Source of the DNA: Candidatus Latescibacterota bacterium
GTDB lineage: Bacteria > Latescibacterota > UBA2968 > UBA8231
DNA: 64,000 bases
NCBI GenBank assembly: GCA_965204725.1
Contig: OZ242005.1
Location: 1,280,001-1,344,000, forward strand
Direction of reading: 5' to 3'
Position numbers and translations under genes: made by a program. A model generated the notes under the pieces. That model saw nothing but the letters and a program-made list of their open reading frames with translations, did no database searches and had not been told where the DNA came from. Shown here piece after piece: positions 1 through 64,000 of this stretch. Each line of letters opens with the position of its first letter. Positions within the stretch are counted from its first letter, which is position 1.

Positions 1-813
1 CCGCAGCCCCTTGGTGGTGCGCATGTAAACGAAGCCGTCGTTGACTAGTAGGTCGCGGCCTTCCACGAGTTGTGCGCCGATCTCTTGCGCGAGGAATAGG
101 TGCTCGTAAAAAGCCGAGTTATAGACTCCGGGCGAGAGCAGGACGATGCAAGGGTCGGTGCGTCCATCGGGGGCGAGGTCGCGCATGGTCTCGAGCAGCA
201 CCTGCCCGTAGTGTTCGACCTCCCGCACTCGGCAGCTCCGGTAGAGGCGGCGCAAGCTGGTTTTCACCACCTTGCGGTTGGCGATCATATAGGACACCCC
301 CGAGGGCACCCGCAGGTTGTCTTCAAGCACGAGGAAGCCGTCGTGGGTGCGGATCAAGTCGGTGCCGCAGACGGCGACCCAAGTGTTGTGGGGGACGGAG
401 ACGCCGCGCATCTCAATACGGTACTGGGGACAGCCGCGCACCACATCGGCCGGAATAACGCCATCGGCGATGATGCGGCCCTCGCTGTACACGTCCGCTA
501 GGAAGCGGTTGAGAGCACCGATGCGCTGGGTCAGGCCGCTTTCGAGGTGCTGCCACTCGGCACTGGAAAGGATCCGGGGTACGCAGTCGATGGGAATGAT
601 GCGCTCATCGGCCTCGTCGTCCCCATAGACGGTGAAGGTGATGCCTTCGGTGGAGAACGAGTGCGTTACCCGCTCTTGGATCGCGCCGAGCTCGTCGGCG
701 GAGAACCGCCGCAGGGCGTCGTATAACGGACGGCAGTAGTCGCGGGGCGTGCCGTCGGGCCGGAACATTTCGTCGTAGATTGTGGCGTCGAGATCGTAGG
801 CGTCGAAGTGCAT
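1..813 (-). CDS. Circularly permuted type 2 ATP-grasp protein (partial, runs off left edge)
   Basis: Not in ORF track. Manual translation from ATG at 813: MHFDAYDLDATIYDEMF...EGITFTVYG...ERIIPIDCVPRI...GLTQRIGALNRFLADVY...VLEDNLRVPSGVSYM...SPGVYNSAFYEHLFLA...LVEGRDL, motifs typical of CP_ATPgrasp_2 (DUF404/407). Confidence 0.9.
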   Translation of the reverse strand, partial: MHFDAYDLDATIYDEMFRPDGTPRDYCRPLYDALRRFSADELGAIQERVTHSFSTEGITFTVYGDDEADERIIPIDCVPRILSSAEWQHLESGLTQRIGALNRFLADVYSEGRIIADGVIPADVVRGCPQYRIEMRGVSVPHNTWVAVCGTDLIRTHDGFLVLEDNLRVPSGVSYMIANRKVVKTSLRRLYRSCRVREVEHYGQVLLETMRDLAPDGRTDPCIVLLSPGVYNSAFYEHLFLAQEIGAQLVEGRDLLVNDGFVYMRTTKGLR

Positions 814-990
814 GGAACGACTCACTGGGGCCGGTTGCGCGGGCACGGCCGGAGGCGGAAAAGGGTTTCGGCTGCGCTGGTTAAGACCTCACTTTTAGCA
901 AATATATGGTATCTATTTCAGAAACAACAAATAAATCCCTCTTATTTGATGAGGACCCGGCCCGGCTGGATATGCGCCGCTGGCTGCGTG

Positions 991-1020
991 TTGACAGTGT
1001 TAAATGTAGTACAATACAAT
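991..1020 (+). promoter_or_regulatory. sigma70-like promoter
   Basis: TTGACA (991-996), 18 nt, TACAAT (1015-1020) in an AT-rich tract; RBS AAAGGAGA just before ATG 1046. Confidence 0.6.
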
Positions 1021-1045
1021 TTATTACAAGCAAAAGGAGATTGTT

Positions 1046-1270
1046 ATGTCCGATCTGAGTGATCGTGTGGGGCGTATAGAAGGGGAGCTCAATCATCTGG
1101 CGACCAAATCTGATATTGCCGAGGCTAAGTCGGAGTTGCTCGTGCAAATAGCTTCTATCGAAGGGCAACTGAGCACCTTGATCTGGGCTATCCCGGTCTT
1201 CGTTGCCATTGCTTCTTTACTCGTGCAATGGGCCGCTCCCTATCTGTTTCAGCGCAAGGGTCAGACCTGA
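1046..1270 (+). CDS. Small coiled-coil protein with C-terminal transmembrane helix (XhlA/CCDC90-like)
   Basis: 74 aa, strong RBS, heptad pattern with LATKSDI, hydrophobic C-terminus LIWAIPVFVAIASLLV. Confidence 0.75.
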   Translation: MSDLSDRVGRIEGELNHLATKSDIAEAKSELLVQIASIEGQLSTLIWAIPVFVAIASLLVQWAAPYLFQRKGQT

Positions 1271-1313
1271 GGACAAGGAGGCGAGTAATGAGCCATACAA
1301 CCTTTGCAAGCAA

Positions 1314-1351
1314 CCCCCGTGTCAATCACGCTGGCACGGGGGCTTTTATTT
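1314..1351 (+). terminator. Rho-independent terminator
   Basis: CCCCCGTGTCA-loop-TGGCACGGGGG stem followed by CTTTTATTT. Confidence 0.7.
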
Positions 1352-1418
1352 CAAAATAGCCCACTACCTTTTCTTCAATCGAAATCGGCACGACTCCAAC
1401 TCGCGCTCCGCCGCCGCC

Positions 1419-2672
1419 TCATTCCGCCGTCAGCACCGGCGACTCAGCCGCGCGGGCATAGAGATCGGCGAATTCGGTGCTGCTGTCGTCGTCGAGCAGT
1501 TCGGTGCTCGATCCCCATTCGTCAACCGGATGGTTGCCGCTCTGGAAGAAGGCCCACTTCTGCCCGGAGTTGGCAAAGTAGATGTTGATGCGGCCGGCGC
1601 GGGTGACCTTAATCAGCCGTTTGGGCAGGCGGTGGTCGGCTTGATCGACTCGGTACTTGGCCAGTGCCTCTTCGTCTATTTCAATGCCCAAGCCCGGGGC
1701 TTCGGGCACTTGGGCGTGGCCGCCGAGGACCTCGATCCGCTGTTTGAGCAAGCTGTGCTCGTACAGCTCGTGGCAGGTGATGGTCGGCCACTGGGCTTGG
1801 ACTAGCACCGCGCTCAAGTGTAGCGAGAGTGCGGTGGTTGGCCCGGCCCCGACCATTTGCAAGAAGAAGGGCATGTGCAGGGCCGCACACGTGCGGCCTT
1901 GGCTGATGATCTGGTTGACGCCGCCGCCCAAGATCCAGCCGTCGCAGACGCCGCCCAACTCCAAGCCCTCGCGGGGGTGGATCACGCCGTAGTGGTGGGC
2001 GATGGCCGTGTTGATCTGGGTGCGGAGGAAGCGGTTGCCAGAGGCGTCGTGGCGCGGGATCGGGTCTTCAAAAATTTTGATTTTAGGGAAGGTCTGCTCC
2101 AAGTCGCGCAGCAGGGGGATGGCGTTGGAGGCGTTGTTCAAAAAGGCGTTCCAGTCGGCGTCGATGCGGAAGTGATCGGGCGTGACGGCGCTGATTTGGC
2201 GAATGGTCTCGCGGACGTCGAACCACGGCCGGGTCTTGATTTTTATGCAGGTGTAGCCGAGGGCCACCGCGGTCTGCGCCTCTATGGCGTATCGTTCCGG
2301 CGTCATATCGTGGTCCCAAAACGAGATGGCGCACCAGTCGCGGCACTTGGTGCCCAACAGCTTATAGAGCGGCACGCCGGCCAGTTTGCCGGCAACGTCG
2401 AAAAGGGCCATCTGCAGGCCCGCACCCAAGGAGTCGTCCCATATAGCGGCAAAGGGCGATTGGCCGAGGACGCGCTCGTGGGCTTGGACGCGGCCCCAAG
2501 TGTAGTTCTGGATGGTCTCGCCCCAGCCGACGACGCCGGCGTCGGTTTCGACGCGGGTGATTTCAAGCTCGGACCAGGTGTGAATGCCAGCGCGTTCCAT
2601 GTCGCGGCGGACGCGCTCGACAAACGGCACCTGTAGGGTAAAGCGTTCGACGTGCGTGATGTGGGCAGTCAT
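1419..2672 (-). CDS. Mandelate racemase/muconate lactonizing enzyme family (enolase superfamily), likely acid-sugar dehydratase
   Basis: VETDAGVVGWGE, ALFDVAGKLAGVPLYKLLG, KIK, IDAD, EDP, PEAPGLGIEIDEEAL motifs. Confidence 0.9.
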   Translation of the reverse strand: MTAHITHVERFTLQVPFVERVRRDMERAGIHTWSELEITRVETDAGVVGWGETIQNYTWGRVQAHERVLGQSPFAAIWDDSLGAGLQMALFDVAGKLAGVPLYKLLGTKCRDWCAISFWDHDMTPERYAIEAQTAVALGYTCIKIKTRPWFDVRETIRQISAVTPDHFRIDADWNAFLNNASNAIPLLRDLEQTFPKIKIFEDPIPRHDASGNRFLRTQINTAIAHHYGVIHPREGLELGGVCDGWILGGGVNQIISQGRTCAALHMPFFLQMVGAGPTTALSLHLSAVLVQAQWPTITCHELYEHSLLKQRIEVLGGHAQVPEAPGLGIEIDEEALAKYRVDQADHRLPKRLIKVTRAGRINIYFANSGQKWAFFQSGNHPVDEWGSSTELLDDDSSTEFADLYARAAESPVLTAE

Positions 2673-2748
2673 GGGTCGCCTTCCTTGGCGTTGGGTGATG
2701 GGGCCGAGTTGGCAAAACGCGAGTTGCAGCGAGCCTCGTCAGACGCAC

Positions 2749-3366
2749 CTAGCGCGGATCGCGCTCTAGGTCGAGCGGTACCGCGTAGCGCGGGTCGGCG
2801 ACCGGGCGGCCCGGTAGCGGCTCCTCCAAAAAGGTGATGCTCTCGTAGTAGTCATCCAGCGCGATAAACAGGCCCACGTTTTCGGCCCATTCCCGCATGC
2901 GCCGGTTGCAACTGTGACGCCACGATAGCACTTCAATGCGCCAGCCTTTGCGGTGCATGCGTTCTAAGTCGGCGTGAAAACCGACGCCGTCGGCAAAGCC
3001 GCTGCCGTCTCCGGTCAGCAGCACTGCGATACCGGGGTCGCCGTTGTAGTCAACGGTATCGCGGAGCATCTGCGTCTGCAAGAGTTGGTCCACGCCCTGC
3101 TCGCCGCCTTGCACCCGGCCGCGCTCCAACAATTCAACGGTAACGCCCTCGTTTTCGAGGCGATTCCACACTTGGCGCATCTCGGGCGGAATGGAGCCGA
3201 CGGCGACCGCGTGTTGCACCGGCCGGTTAGCGCGGGCCAAGGCCAGCAGATTGCGGAAGTGAATACGCATCCGCGAGCGCACCTGCTCGCCCTCTCGCTC
3301 CACCGCGGCCTCTTGTGCGCTGATGAAGATGTTGGAGGTATCCCAATAAATGAAAACCTTGGCCAT
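2749..3366 (-). CDS. NYN domain protein (LabA/DUF88, PIN-like fold)
   Basis: IYWDTSN, EQGVD, LLTGDG motifs. Confidence 0.85.
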   Translation of the reverse strand: MAKVFIYWDTSNIFISAQEAAVEREGEQVRSRMRIHFRNLLALARANRPVQHAVAVGSIPPEMRQVWNRLENEGVTVELLERGRVQGGEQGVDQLLQTQMLRDTVDYNGDPGIAVLLTGDGSGFADGVGFHADLERMHRKGWRIEVLSWRHSCNRRMREWAENVGLFIALDDYYESITFLEEPLPGRPVADPRYAVPLDLERDPR

Positions 3367-3491
3367 TGCTGCCTGCTGTGCTAGAGGGTTAGAGTTCGTT
3401 TAATCTAGTCTGTGCCGCCACCCGACGCAACGCGATTCGCTTGACGCGCCCGGTGCTCCGCTCTTAATTCCCCGCCTCACTGAGCTAAAGG

Positions 3492-4349
3492 TTGAGCAAC
3501 GAGGGCAAACCGTTAAAGGAGGTTGATCTGCCTACTTCTACCATTTTGTTCGGGGACTGCCGCGTCAAGCTCGGCGGTATCGCGGCGGATTCCGTTGACT
3601 TGATCGTTACATCGCCGCCTTATGCCAATCAGCGTACCAGCACCTATGGAGGGGTGAAGCCGGACGATTATGTGGCTTGGTTTTTGCCGATTGCCGACGA
3701 ACTACAGCGCGTCCTCAAGCCGAGCGGCACCTTCATTTTGAACATCAAGGAATGTGTTGTTAAAGGGGAGCGGCACCCCTATGTGCTGGAATTGATCTTG
3801 GCCCTGCGGCAACGGGGTTGGCTGTGGACGGAGGAATTTGTGTGGCACAAAAAAAACTGCTATCCCGGCAAGTGGCCGAATCGTTTTCGGGATTCTTGGG
3901 AGCGGCTGTTGCAGTTCAACAAGCAGCGCAAATTCAAGATGAACCAAGAAGCCGTGATGGTTCCTGTGGGCGACTGGTATGAGCATCGGATGCACAACCT
4001 AAACGCGACGGATCGCCAGCGCGACGAGTCCAAAGTCGGCAGCGGCTTTGGCAAGAAGGTAGAAAACTGGCTGGGACGCGATAAGGTGTATCCCACCAAT
4101 GTACTGCACCGCGCTACAGAATGTGCCAACCGCAGCCATAGTGCGGCTTTTCCGCACTGGTTGCCGGAGTGGTTTATAGATTTGTTCACCGATCCCGGCG
4201 ATGTGGTGTTGGATCCGTTTATTGGCTCGGGGACAACAGCGTTTGCCGCGCTTGATAAAGGGCGTCATGTCATCGGCATTGAGTTACACGAGCCGTATTA
4301 CGAAGATCTCCAGAAGAAACTCAACCAGAACTTGAGGTTAGCATTATGA
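3492..4349 (+). CDS. Site-specific DNA methyltransferase, beta class (N4-C/N6-A)
   Basis: DLIVTSPPY precedes VLDPFIGSGTT (beta motif order); HSAAFP. Start codon uncertain. Confidence 0.92.
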   Translation: MSNEGKPLKEVDLPTSTILFGDCRVKLGGIAADSVDLIVTSPPYANQRTSTYGGVKPDDYVAWFLPIADELQRVLKPSGTFILNIKECVVKGERHPYVLELILALRQRGWLWTEEFVWHKKNCYPGKWPNRFRDSWERLLQFNKQRKFKMNQEAVMVPVGDWYEHRMHNLNATDRQRDESKVGSGFGKKVENWLGRDKVYPTNVLHRATECANRSHSAAFPHWLPEWFIDLFTDPGDVVLDPFIGSGTTAFAALDKGRHVIGIELHEPYYEDLQKKLNQNLRLAL

Positions 4350-4355
4350 GCCTAT

Positions 4356-5900
4356 ATGAAAATTGATCACCCATATAGCGGGTGTGTTTTCCACGGTCAC
4401 CTATTGGATTACCTTCGAGAAGTTGGCGAGAGGCACCAGAAGCGGTTTGGGCAGTTTTTTACACCGGATGAAGTAGCCACTTTTATGGTGGATTGGGTGC
4501 TAAATTCGGGGGTGGATGAGGTATTTGACCCGGCGTTTGGATTGGGGGCGTTTCGAGACGCGATTTATGACCGCGCAGGCGTTCAGTTCACAGGGTGTGA
4601 AGTGGATGCTACCATCGTCGAGTTCTGGGAGCGGAATACAGGGGAACGCGCAGATTTTATTACAATTGAGGACTATTTGCTTGCTTGGGGTGGCCAATAC
4701 GCTAGTATCGTTTGCAATCCACCGTACATGCGCTTTCAGAAGTTTCTTAATAGGGACATAGTAGTTCAAGAGTTTGAGAAAAACCTCGGCATAAAGCTAT
4801 CTGGATACGTGAACACCGCTTCGGCCTTCCTACTCAAGTCGCTTTCCGAACTTTCCGCTTATGGTCGATTGGCATATATCATGCCGCTCGAGTTCTTGAA
4901 TACAGGATACGGCACGTTGGTAAAGCAAAAACTCATTGAGTCTGGTCACTTGTGCAGCATTATCAGCTTCGATTGTGAGAAAGACATTTTCCCTGATGCC
5001 ACCACGTCAGTGGGCATCATTTTATACGACAAAGCGGCTTACCATATTGCCGTCCAGTTTTTTCGTCTGCGATCTATGGACGAACTCGCCGCGTTCGAGA
5101 GCCTACAACCCGTTGCTGAGGTGCCTCAATCGGCGTTGGATCCGCAGGCCAAGTGGCTACCTCATTTTCAGGGTACAGCATTCAGCGTCGATCGCCAAAA
5201 GACGACCGCGCTTGCAGACTTTGGAAAGTTTAGCCGCGGCATTGCCACAGGTGCGAATGCGTTTTTCGTCCTAAACCCTACGAGTGTAGCAGTAAGACGC
5301 CTCAATACGACCGAGTGCGTACCTTGCATCGCCAAGAGTTCACAGATTAAAACGGCCATTTTTAGGGAGGCGGATTTTGCGAATAACCCCGTTTTCTTAT
5401 TCTCAGCCTCTGGCAATCCCTCTAAGTCCGCTGAGGATTACATCCGGTTTGGGGAGAACGAGGGCTATCACGAGCGATTTTTAACAAAAAACAGAACGCC
5501 GTGGTACAAAACAGAGACGCGCAGCCCATCACCCCTTTTGTTCGGCGTGTTCTCGCGCAACGGCTACAAGGTCGTATTAAACAAGACCAAGGCGTTGAAC
5601 CTGACTTGCTACCATGGATTCCAACCCAACCTGTTGGGTGCTATATATGTAGAGCACTTATTTCTCTACTTATCGTCGCAAACGGGAAGGCTGATCGTCG
5701 CTCGCTCTATGCGCCAATACGGTCGGGCACTGGACAAGTTTGAACCCAATGATTTGAATGGGGCCTTGGTGCCCACGGCGGCTTTCTTCGATACCATATC
5801 GAGGGAGGAAGTCGCCACCGCCATCCGGTCGTTGGAGGAGAACGGAGCGTTGCCAGAATGGATAGAAGCTGTCTTCGCGCCGTTGAAGTGTGAAGTGTGA
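4356..5900 (+). CDS. N6-adenine DNA methyltransferase, gamma class (resembles M.AccI family)
   Basis: GQFFTP, FDPAFGLGAF, CNPPY, FLLKS...GRLAYIMPLEFLN, RGIATGAN, KFEPNDLN. The M.AccI resemblance is from recall and unverified. Confidence 0.88.
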   Translation: MKIDHPYSGCVFHGHLLDYLREVGERHQKRFGQFFTPDEVATFMVDWVLNSGVDEVFDPAFGLGAFRDAIYDRAGVQFTGCEVDATIVEFWERNTGERADFITIEDYLLAWGGQYASIVCNPPYMRFQKFLNRDIVVQEFEKNLGIKLSGYVNTASAFLLKSLSELSAYGRLAYIMPLEFLNTGYGTLVKQKLIESGHLCSIISFDCEKDIFPDATTSVGIILYDKAAYHIAVQFFRLRSMDELAAFESLQPVAEVPQSALDPQAKWLPHFQGTAFSVDRQKTTALADFGKFSRGIATGANAFFVLNPTSVAVRRLNTTECVPCIAKSSQIKTAIFREADFANNPVFLFSASGNPSKSAEDYIRFGENEGYHERFLTKNRTPWYKTETRSPSPLLFGVFSRNGYKVVLNKTKALNLTCYHGFQPNLLGAIYVEHLFLYLSSQTGRLIVARSMRQYGRALDKFEPNDLNGALVPTAAFFDTISREEVATAIRSLEENGALPEWIEAVFAPLKCEV

Positions 5901-5937
5901 AAGATAAATCACGGGTCACTGATAAAAGGAAAGGATT

Positions 5938-6837
5938 ATGCTACCTATCGTCGATACGCATCAACACCTGTGGGACTTGGCGCAGTTCGCGCTGCCGTGG
6001 TTGGAGGACCCGGCAATGGAGCCGCTGCGGAAAAATCACCTAATGAGCGATTACTTGGCGGCGGCTGAAGGAACTGGCATGGCCCGGACGGTCTATATGG
6101 AAGTCGATGTCGCCGCTGAGCAGCGCGTTGCGGAGGCCGAGTTTGTCGCCAGTCTGTGCAAGGCCGACGACAATCCAATGGCTGGGGCGGTGATCGGAGG
6201 CCGGCCGGGGACGGAGGGTTTCCGCGCCTATATCGAGCGCTTTAAGGGCCATGATTGCATCAAGGGCGTGCGGCAGCAGGTGTTGCACGGGCCCGACGCC
6301 GAGCCGGGGCGGTGCTTGCAAGAGCGTTTCGTCCGCGATGTACAGTACTTGGGTGAGGTCGGCCTGAGCTTCGATTTGTGCCTGCGGCCGAGCGAATTGG
6401 GGGACGCGGTCGGCTTGGTGGATCAGTGCCCGGATACGCGCTTCATCGTCGATCACTGCGGCAACGCCGACCCGCAGATCGTCAACGGCGCAGCCGAGCA
6501 CGATCCGGCCAACCCCTTCAGCCACACCAAAGAGCAGTGGCAGCGCGACATGGCAGCCTTGGCCGAGCGGGAGCGAGTGGGGTGCAAAATATCCGGGATT
6601 GTCGCCCGGGCGTCCGCAGGATGGAGTGCCGACGCGCTGGCGCCGACGGTCGAGCACTGCTTGGACTGCTTTGGGCCGGACCGGGTGGTGTTCGGCGGCG
6701 ACTGGCCGGTGTGCAACTTTGGGGCGAGTTTGGGTGCGTGGGTGGCCGCGTTGCGTACGATCGTGGCCGAGCGGTCGGAGGAAGATCAGGCTAAATTGTT
6801 CGCCGGCAATGCCGAGCGGCTCTACGGATTGGAGTGA
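5938..6837 (+). CDS. Amidohydrolase_2 family, sugar lactonase-like
   Basis: IVDTHQHLWD, DHCGN, KISG, FGPDRVVFGGDWPV, GNAERLY. Confidence 0.9.
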   Translation: MLPIVDTHQHLWDLAQFALPWLEDPAMEPLRKNHLMSDYLAAAEGTGMARTVYMEVDVAAEQRVAEAEFVASLCKADDNPMAGAVIGGRPGTEGFRAYIERFKGHDCIKGVRQQVLHGPDAEPGRCLQERFVRDVQYLGEVGLSFDLCLRPSELGDAVGLVDQCPDTRFIVDHCGNADPQIVNGAAEHDPANPFSHTKEQWQRDMAALAERERVGCKISGIVARASAGWSADALAPTVEHCLDCFGPDRVVFGGDWPVCNFGASLGAWVAALRTIVAERSEEDQAKLFAGNAERLYGLE

Positions 6838-6839
6838 TT

Positions 6840-7862
6840 ATGGACCCTTTTGCAAAAGTAGTGATTGGCGATACCGGCGTGGCGGTGACGCGCTTGGGGT
6901 TGGGCGGTGCGCCGTTGGGCGGGATGGTCTTGGCCGACGGGATTTTTACGGGCAGCGGGCACGACGAAGCACTGGCCATCATCCGCCGCGCTTACGAGAT
7001 GGGCGTGCGCTATTTCGATACTGCGCCGATGTATGGCAACGGGCGTAGCGAGGTGCGCTACGGGCGGGTGCTAGGCGAGTTCCCGCGTGCGTCGTTTGCC
7101 ATCTCGACCAAGGGATCGCGGGTGTTACGGCCGGAAAACCCGGACGATTTGGCTCCGTACAGCGAGGATGGGATCCCGCACTATACCTATAATTTCGACT
7201 TTAGCGCGGCGGGCCTGCGGGCCTCGCTCGATTCGAGCTTGGAGCGGCTGGGGTTGGCGGCGGTGGATATTTTCTTTGTCCACGACAGCGACTTCAAGGG
7301 GCAGCACACCGACGAGGACTTCATCCAAGCGCTAGAGGCCGCGGTCGAATTGCGGGCAACGGGCGTGGTCAAGGCCATCGGCATGGGCATGAACGAATGG
7401 GAGCGCACCGGGCGGATGGTCGAGCACTTTGATCTGGACTACATCCTGCTGGCCGGGCGTTACACGCTGCTGGACCAGTCGGCGCTGCCCGAGTTTTTGC
7501 CGCTGTGCGTAGAGCGCGGGGTGAAGCTGACCATCGGCGGCCCGTACAACAGCGGCATCCTCGCCCGCGATTTGAGCCAGCCGGTTTCCTTTGATTACCT
7601 GCCCGCGCCCGCGCATTGGGTGCAGCGGGCCAAGGCACTCAAAGCGGTCTGCGACCGGCACGAGGTTGAGCTGCGGGCGGCGGCCTTGCAATTCCCCTTT
7701 GGGCACGAGGCGGTGATCTCGGCGGTGCCCGGTGCGGCGTCCGTGGCCGAGTTGGAGGACAACGCCCGCGTGATGCAGGCGGAGATTCCACCGGCTTTGT
7801 GGGCGGAGCTAAAGGCCGAGGGGCTGCTGCCAGACGCTGCGCCGACGCCGACAAGGTGCTGA
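6840..7862 (+). CDS. Aldo/keto reductase (D-threo-aldose/L-fucose dehydrogenase-like)
   Basis: LGLGGAPLG, FDTAPMYGNGRSE, LLAGRYTLLDQ, GGPYNSGILA, AAALQF. ATG at 6840. Confidence 0.9.
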   Translation: MDPFAKVVIGDTGVAVTRLGLGGAPLGGMVLADGIFTGSGHDEALAIIRRAYEMGVRYFDTAPMYGNGRSEVRYGRVLGEFPRASFAISTKGSRVLRPENPDDLAPYSEDGIPHYTYNFDFSAAGLRASLDSSLERLGLAAVDIFFVHDSDFKGQHTDEDFIQALEAAVELRATGVVKAIGMGMNEWERTGRMVEHFDLDYILLAGRYTLLDQSALPEFLPLCVERGVKLTIGGPYNSGILARDLSQPVSFDYLPAPAHWVQRAKALKAVCDRHEVELRAAALQFPFGHEAVISAVPGAASVAELEDNARVMQAEIPPALWAELKAEGLLPDAAPTPTRC

Positions 7863-7900
7863 AATCGAACCGCTATTCGCCGCCCAATCTGGAGCCGATA

Positions 7901-7925
7901 TAACCTCTAACGCCTTCGCCCCGTC
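7901..7925 (+). promoter_or_regulatory. Putative ECF-type promoter upstream of the ECF sigma gene
   Basis: TAAC (7901-7904), 17 nt, CGTC (7922-7925); matches the AAC-N17-CGT pattern of autoregulated ECF promoters. Confidence 0.4.
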
Positions 7926-7952
7926 TTAGGAGGCAGAAAGGCGTAAAGTGCG

Positions 7953-9689
7953 ATGCGAGAGTATCGGCTAATCCATGGCCAGACGGAACAGGACGCCCAT
8001 TTGGTGATCGCCGCACAGGAAGGCCACGAATGGGCTTTTGCGCGGCTCTTCGAGCGGCATTCGGTGCGGCTGTGGCCCTATGCCTTCACCTTGAGCGGCG
8101 GCGAGGTCGATGAGGCGCAGGATCTGTTGCAGGAGACCTTTATCCGCGCTTGGAGTCGGCTGGGCGAGTTGCAGGCGGGGGCCGCTTTTCACGCTTGGCT
8201 GCGTACGCTGATGTATCGCTTGGCACTCGACCGGTGCGATAAGCAGCAGTACCGGGATCAGTTACTCGCCCGGTACGCGATGGCAGCGGAAGCGGAACGC
8301 ACACCAGAGCAGCGGCTGCTATCGCGTGAAATAGGGGCGGCCATCGCAGAAGCGGCGCAGAGTCTCTCGGAGTCTTCGCGCCGCATTTTTACCGCCTTTC
8401 ACCTAGAGGACAAGTCCATAATGCAGATCGCCGAGGAGATGGGGCTTTCGGTGGGGGCGGTGAAGGCCCGACTCTTCTATGGGCGCAAAAAATTGAGAAA
8501 GGAATTGGCGAACATGGCTCCCGAGACGACGATGCCACTAGAAACACCCGAGACGCTTAACATCGAGGTCATGGGTGAGTGCAAAAACCAACATGATCCG
8601 CTGCATCCGCTGCGGCAGACGCAGAGTTTGCTGGCCAAGCGCTTGCTCTACTTCTGCCGTAAGAGTGCAAAAAGCGTTGGGGAACTAGCCCGTCTGTTGC
8701 ACGCCGACAAGGTCTATGTGCAGGACATCCTGCCGAGCTTAGTGGAAGGAGAAATGCTGGAGGAGCCCTTTCCCGGTCGCTATCAGACGGCTTTTCTCTT
8801 TATCGCACACCAAGAGAACAGGCCGCTAGAAGAGAGCGTGCATTTGGTGCGGGAGGGCCTAGCCATCCTCGAGCGCCGCCTGCCGCAACTCAGAGAGGCC
8901 CTAGGCCATACTTCGTTGTGCGGTTGGCAGGGATTTACTTGGGAGGAACTGGCTTGGATCGCGTTGCCGGAGTGGATTGTCATGCGTGGTCTGGGGCGGC
9001 AAGTGTCATCGCTGCCCAATTGGGGTAAATACCGCATTCTGACCTACCCACTCAGGCCGGTAGATTTTTGGTATCTGCTAGGCCATTGCGGCGGCGAAGA
9101 GGAGCCTTCTTTCCGGCTTGGCGGGATGGAGACGGAGGGGGACGACAAGGGCATGGGCAATATAGCGGAACCGCGCCTTATAGTCGGCGGCGATTGTATG
9201 AAGACTATGCGCTTTGAAGACCTCGATCGCTTGGTCGGCGGCCTGTGCGAGGGACCTATGAGCGAGGAGGATTTGCTCGACGACGCGGACGAGGAAACGC
9301 GATCAAGGTTAGCTGAATACAGTGCGGATGGCTATTTAGTCCAGTTAGAAGACGGGCGCTGGCGGTTGGGCATGCCGGTTGTCACTGGAGAAGACGAGGA
9401 GCGGTTGATCGGAACGATCGATGCGATCTGCGCTGAACTCGCCAGCAACGTGCTCGACGGTGCGATAACGGCTTTTGCCGCGAAGATAGACGAGTTGGAG
9501 TTTTCGCACTTACTCGGACAGCCTCACTATGTGGGCTTTTTGGGCTTTGAGGTGGCGTGTAGGCAACTGATCAGTGCCTGCCGCGAAGAAGGGTTGATAC
9601 CCGATCCGGTCAATCCGCCCAAGGGTTTCGGCTGTCATGCGTGGTACGGGGCACCGCGGATCATGCGAGCTTGGAACAAGGGGCGGTAA
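7953..9689 (+). CDS. ECF sigma-70 factor with ~390 aa C-terminal extension
   Basis: Region 2 EAQDLLQETFIRAW...FHAWL; region 4 SIMQIAEEMGLSVGAVKARLFYGRKKL; long extension follows. Confidence 0.88.
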   Translation: MREYRLIHGQTEQDAHLVIAAQEGHEWAFARLFERHSVRLWPYAFTLSGGEVDEAQDLLQETFIRAWSRLGELQAGAAFHAWLRTLMYRLALDRCDKQQYRDQLLARYAMAAEAERTPEQRLLSREIGAAIAEAAQSLSESSRRIFTAFHLEDKSIMQIAEEMGLSVGAVKARLFYGRKKLRKELANMAPETTMPLETPETLNIEVMGECKNQHDPLHPLRQTQSLLAKRLLYFCRKSAKSVGELARLLHADKVYVQDILPSLVEGEMLEEPFPGRYQTAFLFIAHQENRPLEESVHLVREGLAILERRLPQLREALGHTSLCGWQGFTWEELAWIALPEWIVMRGLGRQVSSLPNWGKYRILTYPLRPVDFWYLLGHCGGEEEPSFRLGGMETEGDDKGMGNIAEPRLIVGGDCMKTMRFEDLDRLVGGLCEGPMSEEDLLDDADEETRSRLAEYSADGYLVQLEDGRWRLGMPVVTGEDEERLIGTIDAICAELASNVLDGAITAFAAKIDELEFSHLLGQPHYVGFLGFEVACRQLISACREEGLIPDPVNPPKGFGCHAWYGAPRIMRAWNKGR

Positions 9690-9725
9690 CGGGGATTCGA
9701 ATTTCAAATTATACCAGATCGTTTC

Positions 9726-9775
9726 AGGCCAGATAGCCTTTGACCTTTCGGGCGAGGGCTATCTGGCCTTTTTTT
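9726..9775 (+). terminator. Rho-independent terminator
   Basis: 15-bp stem AGGCCAGATAGCCTT / AGGGCTATCTGGCCT followed by a T tract. Confidence 0.88.
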
Positions 9776-9793
9776 AGGCCGGAGGAGGGCATT

Positions 9794-10735
9794 ATGGCCG
9801 AGCGATTGGTGTACTTCAATGGTGAGTTCGTCCCCGAGCCGGAGGCGCGGATCTCGATTTTCGACTGCGCCCTGATGTATGGGGACATGGTTTTTGAGAT
9901 GACGCGGAGCTTTGGGCAAAAGCCCTATCGGCTGCGCGAGCATCTAGAGCGGCTCTACGGCTCGCTCAAATACGCGCAGATCGACTGCGGGCTGGACATC
10001 GACGCGATGGAGGAGGCGACCTACGAGACCATTGCCCGCAACCTGCCGGCAATCGGCGCGCTGGACTTCCAAATTATGCACGACGTGACACGCGGGGCGC
10101 TGCCGCTGTACGACGCTATCGTCAAGGAGGGCACGGCCCCCATTGTCACCATCAACGTCTTCCCGCTGGTGCGGCACGTCGGCGGGATGGCGCGTCTCTA
10201 TCAAGAGGGGGCGCACTTCGTCATCCCACCGCAGCAGTCGGTGCCCTCGCGCTACATTGACCCCAAGGCCAAAAACCGCAGCCGCATCTTTTACAAGATC
10301 GCCGAGCTACAGGCCGCACAGATGGAGGCCGGGGCCCAAGCGCTGCTGATTGACGAGCACGGCTTTGTCACCGAGGGAACGGGCAACAACTTCTTCATGG
10401 TCTGCGACGGCCAAATAAGGACGCCCAAAGGGCATAATATCCTGCGCGGCGTATCGCGGGGCGCGTGTATGGAGCTGGCCAGCCAACTCGGCCTTCCCCT
10501 GTGCGAAGCCGACATCGAGCCGTACGACGTGCGCCAAGCCGACGAGGCGTGGTTTACCAGCACCACGACCTGCATGGTGCCGATTACGCGCTTTAACTTT
10601 CAGGCGGTGGGCAATGGCGAGGTGGGGCCGGTGTATGGCCGGTTGCTGGCGGCGTGGTCTGAGGAAGTTGGGGTAGATATTGCAGCGCAGGCGCGGGAGT
10701 ACGCCGAGATGATGGAGGAGGGGTGGCGGCCCTAG
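9794..10735 (+). CDS. Aminotransferase class IV (branched-chain/D-amino acid type)
   Basis: YFNGEFVP..EARISIFD..MYGDMVFE, EGTGNNFF, ILRGVSR, ADEAWFTST; RBS GGAGG before ATG 9794. Confidence 0.9.
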   Translation: MAERLVYFNGEFVPEPEARISIFDCALMYGDMVFEMTRSFGQKPYRLREHLERLYGSLKYAQIDCGLDIDAMEEATYETIARNLPAIGALDFQIMHDVTRGALPLYDAIVKEGTAPIVTINVFPLVRHVGGMARLYQEGAHFVIPPQQSVPSRYIDPKAKNRSRIFYKIAELQAAQMEAGAQALLIDEHGFVTEGTGNNFFMVCDGQIRTPKGHNILRGVSRGACMELASQLGLPLCEADIEPYDVRQADEAWFTSTTTCMVPITRFNFQAVGNGEVGPVYGRLLAAWSEEVGVDIAAQAREYAEMMEEGWRP

Positions 10736-10831
10736 CGGGGGGGCTTGCGGGTACACGGGGGCTGTGTATAGTGAGAGGAATAGGTAAGACCGCCAAGACC
10801 GGCGGGCGCGATTACAGAAAGGAGGGGCCTT

Positions 10832-13800
10832 GTGGCCGACGCTATTGGGAAGTTCCAGCAGTTGCTGCGCGATTTGTTTCAGTTTGACTGCGCTGATCTC
10901 GATTTTGGCATCTACCGCATTATGAACTATAAGCGGGAGGCCATTGAGAAGTTCATTGAGGAGAAGTTGCCCGACTCCATCGCCAGTGAGTTGGACAGCG
11001 GTTCATTGGCGGAACAAGCTCAGATCGCCGAGGAAATGGCAGAGGTGGCTCTGCAAATTGAGGAGATGCTGGGCGAGGACGCTCTCGACGCTCATGGCAA
11101 CCTAGCCGAGACCTACCATGGTACTCGGGGGGGTAAGAAGTACTTGAAGTTACAAAAGAAAGCGGTGGGCGGCCTCTCCCGCGCCGCGGTTGAAGTTAGC
11201 ATCTACAATCACCTATACGCCTTTTTCAGCCGCTACTATCAGGACGGCGACTTCATCTCTAAGCGGCGCTATTCCAAACATCAACACTACGCCATTCCGT
11301 ACAATGGCGAAGAAGTCTATCTCCATTGGGCTAACAGCGACCAGTACTACATCAAGACGGGCGAACACTTTCACGATTACAACTGGAAGGCACCCGATGG
11401 CGTGGCGGTGCATTTTCGGATCAAGACCGCCGATGTGGAGCAGAACAACGTCAAGGGTGACAAGCGGTTTTTCCTTCCGCTCGCTGAGGAGGCGAAATGG
11501 GATGCTGACGCCCGCGAAATTACCATTCCGTTTGAATACCGGCCCCTAACCGCGACGGAGATCAAGACCTATGGCAGCCAAAAGCAGCAGGACAAAATCA
11601 TCGCCGAGGCCCTTGACGCCATTCCTCAGCAGTTGGGCCAAGCGACTGATGCGCTGGCCGCGCTAACTGGCGAGCGGCGGCGCGATGGCAAGGACGAATC
11701 CGTCTCTCACTTGGAATATCACTTGCAGCAATACACCCGGCGCAACACGTCCGACTTTTTCATTCACAAGGACTTGGCTGAGTTCCTCTCTCGCGAATTG
11801 GATTTCTACCTAAAGAGTGAAGTGCTGAACTTGGACCAGATGACCGTTGCTGGCGAAGGGGTGGCCGAAGGCTGGTTTCAGCAGTTGAAGCTAATAAAGC
11901 TAATTGGCAATCAGGTGATCGAGTTTTTGGCGCAGATGGAGAACTTCCAAAAGATGCTGTGGGAGAAGCGCAAGTTCGTCACCGAGACTCAGTACTGTAT
12001 TGCGCTTGGCAGCATTGACGCAACTCTTTATGCCGACATTGCGGCCCATGACGCGCAGTGGGACGAATGGCGAGAGCTGTTCCACATTGACGAGGCCGAA
12101 ACCCACCTGTTCAATTCAAACAAAAATGGGCATGAAAAACGCATTGACTTTCTGAAGACGCATCCGACGCTCGTGTTGGATACGAAGCATTTTGAGTCCG
12201 ATTTCGTGGACCGGCTGTTGGCTAGCTTTGACGACATAGATGAGATGACGGACGGGCTGTTGGTGCATAGCGAAAACTGGCAGGCGTTGAATCTGCTAAC
12301 GGACCGGTATCGGGAGGAGGTGATGTGTATTTACATTGATCCGCCGTATAACACAGATGCGTCGCCAATTCTCTATAAGAATGGATACAAATCATCGACT
12401 TGGATTTCTCTCTTGGATAATAGACTCCAAACTTCTCGACTTTTCCTTACGGAAAATGGTGTCTTGGTCGCGGCTATTGACGATGAACAATATCGGGAAT
12501 TGAGCTTTCTGCTTTCTAGCACTTTCGATAACCAACTTTTGGGAACAATCCTAGTTCGCACTAACCCGTCAGGACGCCCGACCAAAAGCGGCTATTCCGT
12601 GGCGCATGAGTACCTTCTATATGTTGGCCAAGGGCCGGAGTCCTCGATTGGACGCATGCCGCCAACAGAAGAACAAATGGCCCGTTTCTCGATGCGTGAG
12701 GAAGGCGCGGTATTCGAGTGGAGGAATCTGCGGCGAGAGGGGTCGAACTCAGATCGGGCCGCACGGCCTGCCCTTTATTATCCTATATATATTGGAGGCG
12801 AGAGCATACGAGTTCCCAAGATGACGTGGAATGAGGCAGCCGAGGAATGGGTTGTAAAAGAAAAACCTCGAACTGGCGAACAAGTAGTATTTCCAGACAA
12901 CGGAAATGGGATACAGAAAACATGGCGTTGGGAGTGGAAGAAGATAATGAATTCCCTTGCGGAGCTTTCTGTACGCAAGGACCAATCCGGTCAAGACTAT
13001 GTGTATTATAAGAGACGCTTAAACGAAGAGGGAGTGGCTTCAATGTCGTGCTGGTTTGACGCAAAGTACTCTGCGGTCGAACACGGCACGAAACCTTTGA
13101 AAGACCTGTTCGGGGAATCCATCTTTCCGAACCCAAAATCCATTCATGCGGTGGTGGATTCTATATATATCGCAGGGGGTCAACAGGAAGATGTGCATAT
13201 CCTCGACTACTTCGCCGGCTCCGGCACCACCGGCCACGCGGTCATCAATCTAAACCGCGAGGATGGCGGCCAGCGCAAATTCATTCTCATCGAAATGGGC
13301 GAATACTTCGACACGGTGCTGTTGCCGCGCATCAAGAAGGTCGCTTTCGCGCCCGAATGGAAAGACGGCAAGCCCAAGCGCGACGCCACCCCGGAGGAAG
13401 CGCAGCGGTCGCCCCGCATCGTCCAGTACATCCGCCTCGAATCCTACGAGGACGCACTGGACAGCATTGCGTTTGACCACAAGGCCGGGCAGTTGAAACT
13501 AGAGGAACAATTCGACGATTACCTGATCAAGTACATGCTGCAATGGGAAACCAAAGGCAGCGCGACCCTGCTCAACGTGGCGAAGTTGGCCCGTCCGTTC
13601 ACCTATCGCCTACGGGTTCACACCAATGGAGAGACGCAGGAGCGGACCGCGGATGTTCCCGAGACGTTCAACTACTTGTTGGGGCTGAACGTCCGTACGC
13701 GTCGGGTGCATGAGGACGACGGCCGGCGTTATTTGGTCTATCGAGGCGAAACCCGCGATGCGCCCGGTCGCAACGTGGCGGTTATATGGCGAGAAACCGA

Positions 13801-13966
13801 CGGATGGGATCAAGCCGACTTTGACCGCGACCGACAATTTGTGGCTGAGCAAGGGCTGGCCGATGGCGCGGCGACGGTGTACGTCAATGGGGACTCCTGC
13901 ACTCCCGGAGCCATAGCGGTAGAACCGACGTTCAAAGCGCGAATGTTCGAGGAGGTGGCGACATGA
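10832..13966 (+). CDS. mod: Type III restriction-modification methyltransferase subunit Mod
   Basis: DLDFGIYRIMN, CIYIDPPYN, ILDYFAGSGTTGHAV, RKFILIEMG; upstream of a Res-type helicase. Confidence 0.9.
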   Translation: MADAIGKFQQLLRDLFQFDCADLDFGIYRIMNYKREAIEKFIEEKLPDSIASELDSGSLAEQAQIAEEMAEVALQIEEMLGEDALDAHGNLAETYHGTRGGKKYLKLQKKAVGGLSRAAVEVSIYNHLYAFFSRYYQDGDFISKRRYSKHQHYAIPYNGEEVYLHWANSDQYYIKTGEHFHDYNWKAPDGVAVHFRIKTADVEQNNVKGDKRFFLPLAEEAKWDADAREITIPFEYRPLTATEIKTYGSQKQQDKIIAEALDAIPQQLGQATDALAALTGERRRDGKDESVSHLEYHLQQYTRRNTSDFFIHKDLAEFLSRELDFYLKSEVLNLDQMTVAGEGVAEGWFQQLKLIKLIGNQVIEFLAQMENFQKMLWEKRKFVTETQYCIALGSIDATLYADIAAHDAQWDEWRELFHIDEAETHLFNSNKNGHEKRIDFLKTHPTLVLDTKHFESDFVDRLLASFDDIDEMTDGLLVHSENWQALNLLTDRYREEVMCIYIDPPYNTDASPILYKNGYKSSTWISLLDNRLQTSRLFLTENGVLVAAIDDEQYRELSFLLSSTFDNQLLGTILVRTNPSGRPTKSGYSVAHEYLLYVGQGPESSIGRMPPTEEQMARFSMREEGAVFEWRNLRREGSNSDRAARPALYYPIYIGGESIRVPKMTWNEAAEEWVVKEKPRTGEQVVFPDNGNGIQKTWRWEWKKIMNSLAELSVRKDQSGQDYVYYKRRLNEEGVASMSCWFDAKYSAVEHGTKPLKDLFGESIFPNPKSIHAVVDSIYIAGGQQEDVHILDYFAGSGTTGHAVINLNREDGGQRKFILIEMGEYFDTVLLPRIKKVAFAPEWKDGKPKRDATPEEAQRSPRIVQYIRLESYEDALDSIAFDHKAGQLKLEEQFDDYLIKYMLQWETKGSATLLNVAKLARPFTYRLRVHTNGETQERTADVPETFNYLLGLNVRTRRVHEDDGRRYLVYRGETRDAPGRNVAVIWRETDGWDQADFDRDRQFVAEQGLADGAATVYVNGDSCTPGAIAVEPTFKARMFEEVAT

Positions 13967-14229
13967 ATGCGAAACAGAAGGTATCAGGTGATCTCATGCT
14001 GAATTGGGATACATGCACGGCTATCGAACGACATCCCGACAAAGTGAGCGGAACTTGGGTGTTTCGCGGAACGCGCGTTCCCGTATATGCTCTGTTTGAG
14101 AATCTGCGAGAGGGTGCTTCCACCGATCAGTTTCTCAATTGGTTTCACGGCGTTGAAGAGTGGCAGGTGAAAGCCGTTTTGGATCACGAATCAAAGGCTC
14201 TGAGGAATTTCTGTGAAAATTCTGTTTGA
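13963..14229 (+). CDS. DUF433 domain antitoxin (VapB45-like); true start may be ATG 13996
   Basis: IERHPDKVSGTWVFRGTRVPV..LFENLREGAS..QFL.WF, typical of DUF433. Confidence 0.85.
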   Translation: MNAKQKVSGDLMLNWDTCTAIERHPDKVSGTWVFRGTRVPVYALFENLREGASTDQFLNWFHGVEEWQVKAVLDHESKALRNFCENSV

Positions 14230-14245
14230 CCAAGGACAGCTTTGA
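14213..14245 (+). pseudogene. N-terminal relic of DUF5615/PIN-like toxin
   Basis: GTG-start frame VKILFDQGQL* overlapping the DUF433 end; matches the M(K/R)ILFDQG start of usual DUF433 partners. Confidence 0.65.
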
Positions 14246-14285
14246 ACGCCATGTCGAGTGTGCGGCTGTTCGCGGAGGTTACAAG

Positions 14286-14603
14286 ATGAACGCGAAAATC
14301 GAGATTTCGAGAGACGCGATTGCCGCGTTCTGCCAGCGCAACCATATCCGGCGCATGGCGTTCTTTGGCTCCGTGCTGCGCGACGATTTCGGGCCAGAGA
14401 GCGATGTGGATGTGCTGGTGGAATTTGAGCCGGGAACGAGCATTGGCTACATGGGACTGATGAGATTGGAGATTGAACTGGGCGAAGTCTTGGGGCGAAA
14501 AACAGATTTGCACACCTTCAAGGAGGTTGAAGAGAATCCTAACTGGCTGATCCGGGAAGAGATACTCAATTCGGCGGAGGAACTATATGAGCAAACGCGA
14601 TGA
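14286..14603 (+). CDS. Minimal nucleotidyltransferase (MNT) antitoxin
   Basis: FFGSVLRDDFGPESDVDVLVEF; RBS GGAGG before ATG 14286. Confidence 0.92.
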   Translation: MNAKIEISRDAIAAFCQRNHIRRMAFFGSVLRDDFGPESDVDVLVEFEPGTSIGYMGLMRLEIELGEVLGRKTDLHTFKEVEENPNWLIREEILNSAEELYEQTR

Positions 14604-14949
14604 CAGGGTAAGCCTCGTCGATATGCTTATTCACGCAAGGGAAGCAGTAGATTTATTGGGTGAGGCAAGCGCGGATGAGCTGAAAAGTAACCGGGTCGTG
14701 CAACTGGCCTTGATGAAGTTGGTGGAAATTGTCGGCGAAGCCGCCAACAGGATCTCTCCAGCGACGCAACAACGCCATCCAGAAATTCCTTGGCCCCTGA
14801 TAATCGGAATGCGTAATCGGATCGTTCACGAATACGATAACGTTAATCTAAACATATTGTGGAGCACGATAACGAACGAATTGCCGCCGCTTATCGATCA
14901 CCTGAAAGCAATCGTTGGGGAAGGATCTAGCGATGCCGCGCCGCTCTAG
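14587..14949 (+). CDS. HEPN/DUF86 (HepT-like) ribonuclease toxin
   Basis: EIVGEAA...EIPWPLIIGMRNRIVHEY (Rx4H motif), adjacent to MNT. Confidence 0.92.
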   Translation: MSKRDDRVSLVDMLIHAREAVDLLGEASADELKSNRVVQLALMKLVEIVGEAANRISPATQQRHPEIPWPLIIGMRNRIVHEYDNVNLNILWSTITNELPPLIDHLKAIVGEGSSDAAPL

Positions 14950-17900
14950 GCCAAAGGACACAATGTCTGCCGCCAAGCTGGAACAGCGACTGGTCCTATT
15001 GGCTTGGCTGAATGAACGGCTGGGCTATACAGAGAACCGCGATCTCTTAGCGGACATGAAGCAAGCCGATGAAGGCTTTGACGCCGAGGGCCGCAGCCGC
15101 ATCTACGCCCGGTTGGCGTCCCGATTGAGCCGCCTAAAGGACATTTCGCTGGAGGACTTAGAGCGGTACGACGCCAATATCCGCAACCATCTAACGGCGA
15201 TGAACAGGGGGCGGCTCCAGCCCATCTCCCTGCGCTACTTCCAATATCTGGCGGCCCTATACACTGAAATTTTTCTCGACTGGTACTTCAATCGCCGCGT
15301 CGTGCTGTTGCGCTCGCTGAACGATTTGGTCAGGCGGCGCAATGTCAACCGTTCCGCCCAAGAGGCACGAGAAACGGAATTTGCCGCGGCGGATTTGTGC
15401 AAACTGGCGTTCTGGATGGCTACTGGCAGCGGCAAGACGCTCATCCTGCACCTGAACTACCGGCAATTTCTCCATTACAACAGCAAGGCGTTGGACAACA
15501 TCCTGTTGATCACGCCTAACGAAGGGCTGAGCGAGCAGCATTTGGCGGAACTGCAAGCGTCCAACATCCCCGCGTCGCGGTTTGAACTGAACAAAAGTAG
15601 CTTGCTGGGGTCTGGGCGAAACGCCATTGAGGTCACCGAGATTACCAAGTTGGTTGAGGAAAAGCGGGGCGGTGGGATGCGCGTACCCGTAGAGGCGTTT
15701 GAAGGCCATAACCTAATTTTTGTCGATGAAGGACACAAAGGCTCCGGCGGCGATGCTTGGCGCAAAGTTCGGGACGCGCTGGGCGAGACCGGGTTCACCT
15801 TTGAATACAGTGCGACCTTTGGGCAAGCCCTGACCGCGGCGAAGAATGACGCGCTGACGGCGGAATACGGCAAAGCCATCGCGTTTGACTACTCCTATCG
15901 CTACTTCTACGGCGATGGCTATGGCAAGGACTTCCACATCCTCAACTTGCAACAAGAAACGACCGCCGACCGGACCGATAGGCTGTTGCTCGCCAACCTG
16001 CTCTCCTTTTACGAGCAGCACCTCGTCTTTGTCGAGCAGGCCGAGGCGTTCCAGCCCTACAATCTGGCCCGGCCGCTGTGGACCTTCGTCGGCGGCAGTG
16101 TCAACGCGGTCTATACGGAAAAACGCCAATCCCGGAGCGACATTCTGACGGTGGTGCGGTTCCTACACCGGCTGATAGCGGATGCTACTTGGGCGACGGA
16201 TGCGCTTGAACAGTTGCTGAAGGGCAACTCAGACCTGTGCGACGCGGATGGCAACGACATTTTCGCCGACAAATTTGAGTACCTGCGCGGGCGGGATGCG
16301 GCCGCAGTGTATCGGGATATACTGGCGAGGGTGTTGCACGCTTCCGCCGGTAGTGGACTACACCTGTGCGATATACGCGGTAGCGGCGGCGAATTGGGCC
16401 TCAAAGTCGGCGGGGCGGAGGATTACTTCGGCCTCATTTACATCGGGGATACGACAAAATTCAAGAATCTGGTCGCGGCGGACAACGCTGGCATTGTCAC
16501 TGAGGAGGATGCTTTCGCTGGCTCCCTGTTTGACAGGCTCAACGATCCGGGGACGACCGTTGAGGTGCTGATTGGCGCTAAAAAATTTATCGAGGGTTGG
16601 GATTCTTGGCGCGTGTCCAACATGGGGCTGCTCAACATCGGCCGGAGCGAGGGATCGCAGATAATCCAGCTATTTGGGCGCGGCGTGCGTTTGCGCGGTC
16701 GAGATATGACGCTGAAGCGCAGTTCCGCGCTGGACGGACGGCATCCCGATTGCATCAAGTTGTTGGAAACCCTCAACATCTTTGCTGTCCGCGCCAACTA
16801 CATGGCCCATTTCCGGGACTATCTGGAGCGGGAAGGCGTGGAATTGGATGGGGTGTTGGAACTGCCGTTGTTCGTTAAGCCCAACGAGGATTTTCTGAAT
16901 AAGGGACTGGTCATTCCCCGAGTGAACGATGGGCGGAGTTTCGTCGCCGGTAAAGCGGTTATGCTGAAGCCTGATCCGAATGTGCGCCCAGTGTCCGTTG
17001 ATATGTCCGCAAAGGTACACAGGATGGATAGCAGCGAAGGAGGGCCAATAGATGCCGAGGCGAGTGCCGGCACAGAAGGCCCCATACCGCCCGAAAGCCT
17101 CGCGCTTGTGGATTGGGAAAGCGTCTATCTCGACCTGCTTGCATACAAGGAGCAAAAGGGGTGGAGAAACTTGATCGTCCAACCGGACGCGCCGCGAAAC
17201 ATTTTGGCATATCGCAGCGAATCCGGTGCGCTGTACAGCCTGATAGCGGATAAGGCCGTAGTACAGCCGCAAAGTTTCGACGACTTGAAGCGGCTGAAAG
17301 AGGCGGCGACCAACCTAGTGCGGAAGTACGCCGACGCGCTCTATTGGCACCGACGCGAGCAGTGGAATGCAGCAAACTTGGTCTATAAGACGCTGGACGA
17401 GCGCGAGCCTAACCTGCGGTTCAACGTCAGCGATGCCGATAGCAGCCCCAGTGGGCAGTATCTAGTCCGTGTGCCGCGGTCAGAGACCGCATTGATACAG
17501 AAGATTGAAGCACTCATCGCGGATAGCTACAAGTTATACGACGACGAGGCCGCGGCGGGTGCTTTGCCGCGCATCCACTTTGACCGGCACTTATATCAAC
17601 CGCTGCTACTAAGCGATGACAAAGTAGAAGTATCCCCACCGGGGTTAAACAAAAGCGAACAGCAGTTCGTGCGGGACTTGCGGGAATACTGGAACGAAGA
17701 GCAAGGCAACGCACTGGTCGGCGCGGACCTATTCCTGCTGCGGAATCAGAGCCGCGGCCAAGGGGTGGGGTTCTTTGAGAACAGCGGCTTCTATCCCGAC
17801 TTCATTCTCTGGATTAAAGCCGACGACGCCCAGCACATCGTGTTCGTCGAACCGCACGGGATGCTTCAGGCCAACGCGTACCAGCACGACGACAAAGCGC

Positions 17901-18190
17901 GCCTGCACGAGCGGTTGCCGGCCTTAGCCCACGACATATCCCAGCGCTCCAACGTATCAAACGTAAGCCTCGACTCCTTCATCGTTTCGGCGACGCCCCA
18001 TAAGGAATTGCACAAGCGTTACGATGATGGATCGTGGGACCGGGAACGCTTCGCCCAAGCGCACATCCTCTTTCCCGAGCGCACTGGCGAGTACGATTAC
18101 TTGGCGAAAATCATTGAGGGCGCACCAAGCACTAACATCGGAGGCAGAAATGACCAACCATCCCACGGCGGCGGAACGCGCTTTCTTTGA
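14933..18190 (+). CDS. res: Type III restriction enzyme Res subunit (SF2 helicase plus nuclease)
   Basis: FWMATGSGKT, FVDEGH, EYSATFGQ, QLFGRGVR, C-terminal FYPDFILW..IVFVEPHG. Start 14933 or 14963. Confidence 0.88.
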   Translation: MPRRSRPKDTMSAAKLEQRLVLLAWLNERLGYTENRDLLADMKQADEGFDAEGRSRIYARLASRLSRLKDISLEDLERYDANIRNHLTAMNRGRLQPISLRYFQYLAALYTEIFLDWYFNRRVVLLRSLNDLVRRRNVNRSAQEARETEFAAADLCKLAFWMATGSGKTLILHLNYRQFLHYNSKALDNILLITPNEGLSEQHLAELQASNIPASRFELNKSSLLGSGRNAIEVTEITKLVEEKRGGGMRVPVEAFEGHNLIFVDEGHKGSGGDAWRKVRDALGETGFTFEYSATFGQALTAAKNDALTAEYGKAIAFDYSYRYFYGDGYGKDFHILNLQQETTADRTDRLLLANLLSFYEQHLVFVEQAEAFQPYNLARPLWTFVGGSVNAVYTEKRQSRSDILTVVRFLHRLIADATWATDALEQLLKGNSDLCDADGNDIFADKFEYLRGRDAAAVYRDILARVLHASAGSGLHLCDIRGSGGELGLKVGGAEDYFGLIYIGDTTKFKNLVAADNAGIVTEEDAFAGSLFDRLNDPGTTVEVLIGAKKFIEGWDSWRVSNMGLLNIGRSEGSQIIQLFGRGVRLRGRDMTLKRSSALDGRHPDCIKLLETLNIFAVRANYMAHFRDYLEREGVELDGVLELPLFVKPNEDFLNKGLVIPRVNDGRSFVAGKAVMLKPDPNVRPVSVDMSAKVHRMDSSEGGPIDAEASAGTEGPIPPESLALVDWESVYLDLLAYKEQKGWRNLIVQPDAPRNILAYRSESGALYSLIADKAVVQPQSFDDLKRLKEAATNLVRKYADALYWHRREQWNAANLVYKTLDEREPNLRFNVSDADSSPSGQYLVRVPRSETALIQKIEALIADSYKLYDDEAAAGALPRIHFDRHLYQPLLLSDDKVEVSPPGLNKSEQQFVRDLREYWNEEQGNALVGADLFLLRNQSRGQGVGFFENSGFYPDFILWIKADDAQHIVFVEPHGMLQANAYQHDDKARLHERLPALAHDISQRSNVSNVSLDSFIVSATPHKELHKRYDDGSWDRERFAQAHILFPERTGEYDYLAKIIEGAPSTNIGGRNDQPSHGGGTRFL

Positions 18191-18935
18191 GGACAACGGG
18201 TACTTGGTGCTAGAAGACTTCCTCGCGCCCGAGCGGGTCGCGGCCCTGTCGGCGGCTCTAGAGCAGGTCATTGCACGGCGGCGAGCACCCGAGTTCAGGC
18301 GCGAGCACGAACCTGTCTTTGCGGATCGGCTCGACCCGGGCGCGGTGCGGGTCATGCACCTGCTGGCCGAGAATCCGCTCTTTTTGGAAATGCTCTCCTA
18401 CGAGCCGATGATGGCCTACGTCCACGCACTCTTCAATTCCATGCCGCATCTGCATTCGACGGACGCCTTCTACGAAGTTGAACCGGCCGAGTACCACGGG
18501 CAGGGGTGGCACATCGATGGGATTCAGCATGGCTTTCGCAACCTCGGATCGCCCATCCCGCTGTTGCAGTTCAAGGTCGGCTATTACCTAAGCGACATGC
18601 GGGCGCCAGACCAAGGCAACCTAACCTTGGTGCCGAAAAGCCATAAGGCGCTGGTAGAGCCGACGGCCGAGGACTTGCAGGCCGGGGCCGTCCAAATCTG
18701 TGGCGGCCCGGGGATGGCGGTGTTTTTCCACAACGCCGTGTGGCATACGGCCGGCCCCTTTGTGCGCCGCGGAGGCAAGCGGGTGATGCTGTACTATGGG
18801 TACGAGCATCCGTGGATGTTGGCGTGTGCTGAGCAGTGGCGCTACGACCGGGCCTTCTTGCAGGGGCTCGCACCCGCGCAACGGCGCTTTTTCCACGGGT
18901 TTGTGTTCGACCCGCCTGAGTATCGCTGGGGATGA
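18150..18935 (+). CDS. Phytanoyl-CoA dioxygenase (PhyH) family protein
   Basis: FFEDNGYLVLEDFL, WHID, GNLTLVPKSH, FFHNAVWH; RBS GGAGG before ATG 18150. Confidence 0.88.
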   Translation: MTNHPTAAERAFFEDNGYLVLEDFLAPERVAALSAALEQVIARRRAPEFRREHEPVFADRLDPGAVRVMHLLAENPLFLEMLSYEPMMAYVHALFNSMPHLHSTDAFYEVEPAEYHGQGWHIDGIQHGFRNLGSPIPLLQFKVGYYLSDMRAPDQGNLTLVPKSHKALVEPTAEDLQAGAVQICGGPGMAVFFHNAVWHTAGPFVRRGGKRVMLYYGYEHPWMLACAEQWRYDRAFLQGLAPAQRRFFHGFVFDPPEYRWG

Positions 18936-19498
18936 GCTGGAACTCGCCCGATCTGCGGGGGCGTCGCCGGTTGGGCCTCGCCCTGTTTTTGAGCTCGCTG
19001 GCCATGCTCTTTGGCGCCAGCATCGCGGCCTTTGCTTACCTGCGGCTGACTAGCCCGGTGCTGCGGGGGAGCGAGCGCATTGAACTGCCGCTGGTGCTCG
19101 GCGTTTCGACGATCGTGCTGTTGGGTGCTGGGCTGGCCATGTACAAGGCGACGCAGAACGCCCGGCGCGGGCACTTCCCGCTCCTGCGGCGGTGGCTGGC
19201 CCGGGCTTGGGTGACGAGCGCGCTGTTTATCGCCGTGCAGGTGCCGGCACTGCTACAGCTACTCGACCGCCACCGAGCGCTGGAGGCGAGTGCCTACGGC
19301 ATTGCATTCGCGCTGGTCGTGGTTCACGCGCTGCACGTGGTCGGCGGGATGGTGCCGTTGTCGGTGCTAGCTTGGAAGGCGCACGTAAATCGGCTCGACA
19401 GCGAGCACCTCTTTACGGTGCGGGCCTGCGCTGCGTACTGGCATTTCCTCGAAGCGGTGTGGATCGCGCTGTTGGCCGCGCTTTTTGTGTGGGGATGA
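18932..19498 (+). CDS. Cytochrome c oxidase subunit III-like membrane protein
   Basis: GLALFLSSLAMLF, HALHVVGG, YWHFLEAVW; five hydrophobic segments. Confidence 0.82.
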   Translation: MSWNSPDLRGRRRLGLALFLSSLAMLFGASIAAFAYLRLTSPVLRGSERIELPLVLGVSTIVLLGAGLAMYKATQNARRGHFPLLRRWLARAWVTSALFIAVQVPALLQLLDRHRALEASAYGIAFALVVVHALHVVGGMVPLSVLAWKAHVNRLDSEHLFTVRACAAYWHFLEAVWIALLAALFVWG

Positions 19499-19537
19499 AA
19501 AGTGGGCAAAAGAAGGCCATAGCGCATTTCTCCCAAC

Positions 19538-21865
19538 CTAGTAGGCCACGGCCACGACGCGCCTCGCGCTGCGCTCTCCGGCGTCGCCAGTGACTTGCAG
19601 TTCGGCTATGTAGAGGCCGGGCGGTACGCGCTGGCCGTCTAGGTCGCGGCCGTCCCAGTGATAGGCGATGTCGCCTGCCTGACCGGCCTGCTCTAGAATA
19701 AAAAGCGGCTGGCCGGACAAATCGTAGATCCGCAGGTGCAAGGGGCGGGCGGAAAGCACGTTGATGAGGTCGAAGGAGATGCGGAGTTGGTCGTTGATCC
19801 CGTCGCCGTTGGGCGTGATGAGCGCGGGGCTGAAAGAGAGGTCGGCAAAGAGTTGGTCGGCGATGGGCAGGCGCACGATGTTGGAGCTGCTCTCGACTTG
19901 GGGGGAGGCGTCGCCCGGATCGACGAGTTGTCGCGTCGGCGTCTTTTGGCTGTCTTCGAGAAAGGCGTCAAAGCGGGTCGCCTGCACATAGACCGGCGCG
20001 GTAAAGCGCAGCTCGACGAGTTGGCGGCTGCGAATGCGGCGCGGGAACGTGGCGCGAAAGCCCTGAGCGAGAGCCTCAACGGCGACCTCGACCCGCTCGC
20101 CATCGACCAAGGCGGCGTCAAAGTGGGGGACTGTGGAAGCTTCAATTGCGATCCGGTCGAAGCCGTCTTGGGTCGTTGTGGGCCGCAGGAAATAGGAAAA
20201 CAGGGTCCTTTGGCCGGGCGCGACCTCGAGGGGGAACACCTCGCCGACCACCTCGGCAGCCAGCGGGTCGCTGAAGTTGACGGCCAGCCAGTCGAAGCGG
20301 GGTGCCTGCGTGGGGCTGTCGGACACCAAGCGCACATCGAGTTCCATAAAGCGGCGCGGCGAAGGGGACAAAAAGGCCGCGCCCGAAGCGCGGTAGAGGT
20401 TGCTATAGGGGCTCCAGTCGGTCCCGGCGATGCGCGTAGTGTCGATTTTGCCCTTGAAACTGGGGATTAGTTTGCCGTAGCGCTTCTCGCTTACTTGCCG
20501 GCCGTTTTTATCGTAAAAGGTGTATTGCTCCACGACCTCGTTGCCCGTGCGCGAGCGGATTTCGATGTGAGTGCCCAATGGGGTCTGGGCCTGCCACTCA
20601 ATCGAGTTGAGATTTTTGCCGCGGCCCAAGTCAATCAGCGGCGAGCGGAGACGGACCGCGAGCGGATAGCCCTCGCCGTACACTTGGATTTCTTCGGCCG
20701 AGCCGTTGGCGTAGCAGCCCCAGCGCGAGGAGGCGTCGGGCAGGGCCGCAGCACAGGCGGCATCCCATATTAGCCAAACGATGCGGACGTAGCGGGCCGG
20801 TAGGGTGGGGAATTGGTGGTCGGCCAGCCCGGCGTTGTGGTTTTCGCTGCTCGCTTCCCCGGCAAAGTGCCGCGTCCATATTCGGGTGCCGTCGGGGGCG
20901 CTGGTGCCGTCCGAGGTGAGGACCTCGTAGTTTTTGTAGCTGAAGGAGCGCGAGCCGCTGGCCCCGGCCCGGGTGCGGAGGAGGTGTTCGCCAAAGCCGC
21001 CGCGGATGGCCACGCCGGTAATCAGGCGCACGAAATCCACTGGATAAACCGCCCCTAAGTCGATGGTGATGTGGCTGTAGGTGTTGTAGGTGTTGCGCGG
21101 CTCGCGCCCATTGCGCCAGCGGTCGAAGATGGAGCCATCCACTAGGTTGAGCGCGTTGCCCAAGGTAACCTCTTCGGCGCGGACAAAGGCGTCAATGACC
21201 ACGTCGATGGCCCCGCCGCGCTCGATGAGGTTGAGGATGAGGTTGTCGCCGATGCTCTCGACCTCAACGGCGACGAGCCGAGCGTTGGGAACGTGCTTGA
21301 GGTTGCGGATTTGCAGGTAGCGGATCGGCGTCAGGTAGAGCGCGTCGCCCGGGGCGTAGGCGACGCGGTGGCGCGTGTTTTCCTTAAAGCGTTCCTTAAT
21401 GCGGTAGATCAGGGAGCCGGCGACCGGATTGGCGACGTGGTCGAGCTGGGGCTCGCCGGCCGAGAGCAAGAGGTCGAACAGCTCAAAAGGGGGCGCGTCG
21501 TTGGCAAAGACGAGCGCGATGCTGTGCGCTGAGACGCTGCGGCCGAGGTCTATTTCCACGAACCAATCGGCCGGATCGTCCGTCGGGTTGGGTGCCCAGC
21601 CGGTCGCCGGGTTGCCGTCTAGGAGGGCGCGGGCGTCGCCGGGGTTGGAGCCGGCCCGATGGATGCCGCCGCCAAAAGCCGAGGCGTCGCGCACGGCATC
21701 CACGCCCTTTTGGACGCGCACGGGCTGGATTGCGCCGCTGGCCGCGATTTGGACCGCGCCCACCGGCACTTGCCAGTCGCGCCAATCGCGCCTCGAGTCA
21801 AAGCGCAACTGGTCCGCGCTCGCGCTACCGGCGAGCAAGACGAGGAGAGCGCAGGCCATGGACAT
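19538..21865 (-). CDS. Secreted protein, discoidin-like domains plus C-terminal FlgD-Ig/CHU_C-like domain (paralog 1, subtype A)
   Basis: Signal peptide ending ASA-DQLRFD; LLDGNPATGW..EIDLGR; ITPNGDGIND, IYDLSG, WDGRD..G..VPPGLY; ends VAVAY. Confidence 0.85.
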   Translation of the reverse strand: MSMACALLVLLAGSASADQLRFDSRRDWRDWQVPVGAVQIAASGAIQPVRVQKGVDAVRDASAFGGGIHRAGSNPGDARALLDGNPATGWAPNPTDDPADWFVEIDLGRSVSAHSIALVFANDAPPFELFDLLLSAGEPQLDHVANPVAGSLIYRIKERFKENTRHRVAYAPGDALYLTPIRYLQIRNLKHVPNARLVAVEVESIGDNLILNLIERGGAIDVVIDAFVRAEEVTLGNALNLVDGSIFDRWRNGREPRNTYNTYSHITIDLGAVYPVDFVRLITGVAIRGGFGEHLLRTRAGASGSRSFSYKNYEVLTSDGTSAPDGTRIWTRHFAGEASSENHNAGLADHQFPTLPARYVRIVWLIWDAACAAALPDASSRWGCYANGSAEEIQVYGEGYPLAVRLRSPLIDLGRGKNLNSIEWQAQTPLGTHIEIRSRTGNEVVEQYTFYDKNGRQVSEKRYGKLIPSFKGKIDTTRIAGTDWSPYSNLYRASGAAFLSPSPRRFMELDVRLVSDSPTQAPRFDWLAVNFSDPLAAEVVGEVFPLEVAPGQRTLFSYFLRPTTTQDGFDRIAIEASTVPHFDAALVDGERVEVAVEALAQGFRATFPRRIRSRQLVELRFTAPVYVQATRFDAFLEDSQKTPTRQLVDPGDASPQVESSSNIVRLPIADQLFADLSFSPALITPNGDGINDQLRISFDLINVLSARPLHLRIYDLSGQPLFILEQAGQAGDIAYHWDGRDLDGQRVPPGLYIAELQVTGDAGERSARRVVAVAY

Positions 21866-21919
21866 GATGTATTGCAAAGTACTTTTACCGACCGCGTAAA
21901 TCAACTTGGACGCTAAGAC

Positions 21920-22741
21920 ATGGGGCGCGTTGTGCTAGGAATCGCCGTGCTGGCGGCGGTGGGCTACGTTTTGGCCGCGGCCTATCTCTATTTTTTTCAG
22001 GAAAAATTCATCTACAGGCCGAGTGTTCGCATCGGGGGGACGCCGGCCGCAGTGGGGATGCGCTACGAGGAAGTCTCGTTGGTCGCCAGCGACGGGGTGC
22101 AGCTAAGCGGGTGGTACTTGCCGTTGGCCAATGCGCGGGGTACCGTGCTTTTTTGCCACGGCAATGCGGGCAATATGTCGCACTTGCTCGCCGTGGCCGA
22201 GGACGCGCATCGGTTGGGCTTGGGGATTTTGCTGTTTGACTATCGCGGCTATGGCCAGAGCGCGGGGACGCCATCGGAGGACGGTACGTATCGCGATGCC
22301 GAGGCGGCTTGGAACTACTTGGTGCGCGAAGCCGGCCTCGCCCCGGATCAGATCGCTGTTATCGGCCGCTCGTTGGGCGGGCCGATTGCCGCATGGCTGG
22401 CGCGGGCCAAAAAGCCGGCCGCGCTGTTCTTGGAGGCGACCTTTACCTCCATACCCGAGCTGGGCCAAACGCTGTATCCGATTTTTCCGATTGGCCTGCT
22501 CGCCCGCTACGAGTATCCCACGTTGGAGTACCTAAGGCAGGTCCAGTGCCCAGTGCTGATTGCGCACAGCCGCGACGACCGGCTGATTCCATTCGCGCAC
22601 GGCCAGCGGCTATACGAGGTCGCCGGCTCGCCCAAGGCGTTTACCGAGCTGCGGGGCGGCCACGGCTCGGCCTTTAGCGAGGACGCGGTCGCATATAAGG
22701 CCGGAGTGGAGGCGTTTTTGACGGAGGTGTTAGGGTGGTGA
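21920..22741 (+). CDS. Alpha/beta hydrolase (ABHD13/BEM46-like), N-terminal membrane anchor
   Basis: FCHGNAGN, FDYRGYG, GRSLGG, HSRDD, GGH. Confidence 0.9.
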   Translation: MGRVVLGIAVLAAVGYVLAAAYLYFFQEKFIYRPSVRIGGTPAAVGMRYEEVSLVASDGVQLSGWYLPLANARGTVLFCHGNAGNMSHLLAVAEDAHRLGLGILLFDYRGYGQSAGTPSEDGTYRDAEAAWNYLVREAGLAPDQIAVIGRSLGGPIAAWLARAKKPAALFLEATFTSIPELGQTLYPIFPIGLLARYEYPTLEYLRQVQCPVLIAHSRDDRLIPFAHGQRLYEVAGSPKAFTELRGGHGSAFSEDAVAYKAGVEAFLTEVLGW

Positions 22742-22835
22742 CGGAGGTGCTTTTGGCACTGGACGAATAGAGGCTTTGCCACCGCCCTTATTTGAGAATA
22801 GTATGTAGCCCACAAACCAACCTGTGGAGGAAGAC

Positions 22836-24056
22836 ATGAGCGAAAAAACCAAGGGCGAGGTCGTGCGACTGGCGATGGTGGGTTGCGGCGGCATGGCCGG
22901 AGCGCACTTGCGGGGGTACGAAGAGTTGCTAAAAAAGGGCGAGACGCGGTTTTGCATTGTCGCGGCCGTAGATGCCGTGCCCGCACGGGCTGAGGAGTTT
23001 GCGGCGCGCATCAATGGGTTCGCTGGCTGGGAAGTCCAGACCTATACCAGCGTGGCCGAGCTGCTCGCCGGGGAAGACGCGCTCGATGGGGCCGATATAT
23101 GCAGCCCGCACGGCTTGCACCACGTGCTGGCCTGCGAGCTGCTAGAGGGCGGGGTTCACGTGCTGGTCGAAAAGCCGATTGGGGTCACCGTGCGGGCCTC
23201 AAAGAAGATCGCGCAGACGGCGCAGCGCTGCGGGCGGGTCGCGGCCACGGCCGAGCAATGCCGCCGCTCCTTGGGCCAGCGCACCATCCACTGGGCCTTT
23301 AAGGACGGCCTGTTGGGCGCGCCGAAAATGTGGTGGGCCGTGCAGGCCGGGTGGCGCGATCCAGCGGTCGTGCCCAATTGGCACTGGCGCGTCGATCGCA
23401 AGTTGGGGGGGTGCGGCATGGTCATGGACAGCGGGGCGCACTGGGTTGACACCATGCGCTATTGGTTTGGCGAGATTGAGAGCGTGTACGCCCGGGTGGA
23501 GCAGATCTACCCGCGCCCTCATCGCCGCGGCGAGGCCCTGGTCGATAGTGCGTCCGAGGACTTTTGGACCAGCATATTCAACTTCAAAAGCGGATTAATC
23601 GGCACGTGGTCGTGGACCATCAGCGCGCCCGGCAAGGGGTTTACTCAACTGACGCTGAGCGGCGAGAAGGGATCGATCATCGACGCAGACATCTTCCACC
23701 CAGCCGCCTCTCAGGAGCGCGGCGAGTGCCAACTCGCCAGCGGTGTCACGTACAGCATGTCTAAGCTGCAAGAAATGTATTTGGCGACCCTGAGCGAGGA
23801 AGAAAAGGACGCGCTCTTCCCCTATGGAATCACCGGCGGGGTGACGCTGGAGTTGTGGGACTTTATCGACGCGCTGAGTGCAGGGCGACCGGTGGAAATC
23901 GACGCGGAGGAAGGCTTGCGGAGCAAGGCCGTCAGCGAGGCCATTTACGAATCCGGCCAGTCCGGGCAGGTGGTACAGGTTGCCGATGTGTTGGCCGGCA
24001 AAATCGACGCGTACCAGCGCGACATTGACCAAGCGTGGGGGCTAGATGCCAATTAG
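22836..24056 (+). CDS. Gfo/Idh/MocA family oxidoreductase
   Basis: VGCGGMA, HVLVEKP, GGCGMVMDSGAHWVD. Confidence 0.9.
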   Translation: MSEKTKGEVVRLAMVGCGGMAGAHLRGYEELLKKGETRFCIVAAVDAVPARAEEFAARINGFAGWEVQTYTSVAELLAGEDALDGADICSPHGLHHVLACELLEGGVHVLVEKPIGVTVRASKKIAQTAQRCGRVAATAEQCRRSLGQRTIHWAFKDGLLGAPKMWWAVQAGWRDPAVVPNWHWRVDRKLGGCGMVMDSGAHWVDTMRYWFGEIESVYARVEQIYPRPHRRGEALVDSASEDFWTSIFNFKSGLIGTWSWTISAPGKGFTQLTLSGEKGSIIDADIFHPAASQERGECQLASGVTYSMSKLQEMYLATLSEEEKDALFPYGITGGVTLELWDFIDALSAGRPVEIDAEEGLRSKAVSEAIYESGQSGQVVQVADVLAGKIDAYQRDIDQAWGLDAN

Positions 24057-25058
24057 GCGGTGCCACAGCCGCTTTAGGGCTTGGTCGGTGCGCTGGGCGT
24101 CGAACGGGTTGGTGCGCTCGATGTCGGCGAAGTGTGCGGGGCGGGCTGGGTCTGGCAACAGGCGGAATGTGAAGAGGTACGCGCCGGTGGAGTCGAGATA
24201 GAAGTCGGAGCGACCAAAGCGCAGGTCGTAGAAGTAGAGGGCATCGGCGCGGTGCTCCACCCGATAGTACCCGCGCGAAAACCACAACAGGCGTTGGACG
24301 GGTGGATCGTCGAGTTGGGGGGCGATGAGCGGGGTGTTGCGCTCAATGCGGCGGAAGCGGATGGCCGAGTCGGCGTCGAGCAGGGAATACAGCCCGGCCC
24401 ACAGGTGGTCGCCCTCGCCGGCCAAGCCCGACCACAGCACGGCGTTGAACGGAGTCGGCGCGATGTGCAGACGCTCGTAAGCAATGCCTTGATCGGAGAG
24501 GGCGCGGGCAAAGGTGCTGCGCACGTGCAGGCAAGTCGCGGTGGTGGCAAGCAGGTACGCCGTGCTCAAGCCAAGGCCCAGCGCGTTGAGCCGCCGCCGC
24601 CAGCGCGGTCGCCGCTGGCACAGGGCGGCGATGAGGCCGCCCGCCAAGGGCAGGGTATAGAGCGGATCGATGACGGAGATGGAACTGAAGGCGACCGGGT
24701 ACTTGCTAAACGGACTGAATAGTTGGGTGCCGTAGCCGGTGAAGCAGTCGAGGAGGGCGTGGGTGAGAAGTGCCCAAAACCCAAGCGCGGCCCACTCGCG
24801 CCAAGGCGCGGCGCGGTGGAGCTTGGACAGCGCCCACCCCACTCCGAGGCTGCCGACTACGGCAAAGAGCAGGGAGTGCGACATCCAGCGGTGAAAGCCC
24901 AGTTGGTCGGTCTCCGACAGAAAGACTGCTCCCAACACATCAAGGTCTGGGAGGATGCCCAGGGCCGCGCCCCACAGGGGGGCTTTGTTGCCAACCTTTT
25001 TGCCTAAAACCTTTTCGCCAACGGCCGCGCCGAGCGCGATTTGCGTAACGCTATCCAT
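24042..25058 (-). CDS. Membrane metal-dependent hydrolase (YdjM-like)
   Basis: MDSVTQIALGAAVGE, LPDLD, HRWMSHS, THALLDCFTGYGTQ, IDPLYT. Confidence 0.88.
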   Translation of the reverse strand: MDSVTQIALGAAVGEKVLGKKVGNKAPLWGAALGILPDLDVLGAVFLSETDQLGFHRWMSHSLLFAVVGSLGVGWALSKLHRAAPWREWAALGFWALLTHALLDCFTGYGTQLFSPFSKYPVAFSSISVIDPLYTLPLAGGLIAALCQRRPRWRRRLNALGLGLSTAYLLATTATCLHVRSTFARALSDQGIAYERLHIAPTPFNAVLWSGLAGEGDHLWAGLYSLLDADSAIRFRRIERNTPLIAPQLDDPPVQRLLWFSRGYYRVEHRADALYFYDLRFGRSDFYLDSTGAYLFTFRLLPDPARPAHFADIERTNPFDAQRTDQALKRLWHRLIGI

Positions 25059-25154
25059 AGAGGTTTTTGATTTGCAGAGAACGTACAAAGAAAACGCCGC
25101 GTGTGCATCTTGGAGGCCGACCCAGCGCGATAAACCGGCCGCGCACTTGGACCG

Positions 25155-26759
25155 ATGACGACCACAACTATGCGTTTCTTCAATACGGCCGGCCCGATCA
25201 AGACGGACCTCCACTACCACGTTCCGTTGCTATCGCGGCTCGACCTCGACGATGTGCTGCTGCTCATTCGGCAGGAGAAGTACTTCGTCCTGCACGCGCC
25301 GCGGCAGACGGGCAAGACCTCGGCCTTGTTCGCCTTAAAGGACGCCCTGAACGCCAGTGGTGAATTCCGCTGCGTATATGCGAACATTGAGGCCGCCCAG
25401 ACGGCGCGCGAGGACGTCGCACGGGCGATGCGGGCGATCCTCGCCGAACTACAACTTGCGGCAGCCGATTTACTGGGCGATGAGGCGCGGATGGCCCGGT
25501 GGCCTGGGGTGCTGGAGGAGGTGGGGCCGGATGGCGCGCTCCGGGTCGCGCTGGCGCGTTGGGCGGCGGCCGACCCCAAGCCCTTGGTGCTGCTGCTCGA
25601 CGAGGTGGACGCGCTGGTCGGCGACAGCCTGCTGTCGGTGCTGAGGCAGCTCCGCGCTGGCTACCCCGACCGCCCGCGTCGCTTTCCCCAGAGCGTCATC
25701 CTCTGCGGGGTGCGCGACGTGCGCGACTACCGCATTCAGTCGTCCGCTGAAAACGCCATCATTGCCGGGGGTAGTGCCTTCAACATCCGCGCCGAGTCCC
25801 TGCGGCTTGGGGATTTTTCCCGGCCGGAGGTCGAGGCCCTGCTGGCGCAGCATACCGCCGTGACCGGCCAAGCGTTCACCGACGCGGCGCGACACGACGT
25901 CTGGACGCTGACCCAAGGCCAGCCGTGGCTGGTCAATGCGCTGGCGTATGAGGCCTGTTTTAAGAACAAGGCCGGGCGCGACCGTAGCCGGGCGATCACT
26001 GCCGATGCGATCCAAGACGCCCGCGAGCAGCTAATCCTGCGCCGCGAGACGCACCTCGACCAACTCACCGACAAGCTCCAAGAGGAGCGAGTGCGTCGCG
26101 TGATCGAGCCGCTGCTGAAAGGGGCCGATGACGCGGGATCGTTTGCCGACGACGACTTGCAGTACGTGCGCGACTTGGGCTTGGTCGCACAGCACCGCCC
26201 CGTCGCCATCGCCAACCCGATCTACCGCGAGGTCATCCCCCGCGCTCTCACCTGGACCACGCAGGAGATGTCGATCCACCACGACCCGGCTTGGTACGTC
26301 GATGACAGCGGTCGCTTGCAGGTGAGCAAGTTGCTGACGGCGTTCCAAGGGTTTTTCCGCGAGCATTCCGAGCACTGGGTGGAGCGGTTCCAGTACAAGG
26401 AAGCGGGGCCGCAGTTGCTGCTGCAAGCGTTCTTGCAGCGCATCGTCAACAGCGGCGGGCGCATTGAGCGCGAGTATGGCTTGGGTCGGCGTCGCACCGA
26501 TTTGCTGCTGGTGTGGCCGGTGGATAGAGATCGCGGTCGGCCGCAAAAGGTGGTCATTGAGTGCAAGGTGCTGCACGGGGGCTTTGAGCGGACGTTGCGC
26601 GAAGGGCTGGCGCAGACGCGCGCTTACATGGACCGCTGCGCTACGGCCGAGGGACACTTGGTGCTGTTCGACCGGAGCGAGGGCACGTCGTGGGACGACA
26701 AGGTGTATCGCCGCGAGGAAACCGAAGGGGGGGTGCCGGTCGCCGTGTGGGGGATGTGA
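25155..26759 (+). CDS. AAA-like ATPase with C-terminal PD-(D/E)XK-like domain
   Basis: RFFNTAGP, Walker A APRQTGKT, Walker B LLLDEVD, IEREYGLGRRRTDL...VIECK. Confidence 0.85.
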   Translation: MTTTTMRFFNTAGPIKTDLHYHVPLLSRLDLDDVLLLIRQEKYFVLHAPRQTGKTSALFALKDALNASGEFRCVYANIEAAQTAREDVARAMRAILAELQLAAADLLGDEARMARWPGVLEEVGPDGALRVALARWAAADPKPLVLLLDEVDALVGDSLLSVLRQLRAGYPDRPRRFPQSVILCGVRDVRDYRIQSSAENAIIAGGSAFNIRAESLRLGDFSRPEVEALLAQHTAVTGQAFTDAARHDVWTLTQGQPWLVNALAYEACFKNKAGRDRSRAITADAIQDAREQLILRRETHLDQLTDKLQEERVRRVIEPLLKGADDAGSFADDDLQYVRDLGLVAQHRPVAIANPIYREVIPRALTWTTQEMSIHHDPAWYVDDSGRLQVSKLLTAFQGFFREHSEHWVERFQYKEAGPQLLLQAFLQRIVNSGGRIEREYGLGRRRTDLLLVWPVDRDRGRPQKVVIECKVLHGGFERTLREGLAQTRAYMDRCATAEGHLVLFDRSEGTSWDDKVYRREETEGGVPVAVWGM

Positions 26760-26760
26760 T

Positions 26761-26859
26761 GTAATGTTTAACGCGCAGGATTTCTTGCCGGGTTCCACCC
26801 TATTTAATATGCAGATTCTAACGCCTGCCCAAGCCATACGGCGGCTGAAGAAAGGATGA
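26761..26859 (+). pseudogene. C-terminal relic of PIN-family toxin
   Basis: VMFNAQDFLPGSTLFNMQILTPAQAIRRLKKG*, resembling the PIN_3 tail VTFNxxDFxPxxxxFGIxVLTPxxxL; ATGA overlap with the next gene. Confidence 0.65.
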
Positions 26860-27110
26860 AGATCATGGCTAGCACGAACCCGTATTCCCTCCATCTACTG
26901 GCCTCGCTCAAATCCGAGGCCGAAAAAGTGGCGGCAGCCGAGGGCACGACGCTAAACCAGTTTATCAACGTGGCCGTAGCGGAGAAGCTAGCGGCTTTGC
27001 GGACCGCCCGCTACTTCCAAGACCGGGCTGCTGGTGCCGATTTGGAGGCTTTTGACCGTCTCTTGGCAATGGCAGGTGATGAGCCACCGCGCCTTGAGGA
27101 TGAGATGTAA
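26856..27110 (+). CDS. RHH/HicB-like antitoxin
   Basis: YSLHLLASLKSEAEKVAAAEGTTLNQFINVAVAEKL. Start 26856 or 26865. Confidence 0.8.
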   Translation: MKIMASTNPYSLHLLASLKSEAEKVAAAEGTTLNQFINVAVAEKLAALRTARYFQDRAAGADLEAFDRLLAMAGDEPPRLEDEM

Positions 27111-27132
27111 AGTTACTCATGGACGAAGCAGT

Positions 27133-27375
27133 ATGGCCTCTATAGTTGAGCAATATGCCCCTCTGATTCCCGTTGTGAAGCAGTCTCCCAAGCAGTATCT
27201 ATGGTCTTCCTATGATGCCGAAGCCGACGTGTTGTATGTGAACTTCAAAAAGCCCAGCCACGCCGACGATAGCGAACTGACCGACGATGACGTAGTCATC
27301 CGCTACGAGCAAGGCCAAGTGATCGGTCTGACGATCCTCAACGCCAGCCGGCGTTTGCCGCCCGCCACCCCCTGA
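27133..27375 (+). CDS. DUF2283 domain protein (putative antitoxin)
   Basis: YDAEADVLYVNF...DDSELTDDDVVIRY...VIGLTILNAS. Confidence 0.85.
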   Translation: MASIVEQYAPLIPVVKQSPKQYLWSSYDAEADVLYVNFKKPSHADDSELTDDDVVIRYEQGQVIGLTILNASRRLPPATP

Positions 27376-27376
27376 A

Positions 27377-27414
27377 TTGACCTATTTATATCCAATTGGT
27401 TATGATGCTATAAT
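27377..27414 (+). promoter_or_regulatory. Promoter with extended -10, probably giving a leaderless transcript
   Basis: TTGACC at 27377; TGCTATAAT (27406-27414) ends 5 nt before ATG 27420; no RBS. Confidence 0.6.
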
Positions 27415-27419
27415 GCTTT

Positions 27420-27785
27420 ATGAACTACGAAAGACTGAACTTAAAAGAGGCTATATGGATCGGGGATTCTAAGGCAAAGCTGAAGGAATTCCCGGAGTCT
27501 GTTCAAAAGGATATAGGGGACGCTCTGTTTATTGCACAGGCGGGAAGCATGTCGCCAGCGGCCAAACCATTCAGGGGCGTTGGCTCAGGAGTTTTTGAAA
27601 TACGGGCAGATCACAGAACAGACACTTACCGTGCTGTGTATGCGGTGAAAATAGGAGAGAGGGTTTATGTGCTGCATTGTTTTCAAAAAAAATCAAGGCG
27701 CGGAATAAAAACTCCAAAGGAAGAGATAGACCTTATCAAGAGACGTCTAAAAATGGCACGGGAACTGGAGGCGAATGAATTATGA
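27420..27785 (+). CDS. RelE/ParE-superfamily toxin (Gp49/HigB-like)
   Basis: WIGDSKAKLKEFP, GVGSGVFEIR, TYRAVY, VLHCFQKKS. Confidence 0.9.
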   Translation: MNYERLNLKEAIWIGDSKAKLKEFPESVQKDIGDALFIAQAGSMSPAAKPFRGVGSGVFEIRADHRTDTYRAVYAVKIGERVYVLHCFQKKSRRGIKTPKEEIDLIKRRLKMARELEANEL

Positions 27786-28105
27786 CCGAGAAGATTCTGT
27801 TTGAAAAGAGTTCAGGCAATGTGTTTGAGGATCTCGGCTTGCCAGACGCAGAGGAATTATTTCTTAGGGCGACGCTTGGATTTAAGGTGTTTCAGATTAT
27901 AGAAGATCGGAAGCTGACCCAAACAGAAGCCGCGGAGATTTTAGGGGTTAAGCAACCTGAAATATCCCGGTTGAAGAAGGGCGAGTTTAACCATTACAGC
28001 GTTGAGCGGTTAATGACGTTTCTCAATCGACTGAATCTCGATATTGAGATTCGCATTATTCCCTCAGAAGATAGAGAAGGACAGCAGCGAGTTGTTGCTG
28101 TTTAG
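27782..28105 (+). CDS. XRE-family HTH antitoxin
   Basis: SSGNVFEDLGLPDAEE, LTQTEAAEILGVKQPEISRL; ATGA overlap with the toxin gene. Confidence 0.9.
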   Translation: MTEKILFEKSSGNVFEDLGLPDAEELFLRATLGFKVFQIIEDRKLTQTEAAEILGVKQPEISRLKKGEFNHYSVERLMTFLNRLNLDIEIRIIPSEDREGQQRVVAV

Positions 28106-28181
28106 CTCTTCCAACTCCTTTGGCGCATCATTGGATTATTGTCGGCTATCGCCAGAGGACTGTTAAAGAGGGGCCACGCTT

Positions 28182-30098
28182 ATGCGAAAGACCTGTATCC
28201 GACTTGTGCTCGCCCTCGTTTGCCTGACTGGCGGCGCGGATGCGCTGACGATTTATCGGATCGGCGGGGCGTCGCTGCCGCGGCCGGAGTTGGCCGAGGG
28301 AGTGGAGTTTGTGCAGCTCGATTGGGGGGCGGTGGAAGCGGCCCAGCATGGCCACGTCGAATCCCTGAAAATCGATGCGGACTTCGTCGAGCCGGAGCAA
28401 CTGGACCCGTCGGTGAACCTGACGCCGCGCCTCAAGGAGCGCGGAGGCCGGGTGCAGACGCTGGTCTGGCGGGGCTGGGAGCAAAGCGGCGACACCGAGG
28501 CCGTGCTCTGGGACGAAGATGTCGAGACCGTTTTCTTGGGCGACGGGCACTGGACCACCTCGGGCATCGGCGTCCGCAACAAGAGCCTAATTTTCGAGTT
28601 CGGAGGCAACTTCACGGTGGAGCGCGTCAAGTTCTATCCGCGGGCGCGCTTTGAGGAAGAGCGTTTTCTCCAGCGCTTTATCATCGGCATCAGCGACGGC
28701 AACCCGCTCAAAGAGGGCACACGCGAGTACTCGGCCGGGACGCGCGGCTCCTTCTTCGACTTCGACATCGTGCATCAGGCCACGGAGAACACGACCTCGG
28801 TGGTCGAACTGGACCTGCCGCCGGTGCCGATCCGCCGCATGCTCTTTGAAGCCCCGGAAAACACTCAGGGCATCTGGGAAATCGCCGAGTTTGAAATCTA
28901 CGGCAAGGGCTTTACGCCCACGGCGCGCTACGTGTCCAATGTCCTCGATTTGGGCGGGCGAGCCGCGCTGGGCGAACTTAGCTGGGGTAGCCAAGTCGAT
29001 CCGGGCGCGCAAATTGAGCTGAGTATGCGCGCCGGCGACGACAGCGACCCCAACACCTATTGGCGCAGCACGTTCCGCGGCGATGAGCGGACTCGACTCG
29101 ATGCCCGGGGGCGGCCTTTGACCCGGCGGTCGTACAATCGGCTGGAGCGGGCGCAGCAGGCCGGAATGACGCCCGATACTGAAAACTGGGAAGGCTGGAG
29201 CGCGGCCTACGACTTGGCGCTGGGCAGCGCACCCATGCAGGGGACGCGACCGCGGCAATTCGTGCAGCTTAGGGCCCGCTTCCAATCTACGGTAGAGGCT
29301 GGTGGGCGGCTGAACTTCGTGCAATTCGCCGCGTCTAGGCCGCCGATGGCCTCCTTAGTTTCGGCCGAGATCGCGCCGACCCTAGCGCCGACGGGCGCGG
29401 CGACCGAGTTCACGTACATGCTGCTGCCGCGACTGGCGGCCGAAGACTTGGGTTTCGACGCCATTGAGATTGACACGCCGACCCAGGCCGAGGGCATTGA
29501 CGCGGTGCGCTACAGCGGCGAAGAGGTGGCCTTTGCGGTGCGACGGCTCGATGAGCGCGGCTTTGAGATTGAAGTGCCGCGGATCGATCAGGCCCGCGAT
29601 GGCGAGCTGATAGAAGTGGTCTTTCGCTGCGAGGTGTTCAAGTTCGGGACCCTGTTTGCCGGTCGCGTCCACGACAGCACGAGGCCGGGGGAAGTGCGCC
29701 AAGTGGTGACGCCGGGCGAGGTGGTCGAGCGGGTCGAGGGCAATACCCTGAGCGTGGGGCTGACCCAGATCGCCGAGCAGGTGGTCGGCGCGCTCCGGCT
29801 GGTGCCCGCCGCGTTCTCGCCCAACGGCGACCAGATCAACGACGCCGTGCGGATTGAATACGACTTATTGAATGTCAGCGGAAATGTCCAAGTAGCGGTG
29901 GTGCTCTACGATTTGCAGGGGGCGCGGCTCGGCGAGGTCTTCCGCGGCCCGGCGCAGAGCGGACCGTTTGCCGCCGTGTGGGATGGCCGGGACCCAACCG
30001 GCGCGCTGCTCGCGCCCGGGCTGTACGTCCTGCGCCTCGAAGTAGAGACCGACGGCGGCACCAAGGCCCGCTCGCGCATCGTCGCGCTGGCGTACTGA
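28182..30098 (+). CDS. Secreted FlgD-Ig/CHU_C-CTD protein (paralog 2, subtype B)
   Basis: Signal peptide ADA-LTIYRIGG; EIAEFEIYGKG; FSPNGDQIND, LYDLQG, WDGRD, APGLY; ends VALAY. Confidence 0.85.
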   Translation: MRKTCIRLVLALVCLTGGADALTIYRIGGASLPRPELAEGVEFVQLDWGAVEAAQHGHVESLKIDADFVEPEQLDPSVNLTPRLKERGGRVQTLVWRGWEQSGDTEAVLWDEDVETVFLGDGHWTTSGIGVRNKSLIFEFGGNFTVERVKFYPRARFEEERFLQRFIIGISDGNPLKEGTREYSAGTRGSFFDFDIVHQATENTTSVVELDLPPVPIRRMLFEAPENTQGIWEIAEFEIYGKGFTPTARYVSNVLDLGGRAALGELSWGSQVDPGAQIELSMRAGDDSDPNTYWRSTFRGDERTRLDARGRPLTRRSYNRLERAQQAGMTPDTENWEGWSAAYDLALGSAPMQGTRPRQFVQLRARFQSTVEAGGRLNFVQFAASRPPMASLVSAEIAPTLAPTGAATEFTYMLLPRLAAEDLGFDAIEIDTPTQAEGIDAVRYSGEEVAFAVRRLDERGFEIEVPRIDQARDGELIEVVFRCEVFKFGTLFAGRVHDSTRPGEVRQVVTPGEVVERVEGNTLSVGLTQIAEQVVGALRLVPAAFSPNGDQINDAVRIEYDLLNVSGNVQVAVVLYDLQGARLGEVFRGPAQSGPFAAVWDGRDPTGALLAPGLYVLRLEVETDGGTKARSRIVALAY

Positions 30099-30109
30099 GA
30101 GGAGCGGGA

Positions 30110-32746
30110 ATGCGCTGCATGGCCGTCGTTTTGCTAGGGGTCGCCGCGGTCCATGCCCAAGGAGGCTACCGGCTCACCGCCGACCAGCTCGTCATCGACC
30201 GCGCCGCGCACTGGCGCGCTTGGGAGTTTCCGGTGGGTACGCTGACGATCGATCCAAGCGGTGCGGTGACGCCGTTTGCCCTGCGCCGCAACATCGACGC
30301 CACCCAAGACATCGTCCACTTCTTGCGCCTGCATCCGCCCGAAGACCTCGCCCGGGACAAGGCCGTTGAGGCCATTGAACTCGCCGATGCCATAGAAGCG
30401 GGTTCCAACGCGCCCGGCGTGCTCAACGCGCTCGACGGGGACTTGGCGACCTACTGGGAGCCTGAGCCGGTCGGGGATGCTGCCGAGTTGGGTTCGCATT
30501 GGTGGTTTACCATCGATCTGGGCCGGTTGGTAATCGCCAAGCTCATCGTGCTCAAGTTCGTGGAAGAAGGGCGCGGCGATCCTTTCCTACAGTACGACGT
30601 GCTGATCTCCGACGGCGAGGTGCCGGAGAAGTTTATCTCTTCGGAGGAGCCGGAGTTCGATGTGGTGTGGCGCACGCTCAAGCCGAACAAGACCGAGCGG
30701 CGGCTGGAAATTTCCCTCGGCGAGCGCGCCGCCGCCGAGGAGCAGGAGCTGTCGGACCAGCCGCTCAACGCCCCGCCGACTTCGGCGGTTTCGACCGCGC
30801 AGCAAGAGTTCGTCGGCACTGGAGTGCGGCTGGTGCAGGTGGTGGTGCGCGGCTCGGATTTCGACCGCGGGTTCGAGGTCAGCCCGCCGGAGTACGAGGC
30901 GTTGCCGGCGGCTGAGCAGGGCGCGGTCGTCTATTCCAAGCTACAGCGCGACGGCCGTCGCACCGAGGTCGTTGCGGCCGATTACGCGCAGTTACCAGCC
31001 GACCAGCAGGGCGGGATCGCGTACTATCGCTGGGAGCGGCCCCGGCTGGCCGAACTCGAGGTTTGGCACGAGGGCGACGACGCGCTGATTGCCGCCTTGG
31101 CCCGGGGCGGCGACGTCTTTGCCTCGCAAGGGCTGCCCGTGGGACGGACCATCGACGGCAACGTGCAGACTTATGTCGATCTGATCTTCTCCTTCGACCG
31201 CCAGACCATTCCCGGTCCCGAAGGCCATTTGAGTTTCGACCTCGGCTCGACGTACTGGCTCGACACCTTTCGCATTGCCTACGGCGGCCAAGCGATCCGC
31301 GACCGCTTTAGCTTTCCCTCCTATCGGCTCGACGCCTCGGACGGGGCGCTCAATGCCGACGGCAGCCTCAAGTGGACCACTGTGGCCCGTCGCCAACAGT
31401 CGAGTACGCGCAAGGAATACGAGGGGCACGATTTCGGGCTGATTAAGACGCGCTTTTTTCGCATCGTGTGGGAGCAAATCATCGTGCCCGTCGGCGGGCA
31501 CCGGGGATTTCCCGCTTCGGTGCAGCTCTACGGCGAGGGGTTTCAGCCCGAGGTCTGGCTCGAGTCGGGCTTGGTGCGGCTGGGCGGGCGGCGGAATCTG
31601 CTGTCGATAGCATGGGACGCCGATGCGCCGCCGGGTACTCGGGTGCTGGTCCAGACGCGCACGGGCAATGAGTTGAGCGAGGTGCTGCACTATTTTAAGA
31701 AGGACGGCACGGAGATTTCCGAGAGGGAATACAACAATCCGACGCTCTTGGACATATTCAAGGGGCCGGTCGTCGCCGAGGAGGTGGAAGGGGATGACTG
31801 GAGCGGCTGGAGCCAGCCCTACGAGGACCCAACGGGCAGCGCGATTGCCTCGCCCAGCCCGCGCGAGTTCCTCAAGGTGCGAGCGACTCTGCTGTCTGAG
31901 GACCCGGCCATCCGCGCCGCGTTGCGGTCGATCCGCCTCAATTTTACCAGTCCGGTGGCCGAGGGGCTCGTCGGGGAGATCGCGCCGTTCCGGGTCGATT
32001 CGCTGGGCGTGGAGCGCTCCTTTTCTCTGTACGTGCGGCCGCAATTCAACCGCCGCGACCCGGGCTTCGATCAGTTGCTGCTGGTCGCGCCGGCCGATAT
32101 GACGCTCAGGTTTGCCGGGCTGTATGCGGGCCGAGTTGGGGCCGAGCGAGAAGTGGAGGGCGTTGAGGTCGTGCCTACGGGCGCGGACAGCTTGCGCCTC
32201 TCTTTTGCCGCGATTCGGCCCAATGCGGGCATTGAGGTCGTGCGCCTCGACTTTCGCACCGCGCTCTTTGGCATCGGCGCGGTGCTGCGTGCCTCATTGC
32301 AGCACAGTGCTGGGGGCGAGGGCACTTGGCAGCGGGTGGATCCGGGCAACGCGCTCGACGCGGTGGCGGGTAATACGACGACGCTGGTGGGCGATCCCAC
32401 ACGCGGGGACCTGCTGCTCGACGTGGAGGTGCGCCCGCCGGCCTTTACGCCCAATGGCGATGGGGTCAACGACCGTGCGGTTTTCGCCTTGAAGGTCGTG
32501 CGTCTCGACGACGATGGCCCGCTACAAGTCGCCATCTACGATCTGAGCGGTCGGCTGATGCGCCAACTTTCCGAGCAGCGAGCGACGACTACTGGGCAGT
32601 ACGAGATTGCTTGGGATGGCACGGACGAGCGGGGGGGGCGCGTCCCGCCGGGCGTGTATTGTGCGTTGCTCAGGGTGGCGGTGGACAGCGGGGGATTGAG
32701 CGCGGCGCGGACTGAGGTGTTGCGCACGGTGACGGTGGCCTATTGA
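30110..32746 (+). CDS. Secreted FlgD-Ig/CHU_C-CTD protein (paralog 3, subtype A)
   Basis: RBS AGGAG, signal peptide; HWRAWEFPVG; TIDLGR; QTRTGNE; SPSPREFL; FTPNGDGVND; ends VTVAY. Confidence 0.85.
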   Translation: MRCMAVVLLGVAAVHAQGGYRLTADQLVIDRAAHWRAWEFPVGTLTIDPSGAVTPFALRRNIDATQDIVHFLRLHPPEDLARDKAVEAIELADAIEAGSNAPGVLNALDGDLATYWEPEPVGDAAELGSHWWFTIDLGRLVIAKLIVLKFVEEGRGDPFLQYDVLISDGEVPEKFISSEEPEFDVVWRTLKPNKTERRLEISLGERAAAEEQELSDQPLNAPPTSAVSTAQQEFVGTGVRLVQVVVRGSDFDRGFEVSPPEYEALPAAEQGAVVYSKLQRDGRRTEVVAADYAQLPADQQGGIAYYRWERPRLAELEVWHEGDDALIAALARGGDVFASQGLPVGRTIDGNVQTYVDLIFSFDRQTIPGPEGHLSFDLGSTYWLDTFRIAYGGQAIRDRFSFPSYRLDASDGALNADGSLKWTTVARRQQSSTRKEYEGHDFGLIKTRFFRIVWEQIIVPVGGHRGFPASVQLYGEGFQPEVWLESGLVRLGGRRNLLSIAWDADAPPGTRVLVQTRTGNELSEVLHYFKKDGTEISEREYNNPTLLDIFKGPVVAEEVEGDDWSGWSQPYEDPTGSAIASPSPREFLKVRATLLSEDPAIRAALRSIRLNFTSPVAEGLVGEIAPFRVDSLGVERSFSLYVRPQFNRRDPGFDQLLLVAPADMTLRFAGLYAGRVGAEREVEGVEVVPTGADSLRLSFAAIRPNAGIEVVRLDFRTALFGIGAVLRASLQHSAGGEGTWQRVDPGNALDAVAGNTTTLVGDPTRGDLLLDVEVRPPAFTPNGDGVNDRAVFALKVVRLDDDGPLQVAIYDLSGRLMRQLSEQRATTTGQYEIAWDGTDERGGRVPPGVYCALLRVAVDSGGLSAARTEVLRTVTVAY

Positions 32747-32750
32747 AGGC

Positions 32751-32798
32751 GGCGATCATGCAGAGTACGATAACATACCCGATGCGAGAAAGGCGTGA
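32751..32798 (+). pseudogene. C-terminal relic of HigB toxin
   Basis: GDHAEYDNIPDARKA* matches the GTHAEYDKID tail of HigB; lies directly upstream of higA. Confidence 0.75.
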
Positions 32799-32801
32799 AT
32801 C

Positions 32802-33233
32802 ATGCACCGCTTAGATCCTATTCGCACTGAAGCTGATCACGAACGGGCTATGGGCCGTATTGATGAGCTGTGGGGATCGCCTATAGGCACTCCGCAGGGG
32901 GAAGAATTAAAAGCCTTATTCCTGTTGGTAGAAGCCTATGAGCGTGAGTGCTATCCGGTGCCTGATGTAGATCCGCTCGTCGCCATTGAGTTCGCTATGG
33001 ACCAAGCAGGGCTGACCGCAAAGGATGTGGAATCGTTACTGGCCCAGAACGGTGTAGTGGATGCCCGTATCGACGACATTCTATCAGGCAAGCACCCACT
33101 GAGGTTAGATGTAGCCAAAGCTCTTCATCGACACTTGAACATATCGCTGGAGGATCTCATTAAAAGAGGTGGAGCGAAAAAGAGAACAGAACAGACTAGG
33201 AAGATCGCCAAGCCCTCGACCGCGCCGTCTTGA
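32802..33233 (+). CDS. higA: HigA family HTH antitoxin
   Basis: PIRTEADHERAMGRIDELW...GTPQGEEL..L.LLVEAYE...P...DPLVAIEFAMDQAGLT. Confidence 0.85.
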   Translation: MHRLDPIRTEADHERAMGRIDELWGSPIGTPQGEELKALFLLVEAYERECYPVPDVDPLVAIEFAMDQAGLTAKDVESLLAQNGVVDARIDDILSGKHPLRLDVAKALHRHLNISLEDLIKRGGAKKRTEQTRKIAKPSTAPS

Positions 33234-33354
33234 TCGACCTATTGCACCTGCCCGAAGCGGCCCTCGAACCGCTCGCCATTTTGCGCGACCAATGGTGCGC
33301 CGAACCAAGTGTCCACGGGGGCAAAAAGACGCGGATTGACGCTAAGAAACGCTT

Positions 33355-34809
33355 ATGAGCCATAGACCCAACATTCTTTTTTTAATGGCCGACCAGATGC
33401 AGGCCCGCGTGCTCGCGCCCGATCACGTTTGTCAAACGCCGCACTTGGACCGGCTGGCCGGGGAAGGGGTGCGTTTTACGTGCGCCTATACGCCCAACAA
33501 CATTTGCTCGCCGACTCGGGCGAGCCTGATGACCGGGCTGATGCCGCACAACCACGGGGTGCTGGAGGTGCTCTATCCCAAGGTGCCGGATCTGCACGCG
33601 TTGCGCTCCGATAAGGCGCATTGGGCCGAGCGGTTGGTAGAAGCGGGCTATCGCACCGGGTATTTCGGCAAGTGGCACATTGAGCGCGACAATGCGCTGG
33701 GCCGTTTCGGCTGGCAGGTCAACGGGGCCGTTGGCAGTGCGCTCTACAATGAATTGGTCGCCGAGGTCTTGGGCGATACGCCGCGACGACCGGAGTGCGA
33801 TCCAGCGCATTACCTCGACCGGCCGCACGGCTATGGCCCCCATCTATTCTACGGGGTGACCGACCGGCCCGCCGAAGAGCGCGGCATGGGGCTGACGACG
33901 ACGCTGGCACTGCGCTATCTGGAGGAAGCGGTACAAGGCCGCGATCCGTGGTGTGCTTTTGTCAGCCTTGAGGAGCCGCACGATCCCTTTATCGCCGGCC
34001 GCGCATGGTACGACCACTATGCCGCTCAAGCACTGCCGCCGCCGCCCAACGCCGATGACGATCTGGCGGATCGGCCGGGGCTTTACCGCCGGGCGCAGGG
34101 CATTTGGCGTCAGCTCAACGAGGAGCAAAAGCGCGAGGCGCGGGCGTGTTACTTCGCATCAATTAGCGAAATAGATGCCCAATTCGGGCGGCTGCTCAAC
34201 TTTCTCAAAGACACGGGCAACCTCGACGACGCGGTCGTGGTCCTGTGCGCCGACCACGGGGATTTGTTGGGAGCGCACGGCCTGTTTTTCAAGGACATTT
34301 CCGCTTTTGAAGAAGTGTATCAAGTGCCGCTTATTGTGCGTGGACCTACGATTGCGAGGAATGCTGTTTGCGAGGGCCGAGTCGGCTTGCACGACCTGTG
34401 CCCGACGCTGTTGGAGCTGGCCGACTGCGAGCCTATTGCGGGGGCCGACTCCCGCTCGTTTGTCGGGCTGTTGCGCGAACCGGCAACTGTCGCCGCCGAA
34501 TGGACCCGAGGGTATGCCGAATACTTTGGCAACCGCCACCGGCTAACGCAACGGGTGGTGTGGGATGGGCCGTGGAAGTTCGTGTTTAACGGCTTTGATT
34601 TCGACGAGCTATACCAGCTCGACGACGACCCTTATGAAATGAAGAATCTGGCGCAGGAGCCTGCTTATGCCGAGCAGGTCGAGAAAATGACGCGGCTGTA
34701 TTGGCGTTATGCCCGCGACACAGGCGACACGCCCCTTGTTGAAACGCTCTATCCCGCGCTGCGTTTGGGTGCCGTGGGGCCGCTGGCGGCGGATGAAAAC
34801 CCTGCGTAG
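33355..34809 (+). CDS. Sulfatase (Cys-type, formylglycine-dependent)
   Basis: RPNILFLMADQ, CSPTRASLMTG, GKWH, DHGD, ELYQLDDDPYEMKNL. Confidence 0.93.
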   Translation: MSHRPNILFLMADQMQARVLAPDHVCQTPHLDRLAGEGVRFTCAYTPNNICSPTRASLMTGLMPHNHGVLEVLYPKVPDLHALRSDKAHWAERLVEAGYRTGYFGKWHIERDNALGRFGWQVNGAVGSALYNELVAEVLGDTPRRPECDPAHYLDRPHGYGPHLFYGVTDRPAEERGMGLTTTLALRYLEEAVQGRDPWCAFVSLEEPHDPFIAGRAWYDHYAAQALPPPPNADDDLADRPGLYRRAQGIWRQLNEEQKREARACYFASISEIDAQFGRLLNFLKDTGNLDDAVVVLCADHGDLLGAHGLFFKDISAFEEVYQVPLIVRGPTIARNAVCEGRVGLHDLCPTLLELADCEPIAGADSRSFVGLLREPATVAAEWTRGYAEYFGNRHRLTQRVVWDGPWKFVFNGFDFDELYQLDDDPYEMKNLAQEPAYAEQVEKMTRLYWRYARDTGDTPLVETLYPALRLGAVGPLAADENPA

Positions 34810-34818
34810 ATGCAGGTA

Positions 34819-35670
34819 TTATTCCGCTTCCAAGATCTCTGGGTCGAGTTGATACCAGAATACCTCGCCGGATTCGATGAGGTCCTGTACTCGGCGATCT
34901 CGGCGCAGGCCCGCGACCGCCGCATAGGTGCGCTTGCCGATGAGTTGGGCTAGGAACGCGGCGTTGCGCTGGGCGCGGGTCGTGTCGCGCCCGTTGACCG
35001 TGAAGGAGATTTCCACGGCGACGTAGCAGGGCTCGCCGTTGTCTGGATCGGTGGCCTCCATAATCAAGTCGGCTCGGCGGAAGCTCTGCAACTCGTTGGG
35101 AGGAATATCTGCTGGGACGTGCTCGGTCAGTGCCCAGAGGTCGGCCGGGGTGAGATCCTTAATCCACCGAAGGCCCATGCTACCGGCGATGAAGGGGGCC
35201 TCTCTGAGAGCGGCGTTCCGGGCGTGGGCCCCTTTGAGTATGCCTACATCGTCTTGGACGGACTGCACTCTCGTTTTGAGTATGCCTACATCGTCTTGGA
35301 CGGACTGCACTCTCGTTTCGAGGGCCTCAAAGCGCTTGTCCGTAGCCGCGGCAAAGCTGTTCATCTCGGCGACGAAGCTGTTCATCTTGACGATGAATTT
35401 GTTGGTTTCAGCAATGAATTTGCTGGTTTCGGCGATGAATTTGTTGGTCTCGGCAATGAATTTGCTGGTTTCAGCAATGAATTTGTTGGTTTCGGCGGCA
35501 AAGCTATTCATCTCGGCGACAAAGCTGTTCATCTCTGCGGCGAACTGGGCAAATTTTTCGGGCAGGTTGAGTAGGTCGGGCGTCAGCAGCCGAGTACGCA
35601 GGGCTTCAACCCATTCGGGGTTTTCGTCCAGTGCGTGCAATAGGTCTTCTACGGTGTGAATGATGGTCAT
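34819..35670 (-). CDS. Heptad-repeat coiled-coil protein with degenerate PD-(D/E)XK-like C-terminal domain
   Basis: EDLLHALDENPEWVEALR, (AE[MT][NS][SK]F[IVA])n, RADLIM...YVAVEISFT..RD..RA. Confidence 0.75.
   Translation of the reverse strand: MTIIHTVEDLLHALDENPEWVEALRTRLLTPDLLNLPEKFAQFAAEMNSFVAEMNSFAAETNKFIAETSKFIAETNKFIAETSKFIAETNKFIVKMNSFVAEMNSFAAATDKRFEALETRVQSVQDDVGILKTRVQSVQDDVGILKGAHARNAALREAPFIAGSMGLRWIKDLTPADLWALTEHVPADIPPNELQSFRRADLIMEATDPDNGEPCYVAVEISFTVNGRDTTRAQRNAAFLAQLIGKRTYAAVAGLRRDRRVQDLIESGEVFWYQLDPEILEAE
35233..35316. repeat. Exact 42-bp tandem duplication (x2), in frame
   Basis: TTTGAGTATGCCTACATCGTCTTGGACGGACTGCACTCTCGT at 35233 and 35275; encodes TRVQSVQDDVGILK twice. 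Confidence 0.95.
35350..35538. repeat. 21-bp tandem repeat, 9 degenerate units
   Basis: Units such as AATGAATTTGCTGGTTTCGGC and GGCAAAGCTGTTCATCTCGGC; each encodes one heptad. Confidence 0.92.
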
Positions 35671-35793
35671 AGCTTTCCTGCGCGGGCCGTTTTAGCTCGC
35701 GTCCGATTGGCCAGAGAGAATGTACGCTAACGGGAAGGAATTTTCAATTCGTTGGGAACGCACTTGCTACGCGACACCAGCGGCCCGCTTGCC

Positions 35794-35858
35794 AAGGATC
35801 GAGGGCATCTTGCCCTCGTCGAGGGCGGGACGCCCTCGATCCTGGACGCAGCGGCAAC
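35794..35858. repeat. REP-like palindrome, copy 1 (double hairpin)
   Basis: AAGGATCGAGGGCATCTTGCCCTCG-TCGAGGGCGGGACGCCCTCGATCCTGG; related to 38868-38915. Confidence 0.75.
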
Positions 35859-35924
35859 CAACATCGGCCACATCTACTTTGAGCAAGGCCGCTTGGACGA
35901 GGCGATCTGAGCCATTGAGGAGCA

Positions 35925-35953
35925 TTGACAACACAAGAGCCGTTTGTTATGAC
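35925..35953 (+). promoter_or_regulatory. sigma70-like promoter upstream of 36049
   Basis: TTGACA, 17 nt, TATGAC, with TG in the extended -10 position. Confidence 0.45.
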
Positions 35954-36048
35954 TAACAACTCAATGCCGCTGCAAAGTGCGCTCCGAGTTCATCGGCGCG
36001 AGAATTTTGCGGCAACCCCCATTTTAGGATAGGAGAGGGAGACAAGCC

Positions 36049-36993
36049 ATGAGGAAACTATTAACGCTGAGTGTGGCCGTATCGCTTTTGGGGCTCGGCT
36101 CGCCTTCTTTGGCACATGTGCCCGAGGGGCTAATTCTGGGCGTCTGGCAGTGGCCCACGTCGCATCTGCCGGTGATGGACGGCGATATTTCCGAGTGGGA
36201 CGTAGTGCCCGACAATTTGTGGCTCACGCCGTTCAGCGAGTTCAACGGCGAGCTCCTGCACGTGGTAGTAGCCGGCGAGGTTGGAGCCGAGGTCAATACC
36301 GCCGATCTGAACTTCCGCTGGACCGCAGGCTGGAACGACGAGCTGGACCGCCTCTACTTCGTCTATGACCGCTTCGACGATCTATGGGATCGCGATGCCG
36401 GCGGCGTGGGCGGGGCGGGCGGAGACGACAGCTTTGAGATCAACCTCGACGCCAACCACGGCGGCGATGTCTCGTGGTTTGGCGCCGACGATTTCGACAC
36501 CGAAGAGGAAGTGCTGCGCAACCGGGGCCGCCTCAACCAGATGAGCCACTACCGCTGGCCGCCGATGGAGCCGATTGGCTGGAACTGGCTTTGGGCCTCA
36601 AGCGCCACTTGGCACGACGTCGAGCCTTATTCCTGCTGCGGCGATTCCTTCAACCTCAACGGCGCACACGCCACCGAGGCGACCTTCCAAGCGGAGTGGT
36701 GGACCGTGGGCTGGGACGATTTCGACCATGCGTCGCCTGAAAACAGCGTCCAGCACGCCTTCAGCGAAAACGATATTATCGGCTTGGGGATCTCGATCAT
36801 CGACAACGACGTGGGCACGGACAACGAGACCGACCGCCGCTTCGCCGCTTGGCGCATGGGCGGTCAGCGCTGCGGCAACGGCGACGGCAAGTGCATCACC
36901 GACTTCATCTTGCTGCCAGCGCAGCCGGATCTGTTGCCAACCTCCGTTGAAAACGATAGCTGGGGTCACATCAAGGCTTCGTACATGCAGTAG
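36049..36993 (+). CDS. Secreted CBM9/DOMON-like protein with C-terminal TSVxxxSWGxIK motif
   Basis: Signal peptide SLA-HVP; PVMDGDISEW, RLYF, DDSFEINLD; ends TSVENDSWGHIKASYMQ. Paralog of 55288. Confidence 0.75.
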   Translation: MRKLLTLSVAVSLLGLGSPSLAHVPEGLILGVWQWPTSHLPVMDGDISEWDVVPDNLWLTPFSEFNGELLHVVVAGEVGAEVNTADLNFRWTAGWNDELDRLYFVYDRFDDLWDRDAGGVGGAGGDDSFEINLDANHGGDVSWFGADDFDTEEEVLRNRGRLNQMSHYRWPPMEPIGWNWLWASSATWHDVEPYSCCGDSFNLNGAHATEATFQAEWWTVGWDDFDHASPENSVQHAFSENDIIGLGISIIDNDVGTDNETDRRFAAWRMGGQRCGNGDGKCITDFILLPAQPDLLPTSVENDSWGHIKASYMQ

Positions 36994-37020
36994 TTGGCCC
37001 GGTGGTTTTCGGGTTGGACT

Positions 37021-37061
37021 AGGGGAGGCAGATCAACGGCGATCTGCCTCCCTTGTTTTTT
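37021..37061 (+). terminator. Rho-independent terminator
   Basis: AGGGGAGGCAGATC-AACGGC-GATCTGCCTCCCTT followed by GTTTTTT. Confidence 0.85.
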
Positions 37062-37076
37062 AGTGCCTAGGATACC

Positions 37077-38729
37077 ATGACGCGGAAGAAAATTCTCGTC
37101 CTGCTGGCGTTTTTCGCCTGTGTTAGTGTTGTGTATGCCTTTGCCGAGCGGCAGGCGCGGACGAGGCAGGCGACGCAGACCGAGCGGCGTATCGACTGGG
37201 ATGCGGTGGTTGACGACCCAGCCGAGCGGCTCGAAATCTCTTGGATGAGCATCCCGCGCTTTCCCACCGCGCGCGAGGGCACCTATAGCGAAAAGCGGCT
37301 CGAAGCGCGGTTCAACGTTGAACTCAAGCCGCTGTTTATCAGTCATTTTGCCTATATGCGGCGTCGGCCGCTGGTTTTTGCCGGCGGCAATGTGCCCGAT
37401 TTGTTCTACGCTGGCGATCCGGTCGTGGTGCAAAAGGACGCCCACCACGGCTATGCGCTGCCCATTCCCTACGAGGTCATCCAAAAACACGCGCCCAACT
37501 ACGTGCGCTATCTCAACCAATACGCGCCTTGGGCTTGGCTCTACGCCTACTGGAAGGGGGCCAACTACGGCATCCCCACGTGGGGCAGTAGTCTCGGTTA
37601 TCCCGTGCCGGGGATCTGGCGGATGGACTGGCTCCGCAACGTCGGCATCGACGAGGTGCCGGAGACCCTCGACGAGATGTACGCGGCGCTGTGGAAGTTT
37701 CGCCATGAAGACCCGGATGGCAATGGCATACAGGACACCTACGGCATGTGCCCCAACGCGCAGGCTTGGTTCAACGTCTTTGGCGAGGTCTTCGGGGCCT
37801 ACGGGATCGTGCCGCACGGCTGGATGCTACGCGACGGCGAGGTGGTGTGGGGCGGGACTCGCCCCGAGGTCAAAGAAATCCTACGCCTTTTGCGCCGGTG
37901 GTACGCCGACGGGCTGATTGACCCCGACTTTGCGATCGGCCAAATCAAGAGCAGCCCGATACCCTATCAGAAATTCGTCAGCGGCAAGACGGGTTATCTG
38001 TTCGGCCAAGGCAGCTATAACAGCTTTGACCAGTACAATAAGGCGTCGTTGGTATCGGTCATTGCCGAGTTGCAGCCGGGGGCCGAGGTGGTGGCTGGGC
38101 CGTTCCCGGCCGGTCCGCAAGGCATCCGCGGGGGGCGGGTGTGGAGCGCGGCCGCCCACGTTTTCGTCTTTGGCAAGCAGGTGGCGGCCGCGCCTGAGAA
38201 GGTCGTGCGGATGCTCAAAATTTTCGAGGCACTCGCTGTTGAGGAGAAGCTCTTTGTGGAGGTGCGGATGGGCCAGCGGGGCGTGCATTGGGAGTTCGAT
38301 GCCGAGCGCGGCCTGTACCATCTGCCGCCCTACGACGACCGCAACGTCGCCAACAAGCATCTGACCGTGTTGAACGTCGATGGTCCGGGCGGCTTTTTCG
38401 CGCCCTGCGGGGTCCGGCCCGCCATTGCCGATAAGTACCTGCCGACAGCCATGCTGCAACACCGCGACCGCTATCAGCGCACGGAGTGGGCGCAAGCCGG
38501 CCTGTTCGGCAAGCCGGACGTGGTGCCTTCGTCGATCAAGCACTTGCGCGATCTACGCAATTTGCAGATGACCGCGTACGCCGAGATCGTGCGCGGCGAG
38601 CGCCCCCTCGACTATTTCGACGATTTTGTGGCCGAATGGATGGAACGGGGTGGGGCGGAGATGACCCGAGAGGCGCGGGAAATCTACGAGGTGCGGGCGG
38701 AGATTTACAAAAGGGTCGGGGTTGAGTAG
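37077..38729 (+). CDS. Carbohydrate ABC transporter solute-binding protein (LplA/aldouronate type)
   Basis: RMDWLRNVGIDEVPETLDEMYAALWKFRHEDPDGNG..DTYG; WYADGLIDPDF; FDDFVAEWMERGG. Confidence 0.85.
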   Translation: MTRKKILVLLAFFACVSVVYAFAERQARTRQATQTERRIDWDAVVDDPAERLEISWMSIPRFPTAREGTYSEKRLEARFNVELKPLFISHFAYMRRRPLVFAGGNVPDLFYAGDPVVVQKDAHHGYALPIPYEVIQKHAPNYVRYLNQYAPWAWLYAYWKGANYGIPTWGSSLGYPVPGIWRMDWLRNVGIDEVPETLDEMYAALWKFRHEDPDGNGIQDTYGMCPNAQAWFNVFGEVFGAYGIVPHGWMLRDGEVVWGGTRPEVKEILRLLRRWYADGLIDPDFAIGQIKSSPIPYQKFVSGKTGYLFGQGSYNSFDQYNKASLVSVIAELQPGAEVVAGPFPAGPQGIRGGRVWSAAAHVFVFGKQVAAAPEKVVRMLKIFEALAVEEKLFVEVRMGQRGVHWEFDAERGLYHLPPYDDRNVANKHLTVLNVDGPGGFFAPCGVRPAIADKYLPTAMLQHRDRYQRTEWAQAGLFGKPDVVPSSIKHLRDLRNLQMTAYAEIVRGERPLDYFDDFVAEWMERGGAEMTREAREIYEVRAEIYKRVGVE

Positions 38730-38776
38730 GGACGCCCCTTTAAGTTCTTCGAGGACTGATATGCAGTCCTACATCC

Positions 38777-38810
38777 TTCAAGACTGGATTCCCGCTTTCG
38801 CGGGAATGAC
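38777..38810 (-). repeat. GTCATTCCCGCGAAAGCGGGAATCCAG-type palindromic repeat, copy 1
   Basis: Reverse complement GTCATTCCCGCGAAAGCGGGAATCCAGTCTTGAA; related copy at 40893. Confidence 0.8.
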
Positions 38811-38867
38811 CCCTAGCGTCGTCAGGCAAGACGAGCCAAAAGCAACATGAGTTTTAAGAATGCTTCT

Positions 38868-38915
38868 AAGGATCGAGGGCGGGACGCCCTCGATCCTGGA
38901 TTCAGCCGCAACGCC
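38868..38915. repeat. REP-like palindrome, copy 2
   Basis: AAGGATCGAGGGCGGGACGCCCTCGATCCTGGATTCAGCCGCAAC. Confidence 0.75.
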
Positions 38916-38941
38916 AGAAAATGCGTACTGAGGAGACCGAT

Positions 38942-40381
38942 ATGAATGTACTACACATCCTCTCCGATCAGCACCAAGCGGCCTGCATGGGCTGCGAAGG
39001 CCACGTGCAGGCGCAGACGCCCAACTTGGATCGGCTGGCCAGCGAGGGGACGCGCTTTGCGGTTGCGTACACCCAGAACCCAATTTGTACGCCCAGCCGC
39101 ATGAGCATCTATACCGGGCAGTACTGCCACAATCACGGTTTCTTCGGTTTGGGCGGGCCGTGCCCGGAGGGGATGCAGAGTTTTCTCGGCCATTTTAGGC
39201 GGCACGGGTACAAGACAGCGGTAATCGGCAAGACCCACGTGCCCAACCAGCCGCGCGATTGGCTGTTGGACCACGTTGACTGCTGGATGTCTGCCACCTC
39301 GACGCCAGTGCCGGCCGCAGGCGGTCTGTCGCCGTATCAAACGTTTCTGGCCGGTGCCGGTCTGTTGGAGCAAAACGACAACTTCCGCATCACCGGCTAC
39401 CCCGCCCTCCATCCCGTTGGTCTGCCTCAGAACCAGTTCCGCGCCCGGCCGTCGGACCTGCCGCTGGAGTTCAATGTCGAGAGTTGGTGCGTGGACCGGG
39501 CGCTTGAATTTATGGAGGGGTGCGCGGGCGACCCCTTCTGTATGCAGGTCTCGTTGCCGCGCCCACACGCGCCCTATACGCCGGATCAGAAGTTCTGGGA
39601 TATGTATGCGGCCGACCTCGCGTTGCCGGAGACCTATTACCAAGATCCATCGGGACGCCCGCCGCATTTCCGCGACATGCATGCGCGGTTTCAGCGGGCT
39701 TGGGCGGAGGAGGCGTGGTCGCCGGAGGAAGGGGCGCGCAATATATGGCGCGGCTATCTGGGCTGCGTGACGCAGGTTGACTACTGCATTGGCCGCCTGT
39801 TGGACTATCTCGACGAGCGCGGCTTGGCCGAAGATACGATAGTCGTCTATAACTCCGACCACGGCGCGTACAGCACGGCTTTTGGCATTCAGGAAAAGGC
39901 TCCCGGGATATGCTCGGAGGCCGTGTGTCGGGTGCCGATGCTCTGGCGGGTGCCGGGCGTTGCGGCTGGGGGTCGGGTTTGCGACGCGCTGGTGGAAAAC
40001 GTCGATTTGGCCCCGACGTTTATGAACCTCTGCGGGTTGCCGGCCATGGCGGGCATGGACGGGGCGGATATTAGCGAGTTGTTGCGGGGCGGAACCGATC
40101 CCGTACATGAGGTGGCCGTAACCGAGCATCGGCACAGCAAGGCGTTGCGCTGGGGGACGTGGCGTTACGTGCATTATCAACCGGAGGATTTCGGGGCCGA
40201 TTGCGGCGAGCTCTACGACTTGGAGGCCGATCCGCACGAGGCCCGCAATTTGTACGGCGAGCAGGCGTACCAAGCGGTCGTCGAGCAGTGCGAAAAACTC
40301 CTGTGCCACTGGCTGATTTCGACGCGGCAGCATCGCACGGCGTTTTTGGTGGGGGCGTGGAATGAGACGAATTACGCCTGA
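38942..40381 (+). CDS. Sulfatase (Cys-type)
   Basis: MNVLHILSDQH, CTPSR, GKTH, SDHG, ELYDLEADPHE; RBS GAGGAG. Confidence 0.92.
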   Translation: MNVLHILSDQHQAACMGCEGHVQAQTPNLDRLASEGTRFAVAYTQNPICTPSRMSIYTGQYCHNHGFFGLGGPCPEGMQSFLGHFRRHGYKTAVIGKTHVPNQPRDWLLDHVDCWMSATSTPVPAAGGLSPYQTFLAGAGLLEQNDNFRITGYPALHPVGLPQNQFRARPSDLPLEFNVESWCVDRALEFMEGCAGDPFCMQVSLPRPHAPYTPDQKFWDMYAADLALPETYYQDPSGRPPHFRDMHARFQRAWAEEAWSPEEGARNIWRGYLGCVTQVDYCIGRLLDYLDERGLAEDTIVVYNSDHGAYSTAFGIQEKAPGICSEAVCRVPMLWRVPGVAAGGRVCDALVENVDLAPTFMNLCGLPAMAGMDGADISELLRGGTDPVHEVAVTEHRHSKALRWGTWRYVHYQPEDFGADCGELYDLEADPHEARNLYGEQAYQAVVEQCEKLLCHWLISTRQHRTAFLVGAWNETNYA

Positions 40382-40390
40382 GAGGGTCTC

Positions 40391-40840
40391 GTGAACTCGA
40401 ACCCGCCAAAACACATCGTCGCGGCTGGAATGCTCGTGGAACGGGGAGCCGAGGTGCTGCTAGTTAGGACAGAACGGCGGGGATGGGAGTTTCCGGGCGG
40501 CCAAATCGAAGAAGGGGAGTCCGTCCTCGATGGGGTCATCCGCGAAGTCAGAGAAGAGGCCAACGTCGTGGCTTCGGTTGATCAACTAGTCGGCGTGTAC
40601 AGCAATCTCAGCAATCACCGAGTGATATTCGATTTCCTTGGTTCTTGGCTGTCTGGGGACGCTCGGATAGGAGCAGAGACGTGCGATGTGGCATGGGTTC
40701 AAAAGGCAGAGGCCGGTAAGATGATAGTGCATCCTATTTACAGCCAGAGACTGAAGCAACTTTTGTCTTATGATGGACGAGTTTTGTTTCAGTCGTACGC
40801 GACATCCCCCTTCGCGATACGTGCTCAGAAGTTTGTATAG
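40391..40840 (+). CDS. NUDIX hydrolase
   Basis: Nudix box PGGQIEEGESVLDGVIREVREEA. Confidence 0.92.
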   Translation: MNSNPPKHIVAAGMLVERGAEVLLVRTERRGWEFPGGQIEEGESVLDGVIREVREEANVVASVDQLVGVYSNLSNHRVIFDFLGSWLSGDARIGAETCDVAWVQKAEAGKMIVHPIYSQRLKQLLSYDGRVLFQSYATSPFAIRAQKFV

Positions 40841-40892
40841 CCGTCCTAAAGAACTTGAAGGCATGAAATGTTGATCGGCACACCTCTGAGGC

Positions 40893-40953
40893 GTCATTCC
40901 CGCGCAAGAACGTCACCCCGTGCCCCGACACGGGGCGAGAATCCAGTCTTGAA
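40893..40953 (+). repeat. Palindromic repeat copy 2 with a nested second hairpin
   Basis: GTCATTCCCGCGCAA[GAACGTCACCCCGTGCCCCGACACGGG]GCGAGAATCCAGTCTTGAA. Confidence 0.75.
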
Positions 40954-40983
40954 TGATATGGGATTGCTATAACAGGCTCTACT

Positions 40984-41208
40984 CTACGCTCTTTCTGCCA
41001 ATTTCTTCGGTCGGGTCTCAAACTGAAAATCCATCAAGTTGACCGGATAAGGCCGTTTAGAGAGATACAGAATTTCAATGCCGATCACCTGATCGGCAGC
41101 CCCATAGTCAAGGATGACGCCGGGAGCGACTTCCTCGGAGTCTATGGTCGGTCCATCGCTCAGGCGTAGGTGCAGCGCATCGGCCTCTTCGTCGATCTTT
41201 AATTTCAT
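40984..41208 (-). CDS. DUF2283 domain protein (putative antitoxin)
   Basis: MKLKIDEEADALHLRL...DSEEVAPGVILDY...VIGIEIL. Confidence 0.88.
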   Translation of the reverse strand: MKLKIDEEADALHLRLSDGPTIDSEEVAPGVILDYGAADQVIGIEILYLSKRPYPVNLMDFQFETRPKKLAERA

Positions 41209-41237
41209 AATCGGCTCCTCATTGCGCGATCAAAAAC
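41205..41237 (-). pseudogene. C-terminal relic of DUF4258-like partner/toxin
   Basis: VFDRAMRSRL* with ATGA overlap into DUF2283; an in-frame stop lies 8 codons upstream. Resembles the VFFDRxM(K/R)xxL tail of DUF4258 partners. Confidence 0.55.
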
Positions 41238-41353
41238 CTCCTCTGGCCCTCGGCATGTTCAGGGTGCTTCTTAAATAGGAGATGGTTCGCTTGCGCTCCA
41301 CAGGACAAGGTAAATGCTAATCGCGGAAAAAGACAATAGCTGAGGAGGACACT

Positions 41354-43171
41354 ATGTACGAGCAATTAGTGGTACACTACGAAGGGCAGACGGAATTCGT
41401 CGCCACGGACCAGCAGCGCACACCCTTGCGGCTGTTCGTCACTTGTCCGGCGGGCTTGGAAGCAGGTGCCGATGTGCGCGTTTCGATCAGCACGTTTCAT
41501 TCTTATTCCCGCAAGTGGACGCTTGCCGATCCTTTTGTCGAGGTCGGCGAGGGCGTGGTGGTGATTGGGCACGGGCTGCCCCGCGACTGGACCGATATGA
41601 CGCGAGGCGGCGATGGCCCGGCCGGCGGCGGGTTGGTGGGAAGGCCGATCAACGAGCTCTACTTGTGTACCATCCAAGTCACTAAGTCGCTGAGCGCGGG
41701 GGCGCGGCTGGTCTTTCCCTTCGGCGTAGTGCCGTCGCCACACGCGGATATAAGCGGCGTCCTGCAAGTGCGGGTGCGGCGGCCCGAGGCTGAGGTTTTC
41801 GACAGGGTGGGCGATCCCATTCCGCTAAGTAATGCCCCCGGCCTGCTGACGCGGCTCGAAGGAAGGATTTCCGCTACGGCGGATGCGGAGGGAAAGCACC
41901 GGGTCGTAGTTTTCGCGACGGATGATCATCTCAATCCAATACCCTCCTACCGAGGGACGGTGGCGGTACAGGCCGACGGTGCGGTCGCCGGGCTGCCCGA
42001 TGAGGTGGCAATCGGTGCCGACGGGCGCGGCGTGGTCGAAGGCGTTGCCGTGCAGAGCGACGGTCCGGTCCGCATCACTGTGCGCGATGTAGCGTGTGGT
42101 TTAGCCGCTCAGAGCGGCCCGACGCAAGCGGTCGGCGAGCGCGGCCACTACTTCGGCGGCATCCATTTCCACACGCGGCTTTCGGTAGATGGCGACCGGG
42201 AGCCGTGCGCCGCTTATGCCTATGCCCGCGATGTGCTCAACCTCGACGTGGTCGCGATGACAGACCACGCGCCGATTGGCCCCGGATGGACCGAATGCTT
42301 GGCGGTCAACGAGGAATTTTACGAGCCGGGCCGCTTTGTGACGATCCCCGCGTGGGAAAGCTCCAATGCCTACGGGCACGCCAACCTCTATCTGCGCACG
42401 CCGGAAGTTGATGGCGGCACTTGGCACTGGAAGCCTGAGCGTTGTCCCTCGGAAGTGGTTTGGGCCGAGGACGTGGTCATGGTGCCGCACCATCCCAACT
42501 GCGGCCAGCCCATCGAATACGGCCAGCACCGCGCGGTCATGGGCAAGACGTTTTACTGGTCGCAATACCACTGGGAGTTTCCCAACAAGCGCGCTCGGTT
42601 GGTGGAAATCGTCCAAGGGCGGGGCAATTTTGAAGCCGACGCGCTTGACGAGTACTGGGGCATTCGCATGGGCGGGTTGGGTGCTGCGGTGCAGGATGCC
42701 TTCGCCCGCGGCTGGCGCTTGGGTTTTGTCGCCGGGACCGACAACCACCAAGGGCACCCAACGCAAAATTCGAGCGGCTACGTGGGGATGACCTGTTTCC
42801 GGGCGACGGAATTGACCCGCGAGGCCGTGTGGCAGGCGATGGACGAGCGTCGGACCTACGCGACTTCGGGCGTACCCATCGTCTGCGACTACGCGGTCAA
42901 CGGCCTGCGCTCGGGCGCGGAGGGCGCGTGGGCCGAGGGCGAGCGCGTGCATTTCTCGGCCAGCCTGCACGGCACCGCGCCGATTGAGCGGGTGGAGATC
43001 ATAGCAAACGGGCAGTGCGTCTGGCAGGACGCGCCCAACGCTTGGGACGTGGAAATCGACGGAGCCGAGTTGCCCGCGCCGACCAGCGAATGGGCCTATT
43101 ACTACCTGCGGCTGCGGCAACAGGATGGGCACCGAGCGTGGTTGAGTCCGGTGTGGTTGGAGAGGGCATGA
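41354..43171 (+). CDS. DUF3604/CehA-McbA-like PHP-fold metallohydrolase
   Basis: GIHFHT, MTDH, PAWE, PHHP, VAGTDNH, ERRTYATSG, YYYLRLRQ.DG..AWLSPVW. Confidence 0.82.
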   Translation: MYEQLVVHYEGQTEFVATDQQRTPLRLFVTCPAGLEAGADVRVSISTFHSYSRKWTLADPFVEVGEGVVVIGHGLPRDWTDMTRGGDGPAGGGLVGRPINELYLCTIQVTKSLSAGARLVFPFGVVPSPHADISGVLQVRVRRPEAEVFDRVGDPIPLSNAPGLLTRLEGRISATADAEGKHRVVVFATDDHLNPIPSYRGTVAVQADGAVAGLPDEVAIGADGRGVVEGVAVQSDGPVRITVRDVACGLAAQSGPTQAVGERGHYFGGIHFHTRLSVDGDREPCAAYAYARDVLNLDVVAMTDHAPIGPGWTECLAVNEEFYEPGRFVTIPAWESSNAYGHANLYLRTPEVDGGTWHWKPERCPSEVVWAEDVVMVPHHPNCGQPIEYGQHRAVMGKTFYWSQYHWEFPNKRARLVEIVQGRGNFEADALDEYWGIRMGGLGAAVQDAFARGWRLGFVAGTDNHQGHPTQNSSGYVGMTCFRATELTREAVWQAMDERRTYATSGVPIVCDYAVNGLRSGAEGAWAEGERVHFSASLHGTAPIERVEIIANGQCVWQDAPNAWDVEIDGAELPAPTSEWAYYYLRLRQQDGHRAWLSPVWLERA

Positions 43172-43362
43172 ACGGAACGAGACGGGCCGATATAGCGCGC
43201 GGGAGCCGCGTTGCCATCGTGCAGAAGCAAGACCAGCGCACCGGGCGGCTGACCGAGGGCGTCGTGCAGGCCATCCTGACCCGGTCGGCCACGCATCCGC
43301 ACGGGATTAAGGTGCGCTTGGCGACCGGCGAAGTGGGCCGGGTCAAGCGGGTGGGCGGCTAG
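43168..43362 (+). CDS. YwbE family protein (DUF2196)
   Basis: VQKQDQRTGRLTEGVV..ILTRSATHPHGIKVRL..GEVGRV. Confidence 0.9.
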   Translation: MNGTRRADIARGSRVAIVQKQDQRTGRLTEGVVQAILTRSATHPHGIKVRLATGEVGRVKRVGG

Positions 43363-45254
43363 AAGTAGTAGAAAGAGTAAACCAACGACGACCCGCCCAC
43401 GCCGACGCAGGCCCCGACGATAAACCCCAAAAAGAGCGGCCGCACTTTCCGATAGAGAATGACCCCGCCGTAGCTAATCAGAACCGACTTGACGAGCCAA
43501 GCGAGGAACATTCCAAACCAGTCGCCGCGCACGGTATTGGTCAGGGCCACGGCCAGCCCCACCGGGTGCAGGGGCCAGCCGGCTAGGCGATGCTGGGCAA
43601 AGGAAAGCAGCCCGGCGAGGCCCGCGCCGATGCCGGTGAACAGGGTGGTCAGGTGTTGGGGCGGGTGCGGGTTGTTGACCGTTTTGGCGACCCAGCCCCA
43701 CTTGCTCAGGGGCGAGGCAATGTAGTACCAGCGGAAGCCGTGCATCATGCCGTGCTGATAGCCCAGCCATATATAGACCGCAACCGTGGTGACCGCGCTG
43801 ACGACGAGGGCCGAGGCGAGGAAAAACAGCAGCTTGCGGGCGCTGATCTTTTCCTTGACCTCCTCGCAGACCTTAAAGGCATGGGCCATCGTGCCCATGA
43901 AGAACAGTTGCACGTCGGCGGCCCACACCATGTTGAGCCCCATCGCCGTAAGCCCCTTCGCGCCGAAATAGGCCGTGCCGAACACATTGGTAAAAAGCGG
44001 CGGGATCGAATGCGGGGCGCGCAGCCGCCCCAAGCCGGTTTGCACCAGCAAGCGCGCCGTGCCCAAAAAGACCAACAGCGCGACCAGCAAAAAGGCCAAG
44101 CTCCAGCCGAGGGCGAGGCCGGTGGCGTGGAGGAAATACGCCATATAGCCCAAGCCGACGACGCCCAGCAGGGCCGAGGTGCGCGGCGAGGGCAGGTGTG
44201 AGTCCAAGCCTTTTGCACCGCGGGCGATGGCGCGCCACTGGTCTTTGAGGAAATCGCGCGACACCCACAGCGACGAGACGATCAGGAAGAGGAGCGCCCC
44301 CATTTGCTGGTGCGACATCAGCACTGAGACCTGCTGGTGCGGCTGGGCCGGGAGGTTGACGGCCACGCCGAAAAAGCCCAACAGGCCGTGTTCGAGATAG
44401 ACGAGCAGGTGAAAGAGCCAGACGCTCAAGAGCACGTGCAGGTTGAGCAGATAGCCGAGGCCGACGACGAGGAAGTTGACGTTGAGCGAGTACGAAATGC
44501 CGAGGCGACGCCAAAAGATGCGCGTGGAGGGGATGCCGAAGTTGTGAATGGCCTCAAAGTCGAACACTTGGTCGAGCATGTTGACGGTTGGGATGAGCGC
44601 GGCGATGAAAAACCCGGCCCAGAACAGGGGATTCTTAAAGAGGCTTTGGCTTGGGTTTGCCACGCTTTCGACCAGTGCGGTCGGCACGACGGCCAAGGGA
44701 TAGACCAAACGCTCGCCGTGCGCCCACTGGTGGTGCAGCAGGGCGACGAGCGAGAAGCTGACCAAGAAGAAGGCGACCATGAAGAGGCCCCAGAACACAC
44801 AAGGGCCGAGCCAAGCCTCCCACGGCAGCGACGCCCCGGCTGGAGCACCCTCGAACAGGTTGCGAATCATCGTCAGGTCGCGTGGGGCGGCCCAGTCGGG
44901 GATGTGGTCCCAGAGCAGTTCGCGCCAGTTGTTTTCCGGGGTGGCGTAGTAGAACACGCCGGCGAGCAGGGGGATAAAATAGCCGCCAAACCCCATGGTC
45001 GGCAGGACGGTGGCGACCATCAGCGCGGCGTAGATGAGGGCAAAGGTCGAAGTCGGCAGCCGCAGGAAGGGGCGTATCAGCGCGAGCAGCAAGGCGGTCA
45101 GCGCGACCCAGAACAGGGCGAAGAGGACGCCGACCGTGTTGAAGTGGTCGGCGTAGCCCGAGTAGTGGTCGAGCAATAGATAGCTGCGGACCCCAATGAA
45201 GTTGTGGCCGACGCACAGCGCCATGGCCAGCGTCCATTCGATGGCCGAGCGCAT
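43359..45254 (-). CDS. DUF6785/DUF6784 polytopic membrane protein (putative transporter)
   Basis: YYATPENNW, QWAHGERLVYPL..VP, WPLHPVG, AWLVKSVLISYGGVILYRKVRPLFLG. Confidence 0.8.
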   Translation of the reverse strand: MRSAIEWTLAMALCVGHNFIGVRSYLLLDHYSGYADHFNTVGVLFALFWVALTALLLALIRPFLRLPTSTFALIYAALMVATVLPTMGFGGYFIPLLAGVFYYATPENNWRELLWDHIPDWAAPRDLTMIRNLFEGAPAGASLPWEAWLGPCVFWGLFMVAFFLVSFSLVALLHHQWAHGERLVYPLAVVPTALVESVANPSQSLFKNPLFWAGFFIAALIPTVNMLDQVFDFEAIHNFGIPSTRIFWRRLGISYSLNVNFLVVGLGYLLNLHVLLSVWLFHLLVYLEHGLLGFFGVAVNLPAQPHQQVSVLMSHQQMGALLFLIVSSLWVSRDFLKDQWRAIARGAKGLDSHLPSPRTSALLGVVGLGYMAYFLHATGLALGWSLAFLLVALLVFLGTARLLVQTGLGRLRAPHSIPPLFTNVFGTAYFGAKGLTAMGLNMVWAADVQLFFMGTMAHAFKVCEEVKEKISARKLLFFLASALVVSAVTTVAVYIWLGYQHGMMHGFRWYYIASPLSKWGWVAKTVNNPHPPQHLTTLFTGIGAGLAGLLSFAQHRLAGWPLHPVGLAVALTNTVRGDWFGMFLAWLVKSVLISYGGVILYRKVRPLFLGFIVGACVGVGGSSLVYSFYYF

Positions 45255-45313
45255 CACTTTTTGAGCCGCGCCTCCATGGCGAGGAGCACGGCGAAGGAGG
45301 TAGCAAGGAGCAT
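45254..45313 (-). CDS. Putative 19-aa upstream peptide MLLATSFAVLLAMEARLKK
   Basis: RBS GAGGA 9 nt before the ATG; TGATG overlap with the DUF6785 start. Confidence 0.35.
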   Translation of the reverse strand: MLLATSFAVLLAMEARLKK

Positions 45314-45440
45314 GGATTGGAGTCCTCAAGCGGTCCGGCCCTTGACGAAGCGGCGCGGCATGGCAAGATAGAGTACCGCGCTGGGCCGCGACAAGACCGC
45401 GATCGCGGCATGATGGTAGTAAACGATCAATGAGGATCCC

Positions 45441-46346
45441 ATGAGCGAAGTACTGACCCAGTACCGCCGGCACAAAGGGCTGTTGCTGCTAGTGACGCCG
45501 GGGCTGGCCTTTTTCCTCGTCTTTCACTACCTGCCCATGTTCGGGCTGGTGCTCGCCTTTAAGGAGTTTCGCCTGAGCGCGGGCATCTTGGGCAGCGAGT
45601 GGAGCGGGTTGGAGAATTTTTCTCGTCTCTTCGGCGGGGCGGACTTTCCCAATGCCCTGCGCAACACGGTCGTCATCAGTTTCCTGCGCTTGCTCTTTGG
45701 CTTTTTCGCGCCGATCGCGCTGGCGCTGATGCTCAACGAAATCCGCGTCTCTTGGTACAAGCGCACCGTGCAAACGGTGACCTACATCCCCTACTTCCTC
45801 TCGTGGGTCATCTTGGGCGGCATCTTCCTGATGATTTTCTCGCAGAGTGGGCCGGTCAACCAGATCGCCCAACTCTTCGGGGTCTCGGCCATTGAGTTCC
45901 TCACCGACGACTTTTGGTTTATCACAGTGGTCATCGCCACGGGGATATGGCAGGCGGCCGGGTACGGGGCGGTGATTTACTTGGCCGCGCTGGCCGGGAT
46001 TTCGCCCGACCTGTACGAGGCGGCCGTCGTCGATGGGGCCGGGCGCTGGAAGCAGACGATGCACATCACCATTCCGGGGCTGGTGCCGACGATTATCACG
46101 CTTTTTATCCTCAATCTCGGCCACGTGCTCAACGCGGGCTTCGACCAGATCTACAATATGTACAATCCCATGGTGTACGACGCGGCCGACATTATCGACA
46201 CGTACGTCCTGCGGCGGATCGTGCTCATGGACTTCGGGCTGGCCACCGGGGCCGGGCTTTTCAAGTCCGTAGTCGGCTTGTTGATGGTGGTGCTGGCCAA
46301 CTCACTGGCCCGCCGGCTCAGCCGAGGGGAGCAGGGAATATGGTAA
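45441..46346 (+). CDS. Carbohydrate ABC permease (LplB type)
   Basis: YLPMFGLVLAFK, YIPYFLSWV, IYLAALAGISPDLYEAAVVDGAGRWKQ, DIIDTYV. Confidence 0.92.
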   Translation: MSEVLTQYRRHKGLLLLVTPGLAFFLVFHYLPMFGLVLAFKEFRLSAGILGSEWSGLENFSRLFGGADFPNALRNTVVISFLRLLFGFFAPIALALMLNEIRVSWYKRTVQTVTYIPYFLSWVILGGIFLMIFSQSGPVNQIAQLFGVSAIEFLTDDFWFITVVIATGIWQAAGYGAVIYLAALAGISPDLYEAAVVDGAGRWKQTMHITIPGLVPTIITLFILNLGHVLNAGFDQIYNMYNPMVYDAADIIDTYVLRRIVLMDFGLATGAGLFKSVVGLLMVVLANSLARRLSRGEQGIW

Positions 46347-47218
46347 GCCGCACGCGAGGCGAGAAGGTGTTCAACGTCTTTAACCTGACGCTGTTGGGCT
46401 TGGTCGGGCTGATGGCACTCTATCCTTTTGTGTACACGATCTCCATGTCGTTGAGCAGCGCGGCCGAGGCCATGCGCGCCAGCCTGCACCTGTACCCGCG
46501 GGAGATTTCCCTGACCTCGTACCGCATGGTGCTGTCCAACCCCGAGATCGTCACCGGGTTCACCAATTCCGTCCTACGCACGGTCTTGGGCACGGCACTG
46601 ACCCTCTTTTTTACGTGCCTGACGGCCTACCCGCTGGCGCGGTGCGAAATGCCCCACCGCAGTGCGCTGCTGTTCTTGGTGCTCTTCACCATGCTCTTCA
46701 GCGGCGGCATCGTACCCAACTACTTGCTGGTTAAGAACCTCGGGCTGATCGACTCAATATGGGCACTGGTGCTGCCGCAGATGCTGACGGCCTTCAACAT
46801 CATCGTGGTCAAAAACTTCTTTCAAGCCATCCCCGAAAGCCTCGCCGAGTCCGCCAAGATCGACGGGGCCAGCGAGTTTAACATCCTCTTTCGGATTTAC
46901 GTGCCCCTGTCCAAGCCGGTGCTGGCGACGATTGGGCTGTGGACGGCGGTGGCGCACTGGAACCACTGGTTCGACGCCATGCTCTACATCGCGTCGGACG
47001 AGAATCAGGTCTTGCAGACCTTTTTACAGCGGATCGTCATTGAAAACAGCATCGAGCTGATTGAGCAGGGGCTGGTTGACCCGAACATCACCGAGTTCAC
47101 GCCCGAGACGATTAAGGCCGCGACCGTGGTCGTCACCATCCTGCCGATGCTCGTGGTCTATCCGTTTGTGCAGAAGTACTTCGTGCGCGGGATCATGCTG
47201 GGGAGCGTCAAGGAGTAG
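46340..47218 (+). CDS. Carbohydrate ABC permease (LplC type)
   Basis: TMLFSGGIVPNYLLV, IPESLAESAKIDGA, YPFVQKYFVRGIMLGSVKE. Confidence 0.92.
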   Translation: MVSRTRGEKVFNVFNLTLLGLVGLMALYPFVYTISMSLSSAAEAMRASLHLYPREISLTSYRMVLSNPEIVTGFTNSVLRTVLGTALTLFFTCLTAYPLARCEMPHRSALLFLVLFTMLFSGGIVPNYLLVKNLGLIDSIWALVLPQMLTAFNIIVVKNFFQAIPESLAESAKIDGASEFNILFRIYVPLSKPVLATIGLWTAVAHWNHWFDAMLYIASDENQVLQTFLQRIVIENSIELIEQGLVDPNITEFTPETIKAATVVVTILPMLVVYPFVQKYFVRGIMLGSVKE

Positions 47219-47230
47219 ATGAGCTTGGCT

Positions 47231-48058
47231 TCACATCTGAAAGCCGCCGGCCACCACCAGCGATACGCCGGTGATGTAATCGGCTTCGTCTGAAGCGAGA
47301 AAGGCCACGGTGCGAGCCACGTCTGCGGGGGTGCCGACGCGGCCCAAAGGCGTTTGCGCCTCTAGGTCGTGGACGAGGGCGGTCGTGGCGTCGGCGTCTG
47401 GCTCGGCGCGCTCGGCGAGGCCCGCCGCAATGTAGTGGGTGCGCTCGGTGAGCGTGTTGCCCGGGCAGACGGCGTTGACGGTGATGCGGTGGGGGGCCAG
47501 CTCGCCGGCGAGGGATTGGGTAAAGCCGATGATGGCGAATTTGGACGCGCAGTACGCGGCGTAGCGCGGCAATCCTTGGCGGCCGGCCGTAGAGGACATG
47601 TTGATGATCTTGCCGCCGTCGCCGCGGTCCATCAGGTAGCGAGCTACGGCCCGCGCGCAGAGAAAGGTGCCCTTGACGTTGACGCTTTGCACTTGGTCCC
47701 AAGCCGCTTCGCTCAGATCGACGACCGGGACGCGGTCTGGCCCGGGGCGCGAGCCGGCGTTGTTGACGAGCAGGTCGATGCGGCCAAAGCGGGCGAGCGC
47801 GTCTTGGACCATGCCGTCGACTTGGGCGGCGTCCGACACGTCGGCCTCCACCGCGAGGGCCTGCCGCCCGATGGCTTCGATTTCGGCGACGAGGGCGGGC
47901 AGGCCGCCCCAACCCGACGCGCCGTAGGGCCGGGCATGTAGGTCGTTGACCACGAGGTCGCAGCCTTCGCGCGCTAGCCGCTGGCAGATAGCGCGGCCAA
48001 TGCCGTGTTCGCCGCCAGTGCCGGTGACGAGGGCGACTTTGCCGTTGAGGTTGTACAT
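47231..48058 (-). CDS. Short-chain dehydrogenase/reductase
   Basis: VTGTGGEHGIG, VNNAG, YCASK, NAVCPG. Confidence 0.93.
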   Translation of the reverse strand: MYNLNGKVALVTGTGGEHGIGRAICQRLAREGCDLVVNDLHARPYGASGWGGLPALVAEIEAIGRQALAVEADVSDAAQVDGMVQDALARFGRIDLLVNNAGSRPGPDRVPVVDLSEAAWDQVQSVNVKGTFLCARAVARYLMDRGDGGKIINMSSTAGRQGLPRYAAYCASKFAIIGFTQSLAGELAPHRITVNAVCPGNTLTERTHYIAAGLAERAEPDADATTALVHDLEAQTPLGRVGTPADVARTVAFLASDEADYITGVSLVVAGGFQM

Positions 48059-48082
48059 GATGCAATCCTTTCCTTATGTGAA

Positions 48083-48928
48083 CTAGCCTTTGACGCTCCC
48101 TAGCTGAATACCCGCCACGAGGTGGCGTTGCAAGACGACAAACAAGATCAGAATGGGCAGCACGGACATGGTCACAGCCGCCATGACGAGGTTGGTCTCT
48201 TGGCCGTAGCCTGAGTTGAAGTAGAGCAGGCCGATCGGCAGGGTGTAGCGATGGACGCTCTTCATCATTACTAGGGGCCAGAAGAAGCTGTGGTAATTGC
48301 CAATGAAGGTGAAGATGGTCAGGGTGATGAGGCCGGGTCGCGCCAGCGGCAGCACGATGTCCCAGAACAACTGCCAAGGGCTGGCCCCGTCGATCGCGGC
48401 TGCTTCGTCAAGCGAGGGCGGAATGGTCAGCATGAACTGGCGCAGTAGAAACGTGCCAAAGGCACTGAACGAGGCCGGGAGGACCAAGCCGGCGTAGGTA
48501 TCGACGAGATGGAGTTCGATCATGACTTGGTAGTTCGGAATCATCATGACGAGGGCCGGCAACATCATCGTCGCCAAGTAGAGCAGGAAGACGCGATCGC
48601 GCCCGGGCCAACGCAGGCGGGCGAAGCTGAACGCGGCGAGGGCGCTGGTGAAGACCTGTAGAAACGTCGCCCACGCAGCGACGAAGAGGCTGTTGCAGTA
48701 CCAGCGTGCGAATTGGATGCCCTCGGTGGTGAAGACCGTGCGGTAGTTCTCGAACATGAACTCGGCCGGAAACCACGTCTCCAGGCCGACCTCCTCGATC
48801 TTCTTGAGGCTCGTCAGCACCATCCAGACGAAGGGCATAATAAGCGACAGGCTCAAGGCCGCCAGCGCGAGGTGGGACGCACCCGTAGAGGCGACCCGGC
48901 TCCAGATAGCCCTGTCAGCCGTTCCCAT
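48083..48928 (-). CDS. Carbohydrate ABC permease (MalG type)
   Basis: FLLRQFMLTIPPSLDEAAAIDGAS, PLARPGL. Confidence 0.92.
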   Translation of the reverse strand: MGTADRAIWSRVASTGASHLALAALSLSLIMPFVWMVLTSLKKIEEVGLETWFPAEFMFENYRTVFTTEGIQFARWYCNSLFVAAWATFLQVFTSALAAFSFARLRWPGRDRVFLLYLATMMLPALVMMIPNYQVMIELHLVDTYAGLVLPASFSAFGTFLLRQFMLTIPPSLDEAAAIDGASPWQLFWDIVLPLARPGLITLTIFTFIGNYHSFFWPLVMMKSVHRYTLPIGLLYFNSGYGQETNLVMAAVTMSVLPILILFVVLQRHLVAGIQLGSVKG

Positions 48929-48932
48929 GGCG

Positions 48933-50411
48933 TCAGTACTCGACTCGGCGGCTGCCAAAGCGCCAGTTGAGCAGCGTAACCGCAAACACGAGGCCGAACA
49001 ACACCCAGCTAATCGCTGCGGCGTAGCCGAGCCGCCCGGTGGTGAATCCTTCGATATACACGTAGTAGCTCAGGGTGGTCGTCGAGCCGGCCGGGCCGCC
49101 CTGCGTCATGGTCCGCGCCATCTCAAAGCCGCCCTGTAGGCCGGCAATCGTGCTCATAACGACGATGAAGAAGGTCACCGGCGCGAGCTGCGGCCAAGTG
49201 ACGTGCCAGAACCGTTGAAAGCCCGAAGCACCATCGACCTCGGCCGCTTCGTACAGCTCCAAGGGCACATTGCTCAACCCCGCCAGATAGAGCAGCATGT
49301 TGTTGGAGCCCACGGCCGCCCACAGCGCCATGATCATGAGCGCCGGCTTGGCCCACAGATAGCGTCCCAACCACTCCGGGGGCGTCAACCCGTCGGCCGC
49401 CAGTTGCGGCAACGCAAAGACCACATTCCCCAGCCCGAGCAACACGAACTGCCCCACCGCGATTGCAGCGGAAAAGGTCATCCACGTCGCGAGCGATTCA
49501 GTAGGCGAGCATGGGTAAGCACACCCTTGGCGCAGGCATTGCCCCACGCCAACGGTCAGTACAGCGACCGCAGCAGCCGCGACCACGCGAGCGGCTGGCG
49601 CGTGCGCCGACCACTGCAAGCCGAGCGCGGCTGGCAGCAGCAACACGACAATTGAGGCGACGGCGGCCCAAGAGCCGACCTCGCCGTCTTGCCAAGCGCG
49701 GGCTAGCTGCCGTGTGCCGACGAGCACCAGCCCCACCATGGCGAGCGCTCCGAACCATATTCCGCCTTGAAGCCATTCGGCCGGGATGCTGCGCACCGAG
49801 TGGCCCAAGTGATCGAGCAGCGGTCGTAGGGCCGCGTTGATCGGCCCGGTCCGCGGGTTGTAGAGCTCCTTCCACAGGATGAACGTGGCCACGCCGGCCG
49901 CGAAGTGGGGGAGGTAAAACAACGTGCGATAGACGATGGAGCCGCCCAGCGTGCCAACGAGGAGAATCCCGCCGGCCAGACCGCACAGCAGCACGGTCAT
50001 GGCCGAGGTCCCGATGCCGAGCGCGACCAGTGCGAGGCTGCTGGAAACCAGCAGCGCCAGCAGGACCAGACGCACCCAGACTTGGCGATCGTCGCGGCCT
50101 AGGTTGCGATGCAGGAGCAGGGCCGCGCCCAGACTGCCGGCGATGCCGAAGGGAATCGCCATCATCAGGAACAGCGTGTTGCCGAGGTACTGCCAGAAAT
50201 CGCGGTCCATGGCCAAGCGCAGGAAGTTTTCGCTGCCAGCAAAGCGTAGCGGCTCGTCCTTGAACATGTTGTGGAGCCGCAGGTCCCAATTGGTAAAGGC
50301 GACGACCAAGCTGAACATCAGCGGCAGCAAGGTGAAGGCTAGAAAACCGAGGATGTTGGGGGCCAGAAAGGCCAGCCCGACGGCGAGCCGCCGCCGGTCG
50401 TCGTGCGTCAT
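48933..50411 (-). CDS. Carbohydrate ABC permease (MalF type) with extra membrane insertions
   Basis: FLAPNILGFLAFTLLP; LYLAGLSNVPLELYEAAEVDGAS; 492 aa. Confidence 0.88.
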   Translation of the reverse strand: MTHDDRRRLAVGLAFLAPNILGFLAFTLLPLMFSLVVAFTNWDLRLHNMFKDEPLRFAGSENFLRLAMDRDFWQYLGNTLFLMMAIPFGIAGSLGAALLLHRNLGRDDRQVWVRLVLLALLVSSSLALVALGIGTSAMTVLLCGLAGGILLVGTLGGSIVYRTLFYLPHFAAGVATFILWKELYNPRTGPINAALRPLLDHLGHSVRSIPAEWLQGGIWFGALAMVGLVLVGTRQLARAWQDGEVGSWAAVASIVVLLLPAALGLQWSAHAPAARVVAAAAVAVLTVGVGQCLRQGCAYPCSPTESLATWMTFSAAIAVGQFVLLGLGNVVFALPQLAADGLTPPEWLGRYLWAKPALMIMALWAAVGSNNMLLYLAGLSNVPLELYEAAEVDGASGFQRFWHVTWPQLAPVTFFIVVMSTIAGLQGGFEMARTMTQGGPAGSTTTLSYYVYIEGFTTGRLGYAAAISWVLFGLVFAVTLLNWRFGSRRVEY

Positions 50412-51868
50412 TCGAGCCAGCCCTTGAATGCGTAGTAGTGCTCGTGGAAGGTGTTGGCGATCCACGCGCGCGGGACCGGCTGCCCCTTGCGTCGTCGCGC
50501 GTCGATCTGCTCCTGAGTACGCATCAACTCGGCGTGGCGGCGGCGCAGGGTTGGACTCTCGCGCAGGGTGCGCTCGATCTCGTCGTTGATGCGGTCTTCA
50601 GCCTCCTGCGCCGCCTCGGCGGTCGTCGCCCGATCCGACATGACCCGCTCTAACATCTGACGCTTAATTCGCACCACGGTCGCCTTGGGCACAAAGCGGC
50701 TAATGGACGGGGCGATGGCGAGGGTTTGGGCCGCCTCCACCGGGGCCTCGTGCGCCCCCCACTCGTTTTCGTGCCCCACCGGGCGTCGATAGAGTTCGGT
50801 GCGCGTATGCTCTGGCAACGGCGGCAAGGCGTCGGCGATCCGCACGATGTGTTCGTTGTACTCTTTGGCCGCCATGAAGGCGAGGAACAGGGTGGCCTCG
50901 GGCTTGTGCTTGCTGCCGGCGTACACCGCGACTACGCGCGTGTCGATGACGCAGTTGGGAAACTCCGCGTGGGGAAAGAAGCTGACGCCAACGCGGGGCG
51001 GGTCGTCGAATTGGCGCAAACGCACCAAGCACCAGCGCCCAATGGACACCATGCCAAAGGTGCCGTCGTTGAGCAGCGACATGGAGCCGCCGATGAACCC
51101 CCCAGCCGCGGCGAACGATTCCTTCTCGGCCGCGCTGGGGAACAGATGGTCCTTATAGGTCCACTTGTAGAGCAACTCTAGGGCGCGCACGAACCCCTGT
51201 TCTCCGAGCGTCGAGCGCGTCATGGTCTCGTTGAAGACCGAGGTGCCAAAGGTGCGGTGCAAGGTTCGCAGGAGGTACTCGTTTGTGAAGTCGTCGGCAA
51301 AATAGACCGCCCGGGGATTGCCTGCCTCGTTGGCGCGCTCGACAAACTCGCGGCCTATCGCCTCAAAGGTCGGTATGTCCCAGCGTCTAGGCGGTGGCGT
51401 CATGCCGAGGGCCTCAAAGGTCTCCAAGTTCACCCAAAAGCTGGTGGTGGTGACGTTGGCGGGGAAGCCGTACTGACGCCCGTCAACGGTCAGGAGCGGT
51501 TCGAGGGCTGGCCAAGTCTTGCTCACGTCAAAGCCGAGGCTGTCGGCTGCGTCGGTGACGTCCTCGATAAGGCCGAGTTGCTGGTACCAAGGGACCGTCA
51601 CCTGCAAGATGTCGGACGCGACCCCCGACACGCCTTGGATGACGCTCTTATCGCCCGACTGGGCGACATCGAGCCGCAGCTCGACCTTGGGCTTGTCGTT
51701 GTCAATGAGCCACTGGTGGAAGAGCTCCACATCCTTGATGCGAAACGGATTGGTGCCGGTGCCAAAGTAGATGATCGGGACTTCGCTCTGGGCACCGGGC
51801 TGGGTGGCGATAATGCCGGCGGAGGCGAGCACCAGCCCCACGGCGATGGTCGCAAAGAGCCAGCGCAT
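50408..51868 (-). CDS. Carbohydrate ABC solute-binding protein
   Basis: N-terminal hydrophobic anchor, VDGRQYGFP..., WVNLETF...G, co-operonic with permeases. Confidence 0.82.
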   Translation of the reverse strand: MRWLFATIAVGLVLASAGIIATQPGAQSEVPIIYFGTGTNPFRIKDVELFHQWLIDNDKPKVELRLDVAQSGDKSVIQGVSGVASDILQVTVPWYQQLGLIEDVTDAADSLGFDVSKTWPALEPLLTVDGRQYGFPANVTTTSFWVNLETFEALGMTPPPRRWDIPTFEAIGREFVERANEAGNPRAVYFADDFTNEYLLRTLHRTFGTSVFNETMTRSTLGEQGFVRALELLYKWTYKDHLFPSAAEKESFAAAGGFIGGSMSLLNDGTFGMVSIGRWCLVRLRQFDDPPRVGVSFFPHAEFPNCVIDTRVVAVYAGSKHKPEATLFLAFMAAKEYNEHIVRIADALPPLPEHTRTELYRRPVGHENEWGAHEAPVEAAQTLAIAPSISRFVPKATVVRIKRQMLERVMSDRATTAEAAQEAEDRINDEIERTLRESPTLRRRHAELMRTQEQIDARRRKGQPVPRAWIANTFHEHYYAFKGWLE

Positions 51869-51877
51869 CCGCGGAGC

Positions 51878-53422
51878 CTAGGGCCTATTCATGGCCGGCG
51901 CGGCGGGTGGAGACGCCTCGGCGCGGAATGTTGCGAGGGCTTGGGCGGCCGCGGCCGAGTCGCCGGCCTGCCGGTACGCGAGGACGAGCCCCCGCTGGGC
52001 CGCTGGCAAATCGGGATCGTGGGCTAGCGCCTGCTCGTATCGCTGGGCCGCTATACGGGCATCGCCTTGTTGCAACTCGAGGTTCCCCAGGGCGATGAGG
52101 ACGTCGGCCGAATGCTCGGAAAACTTTAGAGCCTGTTCGTACGCCTCGCGGCTCAGGTCTATGTAGCCGCCGGTGGCGTAGGCCGTGCCTAAGTTGTACC
52201 ACGCCAAGCCATAGTCTGGCTTGAGGTTTAGGGCTTGGCGGTACGCGGCGATTGCCTCGCCGGAACGACCCAAGCGGATGTGGGCATTGCCGAGATTTTG
52301 CCAAGCCCGGGCGTTGTCTGGCTGGAGGGACAAGCCGTCGCGCAGGTGTCTTACGGTGCCCGCGTCGTGCCCGAGGCGGGCGTAGAGGCGAGCGAGGTCG
52401 AAGTGGGTGCTGGGATTGCGCCCCGGCTGAGCCAGTGCCCGCAGACGCTCGATCTCGGCCACGTGCGGCTCGATGCGCCGATGGGCCGCACGCTGCGCTT
52501 GGGCGTCTCGGCGGCGTCCCAGATGGCGGTACGCGGAAGCCAACTGCAACCGGATGTCGGGATGCACCGGGTCGAGCGCGAGCGCCCGCTCAAGCGCGGT
52601 GGTTGCCTCGGCGTACTGCTTGAGCTTGGACCGGGACACGCCGAGGCCGATGTGTGCCTCGACCGCAGCGGGGTCGAGTTGGACTGCGGTCGCAAACGCC
52701 TGCCGGGCTTCGCGGACCCGTCCTACTTGCAGGAGTGCGCGGCCGACCGCGACCTCGTAGCGGACGCTGTCCGGTGCCAAGGCGACAGCGCGTTGGAGGA
52801 GCGGCAACCCTTCGGCACAGCGTCCGAGCCGCTCGCACTGGAGAGCACCCAACGCGAAGGTCGCCTCGTGCGACGCGGGCGCCAATTCTACCGCCCGCTC
52901 CAGCGCAGTCTGCGCGGCCGCTACATCCCCGCGAGCTACCTGCACCGCGCCCATCAGCTTGTGCAGCGTAGGGCGGGCCGGGTCCAGCGCGCTCGCTTCG
53001 GCGAGCGCGTCTTGGGCGTTTGCGAGTTGCCCGAGCGCGAGCCACGCCACTGCTAGCCGCTCCAACGTCGTGGCATCGCGTTGCGCCGCGACGGCTCGCT
53101 GCGCTAGGGCGAGCGCGGTCTCGTGGTCGCGGATCCGGGCCAGCACCTCGCTAAGCCCCATCAGCGCCCCCACGTGCAGACTATCCGAGCGGAGAATCGC
53201 TTGGAACTGATCCATCGACCGATCGGTTTGCCCCAAGCTGAGCAACACGCGGGCCAGCGCCAGCCGAGTCTCGGTATCGGCGGGACGCTCGCGCAATCGT
53301 TTTTCATAGGTTAGCTGCAACCGCCCCAGCTCGTCGGCCGTGGGCGGGCGTTGGCTCTCGCACCCCCCGAGAGCTAGGATCAGGATGAGACCGTGCGCAG
53401 CGGCTCTCACAGGGGCGTCCAT
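51878..53422 (-). CDS. TPR repeat protein (probable lipoprotein)
   Basis: LALGGC lipobox-like motif; many TPRs such as AWQNLGNAH...EAIAAYRQALNLKP. Confidence 0.88.
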   Translation of the reverse strand: MDAPVRAAAHGLILILALGGCESQRPPTADELGRLQLTYEKRLRERPADTETRLALARVLLSLGQTDRSMDQFQAILRSDSLHVGALMGLSEVLARIRDHETALALAQRAVAAQRDATTLERLAVAWLALGQLANAQDALAEASALDPARPTLHKLMGAVQVARGDVAAAQTALERAVELAPASHEATFALGALQCERLGRCAEGLPLLQRAVALAPDSVRYEVAVGRALLQVGRVREARQAFATAVQLDPAAVEAHIGLGVSRSKLKQYAEATTALERALALDPVHPDIRLQLASAYRHLGRRRDAQAQRAAHRRIEPHVAEIERLRALAQPGRNPSTHFDLARLYARLGHDAGTVRHLRDGLSLQPDNARAWQNLGNAHIRLGRSGEAIAAYRQALNLKPDYGLAWYNLGTAYATGGYIDLSREAYEQALKFSEHSADVLIALGNLELQQGDARIAAQRYEQALAHDPDLPAAQRGLVLAYRQAGDSAAAAQALATFRAEASPPAAPAMNRP

Positions 53423-55131
53423 GGCTCGCCTTCTACGATGCGGACAAAGCGGCCGGCCGGCACGGTGCCTACGGCCTGCGATCCACCCGATGGCCAGCGA
53501 ATCAGGATGCTATCTACCGCCGTCCTGCGCCCGAGCCCGAAGTGTAGCCGCAGGTCGTTGTGGGACAGGTAGCTGCTGCCGCCCCGCACCTCGGCCATCT
53601 GCCGCAGATCGTCGGAGAAAACAGTGACCCGCGCCCCGATCCCGCTGCGATTGCTCCGCGTACCTTCGACCTCAACCGAGATCCAGTTGGCTCGGTTGCC
53701 GCCGTCGTTTCTGAGCAGGTGCGGACGTTGGTTGTTATTCGACACGAACAGATCGACGTCGCCGTCGTTGTCGTAGTCGGCCGCTGCGGAGCCTCGCCCC
53801 ACACCCGCTGAGAACGCCGTCAGACCGCTCGCGACCGTCGCATCGGTGAAGGTGCCGTCGCGATTGTTGAGGAAGAGCTGGTCGTGCTGGGCATAGCGCG
53901 GGCCGGCGCTGTCGAGAATCTCAATGTTGGGCTCGACGTGGCCGTTGGCGAGAAACAGATCGGGGTATCCGTCGTTGTCGATGTCGATAAAATCGGTCCC
54001 AAAGGTGAGGGTCTGATAGGTCGGCCCGCCCAGTCCGCTCGGCGCGGTGCGGTCTTCAAATCGGCCTCCCCCGGCATTGTGCAGCAGCCGGCAGGGCTCC
54101 CACTGAAAATTGCACACCCCGAGGTCGAGGCGGCCGTCGCGATCGTAATCGGCCCAATCGGTGCCCATTCCCGCCTCTGGGCTCCCGTCGGGGCTGGTCG
54201 CGACGCCGGCCGAGACTCCGATTTCGGCAAATCGGGAGCGGTCGTTGCGGAACAGGAAATTCGGCTCGTGGTCATTGGCGACGTAGAGATCGAAGTCGCC
54301 GTCGTCGTCGTAGTCGGCAAATCCCACGCCGAGTTGGCGGCCCTCTTCGGTCCAGAGACCCATTGAGCCGGTGATGTCCGTGAAACGGAGGTCGCCGTCG
54401 TTGCGGAACAGCGCCCCGGAATCGCCGGGATAGGCCCTAGGGCCGCAGTAAATCTGAATCGGCCCGCGACTGCATTCCGGGTGCTCGTCCCTGCCAATCC
54501 GCACGTCGTTGGCGACATACAGATCCAAATCGCTGTCGAGATCGATGTCGGCAAAGGCCGCGCTCGTCGAGACTCGTAGATCGCCGGTCCCCGACAGTTC
54601 GGTCGCGTCTGCAAAGCGGCCGTTACCCAAGTTGCGATAGAGCCGATTGGCACCCCAGTTGGTGACGTAGAGATCGGCGTGGCCATCGTTGTCGAGGTCC
54701 CCAACGCCGACCCCCATGCCAAAGCTGGTGTCGGCGACCCCTGCTTGGGCTGCTCTATCGACAAAGGTCCCGTCGGTCTGATTTATAAACAGAGCATTGG
54801 CCGGCCGATCCGCGGTGCGTGCGCCGTGGATCGGAGCGCTGTTGACGACGTAGAGATCGGGAAAGCCGTCGCCGTTGAAGTCGGCAAATGCGGCCCCCGA
54901 ACCATGGGTTTCGGGATAGTAGTACGACCCGGCCGCGCCATTGAAGTGGCGGAATTCGACCCCTGCTTGGGCTGCGACCTCGCTGAATCGAGGGAGGGGC
55001 CGCGCCGGTTCCTCATCGTCGCTGCAACCCGACAAAACGAGGGCTGCCACCCAAGCAACGCGCAGCATCCGACCGAGCCATGGACGATTTGGGGAGGGGC
55101 TATTGGAGGGCTGCTGTACCTTATTCATCAT
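53407..55131 (-). CDS. CRTAC1 family protein (FG-GAP repeats plus ASPIC/UnbV), probable lipoprotein
   Basis: Repeated DxDxDGxxDLYV; NRSGIGARV...GGSSYLS...LHFGLG...IRWPSG; LSGC lipobox. Start may be 55068. Confidence 0.92.
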   Translation of the reverse strand: MMNKVQQPSNSPSPNRPWLGRMLRVAWVAALVLSGCSDDEEPARPLPRFSEVAAQAGVEFRHFNGAAGSYYYPETHGSGAAFADFNGDGFPDLYVVNSAPIHGARTADRPANALFINQTDGTFVDRAAQAGVADTSFGMGVGVGDLDNDGHADLYVTNWGANRLYRNLGNGRFADATELSGTGDLRVSTSAAFADIDLDSDLDLYVANDVRIGRDEHPECSRGPIQIYCGPRAYPGDSGALFRNDGDLRFTDITGSMGLWTEEGRQLGVGFADYDDDGDFDLYVANDHEPNFLFRNDRSRFAEIGVSAGVATSPDGSPEAGMGTDWADYDRDGRLDLGVCNFQWEPCRLLHNAGGGRFEDRTAPSGLGGPTYQTLTFGTDFIDIDNDGYPDLFLANGHVEPNIEILDSAGPRYAQHDQLFLNNRDGTFTDATVASGLTAFSAGVGRGSAAADYDNDGDVDLFVSNNNQRPHLLRNDGGNRANWISVEVEGTRSNRSGIGARVTVFSDDLRQMAEVRGGSSYLSHNDLRLHFGLGRRTAVDSILIRWPSGGSQAVGTVPAGRFVRIVEGEPWTPL

Positions 55132-55186
55132 AATCGCGCTACAAGGTACTCACCTTGCAAAGCCCTATCAAGCGCGGGCCAAAGAC

Positions 55187-55215
55187 TTGAAATTTTTGTG
55201 CCAGCGTCCTAAATT
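55187..55215 (+). promoter_or_regulatory. sigma70-like promoter for the 55288 operon
   Basis: TTGAAA, 17 nt, TAAATT in the divergent intergenic region. Confidence 0.55.
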
Positions 55216-55287
55216 ACCGCCCTCGCTAACCCTACCGGCTCCCTTCGGCCAAGCGGCGAAGCGGAGACATGAACGAGAGGAGATCTC

Positions 55288-56190
55288 ATGCGGAAGAAAG
55301 CAATACTCAGCACCCTAGCCCTCGGCAGTGTGCTGCTGATGGGCCTTGCGGCCCCAGCCGCAGCGTACGAAAACTGCAACGGCGTTGGCTATTTTGCCCT
55401 GCAGGTGCCCAACCCAGAATCCATGAACCCCGATGGCGATGACAGCGACTGGGGTTGGTTCGACCCCGACTTCATCATCGGTCGCGACCAACTGTGCGAC
55501 GTGATCGGCGCAGGTGAGTTTCCAGCGCGCAGCGACCTCGACATCGCTCACCACGTGGGCTGGACCCCCGAGCCGGACAATCGGCTCTACGTATTTACGC
55601 GCGTCGTCGATGACACGCTCAACGCCGACGTCACCGAGCCGAACGACGGCTGGCACGACGACGACCTAGAGCTGATTCTCGATCCCGATCACGGAGTGTG
55701 GAACGAGGCACCGGACGCCCTCCGCACCGGGCACCAGCAGTGGACCTTTCACTACGCTCGCCCCGGTGGGTATCCCCTCGTATCCTTCCTGCGCTGGAAC
55801 CAGCCGACCGAGATGCAATGGGGCCCCGAGTCCGGGGCTGTTGAGGGGGCGGTCGTGGTCTCTCCAGCGGGCGCCGGGCACTTGTCCACGGACGTGACGG
55901 TGAATTACGAGGTTCGCATGGAGGCCTACGACCCGTACCAGCCAGATGGGCGCGACGCCAGCGTCCGCTGGATCTTTGAAGCAGGCCAGACGATTGGTAT
56001 GTCCCTGAGCCTCAATGAGGCGGACAGTGGCGGGCGAACCCACCAAATCACGACGCACATCCAAAACGGCGGTGCTCATAGTTCGGAATTCTCTTCCGAG
56101 TTCACCTTGCTGAGCACCGATGAGTACACTGCTACTGCTACTTCCGTCGATGGGAGTAGTTGGGGCGCAGTGAAGGCGTTGATGAGGTAA
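55288..56190 (+). CDS. Secreted CBM9/DOMON-like protein with C-terminal TSVxxxSWGxVK motif
   Basis: Signal peptide AAA-YEN; DGDDSDW, NRLYVFTRVVDD, DDLELILD; ends TSVDGSSWGAVKALMR. Confidence 0.75.
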   Translation: MRKKAILSTLALGSVLLMGLAAPAAAYENCNGVGYFALQVPNPESMNPDGDDSDWGWFDPDFIIGRDQLCDVIGAGEFPARSDLDIAHHVGWTPEPDNRLYVFTRVVDDTLNADVTEPNDGWHDDDLELILDPDHGVWNEAPDALRTGHQQWTFHYARPGGYPLVSFLRWNQPTEMQWGPESGAVEGAVVVSPAGAGHLSTDVTVNYEVRMEAYDPYQPDGRDASVRWIFEAGQTIGMSLSLNEADSGGRTHQITTHIQNGGAHSSEFSSEFTLLSTDEYTATATSVDGSSWGAVKALMR

Positions 56191-56217
56191 GTAAAAAGAC
56201 GCGCCTATTTGTTGCTC

Positions 56218-56252
56218 AAGGAGGGAGGGCTGTCCTCCCTCCTTAACTTTTC
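56218..56252 (+). terminator. Intra-operon hairpin (terminator or mRNA stabiliser)
   Basis: AAGGAGGGAGG-GCTGT-CCTCCCTCCTT then AACTTTTC. Confidence 0.6.
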
Positions 56253-56285
56253 TAACCCCATCCCGGACGGCGTGAAGAGGTTGTT

Positions 56286-57008
56286 TTGCGAGTGCTTTGT
56301 ACCTGCCTATTGATCTTGGTCGCGTCCGGCTGTGGGCGCTACTTCCCGGGGCCTCTCCAGCCCCGACCTCGGGCCGAGCAGGGCGAACACATGGTGGTCC
56401 ACGATGACGGATCCGTCGCCTATGTCTTTGAGCGGCTCGACATCGCACTCCGACCGATGACGGACGCGGAGCTCAACCGTAGTTTTGCCACGAAGTCGGA
56501 CGCCGGAGCGCAGTCCACCAACCCCTTCACCTTCGGTGATTGGACCCCCCCCGGAGAGTCGTTTACACCCCAGCGATTTACCGTATTCCTGCTTCGGGTT
56601 AAAAACTATGCGTATCCGAAGGTCAAGATCGATCCGGCGCGGATCGAGTTGCAATCCTCCAGTGCGCGTTTGTACAAGCCCCTGACCTTTCTCGAAATCA
56701 GCGAGTACTACCGAGCGTATGCGTTGGCTTGGGCCGGAAACTACTATGCGCGCATGCGCGAGCGCGAGGATCTGCTGCGTCTCCATCTATATGCCGACAA
56801 GATGATCTTCAGTGGCCAAGAGTACGAAGGCTTTATCGTATTTCCGCCCATGCCCCCGGACGTGACCGAGTTGTCCATTCGAGTCAGCGACGTCGCGGTT
56901 CGTTTCGACTACGCTGACGTGCCGGTGGAGACCCTCGATCTGACCTACGGATTCCAACGCGACGTCTTTAGGGGCTACCAGCCACCCGCCGCCGTTTCGG
57001 CCCGCTGA
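56286..57008 (+). CDS. Lipoprotein of unknown function
   Basis: LVASGC lipobox; NPFTFG, FTVFLLRVKNY, GFIVFP. TTG start. Confidence 0.75.
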   Translation: MRVLCTCLLILVASGCGRYFPGPLQPRPRAEQGEHMVVHDDGSVAYVFERLDIALRPMTDAELNRSFATKSDAGAQSTNPFTFGDWTPPGESFTPQRFTVFLLRVKNYAYPKVKIDPARIELQSSSARLYKPLTFLEISEYYRAYALAWAGNYYARMREREDLLRLHLYADKMIFSGQEYEGFIVFPPMPPDVTELSIRVSDVAVRFDYADVPVETLDLTYGFQRDVFRGYQPPAAVSAR

Positions 57009-57009
57009 C

Positions 57010-58878
57010 GTGCCCCGCACAGCCAAACGCGCACTGGTTCTGACGTTCCTCCTGAGCATTGATGCGGGCGGCCAGATCGAGACCGTGCGCATTGGGCAGG
57101 GTGGCGACCCTTGGCAGAGCATGGAGCTAGTGGCTGCGGGGGCGCAGGTCACGGCCGACTCGCTGCTACCGGCCGGCTTCACGGCCGATGAAAACATTGT
57201 TGCCGCCGTGCGCTGGACGGATGTCGGAACAGGCCCGGACGAGTTCATCCCCGAGGGCGGAGGCCGGGTGTGGGCGCGCGTTGCCGACGGTCAGCCCAAT
57301 GGCGTTCTCGTTGATGGCAATCCCAACACATCCACTGGGGAGCGATTTCAGATTCCCGGCCAGTCTCAGGACGGTCGGATCTTCGTCTTCGATTTGGGAG
57401 CCTCGTTTCCGGTCGAACGAATAGCCTTCTACCCCAACCCAGCCGATAGCACCGCCTTCCTGCGAGCCTACGAAGTTAAGGCGAGCGACGGGCGCTCTTT
57501 TGGCACGGGCGAGCGGCCGATCTACGAGACCCTAGCCCGGGTCGAGATTTCCAACAAGGTTCGGACGGAGGCCGAGTTTCCACGACAACTCGTCCGCTAT
57601 ATCCGCTTGGAAACGCTCGAACCGAATCCCTTTGACATCGCCGAGATCGAGGTGTTTGGCCGGGGGTTTGTCCCCCGTGCTCAGTACGTCTCCGACTTCA
57701 TTCGCTTCGATGGCGGCGGGCGTAACTTTGGTCGCCTGACGGTCCACGCGACCCGCGTGTCCAACGAGCCTGCCGTAGCTTCGGCCGACCCAGTGCAGGC
57801 GGTGCTCCAAGTGCGAGCGGGCAACGACACTTCGCCGGAGTCCTACTTTCAGATCGATCTCGAAACCGGCAGTGAGACCGAGATCTCGGAGGAGGCGTAC
57901 CAAAACCTCATCGACCGCGAGCGCACGGCGCGATACGATGCCGCAAACTGGAGTGCGTGGTCCAATCCGGTGGTGATCGATTCGACCGGCTCCTACGAGA
58001 TCAGTCTCGATTTTCTGCCGATGCCGCGGCCCTTCTTCCAGTTCCGATTTTTCTTTGAGGGCACTGCGACCGACGTGATTCGGATCGATGCTTTGGAGTT
58101 CACCCACTCGGCCCCCCTCGCTCAAGGGACGCGAGCCGAGGTCGCCCTCGTCGGCGATCCCTTTCCGCAGACCGGCGTGGCCACCGTCGCGACTGGGCAG
58201 CCCGCGACCTTTGAGTACGCCTTGGCGGCGGAGTTGTCGGGCGACGAGGGGTTCGATGGTTTGCGGATCGCAACGCTGGGCACGGCTCAGTTGGAGTCGG
58301 TGTCAATCGGCGACGACCGCACACAAGTGGTCGTCGATAGCGTCGCGTACGACGACCGCGGCCTGTCGTTCTTCTTCCCGAGCCGCCCAATCACGGCCGC
58401 GAGCAACGCTACGCTCTTTGTGCGGTTTACAGCAACGCCCCTGCGATACACGACCCTGTTCCAAGGTTGGCTCCTCAGTTCAGCGGGGGCGGTTCCGCAG
58501 CGGGTTGCTCCCGGCGATGCCACCAACCTGCTCAGCACGAATTCCGTCGTGGTCTTTGGTTCGCTTGGCGATCCCCTGAGCCGATTCAATCTGGGGGCTG
58601 GGGTCGTGACGCCGAATGGGGATGGCCGGAACGACGACTTGGTGCTGCAGTACGACCTCGTATTCCTCATCGAACCAGCGCGAGTGGGCATTACCGTTCA
58701 CGATCTATCGGGTCGGCTCGTTCACACCTTTCTGCAAGCGGAGCAGGCGGCCGGCAGCTACCTAGCCAGATGGAGCGAGGCCCACAAGCTGCGGCCGGGG
58801 CACTACATCGTCCGCCTGCACGTCGAAACGCAGGCCGAAGCGTTTGAACGCCTCCGACTCGTGGCGGTGTCCTACTAA
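57010..58878 (+). CDS. Secreted FlgD-Ig/CHU_C-CTD protein (paralog 4, subtype B)
   Basis: VRIGQGG; VFDLG; IAEIEVFGRG; WSAWS; VTPNGDGRND; ends VAVSY. Confidence 0.85.
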   Translation: MPRTAKRALVLTFLLSIDAGGQIETVRIGQGGDPWQSMELVAAGAQVTADSLLPAGFTADENIVAAVRWTDVGTGPDEFIPEGGGRVWARVADGQPNGVLVDGNPNTSTGERFQIPGQSQDGRIFVFDLGASFPVERIAFYPNPADSTAFLRAYEVKASDGRSFGTGERPIYETLARVEISNKVRTEAEFPRQLVRYIRLETLEPNPFDIAEIEVFGRGFVPRAQYVSDFIRFDGGGRNFGRLTVHATRVSNEPAVASADPVQAVLQVRAGNDTSPESYFQIDLETGSETEISEEAYQNLIDRERTARYDAANWSAWSNPVVIDSTGSYEISLDFLPMPRPFFQFRFFFEGTATDVIRIDALEFTHSAPLAQGTRAEVALVGDPFPQTGVATVATGQPATFEYALAAELSGDEGFDGLRIATLGTAQLESVSIGDDRTQVVVDSVAYDDRGLSFFFPSRPITAASNATLFVRFTATPLRYTTLFQGWLLSSAGAVPQRVAPGDATNLLSTNSVVVFGSLGDPLSRFNLGAGVVTPNGDGRNDDLVLQYDLVFLIEPARVGITVHDLSGRLVHTFLQAEQAAGSYLARWSEAHKLRPGHYIVRLHVETQAEAFERLRLVAVSY

Positions 58879-58903
58879 GAGCAGGCAAGGGGAGGGGAAA
58901 ACT

Positions 58904-60973
58904 ATGCACACGCGCACCATGCTCACCGCAACGTTTCTGCTGGTCGCAACCGCTGTTGCGGCCTACGGTCAGCGCCGCGTCGTGCAGATCGGCGGGGCTG
59001 GGGGGGATTTCTCGTGGTCTGAGGTGCGCCAAGAGGCCGTCGCCCTCGATGACACCACCGCGCCGGGCGCGTTGCAGCCCAGAGAGCTGCGGCCGTGGGA
59101 GAACATCATGGTCGGACCCGGGCTATTCGCCAACATATTCGGCTTGTCTTGGGCAGAGGGACAGACCACTGGCCGGGCCTTTGGTTTCGCGGCCGGCGTT
59201 GACCCGCGATTTTGGCACGGTGGGTTCAGCCGCGAGGAGGCCGTGATCATCGATGGCGATCCCGAGACGGCGATCTCGTTGCGTCAGCTCATCGGCGAGG
59301 GGCCGGTGGAAGTATTCAACCAAGTTCTGCGCCTGCAGGAAGAGGTTTGGACCTTTGATTTGGTCTTGGAGACGCCGATCAACCGAATTTTGTTCTTCCC
59401 TCGGCAATCGGGGGTTGATAAGCGCGGCATCCCCAACAAGCAGGGATCGCCGCGGGCCTATCGTCTTTCAATACAGAACGAGGCCGAGGATTTTCTGCTC
59501 GAAGGCTCGGAGCCGATTCCCAAGCGGACGCTGGCCACCGTCATCGAGGAAACCAAGTCCAACACGAAAAGCCAAGTCGATGTCAGCTTTCCGGTGCAGC
59601 CGGCCCGGTTCATCCGTCTCGATCTGAGTTTGGCGGACCAGTTTTACAGCATGGCCGAGTTCCAAGTCTATGGCGAGGGTGTCCCGACGAAGGTCCGCTA
59701 CGTTTCCACCGCCATTCCACTCGGCGAGCCGGTCAACTTCGGCGAGATTACCTATTCCTTCCGCTCGCTTCGACGCGGCCGGGAAGCGGACGCGCTCATC
59801 GACGACCCCGAGGGTGCTGCCCGGCTGCTCCTCGAAGTGCGTTCCGGCACCGACGACACGTCCCTCGCTTACTACATCGTAGATGACTTCGGGCGCGACA
59901 AGGAAGTGACCCAGACGGAATGGCAGCGCGCCTCCCTGCCCCGGCGGGAGAGTCTCGCCGTCCGCTATCCCAATCAGCGCAGCGTCGTCCTCGACGACGA
60001 GACCAACTGGTCGCCGTGGTCTTCGCCCTATCGCTCATCCGGTCAGTTGAACCGAGCCCCGGATGGGCGACCGTATTTGCAGTTTCGGGCGACGTTCCTG
60101 ACCGACGATGTGCTGTCCATCGGTCGTCTCGACTCGCTCCAGTTCGAGGTCTCGCCCTTGCTCGCCGCGTCGCTTTTCGGCGAGGTCTCCCTCGCGGATG
60201 CGGCCCCGACCGCCTTGACGACCGAGGCGCAGCCGGCCGAATTCCCCATTGGAGAGCGCCGTCGGCTCCACTTCGACATTGCGGCCGACTTCGCCCGCGA
60301 TTCACAGGGGTTTGATGCGGTGCGGTTGACCGTCCCTTTTGGCACTCGCTTTGAGGGGCTGCGGATGGGCGATGCCGATCTCGTCTCGGTAGTGCCCGAC
60401 AGCGTGTGGCCCGGGGACGGAATTGCCCGCGATGGCGAGCTTTTCATCTCCTTTGCCACCAACCGGGTGTCGCCCAGCCATGATCGCCCTGTCCGCATCG
60501 ATCTCGAATCCTCCCTGTTTACCTCTTCCACGATCTTCGCCGGCGAGGTCATTGACTCGGCCAGCGACAACCTGCCCCAGTCGGTGAACGGGGGAAATGC
60601 GAGGGATGATGTCGCCACGAACAGTTTGCAGGTCTTCTCGGGCGATGCGAGGACGACTGTTCTCGATGGGGTCCGCCTCGCGCCGGCGGTTCTGACGCCG
60701 AATGGAGACCGGGTGAACGACGAAATCCGCGTTGAGTTCAGCGTCCTCTTCGTGGATGAAGCCGCGGTGACCGTGACGATCTACGATGTGGCCGGACGCT
60801 ATGTTGCGGTGCTGCCGGCTGAGAACCGGGGCCGATCGGCCCAGCAGGTAGCTTGGGACGGGCGCGACGACGACCGCAACTTGGTTCCTCCGGGCCTGTA
60901 TCTGCTGCAGATCGAAGTGGATACCCAAAGGGAGACCGCACGACGATTGCTGACAGTGCCCGTCGTCTATTAA
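58904..60973 (+). CDS. Secreted FlgD-Ig/CHU_C-CTD protein (paralog 5, subtype B)
   Basis: Signal peptide; VQIGGAGG; AEFQVYGEG; WSPWSSPY; LTPNGDRVND; WDGRD; ends VPVVY. Confidence 0.85.
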   Translation: MHTRTMLTATFLLVATAVAAYGQRRVVQIGGAGGDFSWSEVRQEAVALDDTTAPGALQPRELRPWENIMVGPGLFANIFGLSWAEGQTTGRAFGFAAGVDPRFWHGGFSREEAVIIDGDPETAISLRQLIGEGPVEVFNQVLRLQEEVWTFDLVLETPINRILFFPRQSGVDKRGIPNKQGSPRAYRLSIQNEAEDFLLEGSEPIPKRTLATVIEETKSNTKSQVDVSFPVQPARFIRLDLSLADQFYSMAEFQVYGEGVPTKVRYVSTAIPLGEPVNFGEITYSFRSLRRGREADALIDDPEGAARLLLEVRSGTDDTSLAYYIVDDFGRDKEVTQTEWQRASLPRRESLAVRYPNQRSVVLDDETNWSPWSSPYRSSGQLNRAPDGRPYLQFRATFLTDDVLSIGRLDSLQFEVSPLLAASLFGEVSLADAAPTALTTEAQPAEFPIGERRRLHFDIAADFARDSQGFDAVRLTVPFGTRFEGLRMGDADLVSVVPDSVWPGDGIARDGELFISFATNRVSPSHDRPVRIDLESSLFTSSTIFAGEVIDSASDNLPQSVNGGNARDDVATNSLQVFSGDARTTVLDGVRLAPAVLTPNGDRVNDEIRVEFSVLFVDEAAVTVTIYDVAGRYVAVLPAENRGRSAQQVAWDGRDDDRNLVPPGLYLLQIEVDTQRETARRLLTVPVVY

Positions 60974-60977
60974 GGAA

Positions 60978-63323
60978 ATGACTATGAAAACAACAAGCCG
61001 CATCGCCTTGGCCGCGTGGCTGCTGTCTGGGTACGCGGGGGCCGATGAGTTGCGCTTTGAGCGTCTCAGCGACTGGCGGGAGTGGACGAGCCCGACGGGG
61101 GCCATTCAGTTGCGGCAAGACGGGAAAGTCGAGCTGGGGTGGTACGGAACGGACACCGACCCGATGGATGACATGACCCAGTTCTCGCACCCCACCCGAA
61201 AAAGCGGCGAAGTCTTTGGGGGTCTGACGGCCCAGTCGAACGACCGCGAGGCCCGGTTTCTCGCCGATAACGACCGCGACACGTGGTGGCAGCCCGACGC
61301 CGGGGCCGATCCCAACAATGCTTGGATACACATTGACCTAGGCCGCGTCGTCTTGCTCAAGGAGATTCGCTTGGTCTTTCCAGACACGCTCGGCCTGCGT
61401 CCCTTCCGCGATTTCTCGGTTTTTGTCAGCGAAGGTTCGACCGTGTCTTCGTCGGCCGATGTCTGGCGATTTCAGCGCGTCTTTACGACCACCGAGCCCA
61501 ACGAGTTGGGCGAGATCGTCATTCCCTTGTCGATTGAAGATTTCGGCACCATTGCGACCGGCGAGAATCTGGTCCGGGGCAAGTTGCTAGACTTCATGCC
61601 CGTCCACTACGTCCGCTTCCTGCCCCACGAGGCCGGAGAAGGCGCGGCGCTGGCCGAGATCGAGTTGACTGCGGTCGGCGATAATATCGCGTTGACGACC
61701 TTTGAACGAGGGGGGACTATTCGCTCGGGGCTGAAAAAAGTGGAAGAAATCCGCGATGGAACCGTGGACAATGCTTGGCCGGTAATTTCAAATACCCTCA
61801 ATCGCTTCTGGCAGGACGGCGGGATGTGGTTTGAGTGGGACTTGGGGGCCCTCTTCCACGTCAGCCGGATCGTGTTCTACCAGTGGCCGCCCGATCAGCT
61901 CGGGCGCACGACATTCGGAATCGGCGGAACCAACACCGGCTACAACTTGGAGATGACAGACGGGACGCCGATCGCCCGGGACGACCCATTCCGCAGCCCA
62001 TTCGACTACACGCGCGTTTCGCTGGTTGACAACAGCCGAGCACCGGGACGCTACGTCTTTGACCATCAGTTAGAGGACCGAGTCGGCCGCTATCTGTTCT
62101 GGAACCACCGGGACATCGAGGACCGAAGAGTTGGATATATCATGCTGGAGGTATTCATCTATTCGGCGGGCTACCCGGCCCAAGCGGCCTTGACCTCCGA
62201 CTTCATCGATCTCGGGGGGGCCAAGAGCATCACGGGGGTCTCGTGGGACGCCGACACCCCGCCGGGGACCCGAATCACCGTGCAGACGCGCACGGGCAAT
62301 GAACTCGACGCGGATCAGTTCTTCTTCAAGAAAAACGGAGAGCAGATCACCGAGGCGCAGTACAACAAGCTACCCAAAGTGGTCCGGGGCGAAATCGTCG
62401 AAGTGCCCAAGGAGGGGGCGGACTGGAGCGGTTGGAGTGAGCCGCACCTTGCGTCGGGCCAGCCCTTTCGGTCGCCCACCCCTAGACAACTGTTGCGAAT
62501 GCGGGTGAGTTTAGAGACCGACGATCCCAACATCACGCCGGTCCTCAACTCGGTGACGCTGCACTTTGACGAAGCCTTGGTGCAAAAAGGCGTTGAGGCC
62601 GCGATTTATCCACGGGAGGCGACCGCTGGCGAGTGGCAGGACTTTCGCTACGTGCTGCAACCGACCTTTACGGCCAGAGACCGAGGCTTCGATCGCGTGC
62701 TGCTGCCCGTGCCGGGGGCCGTGCGGAACGTGTCGTTGCGCGTCAATGGCGCGGCGGTCGAGGGCGCGGTCGAATCGACCGTAGATACGCTCGTCATCGC
62801 CATGCCCCGGCGCGTACTGCGGGACTCAGTGGAGGTAATGTTCACGGCGCGCCCCCTGAACAACCCCACTCGCTTCCTCGCCGCCGTGGCGAACTCGGCG
62901 CAACCGGATAACCTGCAAGAGGTGCGGCCGCCCGATGTCGATGACGATGGCGATGGCCAGTTCGATCGCACGGACCGGGAGGCCCTCTTCGTCTTTTTAC
63001 CCAACACAGCTACCGGCAGTACTATCCGCAACCTCGTGGTATCGAGCCGCGTCATCACGCCCAACGGCGACGCGGTCAACGACGACTTGCGCGTTACCTT
63101 CGATCTATTTCGCACCAAAGTTGCCGCTGAGCTGCGGCTCTACAACGTAGCGGGGCGTTTGCTCCGGGTCGTCTCCGGCCAAGCGGGGGAGACGCAGCAA
63201 CTCGTGTGGGATGGCATGGTCAACGATCAGCCGGCGGAACCGGGAATCTACATCTGCCGCGTAGCGGTGCCGGCCGACGCCGGGCTGGCTACCGAAGTCC
63301 TGCTGGTGAGTGTAGCCTACTAG
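60978..63323 (+). CDS. Secreted FlgD-Ig/CHU_C-CTD protein (paralog 6, subtype A)
   Basis: AGA-DELRFERLSDWREW; HIDLGR; QTRTGNE; SPTPRQLL; ITPNGDAVND; ends VSVAY. Confidence 0.85.
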   Translation: MTMKTTSRIALAAWLLSGYAGADELRFERLSDWREWTSPTGAIQLRQDGKVELGWYGTDTDPMDDMTQFSHPTRKSGEVFGGLTAQSNDREARFLADNDRDTWWQPDAGADPNNAWIHIDLGRVVLLKEIRLVFPDTLGLRPFRDFSVFVSEGSTVSSSADVWRFQRVFTTTEPNELGEIVIPLSIEDFGTIATGENLVRGKLLDFMPVHYVRFLPHEAGEGAALAEIELTAVGDNIALTTFERGGTIRSGLKKVEEIRDGTVDNAWPVISNTLNRFWQDGGMWFEWDLGALFHVSRIVFYQWPPDQLGRTTFGIGGTNTGYNLEMTDGTPIARDDPFRSPFDYTRVSLVDNSRAPGRYVFDHQLEDRVGRYLFWNHRDIEDRRVGYIMLEVFIYSAGYPAQAALTSDFIDLGGAKSITGVSWDADTPPGTRITVQTRTGNELDADQFFFKKNGEQITEAQYNKLPKVVRGEIVEVPKEGADWSGWSEPHLASGQPFRSPTPRQLLRMRVSLETDDPNITPVLNSVTLHFDEALVQKGVEAAIYPREATAGEWQDFRYVLQPTFTARDRGFDRVLLPVPGAVRNVSLRVNGAAVEGAVESTVDTLVIAMPRRVLRDSVEVMFTARPLNNPTRFLAAVANSAQPDNLQEVRPPDVDDDGDGQFDRTDREALFVFLPNTATGSTIRNLVVSSRVITPNGDAVNDDLRVTFDLFRTKVAAELRLYNVAGRLLRVVSGQAGETQQLVWDGMVNDQPAEPGIYICRVAVPADAGLATEVLLVSVAY

Positions 63324-63377
63324 GAAGGGTGATCCAATGACGACACGTGGTGACAAACTAACGCGGGAGAGCTGGAC

Positions 63378-64000
63378 ATGAAGCGCAACCGGGTCGGCTC
63401 CATCCTAGCCGTCCTGCTCCTACAGGTGACGCCAAGCGGAGCAGTCGAAGTCGGTCTGTTCAATCCCTACATCACGGAAGGGGCCCGAATCAGCCCTGAG
63501 ACTTTGATTCCAACGTTGCGGAAGTGGTATCTGCCCCAAGCACTCTACTCACTATACGGGTGGCAGGGGAGCGCGTACACCAACTACGCGCGGGACCAGT
63601 ACCGGCGCTACGTGCGAACCGAGCTCGAAGGCGACCGCTACTACGACCTCTACGGCAATTACTTCACGAAGGGCTGGAACATCTACAACTTCACGAATGA
63701 GTACCCGCGGGATTTCGGGAGCGGAATCTGGAAAGACCCCAATTTTAGCCAGTGGTTCAATCGCCTCATCGTGGTCTCTGGGGCCAAGGGGCAGTTCCAC
63801 ACCTCCCTGACCATTGGCGAGGGCATTCGCACCACGATGACGCCGCTCACCTTTTCCAAGCCGCTTTTCGACGGTTTGCAGTGGGACTTTCAGACCGATA
63901 AGTACGGAGTAAGCGTCTTGGCGGCGCGGGCCGATTCGCCCGGGCGCGTGGCCGTTGCGGTCGATCAAGGACCGGCGCGGCAAACGACCTTCACCCAGTT
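63378..64000 (+). CDS. Exported Tyr/Trp-rich protein (partial, runs off right edge); candidate outer-membrane component
   Basis: Not in ORF track. Open from ATG 63378: MKRNRVGSILAVLLLQVTPSGA-VEV...RKWYLPQ...YTNYARDQYRRY...YYDLYGNYFTKGWNIY...TTMTPLTFSKPLFDGLQWDF. Confidence 0.8.
   Translation, partial: MKRNRVGSILAVLLLQVTPSGAVEVGLFNPYITEGARISPETLIPTLRKWYLPQALYSLYGWQGSAYTNYARDQYRRYVRTELEGDRYYDLYGNYFTKGWNIYNFTNEYPRDFGSGIWKDPNFSQWFNRLIVVSGAKGQFHTSLTIGEGIRTTMTPLTFSKPLFDGLQWDFQTDKYGVSVLAARADSPGRVAVAVDQGPARQTTFTQ

Follow-up and report, generated by a model that had tools for sequence, protein, structure and literature searches.

The 64,000-nt stretch of the Candidatus Latescibacterota contig OZ242005.1 analyzed here (assembly GCA_965204725.1, positions 1,280,001 to 1,344,000; hereafter the window) contains several intact antitoxin genes that adjoin short open reading frames. 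Are these frames the remains of the cognate toxins and, if so, were the antitoxins kept as antidotes or simply left behind by erosion? Seven toxin-antitoxin (TA) loci were found in the window, namely two intact pairs (MNT/HepT and Gp49/HTH_37), four antitoxins adjoining a toxin relic (DUF433/DUF5615, RHH "HicB-family"/PIN-family, HigA-like/HigB, and DUF2283/DUF4258, referred to as sites 1 to 4), one antitoxin alone, and no toxin alone. Truncated toxins, intact antitoxin ORFs and the lack of any toxin-only locus among these seven form the pattern of toxin-first decay. The G+C content of the TA genes and relics (44-58%) was lower than that of the flanking genes (62-66%), which suggests a foreign origin. 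Our preferred reading, with a probability of roughly 75%, is that the window holds horizontally acquired type II TA cassettes part-way through a deletional, toxin-first erosion. The features are listed in Table 1.

Table 1. TA-related and Type III restriction-modification features, with positions counted from the first nucleotide of the window.
Feature	Position	Strand	Basis
Type III methyltransferase (mod), 1044 aa	10832..13966	+	PADLOC MTase_III E 2.9e-180; Pfam N6_N4_Mtase
DUF433 antitoxin-like gene, intact, toxin lost (site 1)	13963..14229	+	Pfam DUF433 E 2.1e-12, profile 1-54 of 56
DUF5615 (PIN-like) toxin head relic VKILFDQGQL, 10 codons + stop (site 1)	14213..14245	+	
MNT + HepT pair, intact	MNT 14286-14603, HepT 14587-14949	+	Pfam NTP_transf_2 E 1e-14, HepT-like E 5e-24
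Type III restriction subunit (res), ATG start overlapping the HepT end	14933..18190	+	PADLOC REase_III E 6.7e-166
PIN-family toxin tail relic, about 32 codons + stop (site 2)	26761..26859	+	Plasmid toxin alignment, null test, PIN HMM
RHH antitoxin, intact, orphan; plasmid homologues annotated "HicB family" (site 2)	26856..27110	+	tblastn
Second DUF2283 gene, orphan	27133..27375	+	Pfam DUF2283 E 9e-14
Gp49/RelE-type toxin + HTH_37 antitoxin, intact	27420-27785, 27782-28105	+	Pfam
HigB toxin tail relic GDHAEYDNIPDARKA, 15 codons + stop (site 3)	32751..32798	+	Aligned to HigB C-termini
HigA-like HTH antitoxin, intact, orphan (site 3)	32802..33233	+	tblastn to plasmids; PADLOC PD-Lambda-2_B N-terminus E 2.6e-24
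DUF2283 antitoxin-like gene, intact, orphan (site 4)	40984..41208	-	Pfam DUF2283 E 9.5e-17
DUF4258 toxin remnant across spacer (site 4)	41205..41350	-	Anchored tail test + motif tests

Since the relics are just 10 to 32 codons long, they could be chance resemblances in short frames, or assembly artefacts. The peptides of sites 2 to 4 were too short to give any match in Pfam (E up to 10) or NCBIfam (E up to 1). Nevertheless, the site 2 relic aligned with the C-terminal ~32 residues of PIN-family toxins from plasmids, where these toxins lie ahead of homologous antitoxins and overlap them by 4 nt. None of the 1137 null tails reached its score in the anchored test, and it ranked first of 2292 six-frame fragments with the PIN HMM. 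A full PIN toxin of ~140 aa was not found upstream of the RHH gene and the conserved N-terminal Asp/Thr columns are absent; the antitoxin itself matched plasmid antitoxins with 93-99% coverage and 48-54% identity in its best tblastn hits. At site 3, where 15 C-terminal codons with the motif G.HAEYD.I stand in the place of a HigB of ~100 aa, the relic was the top-scoring fragment window-wide and its score was reached by 0 of 1806 null tails. The neighboring HigA-like gene matched 347 plasmid records (308 with at least 80% query coverage), and neighbors of its homologues were annotated as HigB family toxins.

The site 4 remnant was harder to recognize. Its tail VFDRAMRSRL (41237-41205, minus strand) ends in an ATGA overlap with DUF2283, and 3 of 2140 null tails scored equally high in the anchored test. 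The motif F.?DR occurred in 60 of 64 DUF4258 tails against 4 of 1995 null tails. In addition, KHPE, found in 26 of the 64 DUF4258 members, was present once in the 127,996 six-frame residues of the window, at 41269-41258, in another frame than the tail and in the correct place and order. Therefore, the remnant is longer than the 10-codon tail and frameshifted, and a further N-terminal piece of DUF4258 is possible upstream. In all, only 145 nt ahead of the DUF2283 gene stand in place of the ~85-aa toxin, whose stop in an intact pair overlaps or abuts the DUF2283 start. The locus looks like the outcome of several small deletions plus a frameshift. This remnant was recognized by the anchored and motif tests only: among 1475 fragments, the DUF4258 HMM placed the tail at rank 136 and the middle piece at rank 392, while none of the 3200 HSPs of an unanchored sensitive tblastn with 64 DUF4258 proteins fell in 41150-41400. 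Our literature search found no paper naming both DUF4258 and DUF2283.

Site 1 differs in that a toxin head is preserved, with 10 codons before the stop out of the about 106-116 aa of a full-length DUF5615 toxin. The head resembles the family start MKILLDEC and overlaps DUF433 by 17 nt, which is the order and geometry of the DUF433/DUF5615 pair of Synechocystis pSYSG. Taken alone it is modest evidence, as 43 of 2999 start-codon 9-mers scored equally high and the head was absent from the top 6 fragments of the DUF5615 HMM. Its identity was settled by the closest relative (L015), which is 95.1% identical to the window at 14134-14235 and extends the frame to 33 codons matching DUF5615 residues 1-31 (E 3e-6). 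The homology between the two stops at 14235, indicating that about 8 original DUF5615 codons remain in the window relic.

The four relics claimed in the earlier note are thus real according to homology, the anchored null tests and L015. A fifth one, MDEAVWPL beside the second DUF2283 gene, was at chance level (2063 of 2285 null tails scored as high) and we rejected it. This failure, like the silence of the HMM and tblastn searches at site 4, is what chance resemblance would produce. Against it stand the anchored tests, the window-wide top ranks at sites 2 and 3, the longer orthologous relic in an independent genome and the well-placed KHPE. An assembly artefact is further opposed at site 2 by five independent assemblies that bracket the 26760 junction on its left side. 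Chance or artefact is thereby largely refuted for sites 1 to 4, and we consider it extremely improbable.

The junctions of sites 2 and 3 share a peculiar feature already pointed out in the earlier note, and confirmed here: the relics start within 1-4 nt of the stop codon of an unrelated gene. The site 2 relic begins 2 nt past the stop of an ATPase gene and its own stop overlaps the antitoxin start codon (ATGA), while the site 3 relic begins 4 nt past the stop of a 922-aa surface protein. Neither upstream gene lost its own end at the junction: orthologues and distant homologues of the ATPase end at the same residue, and the 922-aa protein, which ends in VAY, shares its C-terminal Y with 6 of 6 window paralogues, all ending alike. 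Two such stop-flush junctions would be rare under random deletion endpoints, so that a further factor may be involved: co-transcription may be selected for, the stop codons may offer microhomology, or a truncated fragment may have been integrated. A comparison of the four sites revealed neither a junction motif in common nor flanking repeats. Site 3 does have an imperfect direct repeat of 17 nt (32746-32762/32790-32806, 14/17), which was discarded as probable chance because 1.2 kb contain five families of this sort. If general, the flush pattern would indicate either that deletion follows a preferred mechanism or that antitoxin expression is selected for.

For these two sites, a foreign fragment that was already truncated may instead have been joined beside the upstream stop, either through illegitimate recombination or as part of a larger rearrangement. 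The G+C content falls exactly at both junctions, from 65.7% in the ATPase to 49% in the relic and from 66% in the surface protein to 52.7%. Site 2 is also a synteny breakpoint, as the homology of relatives with the upstream ATPase ended at 26760, 1 nt past its stop, in 5 of 5; blastn found nothing matching the window beyond that position, and the four relatives read downstream of the ATPase all had a different gene. Cassettes were also swapped at site 1, since the window MNT and HepT share 64% and 55% protein identity with those of a second relative (L026) while the flanks share 79-89% DNA identity, and since the HepT tail of L015 is of the L026 type. On the other side, an intact state followed by deletion in place explains the variants seen at site 1 and at two loci of relatives (RelBE and VapBC, below), none of them specific to sites 2 and 3. 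Arrival in truncated form is unlikely in our view.

Comparisons with 80 related Latescibacterota loci, fetched via a neighboring gene, were informative at site 1, RelBE, and VapBC, and at all three, relatives presented an intact state and several independently degraded states of the same locus. When the window TA proteins and the plasmid toxins were searched against the 80 loci with tblastn, matches were found in L015 and L026 only. At site 1, the TA genes lie within a Type III mod-res island, in which the mod stop overlaps the DUF433 start (ATGA). The mod product, previously described as a methylase lacking a restriction endonuclease, does have its Type III res partner downstream. The NCBIfam MntA and HepT matches for the intact pair of this island were below the curated cut-off. 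In L015, the 33-codon DUF5615 remnant is fused to a HepT 3' tail; in L026, about 9 DUF5615 codons remain, mod is cut to 47 codons and res is fragmented; and in L021 and L089, the entire island (window 10724-18149) is absent. The deletion endpoints differ among the window, L015, and L026, and the restriction-modification (RM) genes of the island are being eroded through the same large deletions as the TA genes.

When 150 of the 153 small ORFs in 21 close loci (all but the three shortest) were run against Pfam, VapB, PIN, RelB-like, and ParE-like leads emerged, the ParE-like gene being present in L064. The RelBE locus was found in 7 of the 80 loci, with the toxin intact in two (L018 and L020) and gone in five (L064, L023, L083, L021, and L090) through four distinct deletions, L023 and L083 carrying the same allele. 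In L064, the toxin was excised exactly, with the loss of 254 nt between 7-nt CGCTGAA repeats located at both stop codons. The VapBC locus was intact in six relatives and eroded in three: in L026, the toxin N-terminus was deleted and the remainder fused to VapB, and in L030 and L089, VapB C-terminal relics of 18 and 27 codons persist with 2-9 PIN codons. Judged from sequence, the homology of the relics to their cognate toxins is shown, and in relatives deletion has occurred repeatedly and independently. Antitoxins are likewise shown to decay, apparently later than the toxins. The repeated, independent removal of toxins proposed earlier is therefore upheld, with three endpoints at site 1 and four RelBE alleles in five genomes. 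The proposal that toxins were lost by clean deletion rather than gradual decay goes too far: site 4 appears to combine small deletions with a frameshift, and sites 2 and 3 would fit deletion in place as well as arrival in truncated form.

The remaining question is whether the orphan antitoxins are selected as anti-addiction or immunity factors, driven by transcription of the upstream gene against homologous toxins on incoming plasmids, phages or islands, as has been discussed for orphans in passages on Klebsiella and E. coli (PMC7192599, PMC10790755). All four orphans in the window have their full length and good ribosome-binding sites, and Shine-Dalgarno-like runs for the antitoxins fall within the relics. 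At sites 2 and 3, no terminator-like site was predicted on the plus strand between the upstream stop and the orphan, so that the flush junctions would permit read-through and coupling. In relatives, the RelB frame is open in 5 of 5 orphans after four independent toxin deletions, and RelB overall had an omega of 0.21-0.62 in 14 of 15 pairs (0.05-0.09 in 15 of 15 pairs for the neighboring gene), values which together with the open frames would also fit some retained function. The divergence of the RelB module is far below that of its flank (dS of 0.074 against 0.379 between L020 and L064). The orphans may simply be young, which makes the post-loss sample of six substitutions a very small one. 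Against such selection stands the one post-loss orphan pair (L023-L083), with five non-synonymous differences and one synonymous. Moreover, the C-termini of RelB were replaced in L021 and L090, VapB itself was cut down in L030 and L089, and a consensus scan of the relic regions gave no promoter-like site; two were found at 27377-27414, ahead of the intact Gp49 pair. In the window itself, the orphan codons open to comparison were the 31 C-terminal ones of DUF433, 94% identical at the residue level in L015. Taken together with the parallel decay of RM genes, these observations do not support the banking of antidotes put forward in the earlier note, and we regard selection of the orphans as distinctly unlikely. 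A bolder version, in which toxin loss is a selected and mechanistically favored precise excision via stop-codon repeats, leaving coupled antitoxins as a working antidote set, appears very unlikely. If true, such a set would blunt addiction or the triggering of abortive infection by incoming TA-bearing elements.

Under toxin-first erosion of acquired cassettes, which we prefer, accessory DNA such as TA modules and RM genes would be repeatedly trimmed by deletions in this Latescibacterota lineage, some of them probably running between short direct repeats. Deleting the antitoxin while the toxin works would kill the cell, so survivors would lose the toxin first or both genes together. The visible intermediates would then be an intact antitoxin beside a stub left from the antitoxin-facing end of the toxin. 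The stub would be kept at site 1, where it overlaps the coding end of the antitoxin, and at sites 2 to 4, where it bears the antitoxin ribosome-binding site and the overlapping stop and start codons. We infer that the orphans are transient leftovers under weak constraint or none, transcribed, if at all, via read-through from upstream. Survivorship alone predicts the asymmetry between orphan antitoxins and the missing orphan toxins.

These loci offer a base-level view of the death of TA cassettes in a little-studied phylum, with intact, excised, partly deleted, and stub states across species. They support, beyond enterobacteria, the notion of chromosomal TA modules as short-lived selfish passengers that lose the toxin first. 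For genome annotation, lone antitoxins next to unrelated genes should not be counted as functional TA or defense genes, and a short open frame adjoining one of them can be a toxin stub.

A chromosomal antitoxin can reportedly outlast its toxin and could neutralize a plasmid-borne homologue, the neutralization being said to have been demonstrated experimentally in the work of Saavedra De Bast in 2008 and Mine in 2009 on anti-addiction and the decay of chromosomal ccd. In contrast, the orphans described here are known from sequence and lean toward relaxed constraint. Klebsiella pneumoniae has a median of nine orphan antitoxins per strain (PMC7192599), and the orphans of Klebsiella and E. coli have been read as TA loci in decay, as possible anti-addiction factors, or as regulators (PMC7192599, PMC10790755). 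In the passages of these surveys that bear on orphans, they are defined by homology and context and toxin stubs are not described, whereas here the junctions are resolved to the base. Toxin-first erosion is already known from Photorhabdus (PMC13617665) and is consistent with the abundance of Klebsiella orphans (PMC7192599), as far as the relevant parts of these studies go. Among pseudogenized TA systems of Photorhabdus, the toxin alone was affected in 185 cases, both genes in 186 and only the antitoxin in 8 (Belot et al., Mol Biol Evol 2026, PMC13617665). The likeness in the corresponding parts of that study extends to TA islets in variable spots, truncated toxin ORFs, intact antitoxins, and a strong asymmetry. 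Compared with what is described there (PMC13617665), our loci belong to Latescibacterota and to other TA families, include two stop-flush junctions and, in one relative, an exact repeat-mediated toxin excision, and place one cassette pair inside a Type III mod-res operon.

The window was mapped from its ORF listing together with Pfam, NCBIfam and PADLOC scans (see table). According to ORF and profile scans, it holds seven toxin-antitoxin (TA) loci, comprising two intact pairs and five lone antitoxins, with no lone toxin. The TA genes and the relics, which are leftover toxin-gene fragments beside intact antitoxins, have a G+C content of 44 to 58% versus 62 to 66% for the surrounding genes, which marks them as acquired DNA. 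Two neighbouring Type II-like methyltransferases (3492-5900; 285 aa N6_N4 and 514 aa Eco57I-like; 50 to 53% G+C) lie downstream of an NYN-domain gene on the opposite strand, and no restriction enzyme was detected near them with Pfam or PADLOC. The HigA-like orphan (an antitoxin without a functional toxin) matches the N-terminal 129 positions of PD-Lambda-2_B (E = 2.6e-24), a 402-position PADLOC profile from a candidate defence system. The DUF2283 protein encoded at 27133-27375 has an N-terminal extension of about 22 residues (27133-27200) before the usual domain start.

Coordinates of the TA loci and adjoining genes in the window
Feature	Position	Strand	Evidence
Type III methylase mod	10832-13966	+	PADLOC MTase_III, E = 3e-180
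DUF433 gene	13963-14229	+	Pfam/ORF map
10-codon frame VKILFDQGQL*	14213-14245	+	ORF map
Intact MNT/HepT pair	14286-14603 and 14587-14949	+	domain scans
Type III res subunit	14933-18190	+	PADLOC REase_III, E = 7e-166
AAA ATPase	25155-26759	+	domain scans
31-codon frame, its terminal ATGA lying at the RHH protein start	directly 5' of 26856	+	
RHH protein	26856-27110	+	
DUF2283 gene	27133-27375	+	
Intact Gp49-type toxin and HTH_37 antitoxin	27420-28105	+	
HigA-like gene, preceded by two surface proteins and a short frame	32802-33233 (HigA-like gene)	+	
Second DUF2283 gene	40984-41208	minus	

The earlier note had proposed toxin relics beside four orphans; with the DUF5615 assignment made here, these are DUF433/DUF5615 (site 1), RHH/PIN-family (site 2), HigA-like/HigB (site 3) and DUF2283/DUF4258 (site 4). 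Profile scans (Pfam, NCBIfam) of the relic peptides from sites 2 to 4 gave no match, as expected for such short pieces. Natural partners were collected by tblastn of each orphan antitoxin against plasmids and inspection of the annotated neighbours, which were full-length PIN-family, HigB, DUF5615 and DUF4258 toxins with the expected order and overlaps; protein searches added 68 DUF4258 and, among the matches listed, at least 120 DUF5615 sequences. For an anchored comparison, Smith-Waterman scores of each relic against its family's termini were set beside those of a null made up of every same-length stop-preceded peptide from the window's six reading frames. No null peptide scored as high as the PIN tail at site 2 (0/1137) or the HigB tail at site 3 (0/1806). 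An HMM of four plasmid PIN toxins (140 positions) and one of four HigB toxins (100 positions) each ranked the respective relic fragment first among 2292 six-frame fragments, with matches at 110-139 and 87-95, and the invariant columns N, D, F, F and P are retained in the PIN alignment. Both relics were thereby borne out. The DUF5615 head at site 1, compared with start-codon 9-mers, was equalled or exceeded by 43 of 2999, and this assignment was upheld by the related locus L015, in which the frame continues for 33 genuine DUF5615 codons (E = 3e-6 against a Synechocystis toxin). A fifth candidate, the MDEAVWPL frame overlapping the DUF2283 gene at 27133, was rejected for lack of support, since 2063 of 2285 null peptides scored as high.

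At site 4, the DUF4258 tail (25 of 64 family members used) was matched or exceeded by 3 of 2140 null peptides; the remnant was invisible to the DUF4258 HMM and to unanchored tblastn. The motif F.?DR occurs in 60/64 DUF4258 tails versus 4/1995 null tails. KHPE, found in 26 of the 64 members, has a single occurrence in the window's 127,996 six-frame residues; it precedes the site 4 tail by 35 nt and is in a different frame. The tail and the lone KHPE in place argue that a shrunken, frameshifted DUF4258 gene remnant fills the 145-nt spacer. Hence, the toxin remnant stood, while its description as a clean 10-codon tail did not.

Relatives were retrieved by a genome scan using the oxidoreductase gene (22824-24053) as anchor. 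Among the 80 loci obtained, 21 were 88 to 95% identical on the anchor and belong to MAGs labelled as Candidatus Latescibacterota or, for some, Gemmatimonadota; their 10-kb flanks span 12.8 to 34 kb of the window, and sites 3 and 4 are covered by no relative. At site 1, a complete Type III mod-res operon (10724-18149) encloses DUF433, the DUF5615 relic and MNT/HepT in that order, and stops and starts overlap. Identity between L015 and the window is 95.1% over 14134-14235, beyond which the two diverge; the DUF5615 frame of L015 abuts the last ~45 nt of a HepT gene, then res. L026 has about nine degenerate DUF5615 codons followed by an intact MNT/HepT pair, with mod reduced to 47 codons and res fragmented, and L021 and L089 are without the entire island. 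From these states, the ancestral arrangement between mod and res was DUF433-DUF5615-MNT-HepT, and individual genomes lost the toxin through differing deletions. The MNT and HepT proteins of the window and L026 are 64 and 55% identical versus 79 to 89% for the flanking DNA, and the HepT tail in L015 belongs to the L026 type, showing that cassettes are also exchanged. In L015 (213-292), two copies of the 17-nt CCTAGCGATGCCGCGCC at the HepT-end/res-start junction surround a ~46-nt GC-rich insert bearing a hairpin-like inverted repeat, which looks like a small insertion with target duplication.

Further TA loci in the relatives emerged from local tblastn and from a Pfam scan of all but the three shortest of 153 small ORFs (150 scanned). 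One comprises a RelB-like antitoxin and an 83-codon RelE-type toxin, with a class III aminotransferase gene just downstream; the toxin is retained in L018 and L020. In L064, exactly 254 nt are missing between two CGCTGAA repeats spanning the stop codons of antitoxin and toxin. A 282-nt deletion is common to L023 and L083, L021 has a 281-nt deletion including the final antitoxin codons, and L090 a complex 275-nt loss. These five genomes thus carry four alleles of toxin loss, all with an open antitoxin frame; with the differing site 1 states, this agrees with the earlier claim that toxins were removed repeatedly by deletion. Six loci have an intact VapB-PIN pair. In L026, the toxin N-terminus, including the first conserved Asp, is deleted and the remainder fused to VapB, and in L030 and L089 VapB is down to 18 and 27 codons, plus 2-9 PIN codons. 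Antitoxins therefore erode as well, later than toxins. L064 also encodes an 84-aa protein with a ParE-like toxin domain (2931-3182).

The proposal that the genome banks antidotes was not supported. RelB omega was 0.21 to 0.62 in 14 of 15 pairs, and that of the adjacent aminotransferase 0.05 to 0.09 in all 15. The remaining RelB pair, L023-L083, is the sole one with a common deletion allele, and its divergence therefore postdates the loss of the toxin; its omega of 1.38 (one synonymous and five non-synonymous changes) leans towards relaxed constraint, resting on six substitutions. For the window's own orphans, the codon comparison covered 31 DUF433 codons. Between L020 and L064, dS was 0.074 for the RelB module versus 0.379 for the adjacent housekeeping gene, suggesting recent exchange of the cassette between species via recombination at the flanks; the toxin losses may also be recent.

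As previously noted, the relics at sites 2 and 3 begin 1-4 nt past the stop of an unrelated gene. In each of the five relatives carrying the ATPase gene, window homology stops at 26760, one base past the ATPase stop. As in the window, the four full-length orthologues terminate in ...VWGM*, with a different gene following, and distant homologues also terminate at this residue; therefore, the site 2 junction marks a break in synteny, flush with a native stop. At site 3, the HigB-like codons start 4 nt past the surface-protein stop, which is also native since all six paralogous surface proteins in the window end in Y, preceded by a similar hydrophobic stretch. These six large paralogues (19538-21904, 28182-32746, 57010-63323) have F5/8 type C domains and FlgD-Ig/CHU_C ends. 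At these two sites, where the pre-deletion sequence could not be reconstructed, the fragments may, less probably, have arrived already truncated. As seen in the L064 excision, flush joins can arise from repeats that span stop codons. A 17-nt imperfect direct repeat (14/17 matches) flanks the HigB relic, with one copy at the post-stop junction (32746-32762) and the other at the HigB stop/HigA start (32790-32806), probably by chance. A stretch of about 100 nt from the 5' region of YdjM (window 25018-25118) recurs downstream of the ATPase gene in L019 (20428-20531), and extra DNA separates YdjM from the ATPase in L015 (2.4 kb) and L019 (6.4 kb); the ATPase gene, too, may belong to a variable insertion.

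The Shine-Dalgarno-like runs of the orphans fall within the relics, which alone explains the survival of a few toxin codons. A consensus scan found no sigma-70-like sites in the relic regions of sites 2 to 4, and at sites 2 and 3 no terminator-like site on the + strand separates the orphan from the gene before it. Two strong predicted sigma-70-like sites lie immediately upstream of the intact Gp49 pair (27377-27414).

Most simply, these loci are read as acquired TA cassettes that erode toxin-first under a general regime of deletion, which also shreds the adjoining restriction-modification genes. A survivorship filter, whereby the antitoxin could not be lost first, would produce orphan antitoxins and no orphan toxins. 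The two junctions 1-4 nt past a native stop are left unexplained by this account. As a process, toxin-first erosion has already been published and is not new. Belot et al. describe truncated toxins and a two-step model, with counts of 185 for toxin alone, 186 for both and 8 for antitoxin alone (PMC13617665). Two other reports describe Klebsiella and E. coli as rich in orphan antitoxins, which they treat as degraded loci or else as possible factors against addiction (PMC7192599, PMC10790755). We found no literature naming DUF4258 together with DUF2283, or DUF433 with DUF5615. In the window, the DUF433 cassette lies within Type III mod-res; similarly, on Synechocystis pSYSG, DUF433-DUF5615 lies directly upstream of a restriction S subunit.

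Follow-up and report, generated by a model that had tools for sequence, protein, structure and literature searches.

The six tyrosine-ended genes described here belong to a protein family whose C-terminal tail is a clear homologue of the canonical T9SS (type IX secretion system) tails of type A in the same genome, and across the phylum Latescibacterota this family tracks a giant outer-membrane barrel, not SprA. The genes lie in a 64,000-nucleotide stretch of a Latescibacterota genome that was analysed as a whole (the window; Table 1). They are members of a single ancient family with many duplications, whose products we read as Sec-exported envelope proteins of lectin type (discoidin-bearing) in this phylum. 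The tail, in turn, plausibly derives from the FlgD-Ig-like C-terminal domain (CTD) of type A that is used on the ordinary T9SS cargo of the genome. In our preferred reading, which we hold with about even confidence, a cargo-plus-barrel arrangement of the type B kind is found on a type-A-like fold, and the proteins would make use of the T9SS.

Table 1. Features of the window, with positions counted from its first nucleotide.
Feature	Position	Strand	Description
P0001	19538..21904	-	orphan copy; two discoidin-type modules, midA, midB, Tyr-ended tail
P0001 modelled C-terminal domain	19541..19900	-	last 120 aa, seven strands, ends VAVAY
P0002	28182..30098	+	638 aa; gene 1 of pair; tail end VALAY
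P0003	ORF 29978-32746, gene 30110..32746	+	about 878 aa; gene 2 of pair; tail end VTVAY
CBM9-like exported protein	55288..56190	+	300 aa; weak match; cassette gene 1; ends SSWGAVKALMR
Predicted lipoprotein	56286..57008	+	240 aa; LVASGC lipobox in the translation; no known family; cassette gene 2
P0004	57010..58878	+	622 aa; third gene upstream of barrel; tail end VAVSY
P0005	ORF 58844-60973, ATG 58904	+	about 689 aa; second gene upstream of barrel; tail end VPVVY
P0006	60978..63323	+	781 aa; directly upstream of barrel; tail end VSVAY
Outer-membrane barrel P0127, start	63378..64000	+	879 aa; continues past the window to C1:1346017

All six reading frames are open, and the translations and their alignment returned the positions, motifs and termini that the initial annotation of this DNA had described. 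The signal-like N-termini it had noted were seen in each of the six translations, which we read directly; a crude signal-peptide heuristic applied genome-wide did not separate the family (98 of 104 members) from control genes (611 of 965). The likely start of P0001 is the ATG at 21865, which gives 775 aa, and its orthologues have 773-775 aa. In P0003, an in-frame ATG at 30110 stands ahead of the signal-like segment; the initial annotation took this ATG as the start, and in P0005 the one at 58904. Identity to the first sequence of the six-copy alignment was 25-34%. The motifs [TS]PNGDxxND, [YH][DN]xxG and PGxY occur in all six copies, and WDG is absent from the 57010 copy only. Invariant positions are P-N-G-D..N-D, a G, a W, P-G-x-Y and the terminal Y; also invariant are GFD and, within the WSxWS-like stretch, its W and its S (DWSPYS, NWEGWS, DWSGWS, NWSAWS, NWSPWS and DWSGWS in the six copies), as expected from the Trp-rich linker and GFD of the annotation. 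An Rfam scan of the whole window gave no match, and among the six sequencing runs listed as containing this DNA there was no RNA data set.

The proteins combine one or two discoidin-type modules with two middle regions, midA (W..S motif) and midB (GFD), and an Ig-like tail of about 100 residues. Pfam supported the previously assigned discoidin modules (PF00754/PF22633) in part: P0001, P0003 and P0006 scored over the cut-off with 42.5, 33.8 and 30.2 bits (the last with PF22633), P0004 stayed just under it (27.4 versus 28.2 bits), and P0002 and P0005 had no Pfam discoidin match at E<=0.1, although the region aligns with the other copies. An HMM of the aligned discoidin region matched 89 of the 104 family members, and midA and midB were present in 102 and 103 of the 104 copies, respectively, being almost absent elsewhere. 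Against PDB sequences, a midA+midB profile found nothing credible (best E 0.073, a gasdermin); in the Atlas it found unnamed clusters only. The 103 passenger parts formed a single cluster, and the passengers of 50 type A-like tails formed 24. Because all 103 passenger parts are one family, the Tyr-ended tail is not a portable tag. Rather, it seems to be permanently tied to a single family of proteins.

A tail HMM built on the last ~109 alignment columns matched 185 ORFs of the 5.43-Mb genome, and the family comprises 104 copies, i.e., 4.4% of the genome, in agreement with the large genome-wide expansion anticipated from the six copies. The terminal residue is Tyr in all 102 genome matches scoring at least 64 bits, compared with a background of 4.3% among 4436 ORFs of at least 250 aa in the same genome, and in 99 of these 102 the HMM match reaches the last residue. 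The consensus end is [RG]-x-[VIL]-x-[VLI]-[AV]-Y, without Lys. Tail identities range from 19 to 97%, with 34% as the median. A fixed end position and an invariant terminal residue at such low identity point to a role for the free C-terminus. Of the P0001 homologues in other genomes, 120 were listed, and their last residue is Y in 115 and F in three; the remaining two are shorter (752 and 573 aa) and match over 65-74% of P0001. Source names of the homologues are Latescibacteria or Latescibacterota, in keeping with the non-Bacteroidota lineage that had been supposed. The copies form clades by their position relative to the barrel. Recent tandem amplification was considered as the origin of the family and rejected, since the median tail identity is so low and old clades keep their cassette position.

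Structure prediction for the P0001 tail gave a seven-strand Ig-like sandwich (pLDDT 93.3) with PNGDGIND in the strand 1-2 loop and the invariant Gly in the strand 3-4 loop. The fold is thus like that of a T9SS CTD or FlgD-Ig, as had been proposed. Its best structural match was residues 1054-1157 of PorU, the CTD, with Z 12.9, 99 aligned positions at an rmsd of 2.5 and a lead of about 1.5 Z over the generic Ig/Fn3 rows; the PorZ CTD reached Z 10.4, and Ig/Fn3 domains of glycosidases and peptidases Z 10-11. Foldseek matched the tail to FlgD of P. aeruginosa (3osv; E 4e-5, 26% identity). The homology to the type A-like tails of the genome itself was seen with hhalign (probability 99.4%, E 1e-21, 72 columns). 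Furthermore, with its place in the strand 3-4 loop, the invariant Gly of the tail coincides with the only conserved residue in L-beta3-beta4, a T9SS motif described in PMC11285876.

Assignment of the tail to type B, or to a hybrid of two sorting domains, found no support in that form. TIGR04131 scored 13.5-22.1 bits in the five window proteins listed of six, and none of the six reached the type B cut-off of 35, while the predicted seven-strand fold is type-A-like. The type A model TIGR04183 gave 14.0-21.3 bits (again five of six listed); none of the six was at its cut-off of 23, whereas the six type A-like tails sampled from this genome all passed it with 34-41 bits. Of 26 isolated tails, 16 matched TIGR04183, 25 CHU_C (PF13585) and 24 FlgD_ig (PF13860) at E<=0.01. 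With full-length proteins, CHU_C exceeded 27 bits in two of the six (33.0 and 28.3; the other four 17.0-23.0), and FlgD_ig was at or over 27 bits in three (27.0, 28.0 and 31.5; the others 15-26). Both models overlap on one widespread domain type, which is carried by 185,818 cluster representatives; the 150 best hits with this type each contain 5-35 tandem copies, and some end in OmpA domains. From this abundance and the tandem copies it follows that the pair of TPNGDGxND and FlgD-Ig motifs by itself does not mark a sorting signal, and the term hybrid says too much.

A T9SS-related pathway had also been supposed, and its parts were found to some extent. SprA (485+116 bits) and PorU (623 bits) scored over their cut-offs. 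Directly beside PorU lies a PorV-like gene at 150 bits, under the cut-off of 250, and a PorZ-like gene scored 157 bits, under a cut-off of 260. Genome-wide, two weak PorP-like matches were seen (TIGR03519; 44 and 43 bits versus a cut-off of 90.55), one of them ~2.3 kb from an atypical family member. GldK was matched at the level of its FGE-sulfatase-type domain only (66 bits versus 350). For GldL, GldM and GldN there was no match in this 94%-complete genome, an uncalibrated result, as no T9SS-bearing genome was among the controls. Our literature search found no paper linking Latescibacteria or Latescibacterota with type IX secretion.

Among 151 genomes of the phylum, 93 carry the family together with the barrel, three the barrel alone and 55 neither, and the family occurred only where the ~880-aa barrel was found. 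SprA is present in 146 of the 151, including all 50 genomes of families f2-f4, in which neither the Tyr-tailed family nor the barrel was found. Because SprA is so widespread, f2-f4 included, its co-occurrence is uninformative on T9SS dependence. SprA occurs in 90 of the 93 family-bearing genomes. One exception, G015 (96% complete), has a best SprA match of at most 21 bits and a PorU match of 603 bits; the other SprA-negative genomes are 64-80% complete, and the search for a genome with the family and without a T9SS gave no discrimination.

The barrel model (P0127) consists almost entirely of strands (pLDDT 72.5), with a long Asp/Asn-rich loop at residues ~500-590 that was modelled with low confidence. 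Every one of its best Foldseek matches was an outer-membrane barrel, and those to MtrB, SlpA, FimD/PapC and LptD had E values of 1e-9 to 1e-6 and TM scores of only 0.15-0.36; searches of PDB sequences and Pfam gave no match. The genome holds 37 barrel paralogues, i.e., 1.9% of its sequence. A family gene lies within five genes of 36 of the 37 barrels and is adjacent in 22; conversely, for 31 of the 100 family genes that were called, the five-gene neighbourhood contains no barrel, and three of the window's six are among these. P0001 is such a copy, and P0002-P0003 recurs as paralogous pairs with the order kept at C1:4015229-4019804 and within 5282977-5291486. Of 15 related loci in other genomes, 14 have a set of three Tyr-ended genes ahead of the barrel. 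Every copy of the P0004 clade stands three genes away from a barrel, a position likewise conserved in 14 of 15 related loci. Paralogous cassettes carry a ~300-340-aa gene in the slot of the 55288..56190 gene and a ~240-300-aa gene in that of the lipoprotein. Downstream of P0127 follow genes for a protein of 561 aa that has two rotamase domains of the PPIC type and for a TPR protein of 400 aa; a gene for a two-PPIC-domain protein lies within five genes of 21 of the 37 barrels.

Type A signals are handled by PorV/PorU and type B signals by PorP/SprF-type barrels, and knowledge of both comes almost wholly from Bacteroidota. Type A CTD structures have been solved for RgpB, HBP35, PorU and PorZ. 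Examples of a type B CTD with its cognate barrel are SprB-SprF and PG1035-PorP-PorE, and PorP/SprF are FadL-type, 14-strand barrels of about 300-330 aa. Like the type A CTD (TIGR04183/PF18962), the Tyr tail forms the very C-terminal end of proteins exported by Sec and has the seven-strand Ig-like sandwich; YDxxG(R), PGxY and the strand 3-4 loop Gly are also common to both. Unlike type A, it carries PNGDGxND instead of PNPFN and ends in [VLI]-[AV]-Y, where the type A-like class of this genome ends in K-x-x-L-x-[KR]. It also stays under the TIGR04183 cut-off, occurs on one passenger family only and is co-encoded with a giant barrel. The FlgD Ig-like domain shares YDxxG, WDG and PGxY with the tail as well as sequence and Foldseek matches, but the Tyr-tailed proteins have no flagellar hook-cap context, and the FlgD-Ig fold serves many purposes that are unrelated to each other, long tandem arrays among them. 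In its size class, the cassette barrel resembles MtrB (with MtrA/MtrC), LptD (with LptE), the FimD/PapC ushers and Deinococcus SlpA; it differs from these in the low TM scores and in having no sequence relative in PDB or Pfam.

The likeness to type B comprises the PNGDGxND motif, the CHU_C matches and the gene arrangement. According to PMC12618676 and PMC9143113, type B cargo requires a cognate barrel encoded alongside and its CTD is uncleaved. As in our family, longer upstream regions travel with the type B tail in these sources, and type B likewise has cargo genes directly upstream of their own barrel gene as well as orphan cargo genes. In contrast, type B CTDs were modelled as a four-strand sheet in PMC12618676, whereas a full seven-strand sandwich is predicted for the Tyr tail, which moreover remains below the TIGR04131 cut-off. 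Compared with PorP/SprF, the partner barrel is far larger (~880 aa) and belongs to no known family, without a Pfam match.

In the preferred reading, Tyr-tailed proteins would pass the inner membrane via Sec and the outer membrane via the SprA translocon. They would then be handed over to their cognate cassette barrel and not to PorV/PorU. The tail might stay uncleaved and keep the protein at the cell surface, where the free C-terminal aromatic residue could serve as docking determinant, and the SurA-like PPIase encoded alongside may aid assembly. The working logic would thus be that of type B CTD and PorP/SprF, cargo plus its own barrel, but with a type-A-like fold and a far larger barrel. A complex prediction of the barrel (residues 23-879) with the P0006 tail scored 0.00 in a run without controls and gives no verdict, i.e., it speaks neither for nor against binding. 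Surrounding genes encode sulfatases, solute-binding proteins and permeases, and GFO/IDH/MocA oxidoreductases. With such genes for sulfatases, for sugar uptake by ABC systems and for sugar oxidoreductases nearby, the proteins likely serve to capture glycans at the cell surface.

A self-contained export or assembly system in the outer membrane that works without the T9SS seems a doubtful alternative. The barrel would then be a conduit or platform like an usher, LptD or MtrB, to which the SurA-like PPIase delivers, and the Tyr-ended strand would act as beta-signal or donor strand. The phyletic pattern, in which the family follows the barrel and not SprA, agrees with this, as does the frequent two-PPIC-domain gene beside the barrels. 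MtrB, FimD/PapC and LptD, the structural matches of the barrel, enclose or pass proteins, and the tail, in which every other residue is hydrophobic and the last one aromatic (Y in all 102 matches, F in three of the 120 listed homologues), has an end that we take to resemble the beta-signal of outer-membrane proteins. The uncalibrated absence of GldL, GldM and GldN matches points in the same direction. However, the tail is a folded Ig-like domain homologous to type A and structurally closest to the PorU CTD, SprA occurs in nearly all family genomes, with PorU kept in the well-assembled exception G015, and almost a third of the copies have no barrel nearby. With similarly low confidence, we may speculate on a variant in which lectins, ~880-aa barrels and SurA-like PPIases form a T9SS-free display or uptake machine. 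Here a T9SS-type tail would have been re-used as a barrel-docking module through its free C-terminal aromatic, and three lectin subunits per barrel would capture glycans in a SusC/SusD-like job.

It is unlikely that the tail is an ordinary structural Ig-like module, i.e., a stalk, spacer or oligomerisation domain without a targeting function, with the Tyr needed for folding and the barrel being a co-regulated glycan channel. Such a module would fit the frequency of the domain type as internal repeat, the restriction of the tail to one kind of passenger and the Ig/Fn3 domains of glycosidases and peptidases that follow PorU closely in Z. It fits less well with a match that ends at the last residue in almost all copies and a terminal residue kept invariant at ~34% identity, and the homologous type A-like tails sit as sorting tags on 24 unrelated passenger families. 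Even less probable, in our view, is ordinary type A cargo, recognised by PorV, cleaved by PorU and then linked to the surface or released. The seven strands, the PorU and PorZ CTD matches, the conserved loop Gly and the TIGR04183 matches of 16 of 26 isolated tails would be expected from it, and NCBI names one homologue a 'T9SS type A sorting domain-containing protein'. But the window copies score at 14-21 bits where the sampled type A-like tails have 34-41, and the exclusive coupling to the barrel would be left unexplained. The tail also ends without any Lys, and the C-terminal Lys motif of type A CTDs matters for T9SS function according to PMC11285876.

The Tyr tails constitute a third, sharply defined class of T9SS-type tails, in another FCB (Fibrobacteres-Chlorobi-Bacteroidetes) phylum, in which a fold like that of type A is combined with a loop motif like that of type B and with a C-terminal Tyr that never varies, and which goes with one protein family and giant barrels. 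Lectin and barrel families together take up ~6% of the genome (4.4% + 1.9%) and hence probably have a central part in the dealings of these uncultured bacteria, which apparently feed on glycans, with their surroundings. If the barrel is an acceptor or conduit, it would extend the range of mechanisms by which surface proteins are known to be anchored or exported, and the tail would provide a sequence rule by which the surface lectins of a phylum can be listed.

A single-protein scan with the barrel returned close relatives only. Two records among these are titled Gemmatimonadetes; one of them is 92% identical to records titled Latescibacterota, and we hence read its title as a labelling difference.

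Our analyses showed that all six Tyr-tailed genes of the initial annotation are present in the ORF map of the window, and the translations contained the signal-like N-termini, the [TS]PNGDxxND, [YH][DN]xxG and PGxY motifs and the termini VAVAY, VALAY, VTVAY, VAVSY, VPVVY and VSVAY in the form described there. Identity to the first copy was just 25–34% across the six proteins. Invariant alignment columns were PNGD..ND, G, W, PG.Y and the terminal Y in the tail, and GFD as well as W and S of a Trp-rich stretch upstream of it. Discoidin-like modules had been assigned to all copies; Pfam placed such modules above cut-off in three and just under it in one, and found no match in two. CHU_C and FlgD_ig overlie one C-terminal stretch in all six, with scores around cut-off, and the NCBIfam type B and type A models stayed below cut-off in each.

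The genome-wide expansion proposed from these copies was confirmed by counting. An HMM built from the last 109 alignment columns matched 185 ORFs (E<1e-3) in the source genome (5.43 Mb, two contigs, 94% complete). All 102 matches scoring at least 64 bits ended in Tyr, compared with a background of 4.3% among 4436 long ORFs, and 99 of these 102 matches extended to the final residue. Adding two weaker Tyr-ended matches gives a family of 104 ORFs, or 4.4% of the genome; since this set was partly chosen by its final Y, 102/102 is the independent figure for the terminal Tyr. The C-terminal consensus is [RG]-x-[VIL]-x-[VLI]-[AV]-Y. Of the 120 listed homologues that the first window copy (P0001) has in other genomes, 115 terminate in Y and 3 in F; the remaining two are shorter (752 and 573 aa), with the match spanning 65–74% of P0001. 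Homologues are named in source databases as hypothetical, gliding motility-associated C-terminal domain-containing or T9SS type A sorting domain-containing. Median tail identity was 34%, which shows the family to be old and rules out a recent burst as its origin.

The other 81 HMM matches represent other tail classes: K-x-x-L-x-[KR], which is type A-like (51 ORFs), K[TM]TKLP (15), KMVKIE (7) and miscellaneous tails (8). Six of six sampled K-x-x-L-x-[KR] members passed TIGR04183 at 34–41 bits, and thus the genome encodes ordinary type A T9SS cargo. K[TM]TKLP and KMVKIE form two additional, sharply defined classes, and 14 of the 15 K[TM]TKLP ORFs are a single passenger family in tandem arrays.

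A model of the C-terminal 120 residues, based on an alignment of 26 sequences, showed seven strands at pLDDT 93.3. Foldseek matched C5a-peptidase Fn3-like domains, FlgD (E 4e-5), PorZ and PorU. Upon structural re-alignment the PorU CTD ranked top (Z 12.9, rmsd 2.5 over 99 residues) and led generic Ig-like entries by about 1.5 Z; the PorZ CTD reached Z 10.4. Profile–profile comparison of the 104 Tyr tails with the 51 type A-like tails of the genome gave a probability of 99.4% (E 1e-21, 72 columns). Structural matches and type A homology together hence bear out the T9SS CTD/FlgD-Ig-like fold suggested for the tail. The invariant Gly sits in the strand 3–strand 4 loop of the model; in PMC11285876, the sole conserved residue within a T9SS motif required for function occupies this loop position. 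The paper also reports the C-terminal motif to be important, the very place where the Tyr tail departs.

That the family is ordinary type A cargo is an unlikely rival reading. The Tyr tail carries PNGDGxND where type A-like tails have PNPFN, and its last strand falls outside the aligned block. Passenger parts of 103 family members formed a single BLAST cluster, versus 24 clusters for 50 type A-like proteins, and the Tyr tail is not a portable tag. Of two middle regions, the one with the W..S motif is found in 102 of the 104 copies and has one match elsewhere in the genome, and the GFD region is found in 103 and has none; for both, recognisable relatives were absent among PDB sequences and named Atlas clusters. 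Alternatively, the tail could be merely a structural domain. The tail profile matched 185,818 cluster representatives (E<=1e-3), and all 150 best matches contained 5 to 35 tandem copies per protein. In ten of these repeat proteins scanned, FlgD_ig and CHU_C matched together, and OmpA domains end three of them. Both motif sets are thus features of a single, widespread Ig-like module covered by two overlapping Pfam models; calling the sorting domain a hybrid was overstated, and on its own the motif pair is no marker of a sorting signal.

A T9SS-independent barrel system is a further rival. The search for the T9SS-related pathway proposed initially succeeded in part: SprA and PorU scored above cut-offs, a PorV-like gene adjoins PorU, and the genome further contains one PorZ-like and two weak PorP-like genes. 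GldL, GldM and GldN had no match in this 94%-complete genome, a negative left uncalibrated by control genomes without T9SS, and the equally uncalibrated GldK match was confined to its FGE-sulfatase-type domain. Among 151 genomes of the phylum, SprA was matched in 146 (E<=1e-10), the barrel in 96 (E<=1e-10) and the family in 93 (E<=1e-25). SprA being nearly universal in the phylum and GldL/GldM/GldN unmatched here, either a divergent motor or a differently driven translocon may operate. All 93 family carriers have the barrel, 3 genomes have the barrel alone and 55 neither; in the groups f2, f3 and f4 (50 genomes, many complete), SprA occurs in all, family and barrel in none. The family thus tracks the barrel, not the translocon, in non-independent genomes whose pattern may reflect few gains or losses. 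One good family-carrying genome (G015) gave no SprA match, with PorU still present, and no T9SS-free genome carrying the family was found among the 151.

The model of the window's barrel protein (P0127) is almost all strand (pLDDT 72.5), and its best Foldseek matches, at low TM-scores, are all outer-membrane barrels (MtrB, SlpA, FimD/PapC, LptD); the protein is a large barrel outside the known families. A family gene lies at most five genes from 36 of the 37 barrel paralogues in the genome and is adjacent in 22; a barrel lies within five genes of 69 of 100 called family genes. Family copies cluster in the tree by position relative to the barrel, three paralogous trios share the gene order of the window's trio, and 14 of 15 related loci in other genomes have three Tyr-ended genes ahead of the barrel. 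The pair 28182–32746 and the single gene 19538 have barrel-free surroundings, and paralogues with like arrangement exist. Residues ~500–590 of P0127 form a long, highly conserved Asp/Asn-rich insert (pLDDT ~40) with runs such as DDNDDQD and DENxDxISDFNQN, which looks like calcium-binding repeats.

The best-supported reading sees the tail as a lineage-specific offshoot of type A that is fixed on a single lectin-type family and follows type B logic, i.e., cargo with its own barrel. Parts of PMC12618676 and PMC9143113 document this logic for SprB–SprF and PG1035–PorP. Family proteins might pass through SprA, reside at the cell surface with the tail retained and dock via the terminal Tyr. A likeness of the tail to the beta-signal of outer-membrane proteins would fit the T9SS-independent rival. 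In the literature searched, no paper linked Latescibacteria or Latescibacterota to T9SS or type IX secretion, and the searched sections of the 2015 Latescibacteria genome paper do not mention such a system. Further genes of the window and selected genome loci are listed in the table.

Features of the window (G000:C1:1280001-1344000) and of the source genome (prefix G000:C1, one of its two contigs)
Position	Feature	Remarks
3492-18190	DNA-modification/restriction-type cluster	N6_N4 methylase, Eco57I-like methylase, 1044-aa methylase-domain protein, 1091-aa ResIII/SNF2-type helicase; broken up by metabolic genes and the sigma-70-type gene
7953-9689	sigma-70-type protein, 578 aa	long C-terminal extension
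19538	family copy	single gene
25155-26759	AAA-type ATPase	precedes the mobile-type genes
26856-28105	small mobile-type genes	DUF2283 protein, Gp49-like toxin, HTH_37 antitoxin-like partner; directly 5' of 28182
28182	family copy	
30110	family copy	in-frame ATG immediately ahead of signal-like segment
33355-55131	glycan-use neighbourhood, between family members	two solute-binding proteins, four ABC permease genes, DUF3604 protein, TPR protein
33355-34809	sulfatase	glycan-use neighbourhood
38921-40381	sulfatase	glycan-use neighbourhood
43359-45473	DUF6785/DUF6784 membrane protein	glycan-use neighbourhood
53407-55131	FG-GAP/ASPIC (CRTAC1-like) protein	glycan-use neighbourhood
55288-56190	first cassette gene, 300-aa exported protein	weak CBM9-like match; different, conserved-looking tail SSWGAVKALMR; similar-sized gene in its place in paralogous cassettes
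57010	family copy	trio 57010-63323
58904	family copy	trio; in-frame ATG immediately ahead of signal-like segment
60978	family copy	trio
63378 (start); L021:378-3017	barrel protein P0127, 879 aa	no Pfam match; downstream of trio
	561-aa protein, two PPIC rotamase domains	downstream of trio
	TPR protein	downstream of trio
G000:C1:249156-249953	weak PorP/SprF-like gene	~2.3 kb from the next entry
G000:C1:252264-254918	atypical long-branch family member	no W..S region or discoidin region; with the previous entry, the sole genome site with a classical type-B-style partner near a Tyr-ended gene
G000:C1:2167275-2193779	example locus, further tail classes	
G000:C1:998131-1004750	example locus, further tail classes	
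G000:C1:4877866-4900423	example locus, further tail classes
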